Shown here: in pieces, positions 1 through 64,000 of the stretch
How the letters are laid out: each line of letters begins with the position of its first letter
How positions within the stretch are numbered: position 1 is the stretch's first letter
From: Emiliania huxleyi CCMP1516
Lineage: Eukaryota
Assembly: GCF_000372725.1 (NCBI RefSeq)
Contig: NW_005201287.1
Span: 202,986 to 266,985 of the forward strand
Direction of reading: 5' to 3'
DNA: 64,000 bases
The notes under the pieces: model-generated
Told to the model about the DNA's origin: nothing
The model's database searches: none
The model's input: only the letters and a program-made list of their open reading frames with translations
Translations under genes and position numbers: made by a program

Positions 1-2637
1 GGGGGGGTCCCCCCGGGGGGGCTCTGGGGCATTGTGGGTTGATCGGTCGTGCCGATCTTGGTTTGTTCTCGGGTCGATCTCGGGTCGATTTCGGGTTGAT
101 CTCGGGTCGATCTCGGGTGGATCTCGGGTCGATCTCGGGTTGATCTGGGGTCGATCTCGGGTCTCGGGTCGGTCTTGGGTCGGTCTCGGAGTGGTCTAGA
201 AAAGAAAAGATGAGGCGAGTTGTGGCGAGGTGAGGCGAGTTGAGGCGAGAGATGAGGCGAGATGAGGCGTGATGAGGCGAGATGAGGCGAGATGAGGCGA
301 GGTGTGGAGAGTTGAGGCGAGGTGAGGCGAGATGAATCGAGGTGAGGCGAGATGAGGCGAGGTGTGTCGTGTGAGGGGAGGTGAGTCGAGGTGTGAGCAG
401 TGTGGCGAGATGAGGCGAGGTGTCAGGTGAGAGGCGAGAGAGGTGAGGCGAGAGGTGAGGCGAGATGAGGCGAGGTGAGGCGAGATGAAGCGAGGTGAGG
501 CGAGATGAAGCGAGGTGAGGCGAGTCGAGGCGAGATGTGGCGAGACTAGGAGGCGAGAGATGAAGCGGGATGTTGTGTGGCTGCTTGTGCTGCCAAGCAG
601 GCAGCACAAGCAGCCATACAAGTGAGCTTTTGGGTTGTGTGGCTGCTTGTGCTGCCTGCTCATGAGCAGGCATCACAAGCAGCCACACAAGTCAGCTTTG
701 GGAGCTCTCGGCGACGCCCAATGCGTGCGCCGGTAGGGGGGAGTGTGTGCGCGCGTGTGTGAGATGTGGATTGTGGCAGGCCTGCTGCTGCTGATGGGAG
801 GTGTGCTCTGTGTGTGGCGCTGCGCTGGCGTGCGACGCGCGCGTGCTGTGTACGTGTGCGTGTTGCTGTCGCGCGTGCGTCTGCGTGTGCTGCGCGCGCG
901 CCGCCGGTGTGCGCTGTGTGCTGTACTCTGTTGTGCGCCCTGTTTGTGCAGCTGGGAGGCGCAGGCTTGGCTGGCAGGGCTGCGCGGTGGGCTGCGGCGC
1001 GCTGCGGGTGGTTGTGCGCCTGCCTGATGGTGTGCGGCGGCCGCGCAGCCCGCCCGACCGGGTCGTCGGCGGCCCAGGGCGCGAGCATGCGGTCGGCGCT
1101 GCATGTGAGGCTGTGTGCGCGGCTGGCGCGTATGTTTCCGTGCGATGAGGGACGCGCGTATGTGTTCACGCTGCGGGCGCGGGCGGGCGTGGAGGGCGGC
1201 GCGGTCTCACCGCGGTCCGACGCCCGTTGGTCTTCTGCGTGACGAGGGCGGGCACGCAAGAGGCCTTGCCGCCATCGCGTTGCCGCGAAGGAAAAAGAAC
1301 GCTGCGGCTAGTGCTCAAAACCTCGGGAAAGAAGGCCTACATATTATGAGTGAATCCATGCACCTGGTGCATGGGAACTGTGGAATAGGACATTTCAGTG
1401 GATAGTTGGATCTCAGATATGAGGTATTTTTATCTCGCCGCGTCTGTGTCGTACTACAATATTGCAAGAATAGCCGCCAATATTGCCATAGCTGCCCTGA
1501 TGCGTTCCTCTAGTTTGGTCAGATATCCCCACTCCCGTACACCGAGCCAGCGCAACCGGTACGTGGGTACAGCCTGATACGCGACATGCAGTCTCATCAT
1601 ACTGCAATACTGCATGAGATACCTCCCCTTACTGCTGTACCTCACATGCACACCATATCCCAATACGGCGAAGTAATCATACTTGGATACTGCATCACAG
1701 CTCCATCCGTACTGCTGTACTGGGGCATACTGGAGAATACTGGAGAATACTGCTCCATACTGGTGCATGTGCAGTGCTGCGGCGGGATCTACCACTCGGC
1801 TGCCAGACTCACTAGAGCACCCGGAGCCAGAACTCACACTCCCAGGTTGCAACTGCTAGCAGCGGCGCTCGGCGGCGCACCTGGCCTTGCAAGGGCTAGC
1901 TAGCTTAATGCCGGCCGCATACTGCAACTGCTGCTGGGCGGTCCTTGCTCAATGGATTGATCCAGCGCTCGTCGATGGGCAGTCCTAAAGAGGCAACGAG
2001 GCATCCTGAAGAGGCCGGCCTATCCTGCAGCGGCATCACAAACAGGTTGTGGTTGCAGGTGCGCGCGCGCCCACGCACACGCAGAGCCACCACGCCGCCT
2101 CTTCCCACTCCCACTGATGCGAGTTTGACTGTGGCGAGGTGTGACTCATGAGATGTGACTCTCGTGGGTGGTGGCGGAACACGGCGATCGAGCAGGGGTG
2201 CTAGGACGGGACGCACCAGACGGGATGAACCAATGGATTGTGTCCACCGTCCCCAGAATGCGCAGTCCGCAACCGTCGTACTTGTGGCTGAGCTCGTCGC
2301 AACGCGGAGGGAGGAGAGGCCTTTGTGGATTTGTGCCCCGATGATCCACAGCACGGCGATCGCTCTGTCGCCAAGCCCCACGGAACGCGCACTAGTGCAA
2401 GTCGCGCCGCACCCCAAGTGCCCGACCGCGCCTGGAAAAAGAAAAGAAAGCGTTTGCGTGACTGAATCAGAAAACGGGGGGCTGGCGCTGCACCAGGCCA
2501 ATGGCTTGGGACGCAAGCGCAATCTGCGCCACAACACATCGCACAAGCGAGAGAGAGAGACACAAGCGCAATCTGCGCCACAACACATCGCACACGCAAG
2601 CAGATGACCACACAATCCGCTTGTCGTCGCTTCTGGT
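1..2637. repeat. Left arm of a giant inverted repeat; probably continues left of the window
   Basis: Mirror ORFs have coordinates summing to 6012 (1115-1405+ vs 4607-4897-; 1945-2151+ vs 3861-4067-). Arm ends at ...gtcgcttctggt (2637). Confidence 0.95.
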
Positions 2638-3393
2638 AACGTTTAGTTATTTCACGATCAATCTTACGCGTTGGACCACCGTAGCTCCAAAGTCGCAATC
2701 GTTGGCGTTGGAATGGGACGGCTCGAGCAAATGCATCAATCCCGCAGTGCCGAAGGTAGTGGTAACAGGATGTTGTACGGGGGTGCGCACGGCAAGAGTT
2801 CTCACGAATGCTGGTGCCGGCTGTATTTGGCGCTGCGTGTCAGCACAGGAGTATGTCTGGCCAGGCAAGCTGAATGTGGACATCTCGTCCCCGTTCCTAA
2901 ATGAATGAAGAGACCAAACTTTGGAGCCGCTCTTGTCCTGGGCAACGTCCTGTCGCGTTTGCCAGTCTGCGGTCGCGCTATCTACCAGCCTCGTTCGTTG
3001 CACCAAGACGGCAGCCGTGCGCACGAGGTATGTGCGTGAGTCGTTTTTGTGTGTGCGGTTCGGGAAACATGCGATTCAATGCGCAGTGGCGCGTCGCCTT
3101 TGCTGGAGAGTCGACGGCGGCCTCTCGAGTGGCAAGTCCTCAACATGAAAAAACAAAAGAAGGAGGAGCAGAGTCTTCAATACCTAAATTTGGGGGGACG
3201 CACGAATATGAGGTTTGTGCGACACATGCATTCGGTCGGCATGCTCGCCCTCGTGGCGGGCATGCCCCTGACCTACACCGTGCGGGACTGTGGCACCAGG
3301 CGCGGTACACTGTATGACACTGGCTTCCTTCCAAGCACGTTGCAGACGGCTTGGGACAAATACAGCGGCGCGGTCGGCAACGTCCTGCCGCCC

Positions 3394-6013
3394 ACCAGAA
3401 GCGACCACAAGCGGATTGTGTGGTCATCTGCTTGCGTGTGCGATGTGTTGTGGCGCAGATTGCGCTTGTGCGATGTGTTGTGGCGCAGATTGCGCTTGCG
3501 TCCCAAGCCATTGGCCTGGTGCAGCGCCAGCCCCCCGTTTTCTGATTCAGTCGCGCAGGCGCGGTCTTTTCTTTTTCCAGGCGCGGTCGGGCACTTGGGG
3601 TGCGGCGCGACTTGCACTAGTGCGCGTTCCGTGGGGCTTGGCGACAGAGCGATCGCCGTGCTGTGGATCATCGGGGCACAAATCCACAAAGGCCTCTCCT
3701 CCCTCCGCGTTGCGACGAGCTCAGCCACAAGTACGACGGTTGCGGACTGCGCATTCTGGGGACGGTGGACACAATCCATTGGTTCATCCCGTCTGGTGCG
3801 TCCCGTCCTAGCACCCCTGCTCGATCGCCGTGTTCCGCCACCACCCACGAGAGTCACATCTCATGAGTCACACCTCGCCACAGTCAAACTCGCATCAGTG
3901 GGAGTGGGAAGAGGCGGCGTGGTGGCTCTGCGTGTGCGTGGGCGCGCGCGCACCTGCAACCACAACCTGTTTGTGATGCCGCTGCAGGATAGGCCGGCCT
4001 CTTCAGGATGCCTCGTTGCCTCTTTAGGACTGCCCATCGACGAGCGCTGGATCAATCCATTGAGCAAGGACCGCCCAGCAGCAGTTGCAGTATGCGGCCG
4101 GCATTAAGCTAGCTAGCCCTTGCAAGGCCAGGTGCGCCGCCGAGCGCCGCTGCTAGCAGTTGCAACCTGGGAGTGTGAGTTCTGGCTCCGGGTGCTCTAG
4201 TGAGTCTGGCAGCCGAGTGGTAGATCCCGCCGCAGCACTGCACATGCACCAGTATGGAGCAGTATTCTCCAGTATTCTCCAGTATGCCCCAGTACAGCAG
4301 TACGGATGGAGCTGTGATGCAGTATCCAAGTATGATTACTTCGCCGTATTGGGATATGGTGTGCATGTGAGGTACAGCAGTAAGGGGAGGTATCTCATGC
4401 AGTATTGCAGTATGATGAGACTGCATGTCGCGTATCAGGCTGTACCCACGTACCGGTTGCGCTGGCTCGGTGTACGGGAGTGGGGATATCTGACCAAACT
4501 AGAGGAACGCATCAGGGCAGCTATGGCAATATTGGCGGCTATTCTTGCAATATTGTAGTACGACACAGACGCGGCGAGATAAAAATACCTCATATCTGAG
4601 ATCCAACTATCCACTGAAATGTCCTATTCCACAGTTCCCATGCACCAGGTGCATGGATTCACTCATAATATGTAGGCCTTCTTTCCCGAGGTTTTGAGCA
4701 CTAGCCGCAGCGTTCTTTTTCCTTCGCGGCAACGCGATGGCGGCAAGGCCTCTTGCGTGCCCGCCCTCGTCACGCAGAAGACCAACGGGCGTCGGACCGC
4801 GGTGAGACCGCGCCGCCCTCCACGCCCGCCCGCGCCCGCAGCGTGAACACATACGCGCGTCCCTCATCGCACGGAAACATACGCGCCAGCCGCGCACACA
4901 GCCTCACATGCAGCGCCGACCGCATGCTCGCGCCCTGGGCCGCCGACGACCCGGTCGGGCGGGCTGCGCGGCCGCCGCACACCATCAGGCAGGCGCACAA
5001 CCACCCGCAGCGCGCCGCAGCCCACCGCGCAGCCCTGCCAGCCAAGCCTGCGCCTCCCAGCTGCACAAACAGGGCGCACAACAGAGTACAGCACACAGCG
5101 CACACCGGCGGCGCGCGCGCAGCACACGCAGACGCACGCGCGACAGCAACACGCACACGTACACAGCACGCGCGCGTCGCACGCCAGCGCAGCGCCACAC
5201 ACAGAGCACACCTCCCATCAGCAGCAGCAGGCCTGCCACAATCCACATCTCACACACGCGCGCACACACTCCCCCCTACCGGCGCACGCATTGGGCGTCG
5301 CCGAGAGCTCCCAAAGCTGAGCTGGGTCGCTGCTTGCGACGCCTGCTCACGAGCAGGCAGCACAAGCAGCCACACAACCCAAAAGCTCACTTGTATGGCT
5401 GCTTGTGCTGCCTGCTTGGCAGCACAAGCAGCCACACAACATCCCGCTTCATCTCTCGCCTCCTAGTCTCGCCACATCTCGCCTCGTCTCGCCTCACCTC
5501 GCTTCATCTCGCCTCACCTCGCTTCATCTCGCCTCACCTCGCCTCATCTCGCCTCACCTCTCGCCTCACCTCTCTCGCCTCTCACCTGACACCTCGCCTC
5601 ATCTCGCCTCACTGCTCACACCTCGCCTCACCTCCCCTCACACGACACACCTCGCCTCATCTCGCCTCACCTCGCTTCATCTCGCCTCACCTCGCCTCAT
5701 CTCGCCTCACCTCGCCTCATCTCGCCTCATCTCGCCTCATCTCGCCTCATCTCGCCTCATCTCTCGCCTCACCTCGCCTCACCTCGCCTCATCTCGCCTC
5801 ATTTTTTCTTTTCTAGACCACTCCGAGACCGACCCAAGACCGACCCGAGACCCGAGATCGACCCGAGATCGACCCGAGATCGACCCGAGATCGACCCGAG
5901 ATCGACCCGAGATCGACCCGAGATCGACCCGAGATCGACCCGAGATCGACCCGAGATCGGCACGAGCGATCAACCCAACAATGCCCCAGAGCCCCCTCCG
6001 GGGGGACCCCCCC
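3394..6013. repeat. Right arm of the giant inverted repeat
   Basis: Starts accagaagcgac at 3394 and is the near-exact reverse complement of 1-2637, with scattered substitutions and indels. Confidence 0.95.
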
Positions 6014-6442
6014 TCACCCCGAGTGTCCGTGTCCTTCGCGAGTCACCGATGGGGAGCGGGGGGGGGTGCGAGATGCACAGGGGAGGCTGGGGAGGGGGGG
6101 GTCCACTCTGAAGACTGCCGACCGCGGGGGGGTTTTGTCCCACAGGGTTTTACCCTCCGCGTGAGGATCGGCGCGGCGAGGGGGTAGGTTCGAATTCGCC
6201 GCGCAACATTTCACCCCCACAGGACCCCGCCCCCCCCCCCTCATGGTCCCACCTAGCACTCCAATGAGCCTTCGCACCCCCTCCTTGCGCAGTGTCCCCC
6301 ACTATGTGTCGCCGTTATCGGGGCACGCTATCCTGTGCAGTCAGGGCAAGTGGGGGCGGGGGGCAGTCCCTCTGGTCCGATACTGGTGTGGTTCTGTCTC
6401 TAGTCTCGGAGGGGGGCTTGAAGCTAAGAATATTTTATTTTT
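4710..6442. mobile_element. ~1.7 kb non-coding insertion flanked by the 18-bp direct repeat TTTTGAGCACTAGCCGCA
   Basis: Motif at 4692-4709 and 6443-6460. An uninterrupted version (left flank-motif-right flank) is present at ~8617-9360. Confidence 0.6.
5445..5960. repeat. Satellite block: (ctcgc/ctcac/ctcat) 5/10-mers followed by (gatcgacccga)n 11-mers; mirrored at ~68-570
   Basis: Tandem arrays directly visible. Confidence 0.9.
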
Positions 6443-7108
6443 TTTTGAGCACTAGCCGCAAAAGGGCTTTTTGGCACTTCATCGCGACACATCCAGGTGC
6501 CGACAAAGCGGCTTCCCAGCTCACCACCTCGCCATCTCTGTCGCTCTCCTGGCCCAGGCCCATCAGTATCAAGTCTGAGCTGTCGCAGACCGCACTCATC
6601 TTGGATGATGAAGCCCACTCTGGCTCATACCACGGCTCTTACGGCCTCACACACGCCCGTTTTACCCACAGACACCGCCGGCACGCACTCCCACTTCACA
6701 CATGCTCAAACACAACCCCACCAAAGCACAGCCCTGATCAGAATGGGCAAGGGCTACCACTTGGTGACCCTGGTAGCCTCTGGCTCGCCACTGCACTCGG
6801 CTCCTCTGCAGCGGTCTCGCGCCCTCGCCACGACAGCACGCCGACGGCAAGCTTTGAGGTCCGTCTGGTGGACCTGCTGTGGCCACAGCCTCCCCTCGCA
6901 TGCAGCTCGCACCAGACCTCGACACTGGGCTCGCTCAGCTTGGTTGTGGCAGCGTGTGTGAAGGATGCGCGGCCAAGCCGCTGGCGCTGCTACAGCGGCG
7001 CGAGAAGCAGGCAGCGGCGCGACACCCGGTCGGTCGAGTCTGGCCGTTCTCGCGACGCCGGCCGGCGAGGGTGGCGGCCTGTGGCCGGCTGGTGGGCGGA
7101 GAGCAGCG
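6443..7108. repeat. ~665-bp direct repeat, copy 1
   Basis: Near-identical to 8695-9360 (ORFs 6497-6961 and 8750-9214 are almost identical). Confidence 0.93.
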
Positions 7109-7287
7109 ACAACCGGCGTGGGGGTGCTCAGGAGGCAGCGGCGGCCAAGTGTGCACACTTGCTCAAAGCCGAAAGGGGGCTTGTAGTGGTTTCTTTGCCA
7201 AGCCAGAAGAATTCTTAAACGCGCGGGACCGAGGACTAAGCAAGTGTCTGTGTTTGGGCGTGGTGTCCAGTGTAATGTCCACTAGCT

Positions 7288-7417
7288 CCGAGTAGAGGGG
7301 GCGTCCTGCAGTTAAGGGGAAACCCGGTACGCGGGTCCAACCCTCGGAGAACTGTGTTTACTTTAAGGCCCTTGCCCTGCGAACGCGCACCCCCGGGGCT
7401 AGGGCTCTCTTGCCCGC
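7288..7417. repeat. Dispersed repeat with an inverted copy at 42755-42872
   Basis: gagtagagggg...ctgcagttaaggggaaacccggtac...ggctagggctctcttgcccgc matches the reverse complement near 42.8 kb. Confidence 0.8.
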
Positions 7418-7921
7418 AACCCGACACCGATCATCCGGCCCGCTGGGTGCGCTTCTGAGCTCCTCGGCCCTGGATGTGAGGTTACTGATTGCACTCCAAG
7501 TGCTCCAAGTGCGGAGGATGCAGAGGCGGATAGGGGTGGTCCGATTTTGATACATTGAAAGAATTAAGCTTTGCGCGGAAGGGTGAAAGGAGAAAGCATG
7601 GAGATAGTGCGGGTTTTGTGATCTCGGCATTACGCACGCGCTCACTTGCGAAGAGCATTCGCGGCCAAAAGAAACCGACCTCCCATACGTGCTAGTGCTC
7701 CTCCTTCGCTGTCCCATCTCCTCATCCCTTTCCCACCTAGGCGGGGCGGGGGTCGGGGGGGCGGCGGGCGCAGGTGCGAGGTGCGGTGCGGTGCGTGCAA
7801 TCGTGTGTTTGGCGTCATGTCGTGTGTGCCTTCGCTTGTTCCTATTAACGAAGTCTAGCTCAAAAAGAAAAAGCGGTACAACTCGGCGGTTCGCGACTGC
7901 AGGATCTCGGCGCAGTGCTCG

Positions 7922-8240
7922 ATGCTGCCGCCGGGAGCGGTTTTCTCTCAGGCGACGCACTCAACCTGGGAGAGCTTTCCTTCAGCGGGTCGGTGTACGA
8001 GCGATCTCGACGCCTTTGTGTGCCGTGGACCTGCCTCGGACTGCTCCATACAGCGCTGCGTTGACTCTTGCGAAGGAGCTCACCCCACCACGACGAACGT
8101 CGAGCACCATTGCGATTCCGAGGGATGCTGGTGCTTCTGCCAGTCTGGCTGCGATTGCCTGCAAAACATGGGCGAAAGCAGCACGTGGGCGCCGGTTGGC
8201 ACGCTTGTTCTTCCGGAGGCATGCCTCCACCATCGGGGCG
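7922..8240 (+). pseudogene. Possible Cys-rich coding fragment between repeat copies
   Basis: CRGPASDCSIQRCVDSC...HHCDSEGCWCFCQSGCDCLQ spacing looks disulfide-rich; no clear start or end. Confidence 0.25.
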
Positions 8241-8694
8241 ACGCGGCAGGACGTCGACGTCGGCTCGACAATACCGACATCGACCCGTCGACACCTCCTG
8301 AGCCGTCGCACGAGGAGTGCAAGTGCAGCTGTGCAAACGCGCCACCGCAGATGCCGCAGCCGCCTATCCACCCGCCGCGGCCACCCGCGCCGCCATGCCT
8401 AGCTGTTACTGTCATCATACCAGCTGGCCTTTCCTGTCGCTATCCTGCCCCAGGCCCATCAGTAGCAAGTCTGAGCTGTCCCAGCCCGCACTTATCTCGG
8501 GTCTTCAAGCTCACACCGGCTCGTGATGCCACGGAGAGAGCTCGAGATTGCCCCGGTGGACCCCATCCGAGGCGATTGCGAGGGCTTTCCGGAGGTCATT
8601 ATCGGCGCCACCGACTGTGAAATGTCCTGTTCCACAGTTCCCATGCACCAGGTGCATGGATTCACTCATAATATGTAGGCCTTCTCTCCCGAGG

Positions 8695-9360
8695 TTTTGA
8701 GCACTAGCCGCAAACGGCGCTTCTTGGCACTTCATCGCGACACATCCAGGTGCCGACAAAGCGGCTTCCCAGCTCACCACCTCGCCATCTCTGTCGCTCT
8801 CCTGGCCCAGGCCCATCAGTATCAAGTCTGAGCTGTCCCAAACCGTCCTTATTTTGGGTGATGAAGCCCACTCTGGCTCATACCACGGCTCTTACGGCCT
8901 CACACACGCCCGTTTTACCCACAGACACCGCCGGCACGCACTCCCACTTCACACATGCTCAAGCACAACCCCACCAAAGCACAGCCCTGATCAGAATGGG
9001 CAAGGGCTACCACCTGGTAGCCCTGGTAGCCTCTGGCTCGCCACTGCACTCGGCTCCTCTGCAGCGGTCTCGCGCTCTCGCCACGACAGCACGCCGACGG
9101 CAAGCTTTGAGGTCCGTCTGGTGGACCTGCTGTGGCCACAGCCGCCCCTCGCATGCAGCTCGCACCAGACCTCGACACTGGGCTCGCTCAGCTTGGTTGT
9201 GGCAGCGTGTGTGAAGGATGCGCGGCCAAGCCGCTGGCGCTGCTACAGCGGCGCGAGAAGCAGGCAGCGGCGCGACACCCGGTCGGTCGAGTCTGGCCGT
9301 TCTCGCGACGCCGGCCGGCGAGGGTGGCGGCCTGTGGCCGGCTGGTGGGCGGAGAGCAGC
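8695..9360. repeat. ~665-bp direct repeat, copy 2, preceded by a copy of ~4613-4691
   Basis: Near-identical to 6443-7108; 8617-8694 matches 4613-4691, including the ccatgcacc-a-ggtgcatgg hairpin. Confidence 0.93.
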
Positions 9361-10013
9361 CAGGAGGACTCCAGAGTAGCCAGCAACACCAAGCAACGGG
9401 CGAGCGCACAGCGAGCGCAAACACAGCTCTGAGAAAGGGCGGGTGATGGGTAAAACGAGCAGGTCCCCGCCCATGTGCGATCTTTGTGCAGGTGAAAGGG
9501 GCCGCTTGCGCCCGTTATTTGCTTTTACTACGGAAGGGTGCAACGAGGTCGGTTGAGAAGGGTTGCGTCGAGTCGGCCTGTGTGGCATCCCGGACGGGCG
9601 GGGGGGGGGCAGAGCGCAACGGACCGGAGGGGGGGCGCCAGGCCAGCTCCACGAATGCAGCTCTGGGGGGGCGCGGGGAGGCGTGTCAGGGGCAGGTCAG
9701 GGGGGGGATCGACGTCCTTCCAAGGGATGCTCTTTTCCTTTCACACCTTCAAGCGGATCTCCACCCTCTTTTCGCGCCATTTTGCAATCTCCAGTCGGCC
9801 ACACGATTCTCGAGGCGCCTTTGGCGCGAAGTCAACATCCCCGTCTCCGGCCTGAGATCTCGAGGTGCCGATGGCGGCAGCTCAAGATCTCTATCTTCAG
9901 TTAAAGATCTCTGAGTTTTGCGAGAGATGCTGTGTGTGGAAGATCTCTGATCGGCATCTACGATCTCCACTCAACAAATCTACTGGTGTCCCGCAGAGAT
10001 CTCGATGTATGAG

Positions 10014-10792
10014 ATTTGGAGAGATCTCGAGGAGTACATACAGATAGACCCTCCAATCATGAGAAAACTCCAACCTGATCGGTCGTACTGACCGCCGACA
10101 GATCACTCCAGACAGCAGACAGGCCGACGTCTGCACGCGGCCGGCCGGGCGAGAGGCTTGACACGATCCGACCCTGCGACCGTGACGCTGCTGCTCTAGC
10201 TATCAGACATGCGCTGCTGACTGCTGCCACAATGTGCGACCTGTGCTGGCCCACTTGGCGGCCTTCCCGGTCAGTGGTGAGGCGCAGTTCAGAGCTGTCG
10301 ATGGCGCGATGCCGCACTGGTCCCACATTGGTGACACGAGACCACCACGTTTGCCGGTCCAAGAGAGAGGCACCGGCGCTGTCGTGAGAAGGTGCGTGGT
10401 CCCTCTTGACTGCCCATGCGCGCGAGGCTGTGTAGGCATAGCCTCGAGAGTGCCAGCAGCCAATCCGAGGCAGTATGTGACGGGCATTGCGCCAGAAGCG
10501 TGCACGCAGCTGGAAGGACACCTTCCTACTGGCCGTACGATCAGGTCGTCACTGAATGCTGGATACTAAGGCCGCGAGCTATGCGGATGATCAATTGTGC
10601 AGCATGGCACGGTCAGCAGCGCCGACAGGCTGTCGCAAGGCGTGATAGCTGGCCGCAAGTACGCCGAATTCCCATGAAAACAAGTAAACAATGGACAAAA
10701 AAATTAACCGAAAAATCGGCGTCTGCGGCGGGCCATGGGACCCCCCCCCCCCCCGCATGGACACCCTCTAGGGCCCCCGCGGCCCCCCCAGA
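10014..10792. mobile_element. Non-autonomous dispersed element, copy 1
   Basis: Near-identical over ~600 bp to 25130-25780 with related ends; AGATCT-rich left flank at 9850-10030. Confidence 0.8.
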
Positions 10793-11057
10793 GGAATTCA
10801 GTCCTTCTTGTTTTTGCTCCTGCTCTTTGGGCCGGACAAACAAAAAACAAATCTCTTGGGCCGGCCGCCGCGCTCGAGGCTCGTTGGTCGGACTTCCCAT
10901 CAATGTATGTTGACATTGATTGAGGTAAGGCCGCGCTGTTGGCGGCGCCAGAGGCCTCGCCTCAGGAGAAATACCCGAACCTAAAATTTTACCCGAATCC
11001 TGAGCTCTCACCTTCGAATCCAAACGAGCTGTGAAGGCGCCGTGCACTGAGGGAGGG

Positions 11058-11224
11058 TGTAGAGGATGTAGAGTGTAGAGCGCTGTAGAGCTGTAGAGCT
11101 GTAGAGCGCTGGAGAGCGCTGTGTAGAGCTGTAGAGCTCTACATCCGCCGCGGGACGAATTGCGTGCGTTGTAGAGCGATGTAGAGGCGCTCTACAACGT
11201 GAAATCTCTACAACAAACTCTACA
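11058..11224. repeat. Fold-back cluster of TGTAGAG and inverted CTCTACA heptamers
   Basis: About 10 tgtagag-like units and 4 ctctaca units. Confidence 0.75.
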
Positions 11225-11341
11225 TGAAGAGAGAGAGACTGGCTAAAAGTACATGAAAAGCGGAGCGCGACTTTGAGCGCAGCCGCTCATACACACAGCC
11301 ATTTGCGTTGTAGCTGGTGAGTCCTTCTCTCCGGGCGTCTC

Positions 11342-12661
11342 ATGCCCACACCCAACGACTGGGCCCTCATCTACCTGCTGCACCGGCCCGTCACCCAAGC
11401 TCACCTCTGGGCCATCGCGCGGTTGCGCACCGGCGTGGGCCCAGCGCGCCTATTCCTAAATGTCGACGTCGGCCCAGGTGAGGTGGCGCGTGCCGACATC
11501 CGCACCGCATGGAAATTCTTCTACCCGGACAATGCCACATCGGTCCGCCTGCTCTCAGAGGCGACCGGCCTCGACGCCTCTCACGTCGTGCTGTGCGGCT
11601 GGAACGCGTCCATGGAGGCTCTTAGTCCAACGACGCTGCGAGGGTATCCCAGACTGAGTGGGCACAAACTGACTGAGCCTATGCTCGCCTGTTGGTGCGC
11701 CACCTTTTGCAGCAGATTTAGGCACGTCTGGGTCCTTGAGAAGGACACCGCCTTCATGGGCGACACTGGCGCCTTCTTCGCGCAGCATGCCAACAACACT
11801 AACGATCTGCTGAGCCACGATGTGCGGTACGTGGGTGCGGAATGGTGGGCGTACTACGAGCGGGACAATGCCTCCCTCCTGACCAATAGCAGCAGCCCTG
11901 TACGCGATCTCACCCGAACCGGTGTGATGCGTCGGTCAAGGAGGAGGCGCGAGCCCACGCGCATGCAGTCGGGGCAGCCGACCGGGATCGTCTTCTACGA
12001 GCCACAGGTTCGGCGGCTTTCGACCGCGCTCCTGCGCCACGCTCTCGACGTGCTCCGTGCGGGGCACTTTGCGTACAGCGAAGTCCTTGCGTCGACGCTA
12101 TGCGCTCGATCGAGCGGCTGCACCCTCGGCTCATGGGCCTCGAACGCCAGCCTACCCGACGCGCACTGCTATCGCTACCTGATCAAGGCGAAGATTGCAA
12201 TACGCGGGCCCGGCGAGCCGAATGCTAGCTACTACAACGCGTGGCGAGCCGCGCTGGTCAAGTCCTCCGGCAGCAAACTAAGTGCAAGGCAACTGAGTGC
12301 AAGATCGCATCTGAGTAGACTTGGTTCGTGGTGCGCGCCGCGCGAGGTCGCGGGAGACTGCTCGCAGAGGTGGGTGCACCCGCTCCTGGAGCTGAAGTTC
12401 CCCGTGGTGGGGTTCCGGTACAGCGAGGCGATACTGTGGAAGACGATGCCTCACCTTCGGAAACGCGCGATGCAGGCGGTGGCGGAGGCCACAGCCGGTC
12501 ACGCAGAGAGGAGGTCTGCGGCCGTGCTGACGGCGTCTCAGGCTGGCTTCTGGTGGGGCGCACTGATGGACGACGTCGTCAACGATGGGCTGGGGAGTAG
12601 CGTTGCAAAGGAGCTGTTTTGCCTGACGAACGGCTCGGCCCCCCGGATCGTCTTGTGGTGA
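11342..12661 (+). CDS. Intronless DUF3405-like putative glycosyltransferase, 439 aa
   Basis: HVWVLEKDTAFMGDTGAFFAQHANNTNDLL and VRRLSTALL...GHFAYSEVLASTLC resemble the W-x-x-E-x-D and RLS..HSE motifs of that family. Confidence 0.6.
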   Translation: MPTPNDWALIYLLHRPVTQAHLWAIARLRTGVGPARLFLNVDVGPGEVARADIRTAWKFFYPDNATSVRLLSEATGLDASHVVLCGWNASMEALSPTTLRGYPRLSGHKLTEPMLACWCATFCSRFRHVWVLEKDTAFMGDTGAFFAQHANNTNDLLSHDVRYVGAEWWAYYERDNASLLTNSSSPVRDLTRTGVMRRSRRRREPTRMQSGQPTGIVFYEPQVRRLSTALLRHALDVLRAGHFAYSEVLASTLCARSSGCTLGSWASNASLPDAHCYRYLIKAKIAIRGPGEPNASYYNAWRAALVKSSGSKLSARQLSARSHLSRLGSWCAPREVAGDCSQRWVHPLLELKFPVVGFRYSEAILWKTMPHLRKRAMQAVAEATAGHAERRSAAVLTASQAGFWWGALMDDVVNDGLGSSVAKELFCLTNGSAPRIVLW

Positions 12662-13612
12662 GGCACGGGCGGTGGAGCGTAAAACTGAAGAAAACGGGAA
12701 AGAGGATAGAAAGCATATTGATTGCGCCCGCGACCCTACCCCCTACGGTAGCTCACGAAGCCGGGTGTTTGAGCCGGCGTGAAAAGAGGGCCTGCACCAG
12801 CACGCCCAGCACGGTGACAGGACGCCACCCGTTAAAACGCAAAAACAAAACAACCCTTTTCCTGGCTCACAAGCTAAAGATGTTCACGGGCCCCCACAGG
12901 GAGCTTCGTCCGTCTCCATCTCCACGTCGGCGTCCGCGCCGCCTTCGCCGGCGTCGCCCATGGTCCTGCATTCGCATTGGTCGCACGCGTCATAGCCGGG
13001 CGCAGGTGGGTCTGTGCGTCGGCGTGGGCGGCCGAGGCGGTGTGTGAGCGGCCGGGCAGTCGAGTGGGGCTATGGGGCGCCCCGTGTCCGCGCGGGGTGG
13101 CCAGGCTGTGGCTGGGAGTGGAGCGCGGCGGCTTTTGCACCTCCTGTGGAAGCAGCCGTTCAAGCGAGGCGGACCGTGCGACTCGATTGTGGACTTGTGT
13201 AGCCGCTCCTGCGCGTGGCGGCCAGGTGGGTGGGTGCACTGGCGGGGTGCAGCGACTCAGGAATTTAGGTGGGCGCAGAGGAGCGCGCGCCGGGCGAGAC
13301 TGCGGGCCGAACGCGTTACGAAAGGAATGCCGGTGCTTTGCCCGGGTTTCTGCTGGGGCTCTCCCGTATGGGGAGCCCCGGGTACTCTTTAGCTGTACTC
13401 GTCTAGGCAGGGGTTGAAAACAAAACGCCCCTGAGAGTCGGAAGTTTGCGTCAGAAAACGGACCATAAATGGCCTAGCCATGGAGCCCTTGCCAGCATAG
13501 CGGCCTTCTGCACGGTTTTGTGTAGCGCATCCGCATTGTGGCATAACTGGCCCTTTTGTATGTGCAGCACGAGGCCATCCGCATTTTCTTTGCGGCCCCC
13601 CCTGTAGCTCCC

Positions 13613-14899
13613 ATGCACGCCCGGGGGGCGCAGCGCCTCCACAGCGCCGGGCTGCTCTTCGGTGCCTTCCTCTGGCTCGCTAGGGGAGCGATAGCGCTCA
13701 CGCACGCCCCGATCGGCGCCGCCGCCGCCAGACGGGCGCAGCGGGCGAGGTGCGCCGCAGTCGAGGGCGGCGGCGGGCAGCTGCTGCGCGCGCCCACAGG
13801 CTGGGCGCCGCGGAGGGGAGGCGGCGCGCGGATGCCGTTCGGCGCGCCAAAGGTGGCGTACAAGGTGCCCGAGACGACGAGCGACGACTGGGTGCAGGTT
13901 GGAGCTCGGCCCCACCACCGTCGTCTCCTCCTCCGCCTCATGCCGCCTCCGCTGCTCTGCTCGCCTTCCTTCAGAGTCCGCCCGCCGGCCCACCGCCGCA
14001 GGCCAACGAGCCGCTCTACCGCGAGCGGCTCGTCTTCCTGGGGCAGGAGATCGACGACTACGTGTGCAACCAGTGCATCTCGTCGCTGCTGTTTGCCGAT
14101 GCCGAGGACAGCAGCGAGCCACTCTTCCTCTACATCAACTCGCCCGGAGGGTCGGTGATCGCGGGGCTCGCGCTGTACGACACGATGCAGCACATCGACT
14201 CGGACGTGCTCACCTGCAATATCGGGATGGCCGCATCGATGGCACGCCTCGCCCCGCCTCCGCGCACTCCTGCCCACGAGAAGGACTTGTCCGGGACATG
14301 TCCGGGACATGTCCGGGACGTGTCCGATGGCGCACGTCGCCTTGCTCTCTCGTGTCCGGGACTTCTCCACACGCCCCCTCCCCTCCCGCGACAGGCGTCC
14401 TTCATCCTGGGCGCGGGCGAGCGGGGCAAGCGGACGGCGTTTCCAACTCTCTCGCGCGTGACCTGCTCCGATGTCTTTTCTACGCAGGGGCGCCTCTCTC
14501 TTTGTAGGCGCTTCCGAGCTCGCGCGTGATGGTGCACCAGCCGATGGGGGGGTCCGAGGGGCAGGCGGAGGACGTCCGTGTGGAGGCGGAGCAGATCATC
14601 AAGATCAAAGGCGCATCGAGTCTAGATGCCCGAGTGACGTGGGAGCCAAGCACCAGCGGGCCCCTCCCGGTTGGTCTTCGCCCGAGCCCTTCTGCCGGAG
14701 GGACGGGAGGCCCGGCGAGGCTGCTCACGCCGCGGCGGTGCCGTGGTCAGGCACGCTGGTCACCATGTACTCGCACATGACGGGGCGCACGCGCGAGCAA
14801 ATCGTGGCCGACTTCGAGGGCGGAGACAATTACATGTCGGCGGAGCAGGCGCTCGAGTACGGCCTCATCGACCGCATCATCGGCCCTACGCACGACTGA
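13613..14899 (+). CDS. clpP: ATP-dependent Clp protease proteolytic subunit, nucleus-encoded and probably plastid-targeted; 4 introns
   Basis: MPFGAPKV, ERLVFLGQEID, LYINSPGGSV, GMAASM|ASFIL (catalytic Ser), VMVHQP (His), DNYMSAEQALEYGLID; hydrophobic signal followed by an Arg/Ala-rich transit-like peptide. Confidence 0.93.
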
Positions 14900-15614
14900 C
14901 TCCGCGGGAGGACACGCATCGTCCACGCCGTGCAGCCCTCAGCTCTTGCCTCTCCCTTCGGCTAGGCTTGGCCAGTCGGAGTCGCCCCACAGGCCTCTGC
15001 TGAGAAGCTGATTCAAAACTGGCAACTGGAACTGCTCTCTGCTGTCGTACCTGTGGTGCACTTTACTGCTTAGCGACCTGAGCGGGCGGCGCGTTACGCT
15101 GCGTGTCTCGGCACTATTCGCGCGGACGTCCAAAAACAAACAATCTTCTTCCCGAGACGCCTCCACATTCTATCAGACTCGCGTATTGTGTCTCAGAGGT
15201 CGCATCGCTTATACTCGGCAAACGCTTTTCCTTTGGTGCCCCCGCTCGGTGCGGTGATCTGACACCCCTCTCCCCCTCCCCTTTCTCTGTCCGCTCGCCA
15301 TGGCCCACGCGCCGCCTCATCGGGCGGCACGGGGCGGATGGCCCTCCTCCACATGCGCTGCGCGCCGGCCGCCGCCGCACAGGGCTGTCGAAGAGCGGCT
15401 GCCATCCTCCATTAGGTGTGCGCTGCTGGTGCGGGCTACTGCAGCGTACAGCCCTGCTGTGCGCCGTGGACCGTGCCGACGAGGAAGCCCTTCCAGAGCT
15501 TCCTCGCGCCTGTGCGGGTGGGGGGGGAGGGGGGAGGGGGGGCGTGAGCGGGGCGCGGCGGGCGGTGCGGGCGGGAGAGAGAAGAGAAGGGGAGGAAGGG
15601 AGAAAGAGAATAGA

Positions 15615-16395
15615 NNNNNNNNNNNNNNNNNNNNNNNNNNNNNNNNNNNNNNNNNNNNNNNNNNNNNNNNNNNNNNNNNNNNNNNNNNNNNNNNNNNNNN
15701 NNNNNNNNNNNNNNNNNNNNNNNNNNNNNNNNNNNNNNNNNNNNNNNNNNNNNNNNNNNNNNNNNNNNNNNNNNNNNNNNNNNNNNNNNNNNNNNNNNNN
15801 NNNNNNNNNNNNNNNNNNNNNNNNNNNNNNNNNNNNNNNNNNNNNNNNNNNNNNNNNNNNNNNNNNNNNNNNNNNNNNNNNNNNNNNNNNNNNNNNNNNN
15901 NNNNNNNNNNNNNNNNNNNNNNNNNNNNNNNNNNNNNNNNNNNNNNNNNNNNNNNNNNNNNNNNNNNNNNNNNNNNNNNNNNNNNNNNNNNNNNNNNNNN
16001 NNNNNNNNNNNNNNNNNNNNNNNNNNNNNNNNNNNNNNNNNNNNNNNNNNNNNNNNNNNNNNNNNNNNNNNNNNNNNNNNNNNNNNNNNNNNNNNNNNNN
16101 NNNNNNNNNNNNNNNNNNNNNNNNNNNNNNNNNNNNNNNNNNNNNNNNNNNNNNNNNNNNNNNNNNNNNNNNNNNNNNNNNNNNNNNNNNNNNNNNNNNN
16201 NNNNNNNNNNNNNNNNNNNNNNNNNNNNNNNNNNNNNNNNNNNNNNNNNNNNNNNNNNNNNNNNNNNNNNNNNNNNNNNNNNNNNNNNNNNNNNNNNNNN
16301 NNNNNNNNNNNNNNNNNNNNNNNNNNNNNNNNNNNNNNNNNNNNNNNNNNNNNNNNNNNNNNNNNNNNNNNNNNNNNNNNNNNNNNNNNNNNNNN
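15615..16395. other. Assembly gap
   Basis: Run of N. Confidence 1.
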
Positions 16396-16751
16396 TGTGT
16401 GTGACGACGGCGCGAAGGCGCGTGCTGGTACAGCCCCGCCGCGCGCTCCTCGCCACCCGGCGATGCGTCCCCGGGCGGGGAGCGGGTCGCTCGCCGTCGG
16501 GGCGGAGAAGGGGGCACGCGCCTCCCCTCGGAACGCTTCCGCTGCAGCAGCCCCCTCCCCTCCCCGCCGTAGGGCCATACATCGGAGACGTCGGAGCCGA
16601 GGCTGCGTCCGGGGCGGCGAGGTGGGCGTGTGCCTCCTTCTCCGCCCCGACGGCCAGCGACCCGCTCCCCGCCCGGGGACGCATCGCCGGGTGGCGAGGA
16701 GCGCGCGGCGGGGCTGTACCAGCACCCGCCTCCGCGCCGCCGTCACACACA
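16396..16751. repeat. Inverted repeat with ~127-bp arms (16396-16522 and 16625-16751)
   Basis: The peptide RRRVLVQPRRALLATRRCVPGRGAGR is read on both strands. Confidence 0.85.
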
Positions 16752-17544
16752 CCCGGCTCCCCATCGGGCAGCGTGCAGCGGAGGGCCGTCGACGCCGGCA
16801 GAGACGGCGGCGCGGGCGCCAACGCCGCGGAAAATGTAGCTGCGGCGGCTGGCGCGGCGGCGGAGGGGGAGGAGGCGGAGGCGGAGGCGGCAGAGGCGAC
16901 CTCGCCGCACTCCTCCCCCTCCGCTGCTCCGCCCCTCGCTCGTGCTTCCGCCCGCGCATCCGCTGACGCATCCGCTGACGCATCCGCTGACGCATCCGCC
17001 TCGGCAGCATCCGCCCTGACCTCGGCGGAGGCTGGGGAGGCCAGGTCACCTCTACTGCTGCTCTCAGGCGCCGCACGGCCCGCCGCCTCCGGATCGCCCG
17101 CCGCCGTCGCCGCCCCTCTCCACAGCGCCAGTCTGGCCGGCGCCGGCGGCGCCGGCGCGTTGCCCTCCGCGCCGGAGAGCTGCTCGTCCGGGTCCTGGCA
17201 AGGGCATAAGCCCACGTGGCAGTGACAGTCCTCCGTCATGTCGATGCCCTCGCCGACTCCAGCCTCCTCCCCTGCCATCCATACAAACCTCGGACCTCGC
17301 GACGCGAGCGCTCCTTTCCTAGGATGTCGCAGCTCCAGCCGCTGCTGGAGGCCGGTCGCGAATTTCGGGCCGTCGCCAAGCTGGCGGGACGCGTCCTCCA
17401 TCCGGAACACGCAGCGACGCCGCCGCTTATAAGGAATGCAGCTGCTCGGGGGCAGAGGCAGACTAGGAGTAAGGCAGGAGTACGCCGCCGTGCAGCTCGC
17501 TCGGACCACGAGGGAGTCCAACCTGCTCGAGATCGTGTGAAGAC

Positions 17545-17940
17545 TTCTGACTGTCGTTGCTGTCTCTCCCCCTTCTCGACTGTCTGTGCTTGTGCGTCTT
17601 GGGTCCGGAGTTGTGCGTTTATGTGAAGACTTGCTTGCTGGCTTCCCCGTGCAGCTAGAGCTCAGAGGAGGGCGCCCGGGTCTAAATTTAGTGCGGTGTG
17701 AAGTGTTTATCTACTGCATCTTTAGTGCACTTTAGCGCGAATTTAGCGCACATTTAGCGCAAATTTAGCGCGAATTTACCGCGAATTCAGCGGCGGCGTC
17801 GTTGCGTAGTTCTGACTGTCGTTGCTGTCGATCCCTTTCTCGACTGTCCGAGCTTGTGCGTCTTGGGTCCGTGGTTGTGTTTTTGTGAAGAGTTGCTTGC
17901 TTGCTTCGCCGTGCACAGCTAGCAGCTTTGAGCTCAGACC
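17545..17940. repeat. Diverged ~120-bp direct repeats flanking a (tttagcgcgaa)n 11-mer array
   Basis: ttctgactgtcgttgctgtc...cttgtgcgtcttgggtccg at ~17545 and ~17810; array at 17720-17790. Confidence 0.8.
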
Positions 17941-18430
17941 ACGACGGGGGACCGTCGCAACCTTTCTCGAGATCAGTGTGAAGAGTTTTTTCGCCCACGG
18001 CGCACCTTGCAACCCGTTTCATCCCTCCCGTGCAGGAATTGTCTGTTTTCTTTCTTTCTTTGGTTCGTCCCCGTTTCTTGTTTCCATAGACCCTGTTTGG
18101 TATTGCTAAAAATCTCTCTCTCTCTCTAGACCCTACAGCACCCCCTCGTAGGCTTCAACATTCAACAAACAGGAATCGAGGGTGACCGCATGTCTGCATC
18201 AGACGTGTCATCCGTCCCGATCGTGACCAACCAAAGCCACCCCTCTTCTAAGATCCGCGCTTGCCCGGATCCTGAACCCTCTGCCGCTCCCAGCCGTGCT
18301 CGCGCCGAGCCTCGGCCACCTCCACCTCCGCCTTCAATCTCAATGTCCCACCCCCCTGCGCGCGGGCCTTCTAGGCCCGCGGGTAGTCTCCCCCCATCCC
18401 CAGGGCCTCCAGGGCTCGCACCTCAACCTC

Positions 18431-19093
18431 TCATAGACCAGCGCAAAGCGCCATAGGACGTATTTTCTTGTCAATAACAAGGTCTGTGAATCCTCGAGTC
18501 GGTTGGTCTGCAGGCGCTCGAAGGCGTCTGCAGTTGTCTGCTCTGCTCCGCCGACATCGACGCAGCGTGGTGTTTGGGCGCTCTGACCTCTGAGCCTCTG
18601 ACAGTCCCTCTGAGGACTGAGTCTGCGGGCACCTCAGAAACAGGTTCCGCTGTTCACCTCGGTAAATCGAATGGCACCAGGGATGTGTTGAGGCCTGGCG
18701 TGACGAGCGCGGAATTTGTTTTGTTAGCGCGGGTGTCCATCGGCCGGAGACGAGCGTCGTGTCTCGGAGCCGATCAAACCACCCGAGCAGCCGACTCGCG
18801 TTTCGCAACCATATGTCGTTGTCGAGGTACGAGGAATAGCGTCTCGCTGAATGGGCACAACTGAATCGCCGCAACCTTGAAGTGGCGCCACTGCAGGACG
18901 TCGTCACCGGCTTTCTCACGTAGCACTCTTTGTGCTGGCGAAAACGGTCCGCGGCGACGGCGGCGCCGGCATCTCGGTTACTAACTCCGGAGCACGGCAC
19001 CCTTGACTGGAAGATCTTTGGAAGCGCCTCGTTCCCGCTCTGCACCACAACTCCCAATGCCAGCAAGATTCCGCGGGACACGGGGGAGGGCAT
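18431..19093 (-). pseudogene. Frameshifted GT-A glycosyltransferase-like relic
   Basis: Motifs split across frames: FKVAAIQLCPFSETLFL / DNDIWL (DxD; apparent 7-nt insertion), EVNSG / LFLR, and DQP. Confidence 0.5.
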
Positions 19094-19380
19094 CTCACCT
19101 GTGGATCAAAGACGACGGGCGGTTTTCGCTATCTCCAGACGCCGCAAGAAAGATCAAGGAAAAAGACTAGGTAACCCTTTTGCTTCATTGATAGTGGTCA
19201 TGGTGACCAAATCTCGATATATCTCCAGTCGTAGCGGTGGAACTTTAAAACGGCTCGGTAAATATTTAGCCATATATGAGAGGATTACGCCACAGTGTCG
19301 TTTGAGTCGACAGTAAATCTCCCACAGCCCACGTAAATCCGTCTTTTTCAGACACCCGGAGCCCTCCGCGGCCGCTTCTA

Positions 19381-19708
19381 CGCCGGCGAAGCACCATCAA
19401 GCTGCTGTACGGCCCCGGCATCGCCTCCCCTGGCTTAGCTCTCAGTCAGGATATTGTGCACATGGGTGGCCTCTACAATATACTCACTGACACTGAACCT
19501 CCCAGAGGCCAGAGCTCGTCCCGTCCCGTCACGGCCATCCTCGTCCTCCGGCGGGCCCCCGGCCGCGGCGCGGTGCGGCGGCGTCACAAATCCGACCACA
19601 GAGCACCGGGACGCGCTCGGGCGATCTGAGGCCCAAGTAGGCGAATGCATTGCCCATCCAGGGCTATCACCTGGACCTATCAACAGGCGCCTGCGGCGCC
19701 GTGCTCAC
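19381..19708. repeat. Dispersed repeat directly upstream of the kelch gene; inverted copies at ~47295-47455 and ~56203-56525
   Basis: gcaccatcaagctgctgtacggccccggcatcgcct...atattgtgcacatgg is shared by all three copies. Confidence 0.88.
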
Positions 19709-19769
19709 ATCAGAGCCTCACATTACAAGAAAAAGAAATCGGCGGTGGGGGCCGCCCGGCGCCGCACGG

Positions 19770-20939
19770 ATGGCCTCCCACCGCATCGGCGCGCGCGTCG
19801 CGGGCCTCTCGCCAGAGCAGCTGTGCGCCATCATCGAGGCGCAGGCGGGCGCGAGCGACGCCGCGCTGCGCGTGGCGGAGGAGCACGCCGCACGGCTCGT
19901 GGAGCAGCCCGAGTGGATCCTCTCCGAGGTCCTCCTCTCGCCGGACCTCGCCCCGCACATCCTCGCCCAGCTGCCGACCACGGAGCACGCCATCAAGGGG
20001 ACGTGCCGCGCGTGGCGCCGCGGCTGGAAGGAGACGCTGAAGAAGCGCGAGAGGCCGCGCCTGGTCGTGTTCGGCGGCGAAGGCAGCGACTACGAGTTCC
20101 TCAACTCGCTGGAGCGGTACGACGCGTCCACGAATGAGTGGGAGGAGGAGGCTGTGGCGCCGATGCCGTCGGCACGCACGTATGTCGGCACGGCGGTGCT
20201 CGATGGCAAGCTCTACGCGGCGGGCGGCAGGAATGAGGCTGACGGCGCAACTTCCAGCTCGGTGGAGCGGTACGACCTGGCGACGAAGTCGTGGGAGGCG
20301 GTGGCGCCGATGGCGACGCCACGCGAGAATCACGCCGTGACGGTTCTCGACGGGAAGGTCTATGCTGTTGGCGGTCTAAGCGACGGCGTCGGCCGCCTCA
20401 GCTCGGTCGAGCGGTACGATCCGGCGACGAACGCGTGGGAGGCGGTGGCGCCGATGGCGGCGGCGCGGCAGGCTCACGGCGTGGCGGTGCTCGACGGCAA
20501 GCTGTATGCTGTGGGTGGGCGCAGCAATGGCGCCTCCCGCAGCTCCGTGGAGCGGTACGACCCGGCGTTGGACGCGTGGGAGGCGGTTGCTCCGATGGCG
20601 TCGGCGCGGCTTGAACACGCCGTGGCGGTGCTAGACGGCAAGCTGTACGCTGTTGGCGGGTACAACGGCGGCGCGCTCAGCTCGGTCGAGCGGTACGATC
20701 CCGAGATGAACGCTTGGGAGGCGGCTGCGCCGATGGCGAGTGCGCGGGTAGGTCACGGCGTGGCGGTGCTCGACGGCAAGCTTTATGCTGTGGGCGGGCA
20801 GAACTATGAGGAGGAGGACGAGGAAGAGGAGGACGTACTAATCAACAGGGTAGAACGATTCGACTCGTCTACGAACGCTTGGGAGGAGGTGGCGCCGATG
20901 GCGACGGCACGGATCGTGCCTTGTGTCGCCTTGCTGTAG
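19770..20939 (+). CDS. Intronless F-box-like N-terminus plus six-bladed kelch-repeat protein
   Basis: Repeated VAVLDGKLYAVGG...SSVERYDP..NAWEAVAPM units; F-box-like LSPDLAPHILAQL...TCRAWR. Confidence 0.92.
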   Translation: MASHRIGARVAGLSPEQLCAIIEAQAGASDAALRVAEEHAARLVEQPEWILSEVLLSPDLAPHILAQLPTTEHAIKGTCRAWRRGWKETLKKRERPRLVVFGGEGSDYEFLNSLERYDASTNEWEEEAVAPMPSARTYVGTAVLDGKLYAAGGRNEADGATSSSVERYDLATKSWEAVAPMATPRENHAVTVLDGKVYAVGGLSDGVGRLSSVERYDPATNAWEAVAPMAAARQAHGVAVLDGKLYAVGGRSNGASRSSVERYDPALDAWEAVAPMASARLEHAVAVLDGKLYAVGGYNGGALSSVERYDPEMNAWEAAAPMASARVGHGVAVLDGKLYAVGGQNYEEEDEEEEDVLINRVERFDSSTNAWEEVAPMATARIVPCVALL

Positions 20940-22433
20940 AGGCCGCGGATGATGAGATCTGAGAGAAACTCTCTTCTCGCGCACTTCTCTGCACACCACA
21001 TGGACATGCGGCATGACATGTACATGTACATGTTGTTGTTGTGCATGTGCATGTGCATGTGCATGTGCTAGAGGGGGGGGGGGGGGGTCACGTGGCCGAG
21101 GACCCCCCAGAGACTCGTGGTCAGGCCCTCCGGGCCCTTGGTTTTACTTGAGCACTTGAGCACTGGAGAGGGTCGATTCCGGGAGAGCCCCAGACGTCGG
21201 CGGTGGTGGCGGTGTGACCGATCGAGCTACAATGGTTTTACACCTTATTTCGCAGCATCCATTGGGGCTACATGAGCCTTGAGACTGGCAATATTTGTTT
21301 GTGAGACAGGTCATTCACGGGATTTTCTTTTTTCTTTCCTTCTTGGGCCGCCTCTCTTCTTCGTGGGGGATTTCTTTTGGCGGCGCGCAGGGAGATTGCG
21401 CTTGAGAGGGAGGTGTGGGTTGACGGAGAGTGCCGGGGTGGGCGTCGTAAGGGTGAGGGCGATTGCCGCCCTCCCCCCTTCGCCCACCTCGACGCCTTCG
21501 CGTAGGCGCCCCCGCGACTGTGCCTCTTTTGGTACTGTGGCGTACCTGTGTCGAACCTGTGTGCTGTGAGAGAGAGTTCATTTCGTTGAATTCTTTTGCG
21601 GCTCTGTAATGCGCCGCCTTGATTTCTTTCTCACCCAGCGTCAGTCAGCCAATCTTCTTTCTCTCCCCCCCCCCTCCTCCCTCCCCCTCCTAGTCCCCCT
21701 CCCTTTTTTCCCGGTGCCACGGACTGAGCGACGGACTCAAAAACTGTGGCTCTGACTCCCCCACTCTGGTATAGTATAGCCCGACTCAGCTCAAAATTTG
21801 TATGTATAGGCCGACAGCCGACCGACCGAGCCGCGGGCCGCGCTTGGAGCACTTGGAGTGAGTGCAGTCGGTAGCCTCACACCCAGGGCCGAGCGCCCTT
21901 GCCCCATTTTTTCGCTTCGCCGCCATGCCCCATGCCTGAGCAGCGCCGCAGCCGCGCCGTGACTTATCGGCGCCGCGCCGCGTCGTGCCGTCGCCGTCGC
22001 CCCAGACAGACAGAGAGAGAGAGAGAGAGAGACTTCCAGACAGACAGACCAACAACCGACCATAAATAAAAAGCGAACGCTCTCAACCTCGATCGAGACC
22101 TCGAGAAGAAGAAAGAGAGAATCAAAAGTCGCGTACTCGACAGCGTTACTACGTGCCTCCCCGTGTAGCCTGGCGTTTGCGTCACTCTGATTTCTTCCAG
22201 TTCACCAGCGATCTCCCGATCTCGTGTGATCTCCACTCGCGCAATAGATCTACGTCTTATCAGAGTGTTCGTCGCGTTCGTCGTCGCGAGAGACGTATCA
22301 AGCAAGAGCTCTGCTATAGCCGCAGCCGCTGCTCGGTGTGAACAGAGGTCGTACTCGCTGCTCCGCAACTCGATATCCGCTCGAGAGTTCACGGAGTCGG
22401 CTGGGAAAATCAGACAGAAGCAAAAGCCAAGCC

Positions 22434-23651
22434 ATGTTGCCCAAGCGCGTTTCAATCACGCTGCTATTGACTGTCGGGTCGCTGACGTCATTTGTGACTA
22501 AGATGATCTATCAGATTCCCGTAACCATGCCTTACGACAGTGCGGTTGACTGCGATGGCTTTGGCGTGACGTGCATACCGCTTCCCGACGAAAAAGTTCA
22601 TGCGCTGATACAATACAGGCATTTCGAGAAACCGATCATGAACGAAGTCTTCATGTTCACGGGAATGGTTATCTGCCTCTTCATGGTATCCGATTGGGCT
22701 GATTCGAGGGCTCGATTCCGAATCCTGATTCCTACACTGTTCGACGTTGTCGGTACTGCGCTCGTCAACTATGGTCTTCTGTACGTGAGTGCAAGTGTGT
22801 ACCGTATGTTGTGCGGGACTGAGCTTGTCTTCTGTGCAACCGGCGCCGTGCTATTCCTCGGGCGGAAGCTTCTTTCCAAGCACTATCTTGCGATCCTGAT
22901 GATGGTATCCGCTGCCGTTCTTGTGGGAGCTGCGTCGATGCTGAATGGCGACAGCGCTGGCAGTGGCAGCCCCAAGGAGCAAGCGGTTGGCATGGTTCTT
23001 CTCGCGTTTTCGCAGCTTGTTTTCGCAGCGCAGAACCTAGTGGAGGAGTCGTTTATGGCAGATATGAAGGTTGACGCCGCGCTCATTGTTGGTATGGAAG
23101 GTGCTTGGGGTCTGCTTATTATGAGCCCGGCGTTGCTAGTGGCGCAATTTGCGCCTGGATCTGACGTGGGCGGTGTGCTGGAGAATACAGCGGACTCGTT
23201 GATGTTGATGAGGACCAATCACTTTGTTCTCGCATCGGCGATTTTCTTGGTGTTTGGCTTCTTCGTTACAAACTACGCTCTGATCTGCATGTCTGGTCAG
23301 CTTGGCGCGACGTTCAGAATCGTCATCGACAACTTGAGGACCCTCATCGTGTGGCTCGTTGGGCTCGCCGTCTTTACGTATACGAAGGATGATCCGATTC
23401 CGTTGGGCGAAGAGTGGCAACAGTATTCCTACGTTCAGGTCATAGGGTTCGCCGTGATGATCCTTGCCGTCTTTGTTTACCAAGCAGGAAATGACGACCT
23501 GGACATTGACGAGGACGAAAAGGTCGATGCTGCTGATGTTGCTCGCGCACCTTCTCAGGTCCACTCAATGAATGCCATGCATTCGCTGCAGTCTGGGCTC
23601 TCGAAAGGGGAGGCATACGAACGGCGGACGGCCGCAACGGACATCGTCTGA
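22434..23651 (+). CDS. SLC35F6-like DMT/nucleotide-sugar transporter, intronless
   Basis: About 10 TM segments; HFEKP..MFTGM, PTLFDVVGTAL..GLLYVSASVYRML, IVGMEGAWG, ATFRIVIDNLRTLIVW. Confidence 0.88.
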   Translation: MLPKRVSITLLLTVGSLTSFVTKMIYQIPVTMPYDSAVDCDGFGVTCIPLPDEKVHALIQYRHFEKPIMNEVFMFTGMVICLFMVSDWADSRARFRILIPTLFDVVGTALVNYGLLYVSASVYRMLCGTELVFCATGAVLFLGRKLLSKHYLAILMMVSAAVLVGAASMLNGDSAGSGSPKEQAVGMVLLAFSQLVFAAQNLVEESFMADMKVDAALIVGMEGAWGLLIMSPALLVAQFAPGSDVGGVLENTADSLMLMRTNHFVLASAIFLVFGFFVTNYALICMSGQLGATFRIVIDNLRTLIVWLVGLAVFTYTKDDPIPLGEEWQQYSYVQVIGFAVMILAVFVYQAGNDDLDIDEDEKVDAADVARAPSQVHSMNAMHSLQSGLSKGEAYERRTAATDIV

Positions 23652-23911
23652 TGGGTTTGGGGACGTGCCGGATTCGTCACATGTCCCCAGACAAGACTCA
23701 ACTCTCAAGAGTAGCAGAGTTGCTGGCTCTTGCACAGGTGGGGCGGGGTAATGGGGTGGGGTGGGGATGTCGGGGTGGGGAGTGGGTGGGCGCCGGAGTG
23801 GGAGTGGTGTGACTGCTCCTGTGGTGGGGGCGACGGCTTCTGAGGAAGCCGTCGCCCGCGCCTCGCCTGTCGCGCGAATCGTGTCGTGCGACCGTCTTTG
23901 TAAAATTCTTT

Positions 23912-24600
23912 CGTTTCGTTCCTATCGCTACGCCAGGGAAGACAAGGACGTTGACGTGCAGCTGCTGCTGTTCGAATCGTTCGGCGGGTTCGGGAGGAGG
24001 GTCCGCGAGATCCTCCGGAAAGCGGCGGACGTGCTACAGAACAAGCTGACGCGGGCCCAGTACCCCTCGATGAGGTGACTTGGACCACTAAGAATTGGCT
24101 GGGGCTGCAGAAGCAGCGTATCTCGGTCGTTCTTCACACGGCAATCGCAGAGCAGATTGTGAATGTTGAGCTTGCCTGTGGCGGGGGCGGCGGACGGGTG
24201 CACGGAGCTAAGTGCCTCGCCGCCCTCGCTGGAGTCGCTTAGGCGGCTCCCGTGGTGTACCTGTGCTAGTGCCAGTGCGCGCCAGTCCCGTGGTGTCGTG
24301 CGCGGGTGCTTCCTCCATGAATTCTTTTTTCGCAATGGTGGGTGGGGCGGGATTTCCCGCCCCAACGGCCATCGGCGGGGTAGGCGCGCGGGTGGGGGCG
24401 GTTGGGATGAAGGGGAGTGGGATGGGGATGGTCCTCTCGGCGAGCACCACGGTGCTCGCGGATTCGACCATCCGCCTTCTGACTGCGAATCCGACGACGG
24501 CTTCTGTGAGGGACGACGGCTTCTATTAGAAGCCGTCGTCCGCGCTTTGCCTGTTGTGTGAATCGTGCGTGTGCGAGAGAGTTTTGTTGTAAAATTCTTT
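23912..24600 (+). mobile_element. 5'-truncated 3' end of an RLE-type (CRE-like) non-LTR retrotransposon
   Basis: LLFESFGGFG...NKL..QY (frameshift) TWTTKNW...QRISVVLH matches the ETFGG/QRLSV C-terminus of RLE LINEs. The 3' UTR is duplicated at ~23740-23911; both copies end in TTGTAAAATTCTTT. Confidence 0.65.
24259..24285 (-). mobile_element. 27-bp retroelement 3'-end insertion with 11-bp TSD TCCCGTGGTGT
   Basis: TSD at 24248-24258 and 24286-24296; the insert matches the terminal motif at 50096-50135 and 28642-28682. Confidence 0.7.
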
Positions 24601-24642
24601 TTTCCAAACTTAGCCGCGCGCGGCGCCGTGTCGTCGAGCGCG

Positions 24643-24930
24643 ATGAGGCTCCTCATAACGCTCATCCCGCTTCTCGCCGCGGCGGCGACCGCCGAGGAGG
24701 CGGAGGCCGTCGGTCCCGTCATCGGCATCGACCTCGGCACCACCTATTCCTGCGTCGGAGTCTACCGGAAGGGCAAGGTGGAGATCATCGCCAACGAGCA
24801 GGGGAACCGAGTGACGCCGTCGTGGGTGGCGTTCACCGACGACGGCGAGCGGCTGGTCGGCGACGCCGCGCGCTCGCAGTCCTCGCTCAACCCGGTAAAC
24901 ACGATTTACGACGCGAAGCGGCTCATCGGC
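24643..24930 (+). pseudogene. BiP: 5' fragment of ER Hsp70 (BiP), truncated by an insertion
   Basis: Signal peptide, [43 protein letters not shown]; no downstream Hsp70 exons seen in the window. Confidence 0.85.
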
Positions 24931-25996
24931 GTGATCTACGTACACTTGGTTTTCACAACACGAATACAAAAATCTCTTGTTTGGGCTCTGAGCTGGAGAG
25001 AAACTCTGGGGGGAGGCGGGGGCCCCCGGAGGCACCGTGCGCCGCGCCGCAGTGCGGAAACGGGGCTCCGGCGCTCAGAGTCGCTCAGAGTACCGACTTC
25101 CCGAATGATTACGGTTAAGTAGAGGGCAGATTTGGAAAGATCTCGAGGAGTGCATACAGATAGACCCTCCAACCATCAGAAAACTCCGACCTGATCGGTC
25201 GTACTGACCGCCGACAGATCACTCCAGACAGCAGACAGGCCGACGTCTGCACGCGGCCGGCCGGGCGAGAGGCTTGACACGATCCGACCCTGCGACCCTG
25301 ACGCTGCTGCTCTAGCTATCAGACATGCGCTGCTGACTGCTGCCACAATGTGCGACCGGTGCTGACCCACTTGGCGGCCTTCCCGGTCAGTGGTGAGGCG
25401 CAGTTCAGAGCTGTCGATGGCGCGATGCCGCACTGGTCCCACATTGGTGACACGAGACCACCACGTTTGCCGGTCCAAGAGAGAGGCACCGGCGCTGTCG
25501 TGAGAAGGTGCATGGTCCCTCTTGACTGCCCATGCGCGCGAGGCTGTGTAGGCATAGCCTCGAGAGTGCCAGCAGCCAATCCGAGGCAGTTTGTGACGCG
25601 CAATGCGTCAGAAGCGTGCACGCAGCTGGAAGGACACCTTCCTACTGGCCGTACGATCAGGTCGTCACTGAATGCTGGATACTAAGGCCGCGAGCTATGC
25701 AGGTGGTCAATTGTATTGTGCAGCAGGGCACGGTCAGCAGCGCCGACAGGCTGTCGCAAGGCGTGATAGCATGGTCGCAATAGCCAATACGCGAAACTCT
25801 CATGACCGCAATAGCCAATACGCGAAACTCTCATGAAGCAGAAAATCGCGCAAAAAAGAAAAAATCACGAAAAAATCGGCGCCTGCGGCGGGCCATGGGA
25901 CCCCATCTCCTCCCCCCCGCATGGCCATGGGTACCCCCTAGGGGCCCCGCCTCCCCCCAGAGGAGAGAAACTCTCTCTGAGAGTTCTTTGGTACGT
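24931..25996. mobile_element. Non-autonomous element, copy 2 (homologous to 10014-10792)
   Basis: Shared internal sequence; subterminal inverted repeat ctctggggggaggcgggg(g)cccc at ~25005 and ~25941. Confidence 0.7.
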
Positions 25997-26087
25997 TTGC
26001 CGACATTTTTGCCCCCCATTTTTGGCCATATTTTGCCTCAGTGCACCGTGGACAAATGGTGCCGCTCAGAGCTCAGTCACTGGATTC

Positions 26088-28548
26088 TCAGATGTGTCTC
26101 CTGTATGAATCGTCCCAGCGCCGTGCAGCTGCGGACGGAGGCTCGGCACGGCCGAGAGGTGGCGATCCGTCATGACTGTCTACCCTGGGCCTGGCCAACT
26201 CCCCACCTCGACTGCCCGCCGGCGCGGCCCGGCGCCTGCGCGGCTGTGCCGTCGCGGCGCTCCCGCCACGCGAGGAGGAGAGCGAGCACCTGCGGCCGGT
26301 TGTGGGCCCGCGCCTCGTCGAGCGGCGTCGCGCCGCACGAGTCGCGCGCCTGACTCCGGAGAGGGGGGGGGGGGGGGCTTGTGAGGCGACGTGACCCGAC
26401 ACCAGGGTAGCCCTCGAGAGAGAGACCAACTCAGCCGCCTCGACTGCCGCGCCGCGCTGCAGCAGCCGCAACGCGACGTCCTCCATGCCTGCTCACACTG
26501 CGAGCCGTGAAGCTCGCCTCTCCCCACCCGCCTCCTCCACGGCCACGCCCGAGTCCGCGCCGTGCGCCGCAGCGAGGTGCAGCAGAGTGGTGCGCTGCCT
26601 ACATCGCAGCCAACGGGCGCGTCGCGCGTGTAGCGGCGGAGGCGGCGGTGGCGGCGCTCGGGGCGGTGCTGCGCCAGCGCGGGTGGAAACGCGGGACGAG
26701 GCGGTTGAGAGCGGTCGGGGACATCCAGCGCAGGATCTCGTGCCTGCCGGGGGAGGGGGAGGGGGAAAGGGGGGAGGGGGGGGGGGGGGTTGGCTGGCGG
26801 GTGAGCGAGGTGGTAGTTGGGCGAGGGAGGCGAGGGGGCGAGGGCGAGGGCGACGACGGGGCACGTGCCAGCGACGATGTGTCGGCTATATGCTGGCTGC
26901 ATGCCGGCTACGTCTCGGCTGTATCTCGGCTGTATCTCTGCTGTATCTCGGCACGCGCCGGCGGCTCGCGGCTCGCATGCGCGCGCAAGTGGCGGCGATC
27001 GAGGAGAGGGACGCGGCGGCGGCCTCGGCAGCCTCCTTGGCGGCGGCGGGGTCGGCGGGGCGCGGCAGCTGCCCTCCCACGCCCTGCTCGGAGCCGCCGC
27101 CGCCGCCGGCGGCGGCGGCGGCGGCGGCGGGATCGTGGGAGGTGGAAGCGGCCGCTGCAAGCGTGGCGGCGGTTGATGAGGCGCAGCCACCTATGCAGGG
27201 GGGAGGGGGGTGAAGAGGGGTTGCGGTTCGCGGACCCAGCGCGGTGGCGCAGGAGGGCGTTGCCGTGCGAGGAGGAAGAGGACGAGCAGGGCGAGCAGGA
27301 GGAGCAGGAGCAGGAGGAGGAGGAGGAGGGGAGGCAGCGCGAGGGGCGTGGCGAGTCCGGCGCCAGAGAAGCGAGAATCATGTCGAGCGCCTCCTGTCGG
27401 ACATGCCCGGGACGCGTCAGGGACGTGTCATCGAACGAGAGGGGGAGATCAGGCCGAGGTCTCCTCGGGAAGTCTGTCGATGCCGCAAGCACTCTCCGCC
27501 TCCGCCTCCGCCTCTGCCTCTGCCACCCTCGCCTCCGCCGCAGCCGCCGCCTCCGCGCCGCTCCCGCACGCCTTGGGCTCAAGAGAGCAAACGGCAACGT
27601 TGGTGGCAGCGCCGCCGGCAACGGAGACGCCGCCGCCGCCGGCGGCGGCGGCGGCGGCGGAGGCGGCAGCGGAGGCGGCAGCGGCGGCGGCAGCGGCGGC
27701 GGCGGCGGCGGAGGCGCGTGCGTCCGAAGCGGCGTGGCTCAGTCGCGGCGGCGAGGCGTGCGTGTCGCCGCGAGATCCGCAGTCGCGCCTCTTCCCGGAC
27801 AGGGAGCGGTCCCGCTCGTCGAGGAGCGCGAGGGCCTAGGGAGGGGTCTAGGACGGGTCTAGGAGGGGCCCAGGAAGGGCCCCGCTCAGCCGCAGCGCGG
27901 GGGCCGCGGCGCGGTTATTGTGCAGCAGCGCCGCCGCGAGCGGGCAACGCCCCTCTCCATCCCTCAAGTGCGGCGGCGCGCCTACAATGTCCAGGAGAGG
28001 TCCAGCACGGCTCTAGGAGGGGTGCTCTCATGTCGCGCAGGTGCGGCGGCGCCCTCGCGCAGCAGCAGCTGCACCACCGACGCATCGGCGTTGGCAGTCG
28101 CGCGGTGCAGCACCGTGGCACCGCCTCTCTCGCGCGTCATCTTGGCGCCGCGGCGCAGCAGCCGGTCGACCACGCTGGCGGAGCGGTACCGCGACGCGAG
28201 CAGCAGCGCCGTCGACCCGTCCGCCGCCGCCGCCGCGTTGACGTCGCAGCGAGGGCTCGCGAGGAGCAGCGTGAGCAGCTGGCCGCTGATGCAGCCGCGC
28301 ATGAGCGCGGTGAAGCCGGCGCTGTCAGGTGCATTGACGGGCGCCCACCCCTCGCGAAGCGCCGCTTGCACTGCCGAGTGCGCACCGCGCCGCACCGCCG
28401 CATGCCACCGTTCGAGCCGCTGCAGCTCCTCTTGCGGCGTCTGCGGCACGCGGATGGGTGCACTCGAGTGGCGGACGATGGCGAGGTCGCCGTCCTCTCC
28501 GGAGGAGCGTGATCTTCGCGCCAGCGTGATGGCCTCCGAGTGACGCAT
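26088..28548 (-). CDS. Multi-exon ankyrin-repeat protein (3' end uncertain)
   Basis: VNAPDSAGFTALMRG, DGSTALLLAS, GATVLHRA, spliced GAPPHLRDGEGRCPLAAA, later TTLLHLAAAHG; intron at 27982-28052. Confidence 0.72.
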
Positions 28549-29057
28549 GTGCTGTCGGGGTGGGTCGATGCTGGGACGAAAGTGACTTTTGACGCCCCAA
28601 TGTTTTCTTTTTATAAAGGATTTGTTAGAAAGAACCGAACGACACTGGGCACGGGACTGGCGCGCACTGGCACTAACACAGGTACACAGAGAAATTTAGT
28701 TGAATAGGAAGGTGAAGAACAGCCAGGCTCGGACTGGACACCAACGCGGTATGGGTGGACGCTAGACAGACGATGACGACACGCATGAGCGACACACAGA
28801 CACAAACAGGCTCACAAGACACACAGTAAATTTCTCGTAAATTTTACCTTAGGGCGCGGCAACCGGCAGCTTAGCCCAGCCGGAGGCCCCGGAGATTAAG
28901 AAACCAGGACGGGGTGAGGTAGTGGAGGGGTTCTCTTTATTCGTGAGGTGTGTGCAATCGTTCAAAGTGGAGATCGTTCAAAGTTCAATATGTAACGAAC
29001 GCAATATCGAAACGAACTCCCGCAGGGGTTGCCCCAACGTCCCGCGCCGGGGCAAGC

Positions 29058-29741
29058 ATGCGCGAGGGCACTCTGGGACGCAAGCACGAGATGCGCCCCG
29101 CGGGAGCTGCGCGCCGCGAGTCCAGCGGTAGCGTCGGCGAACTTTTGCAGGCTTTACCCGCCTCGACCTTTGGCCCATCCCACGCTGCCTACACCTCGTG
29201 GAAGCGGCACGGCCACCCCACCTCGGAAGAGGCGCCCTCGACACACGTCTTTGGCACCGCGACGCGGGCCGACGGCCTCAGCACGAAAGATCTTCTATAC
29301 TGCTCCAGCGAGGGTTCGCCGCCGCCGCCGCCGCAGCGGCTGCCTCAGACGACCGACGTCAACATCCTGACCTGGAGCAACGCGCCGCAGGAGCCACCGC
29401 GCCGCAGGCCCGACCTTGACGAGGCGGCGGCAGAGCAGGAATCACTCCGCCAGGCAGCCGCAGCTAGATCTCCCGCGCCCACCGCCCGGCGCGCCGACAG
29501 GACGGAGCCAGACCTGGACGAGCTCGCAAGGAAGTACAATGACCGCAAGCGCGGCTCGCCAGTCTCGGTCTCAAGCTGCCTGGTGCACATGCCAATTAGC
29601 GCCGAACGACCGCCCAAGAGCCCGCCGCCGCTCGTATCTATGCACTCAATCGGGCTTGCCTCGGCGCCGCACGCGGGGGTCGACGCGTACCACCCCCGAA
29701 GCCAGAGTTTCTCCTCCACTTTTGTGGACCCATATGACTGA
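29058..29741 (+). CDS. Hypothetical protein, 227 aa
   Basis: Uninterrupted ORF with protein-like composition; no recognised domain. Confidence 0.5.
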   Translation: MREGTLGRKHEMRPAGAARRESSGSVGELLQALPASTFGPSHAAYTSWKRHGHPTSEEAPSTHVFGTATRADGLSTKDLLYCSSEGSPPPPPQRLPQTTDVNILTWSNAPQEPPRRRPDLDEAAAEQESLRQAAAARSPAPTARRADRTEPDLDELARKYNDRKRGSPVSVSSCLVHMPISAERPPKSPPPLVSMHSIGLASAPHAGVDAYHPRSQSFSSTFVDPYD

Positions 29742-30364
29742 CAGGCTGAGGCATCTCGGGCCGGCCCGGGCAGCATCTGTGTTGAATTGGCGAGTAGTGG
29801 CTGTACACCAATCGGGCATATGGACAGCAGGCACCTGAACGGTTGCCACGCTCCATGGGGCAGGCGGGAATCCCGGGCCTCAAACGCACCATCAGGAGGG
29901 AAAGGAGGGTCGTGGCGGTGGTGAGGGCCGAGGCTGGTGGCGAGGCTGGTGGCGGCCAGGCTGGTGGCGGCCAGGCTGGTGGCGGCCAGGTGGGTGATGG
30001 CGGCGAGGTTGGTTGGGTTGTTGGGTTGGGTGGCGAAGCGGCGAGGCTCCAGCCGGCGGCGGCGCTCGCCAAGATAAATAAAAATGAAAACGGACGTCGG
30101 AGCTCGGACCACACACGCGAGACTCGCGCTCAGTCAGGCGTTGCCCCTCTTCTCCTCGCCTCTGCGGACTGCGCGGTCGACCCTCGCCTTGTGCTTGGTA
30201 GCTGAGTAGGAGTCCGTTCTCCTTATAACGTGAACGACTCAAACACGAGCGCGTCAGGTCCAGGCGCGCGAGTCTTTGGGGAAGTGCTGCCCCGCTCTCG
30301 GTCTCGCAACACATGCTGAGATCCAGCTGCCCCACCGCCCCGCGGTCCATCCCACCCCACCCCG

Positions 30365-31193
30365 TCACGCCCCCCTGCCCCGCCCGCCGCCGCGCCCTCC
30401 GCCGCGCCCTCCGCCGCGCCCTCCGCCTCGCCCTCCGCGCCCTCGCCCTCCCTCCTGCTGCCTCCCCTCCGAGACGTTGATGGCGCGGCCCTGCAGCATG
30501 TGACCGTTGAGCGCCTCCACCGCCGCCGCCCCCTCCTCCGCGATCTCCATGTTGACGAAGGCGAAGCCGCGCGAGCGCCCGTCCTGCGGAGACAAGTCTG
30601 GGGACGGGTCATAGAGAGGTCGCTGCTCGCACGCTGCGACGGGGGAGGCTGCTCCCTCGGGCGTGGGCCGCAGCGGCACGCGCGGGGGTCGTCGGCAGGA
30701 AGGTTCTGAGAAGTCTACCCCGCGCCTCATCCGTCATCACGTTGACGTGCACCACGTTGCCGTACTCTCCGAAGAGGTCGGCGAGCTCCTCCTCGACGAC
30801 GCCGAAGGGCAGGTTGCCCACGTACGCGCGGAACGCCGCGCGCGCCTCCGCCGGCTTCCCCGCCGCCATCCGGTCCTTCATCTCTTGCGGGTACTCGACC
30901 AGCTCCATGTCCTCGGGCAGCCGCGCGAGCCGTGCGACCGACTGAAACCACTCGTGGTCGCAGTTGGAGCAGCGGACCCGCTTGCCCGCGCCGGGGCCCA
31001 GCGCGTCCTCCTCGACACTGTACGACGCCTTGCAGTTGGAGCATGTGATGACGCACGGCCGCTCACCGACCGCCGCTGCGCCCTGCATGGCGGGCGAGCC
31101 GGCCGTGCGCGGAGCGAGGCCGGCGGCGCGGAGCGGCGCCGCGGCCCGCGGCGAGAGACTGAGCGACAGCAGGGCGGCGAGCGAGACCAGCAT
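30365..31193 (-). CDS. Zinc-ribbon (CxxC..CxxC, MJ0042-like) + RRM + RGG-tail protein, probably plastid-targeted; intron at 30584-30725
   Basis: ITCSNCKASY...RVRCSNCDHEWF; RNP2 AYVGNL; RNP1 RGFAFVNM; GGRG repeats; N-terminal signal and transit-like peptide. Confidence 0.88.
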
Positions 31194-31471
31194 CTGGAGG
31201 GGGGCTTTCCGGTTTGGCGCAACCGCGAGCCAAACGTGGGGGGGGGGGCCGCGGCGAGGAGCGCCCAAGCGGCAGCTGCTGAACGAGCTCAAGGTGTGGT
31301 TTCTTTTGGCTCGTTTTCTCAGACCTACCCTACCTACCCCCGGCATCAGGTCCGCCAAAGCAAAAAAAAGAATACGGGTGAGCTCGGATTTTTCGCCGCC
31401 TCATTCAGCCGCGCGCTTGTTGGTCCTAGCCACATCCCCCCGCCGGCAGTGCTCCTCCTGTGCCTTCCAGA

Positions 31472-33510
31472 ATGGAGACGCAGCAACTCGCCACCACGCC
31501 CGCACGGCGCAGGCATCCGCGGCTGGCGCTGCTCGGCGCGGTGGTGGCCGCTGTGGGCCTCCTCCTCGTCGTTGGCAGCGCTGGTGGCCGCCAATTGCTC
31601 TTTGAGGAGGCGGGCGAGGAGTACGGTCTGCTCGACTTTATGGGCGAGACACGCGTGCGCAGCTTCATGGGCGGACATCGCGTCCCGCTCTCCGAGGCGA
31701 CGCCGGCCTCGGACCTCATCGAGCTGCCGAAGGGCTGCCACTTGCGCACTGGCCTGATGACCACGGCGCTCAACATCTTCATCGACGACTTTCTAAGAGG
31801 GGGGCCGTGGCCGCGGCCGGCGGGGAGGCCGTCGCGCAAGCGGCTCGTCTCCCAGCTAGGCACCTCCCTCCTCCTCCACAACAAGACCTTCACCGGCAGC
31901 ACCGCCTCGCCTCGTCTCTGCGGCGCTGGCTGCCGCCTCCACCTCGCAGTGCTGTATCTGTGAGCAGGCATCGACATCGGCCACGTCGAGATCGGGACAT
32001 GCTGGATCCCGGGCCCCGAGGGCAACCGCCTCCTCCCCGACTTCCTCGCCGTCCACGTCACCGGCGTCCAACTCGCCTCTCCGCCTCGGCTGCTCCCTCG
32101 ACCCGCCCGGAACCTTCTCGGAGCCTTCCTGCAGGCATCAAGCTGGCCCTCCGCCTCAACTACACGCTCGAGCAGGCGCACCCGTGGGGCTCGGTCCAGC
32201 TCGGCGGCGGGACCATCGACACCACAGTGCAAGGCGACACACCAGCACCGCACCGCCCCTGAACCAAACCACTGCCGGCCCAACTCCTTCGCCTCTTCCC
32301 CGCACCTCTCCCCCGCACCTCTCCCCCGCACCTCTACCCCGCACCTCTCTCGCACCTCTATCCGTGCCCCTTCCGCACCTTTCCGCAGCAGCCGAGATCC
32401 CCCCGAGATTTCCCGAGACTAGGCGCCACCCTGATCAGCTACCGCGAGATCTCTCAGATCACACACCGAGATGACTCGAGATTGCCTAGGCGCCATCCTG
32501 ATCAACTACCTCGATCTGCACGACTTCAACAACACGATCAAGCACTGCGGAGGGCTGATGGGCACCTCCGAGCTGAAGGCACAGACGCAGCCGAGATGCA
32601 GACGAGATGCAGCCGAGATGCAGAGCAATGCGGCCGAGATGTCGTTGAGATACGCCGAGAGAGAGCCCCCCCCCCTTTCTGCCCCGCAGGTGCACGGGCT
32701 TCTCAACCTCGAGAAGGAGACGATGGAGGCGCCTCCCGCCCCTCCTCCCCCCCCCCCGTCTTATGGAGGTGTAATCCATCTCCCCTCACCCTCCCCTCAC
32801 CCTCCCCTCACTCTCCCCTCACCCTCCCCTCACCCTCCCCAGGCCGACGACCTCTCCGCCGACCAGACCTTCGTGCAGGAGCAGTGCAACGGGCCGAGCT
32901 ACTGGGACTACGGCCTCGGACCACGCCCGGACGGGCTGGTCGACGCCATCAACCACGAGGTGCGACGCTCCTTTTGGAAGGACTACGTGGCCCCGCCGCC
33001 CTCGCCTCCGCCGCCGTACTTGTGCGACTGCGAGTGGACGCTGGAGTCCGCCAAGCGTAGATGCGGAACACGAGAGGCAGCCGAGAGATACAGCCGAGAT
33101 ACAGCCGAGATGCAGCCGAGATGCAGCCGAGGTGCAGCCGAGATGCAGAACACCGGCCTGCCGCGTATTGCGAGTAGCCCTCGAGAGGCGAGGCGAGCTC
33201 GACGTCTGTTTAGCTGCCGCTGCGCTCGCTGCCCCCCTCGCACCCGCACCCGGACGCTCTCTCCTCTCGACGCAGGTTCGCCTGCCCGCACTCTGAGCCG
33301 CTGCAAACGGCAAAGACGTTCGCGGAGGACGACGGCTCGGCCTGCTTCGTGCACTGCTGCGTCGACCAGCACTACCGCGAGGTGTACGCGAGGCAGCCCG
33401 CGGCGGCGTCGTACGGCTCCTATTATGCAGGGGAGGAGGAGGGCGAGGAGGAGGCGGAGCAGGACGGCGAGGAGGAGGTCCAGGCTTCACGAGGGTGGTT
33501 TACCTTCTGA
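31472..33510 (+). CDS. Multi-exon type II membrane protein; possible BPI/TULIP-like beta region and Cys-rich, acidic C-terminus
   Basis: N-terminal TM LALLGAVVAAVGLLLVV; about 6 short introns splice in frame to ...EEEVQASRGWFTF*. The fold call is tentative. Confidence 0.65.
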
Positions 33511-34491
33511 GGCGCGCACCGGTGCCCGATGTGGGTGGGGGCGCGTGGTGCGGGGAGGGCTCCGGGTACAATGCATGCGAGGGGGGCGGTGGCGCAGCAG
33601 GGCTGCGTCTGTAATGAACTCTCGCTGCGTGTGCAGATGGGGCCCTGCGCTTGGAATCCTCTCTTGTTATCCTATCCCGTGATGTGCCATGCGTGTCCGT
33701 CTTTCCTTTTCAAACCATTATTGTACACGCGCTGGGGAGACGCCCCCACGCTGCAAAACCATACACCTTTGGGCCTTGCTCCCATTGCACGCTTCGTTTT
33801 ATAATTAAAACGGCACTTGGAATGCCGTGGGGCTCTTGTGTCTTGACACATGACACTCGGCTCTCCTCGGCACTCGGTTACTTCCCCCAGGATTGGTCTT
33901 CTCTGGACTCTGCCTGCGGGAACACCCTCGGGCGGCCGGGTGGGGCTGCGGCTGGAGCTAGCATGGCTCGGTAGAGCCGAGACCCCGTGTTGAGGCGGCG
34001 CTCCTTTGGGCGGCTGTTGAATCACAGCAGATTCGACCTCATCTCTCCGTACTCGGCGGCGCTCCAGAGAGGCGCCTGCTCGGGCCGAGCGTTTTTGATC
34101 CCTCGGTCTGTGGGCGCCCGCCCGCCGCCTCTGAGGGGGTCGGGCCCCCTAGTCTGAAAACAAAAACAAGCTCGAAAACAGCCAAAATCAGCGCCTGCGA
34201 GAGAGGCACTGCGCGCCGCTGACCTCATGTGGGGATGTGTGCCGACACCAATACTGATCTAAAACCTGGAGACCCTTGTTCAAAGCCGACCCTAAGCGCC
34301 ATCCTTCCTGCTCTCACCTGATGCTGCCTCCCCGCGCCGCCTCCTTGGCCCCCTTGGGCGTATTTCTACTCCCAGTGGGGGGCCTGGGGCCCCGCCCCCC
34401 CCCTTGTTTTCTGTGTTCTGTTTTTCAAAACGCCCGCCCGCCCGCCACCCCGAGGCGGCTCGGCCCCCCACAGACCGAGAGATAAAAAACG

Positions 34492-34569
34492 CTCGGCCTC
34501 GTCGATGAAGGCGACGAGCTGCTCTGGCGAGAGGCCAGACAGGCGGGCGCCGATGCGGTGGGAGGCCAT
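34492..34569 (-). pseudogene. Fragment of the kelch-gene N-terminus (MASHRIGARLSGLSPEQL)
   Basis: Homologous to 19770-19845. Confidence 0.75.
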
Positions 34570-35571
34570 CGGGGTGTGTGGGGGGGAGGCCCCGGGGGGG
34601 CGGCTGCTGGGCCAAACGCGTTTCTTTTTCAGGCTCTTCTGTTGAAGTCACTTTCGGGGCAATTCCCAAGGGGGCTGGCTTCACCGGCGGCTTGGGGCAA
34701 ACGTAGATTTCCTGCCCAGCGTAAGGATATTTCTTTCATTTATTTCGTCTTTATTTCGTGCCCCACCACGGCAAATTTGCGAGAAATTTCTTCGCCCTCA
34801 AGTTTCGCCCCTTTCCGTTTCGGAAGATACTGATGCCAGACAGAGGCCAGACAGACGGAGGGAAAAAAGAAATCCAATTTACCGTTTTTTTCCGCTGCGC
34901 GTTTCAGTGTCATTCATAAACGGGCGAGTAGCGGGAAGACCGTCGATACTCCGGCGGAAGAGTGCTCCCCCGCCGCCCCCTGGGTCACCCCGAGTGACCT
35001 CGCAGCCCACGCCGTGAGGCGCTGCTGTCAGGGGAATGTTGGGGGCGCGCAAAGCCGCTCGGAAGAGACGGCCAGGAGCCAAGGAGCGGCCGGAGCGCGG
35101 CGAAAGACCGAGGGGAAGTGGCCGCCGCATACAGCCTCCGGCGGGCCTCCGGCGGACGCCTGCGGCGTGGCGCTGCGCGCGACCGGCCCCTTCTCGGTGC
35201 GCTGCAGGACGCCCTCGCTCAAACGCGCACCTGCCGGGTCGGGGCAGTCACGGGACCGGCTGAAATTGCGGCCGCAGCTGCTTGGGGGGGTGAGGATGGC
35301 CGGGCTTGAACGGCTTCTCGCGAGGTACCCGCATCCCGACGCAGCAGCGATTTCGCACCCTCTAACTTTTCGCGGCCTTCGCCGGCGCTGGCGCTGGGTA
35401 GGGACGAGAGTCCAAAATTCTTTTTTTCGCCCTCCGCCCGCGCCGAGCAATCGAGCTCCTCTGCGGAGCCGCTGCGCAAAAATGGGCTCAGGCTCTACAG
35501 TCTGTCAGCAGCCTACCAGCCTACCAAGCCCAATCGACGTCCTCCTACGTGGATCGTGGTCGGAGTGCGCG

Positions 35572-35706
35572 AGGCGCGCTTCTTCAGCGTCCCCTTCCAG
35601 CCGCGGCGCCACGCGGCACGTCCCCTTGACGGCGTGCTCTTGGTCGGCAGCTGGGCGAGGATGTGCGAAGCGAGGTCCGGCGAGAGGACTTCGGAGAGCA
35701 CCCACC
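35572..35706 (-). pseudogene. Frameshifted fragment of the F-box-like segment of the kelch gene
   Basis: WVLSEVLSPDLASHILAQLPT / EHAVKGTCR / WRRGWKGTLKKR is homologous to 19913-20050. Confidence 0.8.
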
Positions 35707-35809
35707 AGTTTAGACCACTGCTAAACACGACCAGATTATTAGTCCTGTTTACGATAAACTGGGTCTAAACCTGGTATGTGTAATGCCCCCCCCCCCCCCC
35801 GCGCAGCGC

Positions 35810-36186
35810 ACCGCCGGCACCACCGACCCCAGCAAGCTGACTGCAGAGCTTTTGCGCGAGGAGCTGAAGCTGCGGCGCGAGCGGCGAGACGATCGACGTG
35901 CCGCTGCGCTCGAGCTAGCCCGTGCTACTCGCCGCCCTGGTGCGTGCCCGCGCCGCGGCTCCCGACGTGCCGCGACCCGCCGCCGCCCCCCCAGCAGCCG
36001 CGGCGGGTGGCGGTGGCGAGGCTCTCATCGCACCTACGGATGGCGTGGAGAAGCTGGTCGGGCAGCGCGTCGAAGCCGTGGTGGGAGGACGAGGATGGGA
36101 GCACGGACTGGTTCGCCGCCACCATCGTCGCCCATTGGCCGACCAATAGCGAGCACGACCGGCTGCTGATGCACTTCGACGATTAG
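35810..36186 (+). pseudogene. Frameshifted fragment with a SAP-like helix and a Tudor-like domain
   Basis: PSKLTAELLREELKLR; LVGQRVE / WWEDEDGSTDWFAATIV...LLMHFDD*. Confidence 0.4.
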
Positions 36187-36991
36187 ACCCCCATAGTGCC
36201 GGTTACGGCTTAGTGGACGGACCCTCCGCCGCGGAGCCTCCTCCGGGCACCCGACACTCTCTTCCCCTGCACTTACATAGGCTCGTCGACAACTCGTGGG
36301 TACGGCTTCTCGACACAGCAACCTCCAACCAATGATCTCTGTAGACAAATTAGACTCTCTCTACGTAGAACAGCATGGTGTACATAGGGGTGCAGGTACG
36401 ACCCGCCGTCGCTGCTCCGCCCCTCCGTCGCGCGCGCCGCGCGCGCGCTGCCGCCGCCGCCGCCGCCGCCGCCGCCGCCCCCTCCTCGCCGTCTTTCCCT
36501 CCACCTGCGCGCGCGCACGCGGCAGCATCCCAACCCCTACCCTCGTAGCCCGCCGCCCCCCCGCCCCCGCCCCCGCCCCCGCCCCCGCCCCCGCCCCCGC
36601 TCCCAAGCGCCCCTTCCCCGCTTCCCCGGTGCGGTTAGGGCCTGTGTCTCGTGAGAGGGTACATGTACCCGGCCCTTGCCCATGCCGCCTGCCGCCCGCC
36701 GCGTACCATTTCTAGCTCGGATTGTATCCGGATACCTTGAGTTATGCCGGGACGAGAGCGCCCCCGCGCCTGCCCCGTCGCAGCGAGTCAAGTCAAGTCA
36801 AGCCAATACGAATGAACGAAAATCACAAAAATCATTTCTGCGCCACAGGCGTCAACGCTACTCACATTCCACATCGTCCACGTCTCACGACGAGTTCAGC
36901 TCTGTACACTACATGTACATGTGTATACCATGCACATTCACGTACGCGCCGCCGGTCTGTCATGGCCACGGTTCCAATTTCCATTCTCCAT

Positions 36992-39900
36992 TCACACGTA
37001 TCCGTAAACGTAGAACTTGCACACCGTCAGCCCCGTCGCAGACGGCCGGTTGAGGTAGATGTAGCGCCCCAACGCGTTGATCTCCACCTCCAACATCACG
37101 TTCGATGACACGCTCACGTCCGACTTCACCAGCGCGTTGCCCGTGTACGTCTCTGCCGTCGTGCCGAGATAGATGTCAATGCCGGTCAGACGCTGTGGGC
37201 AGCAGTCGTTGCGGTTCTGAAGCCGCACGTAGCGCACATACACCTCGCTCCCGAGGTTGACGCCCCACCATTGGCTTGTGTAGTGGCCGCACTCGGCCCA
37301 CGGTCGTCCCGTCGTGCTGTCGGCGTATGACAGGTCGCTCACGGGCGCCTGCTTGTCGTAGATGCTCGAGTCCTGGTAAGTGGTGGCGGCGCTGAGGTCG
37401 AGCAGCTGCACCTCAGGCGGCGGCGGCGGCGGCGGCGACGATGACGGTGCAGGCGGCGGTGGCGGCGGCGACGGCGGCCCAGGCGGTGCGGCTGAGGCGA
37501 AGACGTAGAACTTGCACACCGTCAGCCCCGCCGCAGACGGCCGGTTGAGGTAGATGTAGCGCCCCAACGCGTTGATCTCCACCTCCAACATCACGTTCGA
37601 TGACACGCTCACGTCCGACTTCACCAGCGCGTTGCCCGTGTACGTCTCCGCCGTCGAGCCGAGATAGATGTCGACGTCCGTCAGCCGCTCCGCGCAGCAG
37701 TCGTTGCGGTTCTGCAGCCGCACGTAGCGCACATACACCTCGCTCCCGAGGTCGACGCCCCACGTGTGGCTTGTGTATTGGCCGCACTCGGCCCACGGCC
37801 GTCCCGTCGTGCTGTCGGCGTATGACAGGTCGCTCACGGGCGCCTGCTTGTCGTAGATGCTCAAGTCCTGGTAAGTGGTGGCGGCGCTGAGGTCGAGCAG
37901 CTGCACCTCAGGCGGCGGCGGCGGCGGCGGCGACGGTGACGGTGCAGGCGGCGGTGGCGGCGGCGACGGCGGCCCAGGCGGTGCGGCTGAGGCGAAGACG
38001 TAGAACTTGCACACCGTCAGCCCCGCCGCAGACGGCCGGTTGAGGTAGATGTAGCGCCCCAACGCGTTGATCTCCACCTCCAACATCACGTTCGACGACA
38101 CGCTCACGTCTGACTTCACCAGCGCGTTGCCCGTGTACGTCTCCGCCGTCGAGCCGAGATAGATGTCGACGTCCGTCAGCCGCTCCGCGCAGCAGTCGTT
38201 GCGGTTCTGCAGCCGCACGTAGCGCACATACACCTCGCTCCCGAGGTCGACGCCCCACGTGTGGCTTGTGTATTGGCCGCACTCGGCCCACGGCCGTCCC
38301 GTCGTGCTGTCGGCGAATGACAGGTCGTTCACGGGCGCCTGCTTGTCGTAGATGCTCAAGTCCTGGTAAGTGGTGGCGGCGCGGAGGTCGAGCAGCTGCA
38401 CGTCAGGCGGCGGCGGCGGCGGCGAGGCGGACGGCGGCGGCGGAGAGGGCGAGGCGGACGGCGGCGGCGCAGGCAAGGCGGAGGGAGGCGGCGGCAGAGG
38501 CGGCGGCGGCGACGGCGAGGCGGACGGCGGCGGCGGCGACGGCGAGGCGGACGGCGGCGACTCAGGAGGGTACCCCGGCGGGGCCGCCGGCGGGACCTAC
38601 GGCGGTGGCGAAAGCGCCGGCGGCCGAAGCGGCGGCGGCGACGGNNNNNNNNNNNNNNNNNNNNNNNNNNNNNNNNNNNNNNNNNNNNNNNNNNNNNNNN
38701 NNNNNNNNNNNNNNNNNNNNNNNNNNNNNNNNNNNNNNNNNNNNCGGCTGTGCACTGCCACCGTGCCGCGGGTTTTCACATCGTCCGCTGGCATGGGCGG
38801 CGGCCGGGAGGACGGCGGCGGGGACGGCGGCAGAGGCGGAGAGCTCGGTGGGGCCAGCTGGCCAGGAGAGTGAGGTGACGGCGGCGGCGGCGAGGGCGAG
38901 GCGGACGGAGGCGGCGGCGACGGCGACGCCGACGGCGGCGGTGGCGACGGTGACGCCGACGGCGGCGGTGGCGTGGGCGGCGGTGGAGATGGTGGCGGCG
39001 GAGATGGCGGGCTCGGTGGGGCCAACGGAGAGAGCCTTGTGCAGAGGTTCTTCTCCTCAAACTCGGCAATGATGTCTTGGATGGTGCTACCAAATATGCT
39101 GTTACCCGGCGTTGCAATGGCCTCCAGCGTGTCGTTGCTCACCCCTCCGAAGCCAACTGCGAAAAGGACCAGGTCTGGGTCTTGCTCCTTGATCAGCTGC
39201 GCCTGCCGTATCGCCTCGGGCTTTTGATAAGGTCCGATGTCGTTTCCGCAAAGACTCCCGGCCTTGTAATCGCCGAGCGGGCTGTTGTTAAAGTCCCAGT
39301 TCTCGTAACAGGAGTCGTCGTTTGCGACACAACCTGGGTTGCGGCTGCAGGTCTGCTCTCCATCGGTCAGGAGTAGCATGACCTTCGTGACACCTGAGCG
39401 GCCAGTAGCGAGCAGCTGCTCTCCCATGAGGAGCCCGTTGGAGATGAAGGTCCATCCATACGGGGGACCGCCGTTTTTGTAAACCTCAATGGCAGACGTG
39501 AGGTCGCCAGTGTTGAAGGTGAGGTCGCTGAGCTTGGTCGTGTCGGAGGCAAACTGTACCAGCCCCACGTTAGCGACTGTCTCGGCGAGATCCAAGGAGT
39601 CCACAACTTTCTGCGCAAACGTCGCCACATCACCCCGGCTGTTTGTTATGCTGCCGCTGGCATCAAGAATGATCACCAAGTCGCCGACCAAGCTGCACGG
39701 GAGTGGCGGCGGGAGCGGCGAGGGCGGCGGCGGGGACGGCGGCAGCAGCGGCGGCAGCGACGGTGACGGATGCGATGGCGGGCTCGGCGGGGCCAACGGA
39801 GAGAGCCTTGTGCAGAGGTTCTTCTCCTCAAACTCGGCAATGATGTCTTGGATGGTGCTGCCAAAGATGCCGTCCCCAGGCGTTGCAATGGCCTCCAGCG

Positions 39901-41833
39901 TGTCGTTGCTCACCCCTCCGAAGCCAACTGCGAAAAGGACCAGGTCTGGGTCTTGCTCCTTGATCAGCTGCGCCTGCCGTATCGCCTCGGGCTTTTGATA
40001 AGGTCCGATGTCGTTTCCGCAAAGACTCCCGGCCTTGTAATCGCCGAGCGGGCTGTTGTTAAAGTCCCAGTTCTCGTAACAGGAGTCGTCGTTTGCGACA
40101 CAACCTGGGTTGCGGCTGCAGGTCTGCTCTCCATCGGTCAGGAGTAGCATGACCTTCGTGACACCTGAGCGGCCAGTAGCGAGCAGCTGCTCTCCCATGA
40201 GGAGCCCGTTGGAGATGAAGGTCCATCCATACGGGGGACCGCCGTTTTTGTAAACCTCAATGGCAGACGTGAGGTCGCCAGTGTTGAAGGTGAGGTCGCT
40301 GAGCTTGGTCGTGTCGGAGGCAAACTGTACCAGCCCCACGTTAGCGACTGTCTCGGCGAGATCCAAGGAGTCCACAACGTCCTGTGCAAACGCCGCCACA
40401 TCGTCCCGGCTGTTTGTTATGCTGCCGCTGGCATCAAGAATGATCACCAAGTCGCCGACCAAGCTGCACGGGAGTGGCGGCGACGGCTGCTGCGGTGACG
40501 GCGGTGGCGGCGAGGGTGGCGGAGGCGAGGGCGAGGCCGACGGGGGAGGCGGCGAGGGCGAAGTGGAGGGCGGCGGAGGCAACATCGGCGGTGCCGGCGG
40601 CGGAGGCGAAGGAAGAAAGGGATCATGCGCCGTCTCGCAGTTGAAGCCGTCATTGGTCGTGGTTTCGTAGGCTGCATTGATGCGCGTGAGATCGACGGTG
40701 GTACCGGCACCGAGTCCGCAGGCATGCGTGGTCCAGTTGCAGGCCCCGATCGCGACATCGAGCTGTGCGACGTCAACCTTCAGCACGCCCACGCCGCTGT
40801 TCGCCGCAAAGTAGAGCTGCACGCCGATCTCGTTGACGTACTTAAAGCCGGCGCCGAAAGTGACGAACGGTCCGGGACCCGGGCACCCATTGCAGTCATC
40901 CCATACAAGACGAGTACGAATGAGGGCGTAGCCGTCGATCTCCTCTCCAGCAACTCTCATGACGAACATGGAGGCGTCCCTCTCGCCGAGCCAAACGAGG
41001 TACGTCCGGCCTTCAAGCTCGTACGTGATGAGATCGGCATAGTTTTGCTTCACACCCTCTGCGGCATTGTTTTGCTTGAACGGCTTCCAGTCAATCACAA
41101 TGTCGTTGCTGTCAAACACGTAGAGTAGACTGTATTTGAGATAGTTCTCCGAGATCCCTGTATCGTTCCAACCGAGCTGATGTATGAGATCACCCCTCGT
41201 GAGCCCGAGCGTCTCCAAGTCAGTTGCAAAGTCTGGCGCCCCAAAGTCCGCAATTAATTCCGGATAGCCTTCATAGAGCCACTTTCCCGGGCAAACGTCG
41301 TCGGTGTTGACGGTCAGACTGCTCACGCTCCGGACTGCGAACAGGTCGTGCCCTCCCGAGCTCACAAAGTAGGTGTCGTTGTGGATAGCACCAGCGTAGA
41401 GATAGCCACCATTGTAGTCATCCTTTTTACTGCTTCGCTGTACCCTGCAGAGGCACTGCACCGGCTGCTCCGCCTGGTCGGCGGACAGGCGGCACAGGTT
41501 GTAGTCATCGCTCGGCATGCTTGAATCACGGAAGAGGCCATAGGCGATCGAGTCCTTCTGGTTGTAGGCCATCGCGTTCATGGTCGGCGAGGGAGTCGGT
41601 GCGTTGGGGTTGTACCTGGTGTCACTGAACCTGGAGTCAAAGGTGTAGACGAGGTTGTAATCGCCCGTCTTCAGATCCAACTCCACGAGTTCGTAGTCTT
41701 GCGTAGTCTCGTTCAACACTGTCTGCATTGGATAGGAGCGGTTGGCACAGTCGAACTTGCCAACGTCGGCGGCCGCAGCAGCGGCAGCGGAAGCCAGCAG
41801 GACGGCGTAAACCGCACAGCGTGACGCGGACAT
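36992..41833 (-). CDS. Large secreted protein: signal peptide, N-terminal beta-rich domain, 2 VWA domains, SPPP linkers and 3 F-type-lectin domains; spans the gap and an in-frame TAG at 38597-38599
   Basis: MIDAS motif DASGS..T..LTDG twice (771-bp period); WGVDLG...RNDCCAERL three times (495-bp period). The sequence right of the TAG up to the gap is in frame with the lectin ORF; continuity across the gap is assumed. Confidence 0.8.
38645..38744. other. Assembly gap (100 N)
   Basis: Run of N. Confidence 1.
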
Positions 41834-42087
41834 AGCACGGGTTAAGACTCTGAGAGCGAGGGCAAGCGTCGGGCGTCAGTCGCAGACGATTGGCGAGGAC
41901 GCACGAGAGAGAGAGAGGAGGCAGTCTTGTCGTAGGGCATCTCATCGTGGTAGGCAGAGGATGGTGGGGAGTCGTTGTATGGTACACGGAGGATCGCGAA
42001 CGAACCGGGGAGGCCGACTAAGGCAGTTTTTGGTGAGAAGCTGTCACGCAAGGTCGAAGGTGAGAAGCTGTCGTCTCTTGCGGGTTT

Positions 42088-42754
42088 TCTCGAGGTCTCG
42101 AGGTGGATATCCTTTGGCCGTTGGGTGGCGAGGATTCATACATACATACATAGGATTGGTGTCAGCTTTCTCGACGCACCGTCCTCGACCCCGCCGAAAA
42201 GCTGGCTGGTGGTCGCGCGCGGCGGGTTGCGGGCATGAAATCCGAGACCCCTCCCCACCACCCCGATCCCCCCACCCCCTTGCTCCCCTCCCCCCCTCGG
42301 GAGGGCCGAACTGAGGCGCCCGAGGGGACCCCGCAATTCCCTTCCCCCCTCGGAGGGCCGGACTGAGGCGTCGAGGGCCCCACTCTTTCCTTCGCATAGC
42401 GGCCACTCTTCGGATCGCTGGTCGAGCGACCCGGGGGATGCCCCGCGCGCCTGACCCAGGCGCGGAAACGAATCTGCGAGGCGTGGCCGCTCATGCGGCC
42501 CGATGGGGAGGAGGGGAAGACGTAGGGCGTGCTTGCGCGCCTTTCCGAGGCCCCTCCAACCCACCCGCGCTAGGTCTCGGGTTTGACGCATGGGGTCACT
42601 CCCGCGAAACCCGTGAACTAGCCGGGGCAGTCGGAGAAGTGGCAACTCCGTGCACTGACGGTCGGCCGTCAGAAAACACGCCTCCGTGGCTCGGGTTACA
42701 CCAATCCTCGCTACCCAACGCGGCCAAAGGATATCCACCTCGAGAACCTCGAGA
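42088..42754. mobile_element. MITE-like element with ~48-bp imperfect terminal inverted repeats
   Basis: tctcgaggtctcgaggtggatatcctttggccg..ttgggtggcgaggatt (42088-42136) is the inverse of 42703-42754; no TSD found. Confidence 0.6.
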
Positions 42755-43244
42755 GCGGGCAAGAGAGCCCTAGCCCTTGGGGGTGCGCGGTCGCAGGGCC
42801 ATAACACGGGTCTCCGAGGGTTGGCTCCGTGTACCGGGTTTCCCCTTAACTGCAGAACGCACCCTCTACTCGACCAATGTTGCGAATCGCCCGAAGAAGT
42901 TGCGATGACACGCGTCCGCAGGCAGACGACACGTCCCGCTGCCACTCCGCGGCGCTCGAGCGATCCCGCACACCGCCGTAACTATGGGCAGCGCAGCGGG
43001 CCGCAGGGCGTTCGTTATCGCGCTGCTCTGCGGCCTCGTGGCCCCCGCGCTCAGCCTCGGGCGTAAGCACATTGGCGGCGACTCGGCAAAGGCGCTCGCG
43101 CATGCAAACGCACGCACACATCACCCAATCACTGACTGAGCGCTTGCACATGGGAGTCATACCCGACTCGTCTGGCTGCGGGGACAAGTCACTGCCGCCT
43201 GCCTCACACGAGCGTGTGGGCCTTCGCAGGAGGGTGGCCGGCAG

Positions 43245-44015
43245 ATGCAGATGACGGGCGGGGCGGCGAGTGGCGGGGGCGGCAAGGGCGGCGGCAAGGG
43301 CGGCGGCGGCGGCCCCGCGACGCTGTGCGGCGGCACTGTTGCCTGCTTCGACGCCGACGCCGACCACGTCTTGCTCTACACGCTCGGCAAGACGGCCTCC
43401 ACGTCGCTCGAGTTTGCGCTCGGGCCGTGGGTCGGGATGCGGAGGCTCCCGTGGATCACGACGCAGGCCACTGCCTTCCCGCGCGGCGCCAAGATCCACC
43501 GGCCGCAGGTCGCCAAGGCCTTCGTGAGCCAGCTGCCGCCGACGGGAAAGGTGTGGCTCTTTGTCACAGTACGCAACCCATTTGACCGCGCCATCTCGCA
43601 ATTCTTCGAGGGCTACGCCAAGTTCATGAACGTGACCAACTCGTCCGGGCCTGCCAAGCAGCACGACCACCTCTCCCGCTTCTCCCGCCTGGCACCCTTC
43701 CTCGCCGAAGGTATCGTCGACACGATCCCCAGCGTCATCGGCGCCAACGTCACCATCCCCCCGCTCTCACCCGTGACCAAGGATGCGTGGCTCGTGCACG
43801 GCCGTGTCCGAGTGCTGATCCTGCGGAGCGAGGACGCAAAGCTGTGGCCTAGCATCGTGTATCGCCGCACAGGCCGTTCGCTCGGCGAACTCGGCAAGTA
43901 CAATATCGGGATGAACAAGTGGTACGCGACGCTCTACCACAACTTCAAGGGGCGCTACACCTTCAAGACGAGGGTGGTCGCGCAGGCACCCCTCGAGCAC
44001 GGACCTGCGAGGTGA
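43245..44015 (+). CDS. Sulfotransferase-fold protein of the NKWYS (putative capsular polysaccharide synthesis) family; may be truncated
   Basis: LLYTLGKTASTSL (5'-PSB-like), VTVRNPFDRAISQFFE (3'-PB-like), ILRSED, NIGMNKWYATLYHNFK. Confidence 0.72.
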   Translation: MQMTGGAASGGGGKGGGKGGGGGPATLCGGTVACFDADADHVLLYTLGKTASTSLEFALGPWVGMRRLPWITTQATAFPRGAKIHRPQVAKAFVSQLPPTGKVWLFVTVRNPFDRAISQFFEGYAKFMNVTNSSGPAKQHDHLSRFSRLAPFLAEGIVDTIPSVIGANVTIPPLSPVTKDAWLVHGRVRVLILRSEDAKLWPSIVYRRTGRSLGELGKYNIGMNKWYATLYHNFKGRYTFKTRVVAQAPLEHGPAR

Positions 44016-44754
44016 TGCGAGCGGTGCCACTTACGCTGCCACCGTGAGCGTAGGTTCTCTCGAGCACGGAGCTCACGCGGCTCTACTCGGAGGAAGAGCG
44101 GAGCTGCATGGCTCTGCGCGCGCTGATGCCGCGCGCTGGCGCCGGTCTCGTGTCGTGCCATGACGAGAGCCCCGAGTGCGACGAGACTGGGGTCCCGTCG
44201 CGAGGGTGCGAGACAGTGCTATCTTCACATCAAATACCGTGGATAGGTACGAGGAGTATTGGTTCCCGTCGAGGGGGAGCCGCAGCCCGCAGAGCCGTGG
44301 CTCCACCCCTCCGAGTGGCTCGCTCGCTCCCCCGAGTCGGCGCTTCGCCCCCTCCTTGGGAGCGATGGGCGTGAGCAGCCTTTTCACAGCGCGTGTCGCG
44401 AGTAGGCTCGTGCCCGTGCGGGACCGCAAGGTGTGACTTGGTTGGCACCGCACTCGCGAGGAAGATAGGGGGTCAAGGCGTTCGCTATTTCGGTGGGCGT
44501 CGTCGACGACGACTTTCGAGAGCAACGGCCAACGCTTTGCGCAGCCGTCCGGTCTCCGGAGGCCCGCGAGCCAGAGACGCGGCGCCGTGCCGAGGCCGCG
44601 ATGCGCGAACGGAGATTTTTTGCGGCTCGCTCAGCAGCGCGCTTGGGGCGCGCCCTGGGACCGCTGTTGGCTGAGACAGACTGAGTTGCAACCCGCGATT
44701 ACACGTGCGGGGGGGGGGGGGGCATGTCGCCATGTGCGTCAACCAATTTACGCT

Positions 44755-47707
44755 TAGGGTACCCCCCCTGCACATCTAAAGCCATCCCTGCTGCTAGGGG
44801 GGGGGGGTCTGACCCCCCCAGCAGCAGAGCGCTGCTGCTGGGGGGGGGGGGTCCGGACTAGGGTTGCCTAACGTTAAGAGCTGAACAGTGTTGCTAGTGT
44901 TAACAGTAACAACAGAACAACAGTGGGGGCCCCCAACAACAGTAGCTAACGTTAGGCCGACTGAACAACAGTAAGGAAGGCCTGGCAGTGACCCACGACG
45001 ATCTCTAGTGTCCACACAGTGCGGGTAATACCCGAAAATACCCGGAAAATCCCAGGTATTTTCGGGTTTTACCCGGGTTTTTTGCCATTTTCTGCTTTTG
45101 CTGGCCGCTGAACAACAGTAACAAACAGTAACAAACAGTAACAGCATGGGCTGGGGTGAACACTTGAACAACGTTGAGGATTTCAGCCAACCAGGGTAGG
45201 CTCCGCCTCACTGCATCTCGGACTGGATTCCACGAATTGATTTTCCTAGCGTCGTCAAAGTGAGCTGAAAGCTCGCTCGAAGAGCCGATGTCACCCGCCG
45301 ACCGCCTCCCATCTCGCCGCTGCTCTGGCGGGGCGGCGGCGGGGCCTGGCGACGGCGCGCGGCGCATGTGCCGTGGCAACCCACCGGGCCGGCCGGCCGC
45401 GAAGGCGCCGACCGGCGATCGCCACCGCGCCCCGCCTCGGAACGCCGTTTCCGCTTGGCGTCCGAGGCGCTCGGCGTTCCCGCTGGAGCGCGAGATCGGA
45501 CCGGGTCTGACGCTCCTTTTCTCGCCGTAGGCACGGCTGGCCGGCTGGACCAGCGGAAAAACAAAAATCGAATACGTCAATTCTCTCCGGCCAGCCTCGG
45601 GCTAATTAAAGCCGCAAAAAATCGGAAGGTTCCGCCGCCCCGGATTCCACCTCCCTGGCCCTCCACGCCCCGCGCGCGCGACCGTATCACCGCCGCAGTC
45701 GGCCTCCCCGCCCCGCGCGCTGTAGGAGCGGCGCCCACCCACCGGAGACGCCTTCCCCTAGACCGCCCGACCACCCCACCCCCTTCGGCAGGTGCCTCGC
45801 ACGTATTTCGAGCGCGAGAGGCCTCCTTTGAGGTGGCGGCCGGCCGCCGCTTCTCGCGGTGAGGCGGCATGAGGCCGTCCCCCCTTCGCGTTCGAAGGCG
45901 GGCCGGCCACGGCACCGGCTGTCGCGGCTCGAGGGCGGCAGGCGAGCCGCCCCCCCCTCCTCCCTCCCTCCGCCCCTTGCTCCCTTCCCCGCAGCGCTGC
46001 CCACGGCACCATCTCCTGGTGCCCCGCTGCCGCCCCACCCGCCGCGCCGCCCGCCGCCGATGGCCCGGCCGCCACCGCCACCGTCGGCGGCCGCCTCCCG
46101 CCCACCCGCACCGCCGCCCCGGCCACTGCCATCCGCGCCGCCGCCTCGCCCAACGCCGCCGCCGGCCCACCCTCCCGCCCGTCGCCGCTGCCGCCGCGCC
46201 GCCGCTGCCGCCCTCCGGGCCGCCTCCGGCCCCGCCACCTGCCTCGCCGCCGCCCACGCGACTGGCCTCGCCGCCGCCACCGCCACCGCCCTCCCCACCG
46301 TCCTCCCCTCCGCTCTCACCGCCGCCGACGCGCCGCCACGCCGCCTCGGCCTCCGCCCTCGCCGAGCCGTCGCCACCGCCCTTCTCGCCGCCTCTGCCGC
46401 CCGTGCCGCCTTGGCTGCCGCCTATTCCGTGGCCCTCGCCACCGCCGCCGCCGTCGCCGCCGCCGCCGCCACCGCTACCGCCGCCTCCCGCCCCGCCACC
46501 CCCTCCGACACCGTCACCCCCCCTCCCTCCCACCATCCCGGCCGGCCTCCTCCGTTCTAGCCCCAACTACCACACACCACCACCGACCTCCCCGCGCCCC
46601 CACACGCCGGCCCCGCGCACCCACGCCACTACCATCGCCCACGTCGCCCTCCCGGCCCCCCACCCCGCGCCCCAGGCTCTTCATAGCTCCGCTCGGAGCG
46701 TCCTGGCGCCGCCTCCCCAACCGCTGCGGCCCACGCGGCCGCCGGGCGGCGCGACGGCGGCTACCGGCCGGCATAGCCCTTCCAGCGCCGGCCGGGGGCT
46801 GCGGCGGCGCGCGGCGCGCGGCGGGCAAGCTGCCTGCTGGCGGGCGGCGCTTCTAGTCGTGATTTTAGTGCCGCGTAGGTCGCCCTTCGGCCACTTCTCG
46901 GGCGTGCGGCCGCAGCGCGGCGAGAAGGCGGCACGCTCGGCCCGCTGGCGGAGGTGAAGCCCCCCAGAGCGGGAGCTGGCGGGCCGGGGGCGTCGGGCGG
47001 GTGCGCGGCGGCACCCGTGCCACCGGGACGGGCCGTGGTGGCCCGTATGGCGGCCGTGAAGGGCCGTTTGGTGCGCCCCGGCGGCCTCCTGCACGGCGGC
47101 CGCCGGGGCCGGTTTGGACTGTGTTGGGGGGGGTGGAGTGGTCCGGTGGCCGGTGTGATGGTCGTTTATCACCCTCCTATCACCCACTTACCGCCCCCGG
47201 CCGTGGGGGCCTCTCCAGACGCCGCCATTTATGATTTCAAAGGGTCCTGCCGACGCTCATCACAGTGCGGCGGAGGGGCCGGAGCCGGCGCCGCGGAGGA
47301 CGAGGATGGCCGTGGCGGACCGGGACGAGCTCTGGGAGGTTCAGTGTGAGTGAGTATATTGTAGAGACCACCCATGTGCACAATATCTTGACTGAGAGCT
47401 AATTCTGGGGAGGCGATGCCGGGGCCGTACAGCAGCTTGATGGTGCTGCGCCGGCGTGCGTCCCGCCGGCCGCCGGGGCCGGTTTGGACTGTGTTTGGGG
47501 GGGTGGAGGGGTCCGGTGGCCGGTGTGATGGTCGTTTATGGCCCTCCTATCACCCACTTACCACCCCCGGCCGTGTGGGCCTCACCGGACGCCGCCATTC
47601 ATGATTTCAAAGGGTCCTGCCGTCGCTCAGTCCGAATCACAGTGGGGCGGAGCCTACCCTGACAATAGCGCAACTGTTAGGCCCCAAATTAACGTTAGGC
47701 AACCCTA
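44755..47707. mobile_element. Non-autonomous hAT-like DNA transposon carrying captured sequence
   Basis: 8-bp TSD TTTACGCT at 44747-44754 and 47708-47715; ends TAGGGT...ACCCTA; 19-bp TIR TAGGGTTGCCTAACGTTAA at 44859-44877 and 47689-47707; AACAGTA-like subterminal repeats. Confidence 0.82.
47101..47651. repeat. ~170-bp direct repeats (~47101-47274 and ~47471-47651) flanking a copy of the 19.4-kb dispersed repeat
   Basis: cgccggggccggtttggactgtgtt...atgatttcaaagggtcctgccg occurs twice. Confidence 0.85.
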
Positions 47708-47811
47708 TTTACGCTGCCGCGGTGCGCGGAGAGGGTGAAATGGCAAATCAGAAACAGAATTCGGCTTTAACTACTTTTTCTTGGAGTCATGAATCTTAGT
47801 TAATCGTATGA

Positions 47812-49677
47812 CTAACCTGCTGCGACCCTCGCCAGCGCCATCTTGAGCGGGTGCTTCCCGTCGGGCGACGGGTAGTCTTGCTCGGGTGGCAGCACGGTGA
47901 CGTCTTCAAGCGGCCGGCCCGCCTTCTTGGCGCAACGCTCCAGGCTGTCCACCCACTCGTCCAGCTCGACCGACGCGACATGGTTCACGGCGAGGACCTG
48001 GCCGCTCAGCAGGGCGCGTGTGGGGAGAGGGCCAATCCTGTTCGCAGCGTGGCTCCTGTTCGCGGTCTCTCTTCCCTGCGCTGGGACAGCCGTGCACCGT
48101 GTGAAGCGCGATCAGCGTCAATGTGAGCAGCGTTCCTTCAACGCTCGAACCGCCGCCTGACTGCGCTCTAAGATTGTGCGGCGCCTGACTGCGCTCTAAG
48201 ATTGTGCGGCGCCTGACTGCGCTCTAAGACTGTGCGACGACTGCGCGCACCGTTCCGCCCGGCCGCGTCGCGAGCACACACGGCTTGAAGAGCGACTGGT
48301 AGTCCCTCACCAAGTCGACGGCGCCTGCAGGAAGTCTCCTAGAAAGCTGCTAGAAGGCTCCTCTGGAGGGCTCTTTAGCCCTCCGAATCGACGGCACCTG
48401 CAGCAGTCTTGGTCCACGTCGGCGGGTCGAGCACCTTCTCACAAGAGAGCTCCTAGAAGGCTCCCAGAAGGCCCCCAGAAGGCTGGTCCGCGCGGGCGGA
48501 GGTGGCACCACGACGTCGAACGCGCGCTGCCGCAGCCGCGGGGCGAGGCTGCTCGCGCCGCCTCCGCCTCTCCCGCTGGCCCTGCGATCCCCGCCCCGCC
48601 CGCCGCCGCGCCCTCGCCTAGGGTTGTGTAGACAAGGTCAGGGTGTGAGCACTGCATCGAGTGCCAGCTGGAGTCACGGGTCTGTTTCCAGCATCTAGGA
48701 GCCGTCGCCCGCCGCGCGAGCGCCGGTCTGTGTTGGTCGGCAGACCGGCCAGCTGGCGCAGCGCGGGAAGGGCATCGCCGCACACGCACTCGAACGCGCC
48801 GGCGGGCAAGCCTAGAGGCTCCCGTGGAGGCTGCGAGAGACCCCTTTTTTTGCACTCGAACGCGCCAACAGGCAGGCCATTCAGCCGCGCGTTCTCTCGC
48901 CCGACGTCGAGCGCCGACTGCGAAAAGTCGAGGTTCGTCACCTGCAGGAAGACTCCGAGACGCTTCCTGGAAGGTTCGTGAGGTAGACAGGATCAGTCGA
49001 GGGTCGTCACGTGTCGCGCTCCCCCCGCGAGCGCCGCCACGCCGGCACCGCACCTGTCAATGATCGATCAAGATTCATCGTGAAGAATCAATGGCATCGT
49101 CACGCCGGTGCCCGCACGTGAAGGCGAAAGCGTTGAGCACGTCCCTCCCCTCGCTGTTTGCAGCGAGCCAGCGGCGCGCCGCGCGAAAGTCGAGGTAGAG
49201 GTTCGGGTCGCGGCCGGGCGGAGGCACCTGCAGGGAGGCTCCGAGAAGGCTCCTAGAAGGGTCTCGCAGAGGCCTGGAGATGCGGCCAGGCGGACGCACG
49301 TCGATGCGGTACTTGAGGCCGATCTCGGAACCCACGTGCTCCGCAGCCAGCAGCGGCGCGCCCGGCGGCACGAGCACACCCTCGCGCGACCGCTGCCGCT
49401 TCTGCCGCGCATTCCAGTGCACGGCTCGCAGCGGCACGCCGGTCTCGTCCTCGACGAGGTCGCGCAGCCGCGGCAGCAGCTCCTGCGGGTCCATGTCTGG
49501 CGGATCGCGAAAGGTTTGCCAAAGGAGCAGGTCGCCGAAGCGCTCGAGGGTGCAGCCAGGCTCGCCCTCGGTGGCGCCGTGGAAGAGACGGTAGCAGTCG
49601 GTGCCCTCGGCGTGGAGCGAAGGGAGGAGCGTCTGCGAGCGGCTGGCCAGCGCGGCTCGGACAGAGTCGAGGAGCAT
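47812..49677 (-). CDS. Class I SAM-dependent methyltransferase, RlmI/RlmK-like; 8 introns (start may lie further upstream)
   Basis: YRLFHGATEG, NLYLDFRAARRW, VLNAFAFTCGAGVAAL.GGA, NLDFSQSAL..GRENARLN, FDVVVLDPP, DLVRDYQSL. Confidence 0.88.
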
Positions 49678-50095
49678 TGGAGCGTGGAGTGCGCTGAGCC
49701 ACAGCCTTGTTGGTGGTGGGCGGCGAGCCACGACGATCGCAGCGGGACAGCAGGTGTGGGCCAGGCCGCCGGCGAGAGCGCGACTTCAAGAAAAAGAATT
49801 TTAGGGTCTACAAGTAAAGAAAACAAAATGCCAGGAGAAAAAAATCCGTCGTGCAAAAGTGAGAAAATCCGGTTGGCGGCTACCGTCCGTCGCGCGCCGC
49901 GCGCCGCCGCGCGTCGTCGGCCTCGGGTGGTGGCCACCTCGCCCTGTTCCACCTTAGGGTGCAGTTGAGAGAGAGAGAGATATCTCTCTTTCTTCTTGCA
50001 GTTGTCGATGGAGAAGATGCTAACTTGTTCACGTTGTAGGTTACCTGTTAGTTTACGTACTGCTCTACCACGGGATATCATTTAATTCTTTTCGC

Positions 50096-53048
50096 CTGTG
50101 TTAGTGCCAGTGCGAGCCAGTCCCGTGCCCAGTGTAAAGAAAGAAAGAAAACAGACAGCCCAAGGGAGGGATGGGAGGACGGCACGCCGCCACCACACAG
50201 GGATTTTAAGGAGAGGAGTGTGGTGCGCTAGCCGTCGCCCACCCTAGGGGGTCTGCCTCTTCCTATCTCTTTTCGCAGTCTCTCGCCGATTCTCGCTGCA
50301 ACCTTCATGCCACCTCGCGGCCGTCCCACTCTCGTCGTTCTCTCCCTTGTCACTTCCTCCTCTGTCGCGTCATTCTCTTCTGCCTCGTCCTGCGCCGCCG
50401 CCGCCTGCCGTTCCCTTGTTCTCTCGGCTTCTTTCGCCTTTCGGCGCAGCTCCGCCCTCCTTGCTGCATATCCTGGCCCCTCGAGTCTATCGAGCTCCCC
50501 TCGCGCAAGGACCACGTTTCTGACTCCCACTCCGATCATTTGCCTACAGGTCATGTTGTTGCTCAGGTCCACTCTCTCTTCGAACACTCGTGCCTCTACG
50601 GATGATGCCGGCGCTGGGGTCCCCTTCGGATGCATCGTGACATCTGACAACTGAATTTCCACTGGTTCGTCCTCCTCGGAGTCATCTTCTCCGTCCTCCT
50701 TCCGTTCGGCTCTTCGCTCGGTACGTTCGGTGTGGCTCACCCTCCATGCCGTGAACAGGCGCTTTATCCACCCTATATTCTGGACCGGAGCCCGACCGCC
50801 GAAATTCGGACAATGCTCTTTTCCCACGCCCGCCACATGACGCCCACTGCAGCCGCGTCGGTCGGCGCGCGCCGACGCCGACCATCACCGCCGACCGACG
50901 GCTCGCACGGCCGTGCGGTGAGCAAAAATTTGGGTCGCTGCGCGCCTGCCGGATGCTCTGCGACGTCTGGACGCTCGCCAGAAACGCCAGGAAGCTTGCC
51001 TTCCACCCCTGGGCCCGAGGGCGAACGGCAGTGGTCGGCAGCCTCTGCGACGCTCCGATCGGCTCCTCGACCTCATCGCCTGCGACGAGCCAGCATGGCT
51101 CGTCGCTCGACGGCAGCCTGCTCAGTATGCTCTTGGCATTCTGTACAGCCTCGCCAGGCTCTCTGAGACGGCCTGCAGGGCCGGCGCGGACCGCCTCGGG
51201 CGCGATGGCCCTCCTCAGTACCTACCTCTTTGATGCCTGTCGGCTCTCCAATCTCGTCGCCGGCGGCAGGCCCGCATGGCGAGCTGCTCGATGGCAGCCT
51301 GCTCAGTACGCCTTGGACAGTGACTTCTGCCTCGCTGCTCTTACTGCAGCCGCCTCCGGGGCCGGCGTCGGCCGCCTCGCTTCGCCAGTGCTGTCTACGC
51401 CTGCGACACGCGTGTCGGCTCGCCGCCCGCGTCGCCCGCGGCGGGCCCGCATGGCTCGCCGCTCGTCGGGAGTGTTCCCAGCAGGCTGTGCAGGGCAGTC
51501 TGCCTCACTCAGGGCGCCGCCACCGCTGCGCGGGGCCGACACCGGCGCTGCTGCCGTGAACACTGCCGCCGTGTACGTCACCATCGCCTCGCTTCGTCGC
51601 CGATCTCGCCGACGCCGCTCGCCGCTCGCCGCCGCCCTGCCCTGCCCTGCCCTGCCCTCGCACAAACAAACAAACACACACCCACACCCACACACACATA
51701 CACACAGACACACATACACACACACAACACACCCTGCCCCAACCTCGAGCGCCCCGCGCCTCCCGTCTCACGCCCGGCGCCTCACGCCGCGCGTCCCACG
51801 CACGCCCCGCGCACCGCGCCCCCTCCCCTCGCGCCTCACGCCTCCCTCCCCACCCTCTCAGGCATTTCTCCTCCCTGCTGCTCGCCGACTCCTCCCCCCC
51901 CCGCATGATCGACGACTACCCGTCCTCCGGCGACTCCTCCCTTTTCGGCGCCAACGTCTACTACCGGGGGACCGTCGCCCTCGGGCGTACTGGAATGATC
52001 CCAGCGGCACACGTCTACGAGGGGGGGCTCCGAAAGGTCGGCATGCTGGCATGTCGGCTTACTAGGCAGGTCATTGACCTCCCCCCCGCTTGTCCACCCG
52101 GCGTGAGGGGCGGGAGCGCAGCCATTCCAACGGCTGGGAAAGCTTCTGAACGGCCGTGCATGCGCCTGCATGCCGGCTTACTAAGAAGGTCCCTCGCTCC
52201 TGCTCCTCTCTCGGAAGACGCGCGCCGGCCTGGGGGACTCGCTTGCGATCCCGCTCCAGCCAGAGGCCGCGTGAGGCGTGTGGGACGGTGTACGCTGGGG
52301 CTCGGCCCCAAGTGCACTGGCCTCGCGTCTCGAGGGGAGGGCGGCTCGTAACTGAGGTTCGCCGTCAGGGACAGTCGTCCTCCCCTTCTCGGCCGGGCAA
52401 CTAGGTCATTGAGGCCCCCCCCGGGGAAGAGACCGAACGGCCGGCCGTCACTCTCGGCCATTCCAACGGCCAGGCCGCTCGCTTAAGGCTGATTGGCTAG
52501 ACGAGCGGCCTACCTCCATGGGGCTGTTGGCACGGGGGGAGGTGTCAATCACGCTCCTGGGACGCCGGAGAGATCGGGTTGGTCTCCCCCGCCTTCAGCC
52601 CTGACCCGACGGGGACGCCATCACCCTCGCCCAGGGATCTACAACGCTGTCTTAAGGTCCGACAGGTTCGGCACCGGGCACCGCCTCGGTATACAAAATG
52701 CGCCTGCGGGCGGACCCTCACAGATCACAGATCACCCTATATTCTTCTCTCGTTCCTCTGCCCGTGCCTTGGTCTTGTCGTTGTTTCGCACCCATGTCTG
52801 TATGGCAATCGAGGCTGCCTTCCCCACTACCTGTAGTTCACTCGTCACCTCTTCCGCGAGCTCCCTCCTCTTTCTTTCGGGTATGGAGTCCGTGAGTGCG
52901 GGTAGCGTACAGGCAATCACGGGTGCTATTTTGTCGTACTCCTCTTCGGCGAGCGCTCCAAATCTAGACCCTTTCGCCTTTAAGGAGGCTGCCCTCGCTC
53001 GTCTCAGGAATGTGGCGGTGTCTTTTGTGCGAGGCAGCTAAATTGTAA
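50096..53048 (-). mobile_element. 5'-truncated non-LTR-like retroelement with 12-bp TSD AATTCTTTTCGC, interrupted by a nested insertion
   Basis: TSD at 50084-50095 and 53049-53060. ORFs 52732-52920 and 50228-50836 join in frame (EEREKNIG|WIKRLFTAW) once the nested insert is removed. Confidence 0.72.
50782..52732 (+). mobile_element. Nested ~1.95-kb insertion with 13-bp TSD CACCCTATATTCT and a (cacagat)2 tail
   Basis: TSD at 50769-50781 and 52733-52745. Confidence 0.8.
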
Positions 53049-53155
53049 AATTCTTTTCGCTTGAGAAGCCAACTTTTCGCACGAGAAGCCAACGGCGCCG
53101 CCTCCGCCCGGCCCGGGGGGGGCCGCCTCCGCAGCCAGAGTTTTAGAGCCCGAAA

Positions 53156-55711
53156 ATGGCCAGCGGCGCGCGGCCGGCCTTGCCGGGCGGTCACGAGCTT
53201 GGCGACCAGCTGTACTACACGGGCTCGAACCAGTCGTCTAAGGATGGCGACAAGCTCGTGCACGGCCAGCAGGGCGAGGTCGTCGGCCCTGCGACCGGCG
53301 AGCACCAAGGCAACGGCCTGCAGATGCTGTTTCCAGGGAACAAAGTCTACATAGACTGCTCTCTGCTCTGTCTCAGCCGCGAGAAGCCGCCGCCTCTGCC
53401 GGGCGGTCACGAGCTTGGCGACCAGCTGTACTACACGGGCTCGAACCAGTCGTTTAAGTCTGGAAGCAAGCTTGTGCACGGCCAGCAGGGCGAGGTCGTC
53501 GGCCCTGCGACCGGCGAGCACCAAGGCAACGGCCTGAAGATGCAATTTCCAGGGAACCCACGCTGGATAGATTGCCGTCTGCTCAGGCTCAGCGTCGAAA
53601 AGCCGCCGCCTCTGCCGGGCGGTCACGAGCTTGGCGACCAGCTGTACTTCACGGGTCCGAGCGAGTCGTTTGAGAGTGGCGATAAGATCGTGCACGGCCA
53701 GTCAGGCGAGGTCGTCGGCCCTGCGACCGGCGCTATGCACCAAGGCAACGGCCTGAGCTTGCAGTTTCCAGGGAACAAAGGCTCCATAAACTGCTCTCTG
53801 CCAAACCTCAGCAGCGAGAAGCCGCCGCCTCTGCCGGGCGGCTACGAGCTTAGCGAACGGCTGTACTACACGGGCCCAAACCAGTCGTTTGAGAATGGCG
53901 ATAAGCTCGTGCACGGCCAGTCGGGCGAGGTCGTCGGCCCCGCGACCGGCGAGCACCAGGGCAACGGCCTGAAGATGCTGTTTCCAGGGAACAAAGACTG
54001 GGTAAACTGCAAACTCGCCTCGCTGTCCCACGAGCTTAGCCTGCCCGGTGGCTTCAGAGTGGGAGAGGAGCTGTACTTTATTGGCGGAGGGTTCGTCGAG
54101 GAGCAGGGGGACAAGGCCGTGTTTGGCTGCCGAGGATCGGTCACCGGCCCAGCCCGCAACGGCGACGCTGACGCTGTTTCCATGTCTTTCTCCGGCAACC
54201 GAGGAGACGTGCACTGCCGGGCCGAAGAGCTCAGCCGCGAGCCGGCGCCCTCGCTTCCTGGCGGCTTCATTCTCGGTGAGCATCTCTACTTCACCGGAGA
54301 GGACCAGATCGTCGGGCGCGGCATCCTCGTGCGCGGCTCGCGTGGTGAGGTGGTGGGCCTGGGTTTGGAGCCGGACAGCCTCGCGATGCGCTTTTCAAAG
54401 GCCGGACAGCCTCGCGATGCGCTTAACCACCCGGTCAACATCGCCTCCCTGAGCCGCGACGATCCTCCGTGCGCCGTGTCCGTGCCCGAGAATGTATCGC
54501 GAGCGCGCCGAGCGCTCGCCGCACGCAGGGAGGAGCAGGAGCGGGCTGCGGCAGCGGCGGCGTCGCAGACGGCAGAGGACATTGCAGCGGAGGCGGAGCG
54601 GCGGCAGCAGCTAGCGGCGGAGCTCCTGGAGGAGGAAGCTGCGGCCAGGGCTCCGCCTCCACTTCAGGAGGCGGGACGGAGGAGGAGGAGGAAGAAGAAG
54701 CAGAGCGGCTTTCGCGGGTCGAGGAGCAGCGCAACCGAAGGAGCAGAGGGATCGGCCGACTCCACCTCTAGGGCGGCGCCAGCGCGCGAGTCGGCTTCAG
54801 AGAGCGACGAGGAGGAGCGCGTGACGCCAGCCGAGGAGGCGCGACGGGCTGAGGAGTCGGAGCGGGCGGCGCGGCGAGAGAGGCAGGCGAGGCTGCTCGA
54901 GGCAGCGCGGCGGGAGAGGGAGGAGCGTTTGGAGAGGGAGGCTAGGGCCGAGGCCGCGGCCGCGGCTGCGGTGGAGAGCGAGGCTCGCGGCAGGCGACAG
55001 CAGGCGGCGCGAGCGGCGGAGGAGGAGCGGAAGCGAGCAGCGCGGGCGGCGCTGGTGGACGAGATGGAGGCGCAGGCGCGGCAGGAGGAGGCGGCGCGCG
55101 CCGCGGCACCGCTGAGGACGACGCAGGCTGAGCAGTCCAGCACGCGGTCGGCGATCGAGCAGGCGCTCTCCCAGGCTAGGTCAGACGCGGCGGCGGCGAG
55201 GGTTCGCGAGGCGACGGCGGGGTCAGAGGCGGAACGGGCGAGGTCAGAGGCGGAACAGGCGAGGTTAGAGTCGGAACAGGCGAGGTTGCAGGCGGAGGCG
55301 GCGAGGGCGAGGGAGGAGGAGGCGAGGGGGCGAGAGGGGGAAGCAAGGGGGCGGGAGGAGGCGGCGAGGGCAGAGGCGGAGGCGGCGACGGCACGCGAGG
55401 AGGCGCTCACCATGCGACTCGCGGCGCTCGAGCTAGGACCCCCACCGGCCGCCCCGCCACCGGCAACCGCAATCAGCGCTGTGGGAGGAGGCGTCGGAGG
55501 CACCTTCCACGGTGCCACGCTGCCGCAGAAGGTCTCGCGGATCTGTACGCATTTGGGGCTGGACGCGCGCTCCTCGCTCTCTGCGGCGGTGGCGGCGGCG
55601 AACGAGAGCACAGGGGTCGCCGCTGAGGGAGGGCTTCTGCAGCAGGTGGACCGGCTGATCGCGCTGCTATTTGGGGGGCCGCAGGGGGGCGCTCCGGAGG
55701 AGGTAAGGTAA
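53156..55711 (+). CDS. Intronless 851-aa protein: six ~72-aa repeats, a coiled coil and a short helical C-terminal domain
   Basis: LPGGHELGDQLYYTG...LVHGQQGEVVGPA...FPGN repeats with 216-bp period; E/A/R-rich helix. Confidence 0.85.
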   Translation: MASGARPALPGGHELGDQLYYTGSNQSSKDGDKLVHGQQGEVVGPATGEHQGNGLQMLFPGNKVYIDCSLLCLSREKPPPLPGGHELGDQLYYTGSNQSFKSGSKLVHGQQGEVVGPATGEHQGNGLKMQFPGNPRWIDCRLLRLSVEKPPPLPGGHELGDQLYFTGPSESFESGDKIVHGQSGEVVGPATGAMHQGNGLSLQFPGNKGSINCSLPNLSSEKPPPLPGGYELSERLYYTGPNQSFENGDKLVHGQSGEVVGPATGEHQGNGLKMLFPGNKDWVNCKLASLSHELSLPGGFRVGEELYFIGGGFVEEQGDKAVFGCRGSVTGPARNGDADAVSMSFSGNRGDVHCRAEELSREPAPSLPGGFILGEHLYFTGEDQIVGRGILVRGSRGEVVGLGLEPDSLAMRFSKAGQPRDALNHPVNIASLSRDDPPCAVSVPENVSRARRALAARREEQERAAAAAASQTAEDIAAEAERRQQLAAELLEEEAAARAPPPLQEAGRRRRRKKKQSGFRGSRSSATEGAEGSADSTSRAAPARESASESDEEERVTPAEEARRAEESERAARRERQARLLEAARREREERLEREARAEAAAAAAVESEARGRRQQAARAAEEERKRAARAALVDEMEAQARQEEAARAAAPLRTTQAEQSSTRSAIEQALSQARSDAAAARVREATAGSEAERARSEAEQARLESEQARLQAEAARAREEEARGREGEARGREEAARAEAEAATAREEALTMRLAALELGPPPAAPPPATAISAVGGGVGGTFHGATLPQKVSRICTHLGLDARSSLSAAVAAANESTGVAAEGGLLQQVDRLIALLFGGPQGGAPEEVR

Positions 55712-56202
55712 GGTCTCTAAGAAAGCCGGTAATCCAAGACACCCAGAGCTCACACAAAATCGGGCAGCCAGGCTTTCTTGATCTTGTGTCTTTGTCGCTG
55801 CACTTTCTGTCTCTTGTCAGTTGTCTCACTTGTCTGCGCGGGACGAGGACGTTCGAGAAGAAAGTAGAAGAGAGTGTCGGCGCGAGCAGTGCAGCACCAA
55901 CAGCACGCAGCAGAGAGGCGAGACGATATGATAGAGAGATACGTGCGACTCAGAGGGCAGGGCGAGTTGTACTTTGTCACGGCGAGTGGCATGTCGTAGG
56001 CCATGCATTACCCCATCAGCCCTCAATCACCCCCGCCCACCGGCTCCCTCCTCCCCATCGTCGCCCACCCGCGCCGCGCTCTCCGTCTGCTATCCGCCAC
56101 TCTCACGGCTGCGCCCGCCCGTGACCCAAAGGTCCACAACAGAGAGTCGGAGCAACCTCGAGTATGTGCCGTATCAAAGTCTGTGCAAGTGTGAACAGCA
56201 GC

Positions 56203-56525
56203 TCCTGACCACGGCGCCGCAGGCGCCTGTTGATAGGTCCAGGTGATAGCCCTGGATAGGCAATGCATACGCCTAGTCGGGCCTCGGATCGCCCGACCGC
56301 GTCCCGGTGCTCTGTGGTCGGATTTGTGACGCCGCCGCACCGCGCCGCGGCCGGGGGCCCTCCGGAGGCCAAGGATGGCCGTGACGGAGCGGGACGAGCT
56401 CTGGGAGGTTAAGTGTCAGTGTATATATTGTAGAGACCAACCATGTGCACAATATCTCTCAATCTAGCTAAGCCTGGGAAGGCGATGCCAGGGCCGTACA
56501 GCAGCTTGATGGTGCTTCGCCGGCG
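56203..56525. repeat. Inverted copy of the 19381-19708 dispersed repeat
   Basis: Shared GGPPAAARCGGVTNPTTEHRDA pseudo-translation. Confidence 0.88.
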
Positions 56526-56926
56526 TGCGTCCCGGAGCGGTGCCGGACGGGCGGTCCGGGGGACAAAATCGCGGGACAGCGCCGACACCGCTCTGATTCG
56601 ACTTTTAACTTCAAACAAAGACAGTGGCACGCGCCACAGCGCGGTGCGTGCCACTGTCAGGAGCAGATACGTCAGTTAGTTGTGTTCACGCGCCGGGATA
56701 TCGTGATTTCGTGTCCTCCGCAACCTGCACAGACTTTAGGCTACAACAGGTCGCTCATCATGTGTCATGAGACATGACAAAAATGTTGATTGGCCCTCTA
56801 CTCTGGGTCGCTGTCCCGACTCCGGTTCTTTTGTCTCTCTGTTAGGCCTAAAACTGTTAGGGTGAGCGCGCACACAAACCTCTAACACACCGGCGTCCAG
56901 GCAGCACCCCGCCCCTCACCCCTAGC

Positions 56927-57443
56927 TCACCCCTTCTTCTTGGCCGCCGCGAGGCTCGCCTTAATGGAGGTGGACGAGCGGGCGTGCAGCCCCGCCTGCG
57001 GCGCGCGCTTCGCCACGACGTACTCGATGCCCCGCTCGGCGCACTGCTGCCGCTTGCTCGGCTGGTCGCCTGTTCACACCCTCGAGGCGTGAAGCGACGC
57101 TGTTCACGGCTGCCGCTGGCGAGTAAGCGTGTCGCCGTCGTGATTGACAAAGAAGATGTCCGGCTTCACCGCGTCGAGGTCTGCGCCTACAACGACACAC
57201 GACCACGGACACGTCCCGAGCGCGACCTCTTCCGCCCAGTCGCACCGCAGCGATTCCCGGGCGGCCCTGGTCGTGCCCCATGCCCCTGGCGACAAACGCG
57301 TGCGACACCCACCGGATCGCGCCAACCTCGGCGGGACAGAGTGATAAGAAGAGTAGGAACAGTAAGCAATAGTCATTATGAATGGTGACAGCTGACTAGG
57401 CTTGGCGAGTCCGCAAAGCTTCGCGGAGCTCTCATCCCTCTCT

Positions 57444-57510
<67 letters not shown>

Positions 57511-57879
57511 CCATGTACACCCGCTCAGCCTCTGGAAACATGGGCGCAGCCTTGAGGGCGGTGACGTTGGCGTCGTTGCCGACGGAGACGTGCAGCTCGC
57601 CCAGAGCGGCGGCCTAGTGCGTACCAGCGGGCATCAGAGCACTGAGAGCTGGCTTCGACCGCGACATGATGTGTTACGGATCACGGTACGGGTGGAGCGA
57701 GCCTCCTCGAAGAAGGCAACGTGGCCCGAGTGCAATAGGTCAAAACAGCCGGAGACGAAGACTCGCCGCCTTCGCCGCGGCCGCCGCCGCTGCGCGTGCG
57801 AGTGAGCGGTGAGCGCCAGCACGCCCAGCACGAACCCGGCGGCGGCAGGCGCGAACGATGAAAGCCACGAAGGCGGCAT
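56927..57879 (-). CDS. Cytidylyltransferase-like (HxGH, RfaE-II/TagD-type) protein with an N-terminal anchor; several introns
   Basis: RVFVSGCFDLLHSGHVAFFEE|AAALGELHVSVGND, FPEAERVYM, KPDIFFVNHDGD, RSSTSIK. Confidence 0.85.
57447..57506. repeat. Intronic (CT)n microsatellite
   Basis: Directly visible. Confidence 0.95.
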
Positions 57880-58927
57880 GGTCGGTGGAGGACAGCGCTA
57901 AGAAAAGAATTTTGAAAGGCGCTGCGCCTGCTCAGGGTGTGTGGCAGCCAGCTGGCTGTGTGTCTTGTGAGCTTGTTTGTGTCTGTGTGTCGCTCGTGCG
58001 TGTCGTCATCATCTGTCTAGCGTCCACCCATACCGCGTTGGTGTCCAGTCCGAGCCTGGCTGTTCTTCACCTTTCTACCTACCTACCTGCCTGCTACTTC
58101 TGAGCGCGCTCGCGAACATTACGGGGCCGCAGGAACGCGGGACTCGCAAATAAGCCCACAGCCACTTAAGCTGACGCATGGCTCTCATTTATTAAGTGTT
58201 CATTCAGGAGCATTCGCAATGCGTTCGTTCGGGGGCACGAGTGGAGGCGACGTTTGAGAGGGCGGTCGGGGAGGAGCAAAAAGTGGTGCTTCCAAAGAAG
58301 TAGTTTTCGGGATGAAGGCAGGCTTGATGAAGGCAGGCAGGCCACGTGTCTCCAACCGGCGATCCCTCGGCGCCCGCCGAGAGAAAAGGCCCCACGGCTG
58401 GCCATACACGCCACCGCCCCTCCGTCCGTTCCAATGGGTCTCTGCTCGTCGACTGCAAAGCCGGAGCCGCCCTCGCCCGTCGAGACGGTGATGCAGATGT
58501 ACAAGTCCTTTGGTGAGGGCGATATCGCCGCCATCCTCAAGGCGGGAGATCCGTTCAATACCAAACAACTCTAACACACTTTGTTTTTGGATTTTAGTAG
58601 CGAAAAGAAAAAAGAAAGGACTCGCACGCACTGGCACAAACAATTTCACCACAAAAGAAGAACGAAAGACCCCAGATCGGCATCCATGCCTTTCTGGACA
58701 GGGTGGCCCGCCACAACGACCCCTGGAATTGCAACTTTCCTCCCTTGATCCCTTAGCGTAAAAAAGAAACATTGGGTTTGTACTATTACAACGAAGGCGC
58801 TCTCAAAAAAGAAATAAAATCTGCTCGCCAGTCACCACGAAAAGAAGAAATAACCCAGGTCACAAAAAGCGATCGCTCCGAGTGTTGTGGCCGACCACTT
58901 TGGGTTGAGCCCGGACGGCGGCGCACA

Positions 58928-61900
58928 ATGGCGCCAGTGATCGCCTTGTTTGCAGCGCTTGTACAGGAATCGCCAAAATCAGCGTGTGGCCCCGTCAGCA
59001 GCTCCGAGAGCCGCAACTGCACCCAGCGGTGCCCGTCTGAGCTCTCCACTCTCTGCGACGCACACAAGGACGTCCCGGCGGCGCTACTCGGCTTTGAGGA
59101 GGACAGCCTGTGGATCCCGCGTCTGGATGAGTTCAACTCGTGCACTGGGTCCCGAATAACCCTCACCTACACCCTTCTGGGAGAGGACGGCATGGCAGAT
59201 GCGCTTGAGGCCGACTGTGGCACCGTCGCCCCGACGCCGTCAGAGGGCGCTGGCATCTACGACGGCTATGTGGTGCAAGCCCCGTGGGTTCCCAATGTGG
59301 AGCCGTTGCTTGAGAATCTGTCTCCGCGCATCGCCGCGACGCCAGAAATCGACTGGCTCGACATCAACCCCACCAGCCGCTCGATTGTCTCCTTCAGCAA
59401 TACGGCGCGCTGTCTCGCCCGCTCTCCTCTCCTCATGCCGAGTGCCAAGCTCACGGGTCGTGCCCGGCAGGTTCGCGCGCTGCCGCTCGACGTCGACTTC
59501 ATCGCGATCGGGTGGCGCGAGGACGTCTTTCGGCAGTGGCAGCCTGAGCTCGAGGCGATGGGCCTCTGGCCAGGTCCGCCGCGAATACCGGCAGGAAGCT
59601 CTGCGCTGCTCCCGTACATGCGCATCATAGATTCGGCGAGTGGATGTAGGCCCGCCAGAGACGCTAGAGGAGCTGGTCGCCGTCTCCGAGTTTCTCAAGG
59701 GCAAGGACCACAACGGCGACGGCATCGGCGACTGGGGCTTTTGCCTCACGCCGCAGCCAAACTACTTCACGGCCTTTCTGGCGCCGCTGATGATGAGAAA
59801 CGAGCAGGCGTGTGCATCCGGGGACTGCAGCGGGGACCGGACCGGCCAGAACCTCTTCTTCGACGTGCAGAGCTTCGAGACGACGGTCGGCAACGCCGCC
59901 TACATGCAGGTGCGCTGCCCCTCCCCGCCCCGCCCCGCACTGACCCCCTGAAAATCTGCCGTTGATAAGGAGATCAATGGATTGCGCGGTATTATGTATT
60001 CTCAATCCCTGTCTAGATCACTGATATGCTGGTGCGATACAGCTGTACCTCACTCTCACCCTCACTCTCCCCTCCCTCTCACCCTATCGACGCAGCCCTC
60101 CCGCCCCCCCCCACATAGGCGCTCCAACTCTTCCACCGCGTCCTGCGCGCCTCAAACTGCCCCGACCAGGCCGAGTCGGCGGACTGGGTGCCGCAAGCCC
60201 TGCGCGGCGACCCCCTGTTTTCCGGCGCCGGCAACAGCAAGTGCGACCGCAAGTCCGCCTTCGCGTCCGGCCGGTGCGCGGGCGTCATCTCGATGCCGGG
60301 CACGCTGACAAAGATGCTGACGGGCAAGTACACGCCGGTGACGCCGCAGTACCACGTCAACGCCTCGAGCGGCGAGAACACGACGTGGGCCCTGCCGGGG
60401 CATGACGCGGCGGACGGGTACTACTGGGGCCGCCGCGCCTTCTTCCCGGGCTCGGAGAAGGTGCTCGACCCTGCGACGGGAGGGCTGGTCGAGTGCACGC
60501 CCGACCTCTGCCCCAAGGCCGTCCGTCACAGCCGGACGGGCAAGCTGGTCGACCGAGTCCTCCTCTGCCTCTCGGAGCCTTCGAGGACCCTTCCAGGAAC
60601 CCTCTCATAGGCAAGCTGGTCAACCGAGCAACCTTCTTCTCTGAGGGGGGGGAGGCGTACGCGCTGCGCGCCTCCTCGCCCGAAGGCAAGAAGAAGGCCC
60701 TCTTCGACCTCTTCACGTGGTTCTCGGAGCTGCCCCCGTCCAAGGTGCCGCTGACCGGCCTCTACCGCCAATCGCAAGTGGCGAATGCTGCGTCTTCGGT
60801 AGCCGAGCTGGTCGAGGAGGGCTGGCCGCAGCAGGCTGCGGACGACCTCGTCGAGCTCCTCGCCGAGCTCTTCGACGAAGGCAGCAACGCGGCGCAGGAT
60901 CTGCTCCTGCTCGGCTTCAGCGACTACAACGAGCGGCTCGACCAGCGGCTGCTCGACGAGTTCCTGCTCACGCCGCCCTTCCTCACCGCACCCGAGGTCG
61001 ACGAGCTCGCGTTCGCCGCCGCGAGCGACGCGCTAGTCAGCCAGCTGCGGAGCGACTACGACGATGTGACCCGCGACTACGGGGGCGCGGCGGGGCAGGT
61101 GCAGCGGTGGCGCGCGTCGCTCAACCTGCTGCCCCTCTCGGCCGCGGCGCTGTGCGACGGCTTCTACGCCTCGCTCGACGAGGACGAGAAGCGCCGCTGC
61201 TCCGAGGACAACCTGCAGATCCTCGTGGCCACACTGTGTACGGTCGCCGGCTTGCTCGTGCTCGTGCTGCTCGTGCTCGGATGCCGCTCGATCCGGAGGG
61301 GAGTGAGGCGCAAGGCGGAGCTCGAGAGAGCCGCCGACGCGCTCGTGCGGCGGCAGGTGACGGACGCGATGGGCTACGTCAACGAGCTGCAGACTCCGAT
61401 GGTGCTGATGCGCGCCTCGGACTTCATGCGGCTCGGCGAGCTCCGCCCGCACGAGGAGCTGCGCGACGCGGGTGCGGTGGTCTTCGTCGACTCGGTGAGC
61501 GACCCCTTCTTGACGGAGCACCTGACCGTCTTCTTCTCGCACCAGTGGCTCGGCTACCAGGCGCCCGACCCCGACGCCGGGCCGGTGCACCAGCGCTCTC
61601 TCTCGCTGCCATGCCCAACCCCCCCCCTCCCCCCCTCCCCCCCCCCCCCCCCTCCTCCCCCCTCCTCCTCTTAGGCGCCCGACCCCGACGCCAAGCAGTT
61701 CCGCTCCATGTGCCGCGCGATCCTCGCGATCGGCGAGCGGGAGGGCGTCGCACCAGACGCCATCTACGTGTGGGTCGACTGGGTCTCCATCCCGCAGCGC
61801 GTCAAGAGCGTGCAACAGCTGTCGATCAGCTCGCTGCCCCTCTTCGCCTCGCTGCTGCACTGCTTCGTCGTCGTCACGCCCGAAGCGATGCACCACGAGA

Positions 61901-63886
61901 GCCGCCAGAGGTGCGACCGCTCCACCTTCCACTCGCGCTGCTGGTGCCGCGCCGAGGTGATGTCGCATTGGGCTCGCCGCGGCGCAGCGAACATGTACTA
62001 CGCCGATGAGGAGGGGCTGCAGCCGATGGCGCCCAAGGGGGTGGCCTCGGTGGCCGAGGAGGAGGACTTCCTCTCGTCTATCCACGTGTTCGAGGGAGAG
62101 CTCTCCTGCTGCGCGCTCGGCCACCCGGGCGGACGGCCGTGCGACCGCGAGCTGCTCGTCTTGCCCATCCTTGGGCTGTACGGCCAGATCTACGAGCAGG
62201 TGCGTTGCGGGCACCCACCTCGGCCAGTCTCGCCGGATCTCGCCTAATCTCGGCGAATCTCGGGCAGGTGGTGCACTGCGGGGACCCGGCCGCCGCGAAG
62301 GCGAGGGCGGAGGAGCAGCCGGAGGGCGAGTTGTCGCTGGCGACCGTCTCTCACTCAACGGACTCGACCATCGGGGGAGGAGGCGGCGGCGGAGGAGGAG
62401 CAGGAGGAGGAGGCGAGGCGGGCGGTGACCCGTACCCGATCTCGGAGCAATCTCGCTGCCCTCCGATGCGGTCCGAGATGCGGTCCGAGGCGAGGGGCGG
62501 CGGCCGGCACGCGAGGGCGTGCGACCAGTGCGACGAGGCCAACTCGCCGCACAAGGCGCTGCGCTTCAGCGGGGCCGAGACGGCGGGCGACCCTACGAGC
62601 GACGAGAGCCGCCGTCGCTCCTGCGCTTCTGACGACGTGGCGCGACGAGCCGTGCCCCCTTCGGCTCCGCACAGCCCTCCCGTTTCTGGACGCGCGGCCC
62701 TTCGCTTCTTAGGCGCGGGCAAGCGTGACTACACTCCTACGCACTCGACACTACAGCCAAGCAAGCCTTGGCGTAGGCGCACGCTCGCGTCATCTTCGAC
62801 ACGGTCCGCCCGCGCGTCAAGGCAAGCTGGCCTATGGCCACCGCTCCTCCTCCTCCTCCCTTGTGTGTCTCACACGGCACCGCTCTCCCTTGCGGCACAG
62901 GCAATCTTCCCGCGAACCTACGTCCACGTCTCCGCCGCCGGCAAGGAGGAGAGACCACTTTTCGGCGACCTCATCTCGGCCATCGAGTCCGAGATCGACG
63001 CGCGGGGCGGTGGTGGCGGCCGGCTGAGGCCAACCTTTGGCAGGTACCAGCCCGGTGCGAAGTACGCTGAGCCGCTCGACGCCGCCGCCACGCCGGGCGG
63101 TCGGCCACGCATGCACCGCCCCCCTTCGTCGATCGCGAGCAGCGTGACTTCGCCCTACAGCCGCCGCCGCTCCGCCTCGACGGGGCACGCTGTCGCCTTT
63201 GGCCTTGGCGAAGCGCGCGCCTCGCGCGGCGCACTCGCCGTTCTGCCCTCTGCTCCTCCCACCTGCAGCAGCCTTCTCGGAGCCGGGAGCCCCTCCTGTG
63301 TAGGCTCGCGCACCTCTGGCGACTCGACGGCCATGCACAAGTCATTGATTCGTTCGTAGCTCCTGTTCATAGGCTCGCGACACTCCGGCGACTCGTCGCC
63401 CAACCGGCGCTCCTTCCGCTCCTCGCTCTCGCGGCACGGCAGCGAGATCAGCGGCTCGGTCAGCTCTGGCGCTGTGCGGTTCCGCGAGTCGGCGCGGCAG
63501 GCGCTCGCGCTGAGTCGAGCGGGGGTGCTCTCGGGCGGCGGAGCGAGGCGGCAGGTGCCGCGCCGCTCGTAGCTCGGCTCATCTCGGCTCATCTCGGGCT
63601 ATCTCGGGCTATCTTGGCAGGTGCCGCCGCGCCACTCGACGGCAAGCTCGACGCCGTCCAGCGGGGGCGGCGCGAGGCGGGGCGCACCTTCGCAGGCGCA
63701 GATGAGTCGAGATGAGTTCCGAGGTGAGCCGAGGTGAGCCGAGGTGATGCCCCGCCACAGGCGTGGAGCTCCTCGCCCGCCGCGTCTCCCGCGAGGCCGA
63801 GGCGGCTCGGCTCGTTCACGGAGGACGAGGACGAGGGCGGCGGCGAGGAGGAGGGCGCTGTCGCCGCGCCGTCGCAGCTCGTGTGA
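58928..63886 (+). CDS. Single-pass receptor: signal peptide, type 2 periplasmic-binding-protein-like ectodomain, TM, cytoplasmic HET/TIR-like domain and disordered tail; about 11 introns
   Basis: YDGYVV..PW, LENLSP, ALPLDVD...REDVF, PPETLEEL (SBP); TM ILVATLCTVAGLLVLVLLVLG; FFSHQW, VWVDWVSIPQ, FHSRCWCRAE (HET). Introns 63304-63372, 63555-63620 and a further one at ~63696-63760 extend the frame to TGA at 63884-63886. Confidence 0.8.
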
Positions 63887-64000
63887 GCTCCTCTTGAGTG
63901 CATGCTGGCGCCGCAAGAGCAGCGCGGGATTGGTCGTTTCGCCTCGGAGACAGACCTTGGCGCCGGGCTGTAGTAGTCCGCCCACCCCCTTTCACCCCTC

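What the first reader, a model, noticed from the sequence alone, without database searches (positions are those of the whole stretch)
13613..63886. 'Exon-echo' introns: intron 5' ends copy the start of the next exon in every multi-intron gene examined
Seen in sequence (intron start vs next-exon start): 61561-61674, gcgcccgaccccgacgcc in both (18/18); 60540-60610, gcaagctggtcgaccgag vs gcaagctggtcaaccgag (17/18); 63304-63372, gctcgcgcacctctggcgactcgacggcca vs gctcgcgacactccggcgactcgtcgccca; 63555-63620, gtgccgcgccgctcg vs gtgccgccgcgccactcg; ClpP 14437-14507, gcgtttccaactctctcgcgcgtga vs gcgcttccgagctcgcgcgtga. Similar cases occur in the ankyrin, cytidylyltransferase and 31.5-33.5 kb genes; some introns (ClpP intron 1, the RRM intron) echo only weakly. 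Some intron 3' ends also echo the upstream exon end (cctgtgtag vs cctgttcatag). Many echo introns are 66-72 nt long, and the donor dinucleotide usually equals the first two exon bases, which would account for the excess of GC donors. Inference: either large-scale intron gain by local duplication around a proto-splice site followed by minisatellite filling, or ongoing templated overwriting of intron ends from spliced transcript.
Basis: partly seen in the sequence, partly recalled or inferred. Interest (0 to 1): 0.9.

Follow-up and report, generated by a model that had tools for sequence, protein, structure and literature searches.

The report
Algal introns echo the next exon
In the bloom-forming alga Emiliania huxleyi about half of the introns examined begin with a worn 15-35-base copy of the exon that follows them, likely the scar of insertions that duplicated an unusually long landing site, which would explain where many of its introns and part of its odd GC splice signals came from.

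Summary
Real. The window is Emiliania huxleyi (ClpP identical). RNA contigs skip 17 introns; their 5' ends match their own downstream exon far better than swapped or codon-shuffled exons (p<=2e-4). 16 of 34 window introns echo clearly, as do 13 of 22 echo-blind metagenome sites. Typical anatomy is ~25-35 nt echo plus ~40 nt of 10-11-mer filler ending in AG, 64-79 nt in all. There is no general 3' echo (p=0.55), and only 3 of 16 echo introns follow an AG, so plain tandem duplication fails. A ClpP intron shared with 7 relatives has no echo; three echo introns show no break in 80-131 relatives; one echo keeps a likely ancestral codon. Best reading: intron gain by insertion with a long target-site duplication that supplies the donor; cDNA overwriting is unlikely. 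Same logic as dinoflagellate introners (4-8 nt duplications) and Daphnia break-repair introns (4-12 nt), but much longer. Published supplements list small E. huxleyi introner families without this feature; the scan noted single similar introns in other genomes.

The parts
14437..14507 (+). ClpP intron 3, 71 nt, GC-AG; ~25-nt gapped echo; no break at this site in 80 spanning relatives
14242..14394 (+). ClpP intron 2, 153 nt, GC-AG; no echo at donor; position shared with 7 relatives (old-intron control); holds an internal copy of its own exon end plus donor 88 nt in
13898..14001 (+). ClpP intron 1, 104 nt, no echo
14611..14750 (+). ClpP intron 4, 140 nt, no echo, no break in 77 spanning relatives
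27836..27904 (-). ankyrin-gene intron, 69 nt, ~34-nt echo plus 11-mer filler
   Evidence: RNA joint in X10
27982..28052 (-). ankyrin-gene intron, 71 nt, echo with 2-nt offset
   Evidence: RNA joint in X10
30584..30725 (-). RRM/zinc-ribbon gene intron, 142 nt, no echo
   Evidence: RNA joint in three runs
32064..32134 (+). 71-nt GC-AG intron, ~38-nt echo (74%), filler of the commonest 11-mer family
   Evidence: RNA joint in four runs
32234..32489 (+). 256-nt intron whose last 67 nt (32423-32489) are a nested unit: TAG, 25-nt echo, filler, TAG
   Evidence: RNA joint in four runs
43986..44053 (+). predicted 68-nt GC-AG intron with ~21-nt echo; not RNA-tested and not in the statistics
47812..49677 (-). 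SAM-methyltransferase-like gene (362 aa) with 8 introns, 7 echoing: 49228-49299, 49054-49117, 48942-49010, 48812-48877, 48618-48723, 48435-48508, 48325-48397; 47998-48250 weak
   Evidence: open frame; colinear with homologs over all 8 junctions; same introns in L005/L016; not RNA-tested
57070..57135 (-). cytidylyltransferase-like gene, predicted 66-nt intron, ~31-nt echo
   Evidence: not RNA-tested
59405..59470 (+). 66-nt GC-AG intron, weak offset echo
   Evidence: RNA joint in two runs
60540..60610 (+). 71-nt GC-AG intron, echo 17/18 fading to ~30 nt, 11-mer filler
   Evidence: RNA joint in X10
61561..61674 (+). 114-nt GC-AG intron, echo 18/18 (24/30), C-rich filler
   Evidence: RNA joint in two runs
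62200..62267 (+). 68-nt GT-AG intron, weak gapped echo, ATCTCGG-type filler
   Evidence: RNA joint in two runs
63229..63372 (+). two adjacent intron-like units, 63229-63303 (75 nt, in frame) and 63304-63372 (69 nt, echo 24/30) meeting at TAG|GC; the second is removed in RNA, the first probably only in part of the transcripts
   Evidence: tables 2, 3, 8
63555..63620 (+). 66-nt GT-AG intron, echo with 3-nt gap, ATCTCGG-type filler
   Evidence: RNA joint in two runs

Best explanation
About half of these introns consist of a decayed 15-37-nt copy of the following exon's start plus about 40 nt of unrelated filler ending in AG, and they likely arose as insertions into exons that duplicated a long target site. 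Shown: the anatomy, the splicing, the one-sidedness, the 64-79-nt size peak, donors matching the exon start, neutral GC-biased decay of the copy, and lack of the echo in the one intron shown to be old. Inferred: two nicks on opposite strands some 15-37 nt apart are repaired by fill-in, and a ~40-nt patch is joined between the two copies. If the duplicated stretch begins with GC, GT or rarely GA, and the patch ends in a usable YAG, splicing removes one copy plus the patch and the mRNA is unchanged, so only such events survive in exons. Events whose duplication overlaps an existing acceptor or donor are absorbed as nested units. Afterwards the copy decays, 10-11-nt repeats spread through the intron and lengthen it, and the echo fades. 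Inferred too: at least part of the patches are copied from a shared pool of 10-11-mer repeats (one family recurs in unrelated genes, once in reverse orientation). The enzyme is not identified, and I cannot tell a mobile element from a repair patch.
For: Echo above controls. Annotation-free scan of YAG|G sites: score >=12 at lag 55-89 in 54 of 1237, against 7 of 1221 and 6 of 1194 at longer lags. Identity above null to nt 31-35, then background; median echo 25 nt, filler 42.5 nt in 38 short introns. Filler matches neither upstream nor downstream exon (p=0.16, 0.59). All 34 downstream exons start with G, 33 with GY. Introns <=80 nt echo more than longer ones (11.4 vs 5.4, p=4e-4). Mismatches even over codon positions (51/287, 51/278, 43/281) and biased to G/C (69/245 vs 43/601). 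Age test: ClpP intron 2 shared by 7 relatives, no echo; echo introns unbroken in 80 of 80, 126 of 126 and 131 of 132 informative relatives (the one exception is an ORF starting at the junction Met). Fumarase echo keeps Thr. Csuros 2011 found no detectable intron conservation for E. huxleyi (passages). Filler autocorrelation peaks at 10-11 nt. Fumarase intron L012:1489-1562 carries the common filler reversed between 32-35-nt repeats and is spliced in a transcript protein.
Against: No empty site was found: DNA runs X2 and X3 and loci L005/L016 carry the same introns as the window. 18 of 34 introns show no clear echo, including ClpP intron 4, which also seems lineage-specific. The age test rests on one old intron and three echo introns; many homologs are transcript-derived and cannot show introns, and the relatives are unnamed. 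The same test on the methyltransferase was inconclusive (low-identity ends within 3 residues of several junctions). Some fillers look younger or more constrained than their echo (32064: echo 74%, last 25 nt identical to unrelated genes), so today's filler may not be the original insert. Echo identity does not track filler AT content (rho -0.08). Lag 60-79 repeats are nearly absent between genes (1 in 34.2 kb vs 13 in 15.8 kb of multi-intron genes), which random breaks do not explain by themselves. A G at exon position +1 also occurs behind the old intron, so it may partly be a spliceosome requirement.
Confidence: 0.72

Rival explanations
1. Ongoing overwriting: cDNA of spliced mRNA invades at the upstream exon end and overwrites the first 15-35 nt of existing introns with the next exon's start (abortive intron loss); only GY-starting exons keep a donor.
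For: Explains the exact register, the restriction to genes and donor concordance.
Against: The old ClpP intron 2 has a GC-starting exon but no echo. A fumarase echo keeps the likely ancestral Thr codon. No reciprocal 3' echo although 15 of 34 upstream exons end in AG. It does not explain the size peak, nested acceptor-plus-echo units or the reversed filler in L012.
Confidence: 0.07
2. Classical tandem duplication of a ~70-nt exon segment containing AG|GY (Rogers/Hellsten model), with the 3' half later replaced by minisatellite.
For: Direct repeat at intron-length spacing; fillers turn over; exact 66-nt tandem copies of whole units exist (L019).
Against: Needs AG before the donor: 3 of 16 clear echo introns. 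No trace of upstream exon in the filler, even where the echo is 28/29 (L025:2410-2479) or 14/14 (L006) and the filler is 86-97% AT.
Confidence: 0.07
3. Convergence without common descent: selection on donors (GYGC) and GC-rich composition, or splicing signals that favour intron starts resembling exon starts.
For: Donor consensus and exon starts are both GYGC-like; swapped pairs already score above zero.
Against: Permutation keeps these biases and the signal stays (within-gene p=2e-5; nt 7-20 p=0.004); matches of 28/29 and 18/18 are locus-specific.
Confidence: 0.02
4. Target-primed reverse transcription of the free 3' tail of excised intron lariats (or of a LINE/SINE tail) inserts ~40 nt ending at AG with a long duplication: a specific RNA-based version of the best explanation.
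For: Filler length near a branch-point-to-AG distance (own knowledge); conservation highest at the 3' end (partly forced by the search pattern); in L012 the reversed filler's AG end abuts the repeat within 3 nt; restriction to genes.
Against: Reversed ATCTCGG-type fillers do not start with CTG/CTA (listing); AT-rich one-off fillers have no visible source (no match in viral contigs); no reverse transcriptase was linked.
Confidence: 0.12

Closest known systems
Introner-like elements of Symbiodinium and Polarella glacialis, classes 4/5 and 6/8/10 (Roy et al., bioRxiv 10.1101/2020.10.14.339549; parts 1-2 of 4 read)
   Same: The donor (GT/GC/GA) is the 5' end of the duplicated target, the insert gives the 3' splice site, some classes work in either orientation, and exons start with GH.
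   Different: There the duplication is 4 or 8 nt and fixed, and the Symbiodinium elements have inverted repeats. Here it is 14-37 nt and variable, the insert is ~40 nt of 10-11-mers from several families, mostly without terminal inverted repeats.
E. huxleyi introner families in Gozashti et al. 2022 (PMC9860276, supplementary rows) and 2025 (PMC12130899, supplementary rows)
   Same: Same species; five families in 2022 (653 copies; average lengths 70 and 37 nt); in 2025 a 5-member ~70-nt family called 'co-opt 5' carry 3'' with a note of 10-bp terminal direct repeats.
   Different: Duplication status is '?' or N in 2022 and 2-4 nt in 2025, mechanism unknown; neither main text has 'Emiliania'. The ~30-nt exon copy and its presence in about half the introns are not stated in the rows seen. 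I did not see the family sequences, so overlap with my filler families is untested.
Daphnia neo-introns from staggered double-strand-break repair (Li et al. 2014, PMC4202315, passages; review PMC3443670, passages)
   Same: Insert plus a direct repeat shared between one intron end and the adjacent exon; internal repeats; unknown source of the insert.
   Different: Repeats are 4-12 bp in 33 of 90 introns and inserts are AT-rich. Here repeats are about three times longer, always on the donor side, and fillers recur between genes.
Tandem genomic duplication of an AGGT segment (Rogers model; review PMC3443670, passages)
   Same: Intron start copies the downstream exon start.
   Different: It requires AG|GT at both ends and an intron 3' part copied from the upstream exon; both fail here.
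Direct repeats near intron borders (Rogers and Bendich 2025, PMC11782384, passages)
   Same: Reads border repeats as insertion scars; intron-5'/exon-3' pairing is one of its classes.
   Different: Mean 11.4 bp, hand-picked within 80 bp with a uniform null; no mention of Emiliania or haptophytes.

Membership tests
Introner (donor co-opted from target-site duplication) | Donor is the first bases of a duplicated target; insert supplies the AG | tested here: met
   Echo starts at intron nt 1; 27 of 33 GY/GY concordant; filler unrelated to exons
Introner (donor co-opted from target-site duplication) | Family of similar sequences in unrelated genes | tested here: inconclusive
   Met for the last 25-40 nt of one family (33 sites) and a second family (6 of 46), but 17 of 46 fillers are singletons and the search pattern fixed the last 22 nt
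Introner (donor co-opted from target-site duplication) | Short fixed duplication of 3-9 nt | tested here: not met
   Median 25 nt, quartiles 19-32; above null to nt 31-35
Introner (donor co-opted from target-site duplication) | Terminal inverted repeats (present in many, not all families) | tested here: not met
   No conserved 5' end in the commonest family; only weak self-complementarity (4.96 vs 4.41, p=0.006); inverted ends seen in 2 cases (L012:1489, L025:2410)
Introner (donor co-opted from target-site duplication) | Empty sites in strains or close species | tested here: inconclusive
   None in DNA runs X2, X3 or loci L005/L016; absent in distant relatives for 3 echo introns
Introner (donor co-opted from target-site duplication) | Autonomous partner or mobilising enzyme | not testable with these tools
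   No whole genome held
Break-repair neo-intron (Daphnia type) | Direct repeat shared by one intron end and the adjacent exon | tested here: met
Break-repair neo-intron (Daphnia type) | Repeat 4-12 bp and AT-rich unique insert | tested here: not met
   Repeats 14-37 nt; AT >=0.85 in 2 of 41 fillers
Tandem genomic duplication (AGGT model) | AG before the donor and intron 3' part copied from the upstream exon | tested here: not met
   3 of 16 clear echo introns follow AG; no 3' echo

The most novel reading that the evidence does not exclude
Introns beget introns through their own spliced-out tails: a host enzyme copies the ~40-nt free tail of excised lariats into staggered cuts about three helical turns (~31 nt) apart inside active genes, so the new intron inherits its acceptor from an old intron and its donor from the duplicated exon, and this one process built most of the E. 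huxleyi intron set and its GC-donor majority.
Probability: 0.12. Interest if true: 0.93.

Novelty: new variant of a known kind. Interest (0 to 1): 0.76.

Why it matters
Where new introns come from is a long-standing question because most leave no trace. Here about half of the introns examined carry a locus-specific scar that marks the insertion site and, through its decay, a rough age, so gain rate, site choice, phase bias and growth after birth can be measured genome-wide from one assembly plus RNA. It offers a testable cause for part of the 56% GC and 4% GA donors reported for this species, which Feldmesser et al. 2014 put down to GC content. The duplication is about three to eight times longer than those in the introner and Daphnia papers read, which points to an unrecognised cutting or repair geometry. 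In practice the echo predicts splice sites where public models fail (the RefSeq fumarase loses residues at both echo introns).

Tried and rejected
Whole-genome test: no genome held. Filler pattern in viral and prokaryote contigs: 0 hits; one AT-rich filler in viral contigs: 0 hits. Homolog search with methyltransferase exon 1: none; the deeper search found 191, but the shared-position test there was inconclusive. 'Young introns have AT-rich filler': not supported overall (rho -0.08, p=0.6, n=41); the two most AT-rich fillers do have 97-100% echoes, a post hoc remark. 'Filler is a discrete element with inverted ends': not general. 'L007 holds three echoes of one exon': on rereading, three tandem ~70-nt units whose exon/intron status is unresolved. 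ClpP intron 1 shared with relatives: three ORFs start near it, but GTG start calls explain two, so not counted. No presence/absence difference in DNA runs X2, X3; the joined-form look-up was not given. Rfam scan of the window: 0. Pfam on 7 exons of the two orphan genes: 0. Left out of the statistics: the unresolved 3' introns of the ankyrin gene, cytidylyltransferase 57187-57511 (frame not resolved), the 43.0-44.1 kb gene; 6 duplicate metagenome sites (28 to 22); 63229-63372 was scored as one intron, which lowers the signal. The fumarase tree is a quick tree only. Literature: 10 searches showed no paper describing this echo; the 2013 E. huxleyi genome paper was not held, 2 supplementary files of PMC12130899 were not searched, the PMC9860276 file was cut when stored, and bioRxiv supplements are closed.
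Full report
IDENTITY. The window is GC-rich eukaryotic DNA. My four-intron ClpP model equals the E. huxleyi CCMP1516 Clp protein letter for letter (272 aa). The metagenome loci used below come from the same species: L012 fumarase is 98% identical to the E. huxleyi protein, and L005/L016 are alleles of the window's 47.8-49.7 kb gene.

ARE THE SEGMENTS INTRONS? RNA contigs laid on 57520-64000 and 26000-33700 show 17 joints that resolve to one GT-AG or GC-AG intron each; both joint tables were cut (31 and 4 rows not shown). DNA runs X2 and X3 run through the introns of the first stretch, so they are neither assembly errors nor absent there. I added 3 introns placed from RNA piece ends and frame, and 14 from gene models: 4 in ClpP (confirmed by P0139 and P0140; Pfam positions continuous), 8 in a SAM-methyltransferase-like gene (open 362-aa frame, colinear with homologs) and 2 in a cytidylyltransferase-like gene (least secure).

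IS THE ECHO MORE THAN CHANCE? For the 17 RNA introns the anchored alignment score of intron start against own exon is 8.12, against swapped exons 3.78 (p=1e-5, floor); nt 7-20 alone give p=0.004; codon shuffles of the same exon give 5.56 against 8.06 of 18 (p=2e-4). For all 34, within-gene permutation gives p=2e-5 and 16 of 34 pass the 95th percentile. An echo-blind sample was drawn by searching metagenomes for a 22-nt intron 3' end: 28 loci, 22 distinct sites, one of them the window's own locus. Mean score 14.55 vs 8.45 (p=1e-5), 13 of 22 above the 95th percentile, best spacing 69-77 nt in 15 of 22. An annotation-free scan of YAG|G sites in window plus loci found 54 of 1237 at lag 55-89 against 7 of 1221 and 6 of 1194 at longer lags.

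ANATOMY. Identity stays above null to nt 31-35 and then drops. In 38 short echo introns the aligned echo has median 25 nt (quartiles 19-32) and the rest 42.5 nt (39-53). The rest does not resemble either exon, has a 10-11-nt period and falls into one large family (21 of 46, inflated by the search pattern), an ATCTCGG family (6), a pair and 17 singletons. There is no 3' echo, and 3 of 16 clear echo introns follow an AG. All 34 downstream exons begin with G and 33 with GY; donor and exon start agree in 27 of 33. L021 and L025 hold predicted GA-starting cases; GA donors are reported at 4% in this species. Echo-exon mismatches are even over codon positions and go mostly from exon A/T to echo G/C (frames for loci were inferred), as expected of a released copy decaying under GC bias. 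Introns over 80 nt echo less (5.4 vs 11.4). Nested units occur: acceptor plus echo inside 32234-32489, at 63304, in L026 and L019, and exon end plus donor inside ClpP intron 2.

AGE. Several protein entries are unspliced ORF calls on genomic contigs (E. huxleyi read-throughs P0004, P0138, P0159 show this), so introns appear as breaks. Of 86 ClpP proteins at 58-93% aligned identity, 8 break exactly at intron 2; one is E. huxleyi's own read-through, leaving 7 relatives, all running into a GT start. That intron has no echo. At echo intron 3 none of 80 spanning proteins breaks, nor do 126 and 131 at the two fumarase echo introns. Relatives on contigs of 5-869 kb lie in the same supported clade of a quick tree. 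Many entries are transcripts and cannot show introns, and n is small. The fumarase echo has ACG (Thr) where the exon has GCC (Ala) and 92 of 103 homologs have Thr: an old copy, not a fresh one (single case). Csuros et al. report no detectable intron conservation for E. huxleyi.

MECHANISM. The simplest account is insertion with a long target-site duplication: exon1 | copy + patch...AG | copy + rest. The donor is whatever dinucleotide begins the copy. GC outnumbers GT 381:118 in window exons, against 22:12 among donors, so co-option plus some preference for GT fits; the old ClpP intron shows that GT-to-GC conversion also occurs. Staggered nicks with fill-in are inferred, not shown. Whether the patch is a mobile unit, a templated repair patch or new synthesis is open. 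For a shared template: near-identical 33-36-nt ends in unrelated genes and a reversed copy in L012. Against a single element: several families, singletons, two very AT-rich fillers, no general inverted ends. That echo (~31), filler (~42) and sum (~73) are near 3, 4 and 7 helical turns is a remark only. Unexplained: near absence of such repeats between genes and fillers better conserved than their echoes.

COMPARISON. It works like Symbiodinium and Polarella introner classes whose 4- or 8-nt duplication supplies a GH donor and like Daphnia staggered-break introns with 4-12-bp repeats, but it fails the short-duplication feature of both. Gozashti et al. list small E. huxleyi introner families of 70 and 37 nt with undetermined duplication and unknown mechanism in supplements, so introner-like repeats in this species are on record. 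In 10 paper searches I found no description of the long exon copy or its frequency; the 2013 genome paper could not be read. Earlier notes of this scan describe single introns of similar build in other genomes; they are unchecked leads.

VERDICT. Observation real and wider than the window; two details corrected. New variant of a known kind. Interest 0.76.

Noticed in passing
window 63229-63372 and 32234-32489: Nested units create TAG|GC junctions that are acceptor and donor at once, candidates for recursive splicing; at 63229-63303 a 75-nt in-frame intron-like unit seems often retained (bin depth).
   Followed up: partly
window ~1-1400 and ~4600-6010: Long inverted repeats holding arrays of the same 10-11-mers as in intron fillers (11-mer x12, 10-mer x33): a possible reservoir of filler templates.
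   Followed up: no
L025:2410-2479 and L006:1727-1795 (-): Near-perfect echoes (28/29, 14/14) with 86-97% AT fillers in a GC-rich genome; the first is palindromic with an 11-nt period. Best candidates for very young, polymorphic introns.
   Followed up: partly
L021:1306-1375; L025:3657-3723 (-): Predicted GA-AG introns whose GA donor equals the start of the next exon.
   Followed up: partly
L019:1-133 and L007:653-863: Whole echo-plus-filler units repeated head to tail (66-73 nt), suggesting slippage between echo and exon; the reverse event would delete the intron precisely.
   Followed up: no
window 59405-59470: This intron differs at about 9 sites between the window and runs X2/X3, whereas introns of the 47.8-49.7 kb gene differ little from L005/L016.
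   Followed up: no
L012 / protein P0001: The RefSeq E. huxleyi fumarase model drops residues at both GC-donor echo introns; the transcript protein P0002 has them.
   Followed up: yes
window 601-700: A 69-nt-spaced repeat outside genes whose spacer is largely the reverse complement of the repeat (fold-back copy).
   Followed up: no
window 24645-24930: HSP70/BiP-like 5' fragment that stops abruptly before repeat DNA (read from sequence, not searched).
   Followed up: no
window 37000-41830 (-): Long apparently intron-free gene with 495-bp tandem repeats and a duplicated ~780-bp block, with a codon style unlike its neighbours.
   Followed up: no
L012:2226-2290; window 32780-32842, 60048-60085: Some intron repeats resemble degenerate telomere repeats (recalled motif CCCTAA); not tested.
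   Followed up: no

Follow-up and report, generated by a model that had tools for sequence, protein, structure and literature searches.

The window, i.e., the whole stretch of 64,000 nucleotides of Emiliania huxleyi CCMP1516 DNA analyzed here, carries on its minus strand a nine-exon gene encoding an RlmI/RlmK-like SAM-dependent methyltransferase (47812-49677; ATG at 49677, stop at 47812). Removal of its eight GT/GC-AG introns yields an open frame of 367 amino acids with one terminal stop. A database protein of 367 amino acids, located on a 1.3-kb contig, equals this product except for a few residues, and its cluster includes EMIHUDRAFT_351819 of Emiliania huxleyi. The product matched PF10672 and aligned to the structures 3c0k (RlmI) and 3v97 (RlmK half of RlmKL), which it has in common with RlmI (YccW) and the RlmK half of RlmKL. 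Its score against the RlmI NCBIfam model was 80.8 bits and thus far below the cut-off of 712; the NCBIfam cut-off for the RlmK type was likewise missed by a wide margin. Moreover, the profile match begins at RlmI residue 95, and the N-terminal ~95 residues of RlmI are missing. In the profile, 'vnh' (NH) is placed opposite the RlmI motif FSCS and resembles FSNN of RlmK, and the DPPT motif is as in RlmK. The cysteine of the RlmI SCS motif has a catalytic role. In contrast to RlmI, the 23S m5C1962 methyltransferase, the Emiliania protein possesses neither this cysteine nor the N-terminal domain and, as deduced from its sequence, is predicted to represent an rRNA-methyltransferase-like enzyme of the RlmI/RlmK fold, not a member of RlmI itself.

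At the start of introns of this gene, decayed copies of approximately 15-26 bases of the following exon were observed, which are referred to as echoes and are clear in six of the eight introns. The matches of 16/18, 15/16 and 22/26 previously noted for introns 1, 3 and 4 were reproduced exactly. The eight introns, all on the minus strand, are as follows:

49228-49299, minus strand: intron 1, 72 nt, GT-AG, phase 0; echo 16/18; 11-mer repeat tail ending in CCTGCAG
49054-49117, minus strand: intron 2, 64 nt, GT-AG, phase 2; ungapped echo 6/6, extended when one gap is allowed (score 8.5, rank 1 of 215); tail AT-richer and of unrelated sequence
48942-49010, minus strand: intron 3, 69 nt, GT-AG, phase 0; echo 15/16; 11-mer repeat tail ending in CCTGCAG
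48812-48877, minus strand: intron 4, 66 nt, GC-AG, phase 1; echo 22/26; stop-free and in frame; P0010 and P0030 retain it
48618-48708, minus strand: intron 5, 91 nt, GC-AG, phase 2; echo 7/8, singly not above chance
48435-48508, minus strand: intron 6, 74 nt, GT-AG, phase 0; echo 17/25; three 11-mer units of the CCTGCAG-ending repeat family
48325-48397, minus strand: intron 7, 73 nt, GT-AG, phase 1; echo 12/15; 11-mer repeat tail ending in CCTGCAG; RNA support by a loose end
47998-48250, minus strand: intron 8, 253 nt, GT-AG, phase 0; echo 8/11, no better than chance; contains a 28-nt tandem repeat

Contigs from four sequencing runs belonging to four studies, whose RNA origin is a guess from the run labels, skip 253, 74, 91, 66, 69, 64 and 72 nt, corresponding to seven of the eight introns. 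The joints of these contigs slide by a few bases, with the GT/GC-AG register falling within the slide range. For intron 7 no joint was listed; the loose end of one run, read by eye, continues into exon 8. Seven of the junctions proposed by the sequence-only reading are joined by RNA contigs and that of intron 7 is supported by a loose end, and the boundary of the latter, placed at 48396, was one base off and had to be moved to 48397. The eight introns are real, ordinary spliceosomal introns. Introns 4-8 are also contained in contigs of other strains; RNA contigs are unable to show intron absence. Furthermore, the public sequences P0001 and P0029 (compared with 48877-48786 and 49299-49210) contain LPVGAF and VRPPGR, where the exons of the window give LPAGAF and VPPPGR; the hybrid residues represent the residue of the echo fused to the exon. 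A shifted canonical junction was rejected as their source because no such junction exists, and the hybrids are therefore ascribed to an allele, to template switching or to a mistake in annotation or assembly.

In order to evaluate the echoes statistically, introns and exons were re-paired within the gene. The true pairing beats all or nearly all of the 40,320 re-pairings (permutation with windows of 10-25 nt and the first two bases left out; p 2.5e-5 to 7e-5). Introns 1, 2, 3, 4, 6 and 7 singly exceed the 99th percentile of non-cognate pairs, and introns 5 and 8 lie below the 95th percentile and show no individual echo. When all ~215 GT/GC sites of the mRNA were ranked, the true junctions of introns 1-8 reached ranks 1, 1, 1, 1, 8, 2, 1 and 30. 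The earlier claim that all eight introns show an echo accordingly stands for introns 1-4, 6 and 7 and lacks support for introns 5 and 8, based on both the percentile and the rank test. In the eight ungapped echoes, 20 of 166 bases (12%) differ, and between the window and one other strain 9 of 949 letters of an exon differ. Typical echo events may thus be roughly ten times older than the divergence of the strains, a rough estimate since echo ends were chosen by match.

A second gene of the window was used for replication. RNA defined 11 introns in the region 57600-64000, among the joints listed and blind to the echo; joints at 57793, 57794 and 63057 were dropped due to non-GT/GC-AG ends or kilobase spans, and the alternative 62713-62776 was counted apart. 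Spliced at these introns, the frame is open over 1286 of 1291 codons. The echo replicates in this set (p 1.4e-4 ungapped, 6e-4 gapped) and also in 11 frame-defined introns of three further genes (p 0.012-0.022), so that it is not restricted to the methyltransferase gene. Features outside the methyltransferase gene are listed below:

60540-60610, plus strand: RNA-defined intron of the neighbouring gene; echo 17/18; CCTGCAG-ending 11-mer repeat family
61561-61674, plus strand: RNA-defined intron; perfect 18/18 echo; C-rich tail
32064-32134, plus strand: intron of a further gene, placed by reading frame; gapped echo ranking 1 of 178; tail ending in CCTGCAG
~13610-14900, plus strand: ClpP-family gene (PF00574) with four frame-defined introns; gapped echo in 14437-14507 (rank 1 of 145), none in the others
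62640-62776, plus strand: stacked intron units 62640-62712 and 62713-62776 with no exon between; weak inner echo, 10/14
63229-63372, plus strand: 144-nt RNA-defined intron of two units; the inner unit 63304-63372 follows AG; echo 24/30
32234-32489, plus strand: 256-nt frame-defined intron; its last 67 nt (32423-32489) follow AG; echo 22/25

In total, a strong 5' echo was found in 9 of the 30 introns examined, the other 21 lacking an individually strong one. These counts exclude what may be an in-frame intron near 31800-31859, as well as the introns of a gene near 26400-28550. Strong echoes are more frequent in the methyltransferase gene (6/8) than among the other introns (3/22; p 0.003), a comparison biased by the choice of this gene for its echoes. 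The downstream exon begins with G in all 30 cases and with GT or GC in 29, compared to a fraction of 0.20 in coding sequence; in part, GT/GC at exon starts reflects a general protosplice preference (PMC3488318, as far as the consulted part of this source goes). The intron at 30584-30725 (minus strand; donor GC) is the only one of the 30 whose next exon begins with GA. Of the 19 RNA-supported introns, 15 have a donor dinucleotide identical to that at the exon start (p 0.02). The excess of similarity fades by approximately position 25. GC donors occur in 18-19 of the 30 introns. Moreover, echo strength declines with intron length (rho -0.50, p 0.005, 30 introns), and strong echoes were found in 8 of 16 introns of up to 80 nt vs. 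1 of 14 longer ones (p 0.017, the 80-nt cut being chosen after viewing the data). Among mismatches between the 30 introns and their exons, the intron carries G in 8 of 12 at +3 and in 8 of 15 at +5 (raw counts), which may reflect a tuning of donors after birth.

All statistics are based on RNA- or frame-defined introns. A blind scan of the window for AG-preceded echoes was dominated by tandem repeats (0.031 per site for AG, 0.030 for TC) and provided leads only. Among these leads are direct repeats of 12-39 nt spaced like echo introns at 27970-28040 (minus strand) and at 44176-44246, 51089-51269 and 601-669 (plus strand).

A tail of degenerate 11-mers sits 3' of the echo, and one tail family consists of GGAGCCTTCTA/C units ending in CCTGCAG. 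In introns 1, 3 and 7 and in 32064-32134, 24-30 of the last 36 bases agree, compared to 6-13 of the first 30 bases. This tail family is also present in intron 6, 60540-60610 and 63229-63303 and hence in three genes of the window; all ten hits of the 11-mer family in the window lie inside introns, on the sense strand. Contigs of other loci match the tail of intron 1, and in three of four runs the match ends exactly at the acceptor (loose ends at 49227). A strong echo accompanies six of the seven tail-bearing introns and 3 of the 23 others (p 0.0009, with a tail score threshold of 28 chosen after viewing the data). The CCTGCAG tail was found in four of eight methyltransferase introns and in 3 of 22 others (p 0.06). 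Since tail copies are 17-33% divergent and echoes also occur on several unrelated tails, no single element can be responsible. The upstream exon ends in AG in one of the eight methyltransferase introns, and the last 40 nt of the introns are unlike either flanking exon (p 0.72 and 0.36); the acceptor AG is not exon-derived.

Measured against described Introners, related copies were found in unrelated genes, and element boundaries coincide with splice sites, the tail ending at the acceptor in four introns and the donor being the first two bases of the echo. Similarity, however, is confined to the last ~36 nt and does not extend over most of the intron. The short, fixed duplication of DNA-transposon introners was not observed, the echoes being ~15-30 nt long and variable. 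A search for terminal inverted repeats, carried out without a control, gave local scores of 3-8 in the eight introns and no consistent arm. In the material analyzed here, no autonomous element, source intron or enzyme was found for the tails. The repeat-tail pattern had no matches in viral contigs, and nine scattered matches in prokaryotes were taken as chance.

Three long introns consist of two stacked units, the inner of which follows an AG. For 62640-62776, RNA shows the long skip and, in one run, the inner unit 62713-62776 skipped alone. The tails of stacked units are unrelated in two cases (tail-to-tail scores of 9 and 14, equal to background) and of one repeat type in the third. The stacked introns suggest a second event at exactly the same junction, possibly with two-step splicing. 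According to a rough count, the two to three inner echoes lying exactly at existing junctions exceed the expectation for random insertion, which hints at a junction-directed process. Duplication of a whole intron was also considered and was rejected.

In order to distinguish between gain and loss, 33 proteins were aligned. Orthologues of several lineages, with frames on 5-25 kb contigs, are without insertion at any of the eight positions, as inferred from proteins and not from DNA alignments. Among them is the Chrysochromulina parva model, also seen on contigs of up to 22 kb and uninterrupted at all eight. In P0004 and P0037, a haptophyte-type orthologue, DPPT is followed by 52 additional in-frame residues, apparently an intron that lies where the methyltransferase gene has none. 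Since P0037 (25.5-kb contig) was read through this apparent intron of 52 residues, the calls for the relatives represent plain open frames that are not splice-aware. A metagenome search for orthologous DNA gave no eukaryotic orthologue among the best 80 of 577 hits, which were all bacterial-type and uninterrupted, with 37-49% identity, and did not serve for intron mapping. In a quick tree of 59 rows hand-picked from 171 (SH-aLRT, no bootstrap), the 31 eukaryote-type rows, most of them unnamed and assumed to be haptophyte, form one clade (SH-aLRT 100) adjoining three brown-algal proteins (90). Because this clade sits beside brown algae, the methyltransferase gene appears to be old in algae. The sequence-only reading had proposed recent, repeated intron gain in a bacterial-type gene. 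Repeated gain, at different ages, agrees with the graded echoes and the uninterrupted orthologues, and the bacterial look fails as a sign of recency, the gene being old. Based on these sequence comparisons, the eight introns likely represent gains on the Emiliania branch, wholesale intron loss in intron-poor relatives being the conceivable alternative.

Based on splicing at seven of eight joints, the one-sided echo, the GT/GC exon starts and the common 3' tail with locus-specific 5' ends, an Introner-like origin is proposed, to which we assign a probability of about 70%: the introns would have arisen by insertion of AG-ending repeat DNA accompanied by a long, variable site duplication that supplies the donor. 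A short piece of repeat DNA with AG at its end would be inserted where a staggered cut opened the coding sequence, and filling of the stagger would duplicate ~15-30 coding bases. If the duplicate begins with GT or GC, its upstream copy could serve as donor and the insert as acceptor, and splicing would then restore the message exactly. Through later neutral decay and lengthening, the echo would become graded with age. Donors that stem from coding DNA would be GC in proportion to the GC:GT ratio of the coding sequence; in the methyltransferase gene, 174 GC and 49 GT dinucleotides were counted. Feldmesser et al. 2014 (PMC4028052, in the portion consulted) reported 56-65% GC donors in E. huxleyi and ascribed them to genomic GC content. 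Insertion with site duplication may offer a cause for this GC-AG majority.

Regarding the machinery, variable long duplications combined with a fixed 3' end would be somewhat more in keeping with target-primed reverse transcription than with a cut-and-paste transposase, judged by analogy with the properties of both processes. Break repair templated by a neighbouring intron is a close second to target-primed reverse transcription. In a far-reaching version, which we consider doubtful, most introns of E. huxleyi would be retro-copies of the tails of introns that the alga itself has excised. Intron RNA, which ends precisely in AG, would serve as template for a reverse transcriptase priming at a nick in the genome; 35-50 nt would be copied, and a site duplication of 15-30 nt would give the GT/GC donor. 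Any intron could thereby give rise to others, frequently within one gene and even at a junction already present, as in stacked introns. This would account for the fixed AG end, the many unrelated tails and the clustering of one tail in the methyltransferase gene. If true, it would establish a self-propagating intron cycle without a dedicated element, explain the GC-AG majority and the repeat-filled introns, and escape Introner searches that require full-length similarity.

Among the competing explanations, a rather improbable one is that old introns were remodelled without any gain, the exon-exon junction of mRNA-derived DNA replacing the 5' part of an intron while the old acceptor stays. The one-sidedness of the echo, its occurrence in the shortest introns and inner echoes at existing junctions, suggestive of junction targeting, would agree with such remodelling, as would the read-through RNA found in 89% of inspected E. 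huxleyi introns (PMC4028052, portion consulted). However, it leaves unexplained the coincidence of the echo with one tail family (p 0.0009), the absence of all eight positions in relatives and the stacking of units with unrelated tails.

Plain tandem duplication of an exon with AG|GT (Rogers model), later filled by minisatellites, would likewise produce an echo as a direct repeat of coding sequence, and intron 7 is flanked by CTGCAG at both sides. A faint mirror similarity at the other intron end (p 0.018 gapped, 0.21 ungapped; 0.58 in the third, frame-defined set) would also agree with this model. The model draws both AG and GT from the exon, yet the single AG-ending upstream exon among eight, together with last 40 nt that resemble the tails of other introns and not the flanking exons, makes it a poor candidate.

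It is very improbable that the echo was once translated, as an in-frame duplication or a retained intron, and kept its similarity by protein constraint before becoming intronic. Introns 1 and 4 are indeed in frame without stops, and intron 4 is retained in the two sequences mentioned above, but the lengths of introns 2, 6 and 7 are not divisible by three and a stop lies in intron 3. Moreover, silent mismatches (8/20 in the eight ungapped echoes vs. 27% expected, p 0.15) show no significant excess. Finally, splice-site consensus and high GC content suffice to explain introns 5 and 8, along with the majority of the 21 introns lacking a strong echo, but are refuted as the sole cause of the likeness for introns 1-4, 6 and 7, the controls using other exons of the same gene and skipping the first two bases, and five junctions ranking first among ~215 sites.

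Introner-like insertion has precedents besides the general intron-gain models (PMC3296678, PMC3488318, both consulted in part). Introners with a 3' site of their own, whose 5' site is recruited from a duplicated stretch of 3-9 bp, were described (PMC9860276; bioRxiv 10.1101/2020.10.14.339549; parts consulted). The main texts of the Introner surveys (PMC9860276, PMC12130899), in the parts consulted, do not name E. huxleyi, which is listed in their supplements: the 2022 supplement (PMC9860276) gives 79 recovered and 653 total elements, and the 2025 supplement (PMC12130899) gives three families of 5, 6 and 45 copies for CCMP1516, with an automated TSD call of 2 nt. In the entries seen, the 5-copy family (~70 nt) is annotated with 'co-opt 5' carry 3'', '10bp terminal direct repeats' and mechanism unknown. 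Compared by table entries without sequence, these families (PMC12130899) stem from the same species, and the direct repeats of the 5-copy family measure 10 bp, in contrast to the 15-30 nt, variable and GC-donor-linked repeats described here, which are strong in 9 of 30 introns and in two inner units.

The introners of Symbiodinium and Polarella glacialis (bioRxiv 10.1101/2020.10.14.339549) and of Aureococcus are similar, according to the parts consulted, in that the 3' site is carried, the donor originates from a duplication, exons start with GH and non-GT donors are common. They have fixed duplications of 3-8 nt, inverted repeats and full-length families, whereas the Emiliania duplications are long and variable, with no clear inverted repeats and with similarity in the last ~36 nt only. 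In the break-repair neointrons of Daphnia pulex (PMC4202315, consulted in part), the intron end also repeats the adjacent exon at variable length and decays with age; these neointrons show repeats of 4-12 bp in 33 among 90, AT-rich fill, canonical donors and within-species presence/absence. The Emiliania repeats exceed the 4-12 bp range, and the fill is common to several loci. The examined portion of PMC4028052 on E. huxleyi mentions no exon duplication. A description of long, widespread exon echoes in E. huxleyi was not found in the literature searched, outside which lies the genome paper, which may bear on novelty. That paper, Read et al. 2013, reportedly contains 10-11 bp repeats in E. huxleyi introns. 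Hence, the echo type of intron birth is known as a kind, perhaps already in E. huxleyi, and the length and spread of the duplications may be new.

How new introns come about is a long-standing question for which few clear footprints exist. In E. huxleyi, a model alga for which public genomes and many strains exist, a large share of the introns examined (9 of 30, in addition to inner units) appears to have preserved dated footprints, with duplications several-fold longer than those of described Introners; if this holds genome-wide, thousands of events would be available to date and dissect. Annotators should also be warned of the echo-exon hybrid junctions contained in two public methyltransferase sequences.

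Further features of the window were noted beside the intron analysis. Amid intron-rich genes, long frames that by eye seem intron-free lie at 11290-12660, 19770-20940, 22435-23650, 37000-41840 and 53160-55710; such frames presumably encode kelch-like, transporter-like and vWA-like proteins. The region 24640-24940 (plus strand) is presumably a 5' fragment of an Hsp70-like gene that breaks off. The broken frames at 23940-24200 (plus strand) had no relevant Pfam or NCBIfam hit; in our assumption, they recall the C-terminal endonuclease region of a non-LTR retrotransposon. Repeats at 53-900 recur inverted at 5114-5959, and 1641-1720 mirrors 4292-4371; positions 1-6000 of the window thus represent either a large inverted duplication or an assembly artefact.
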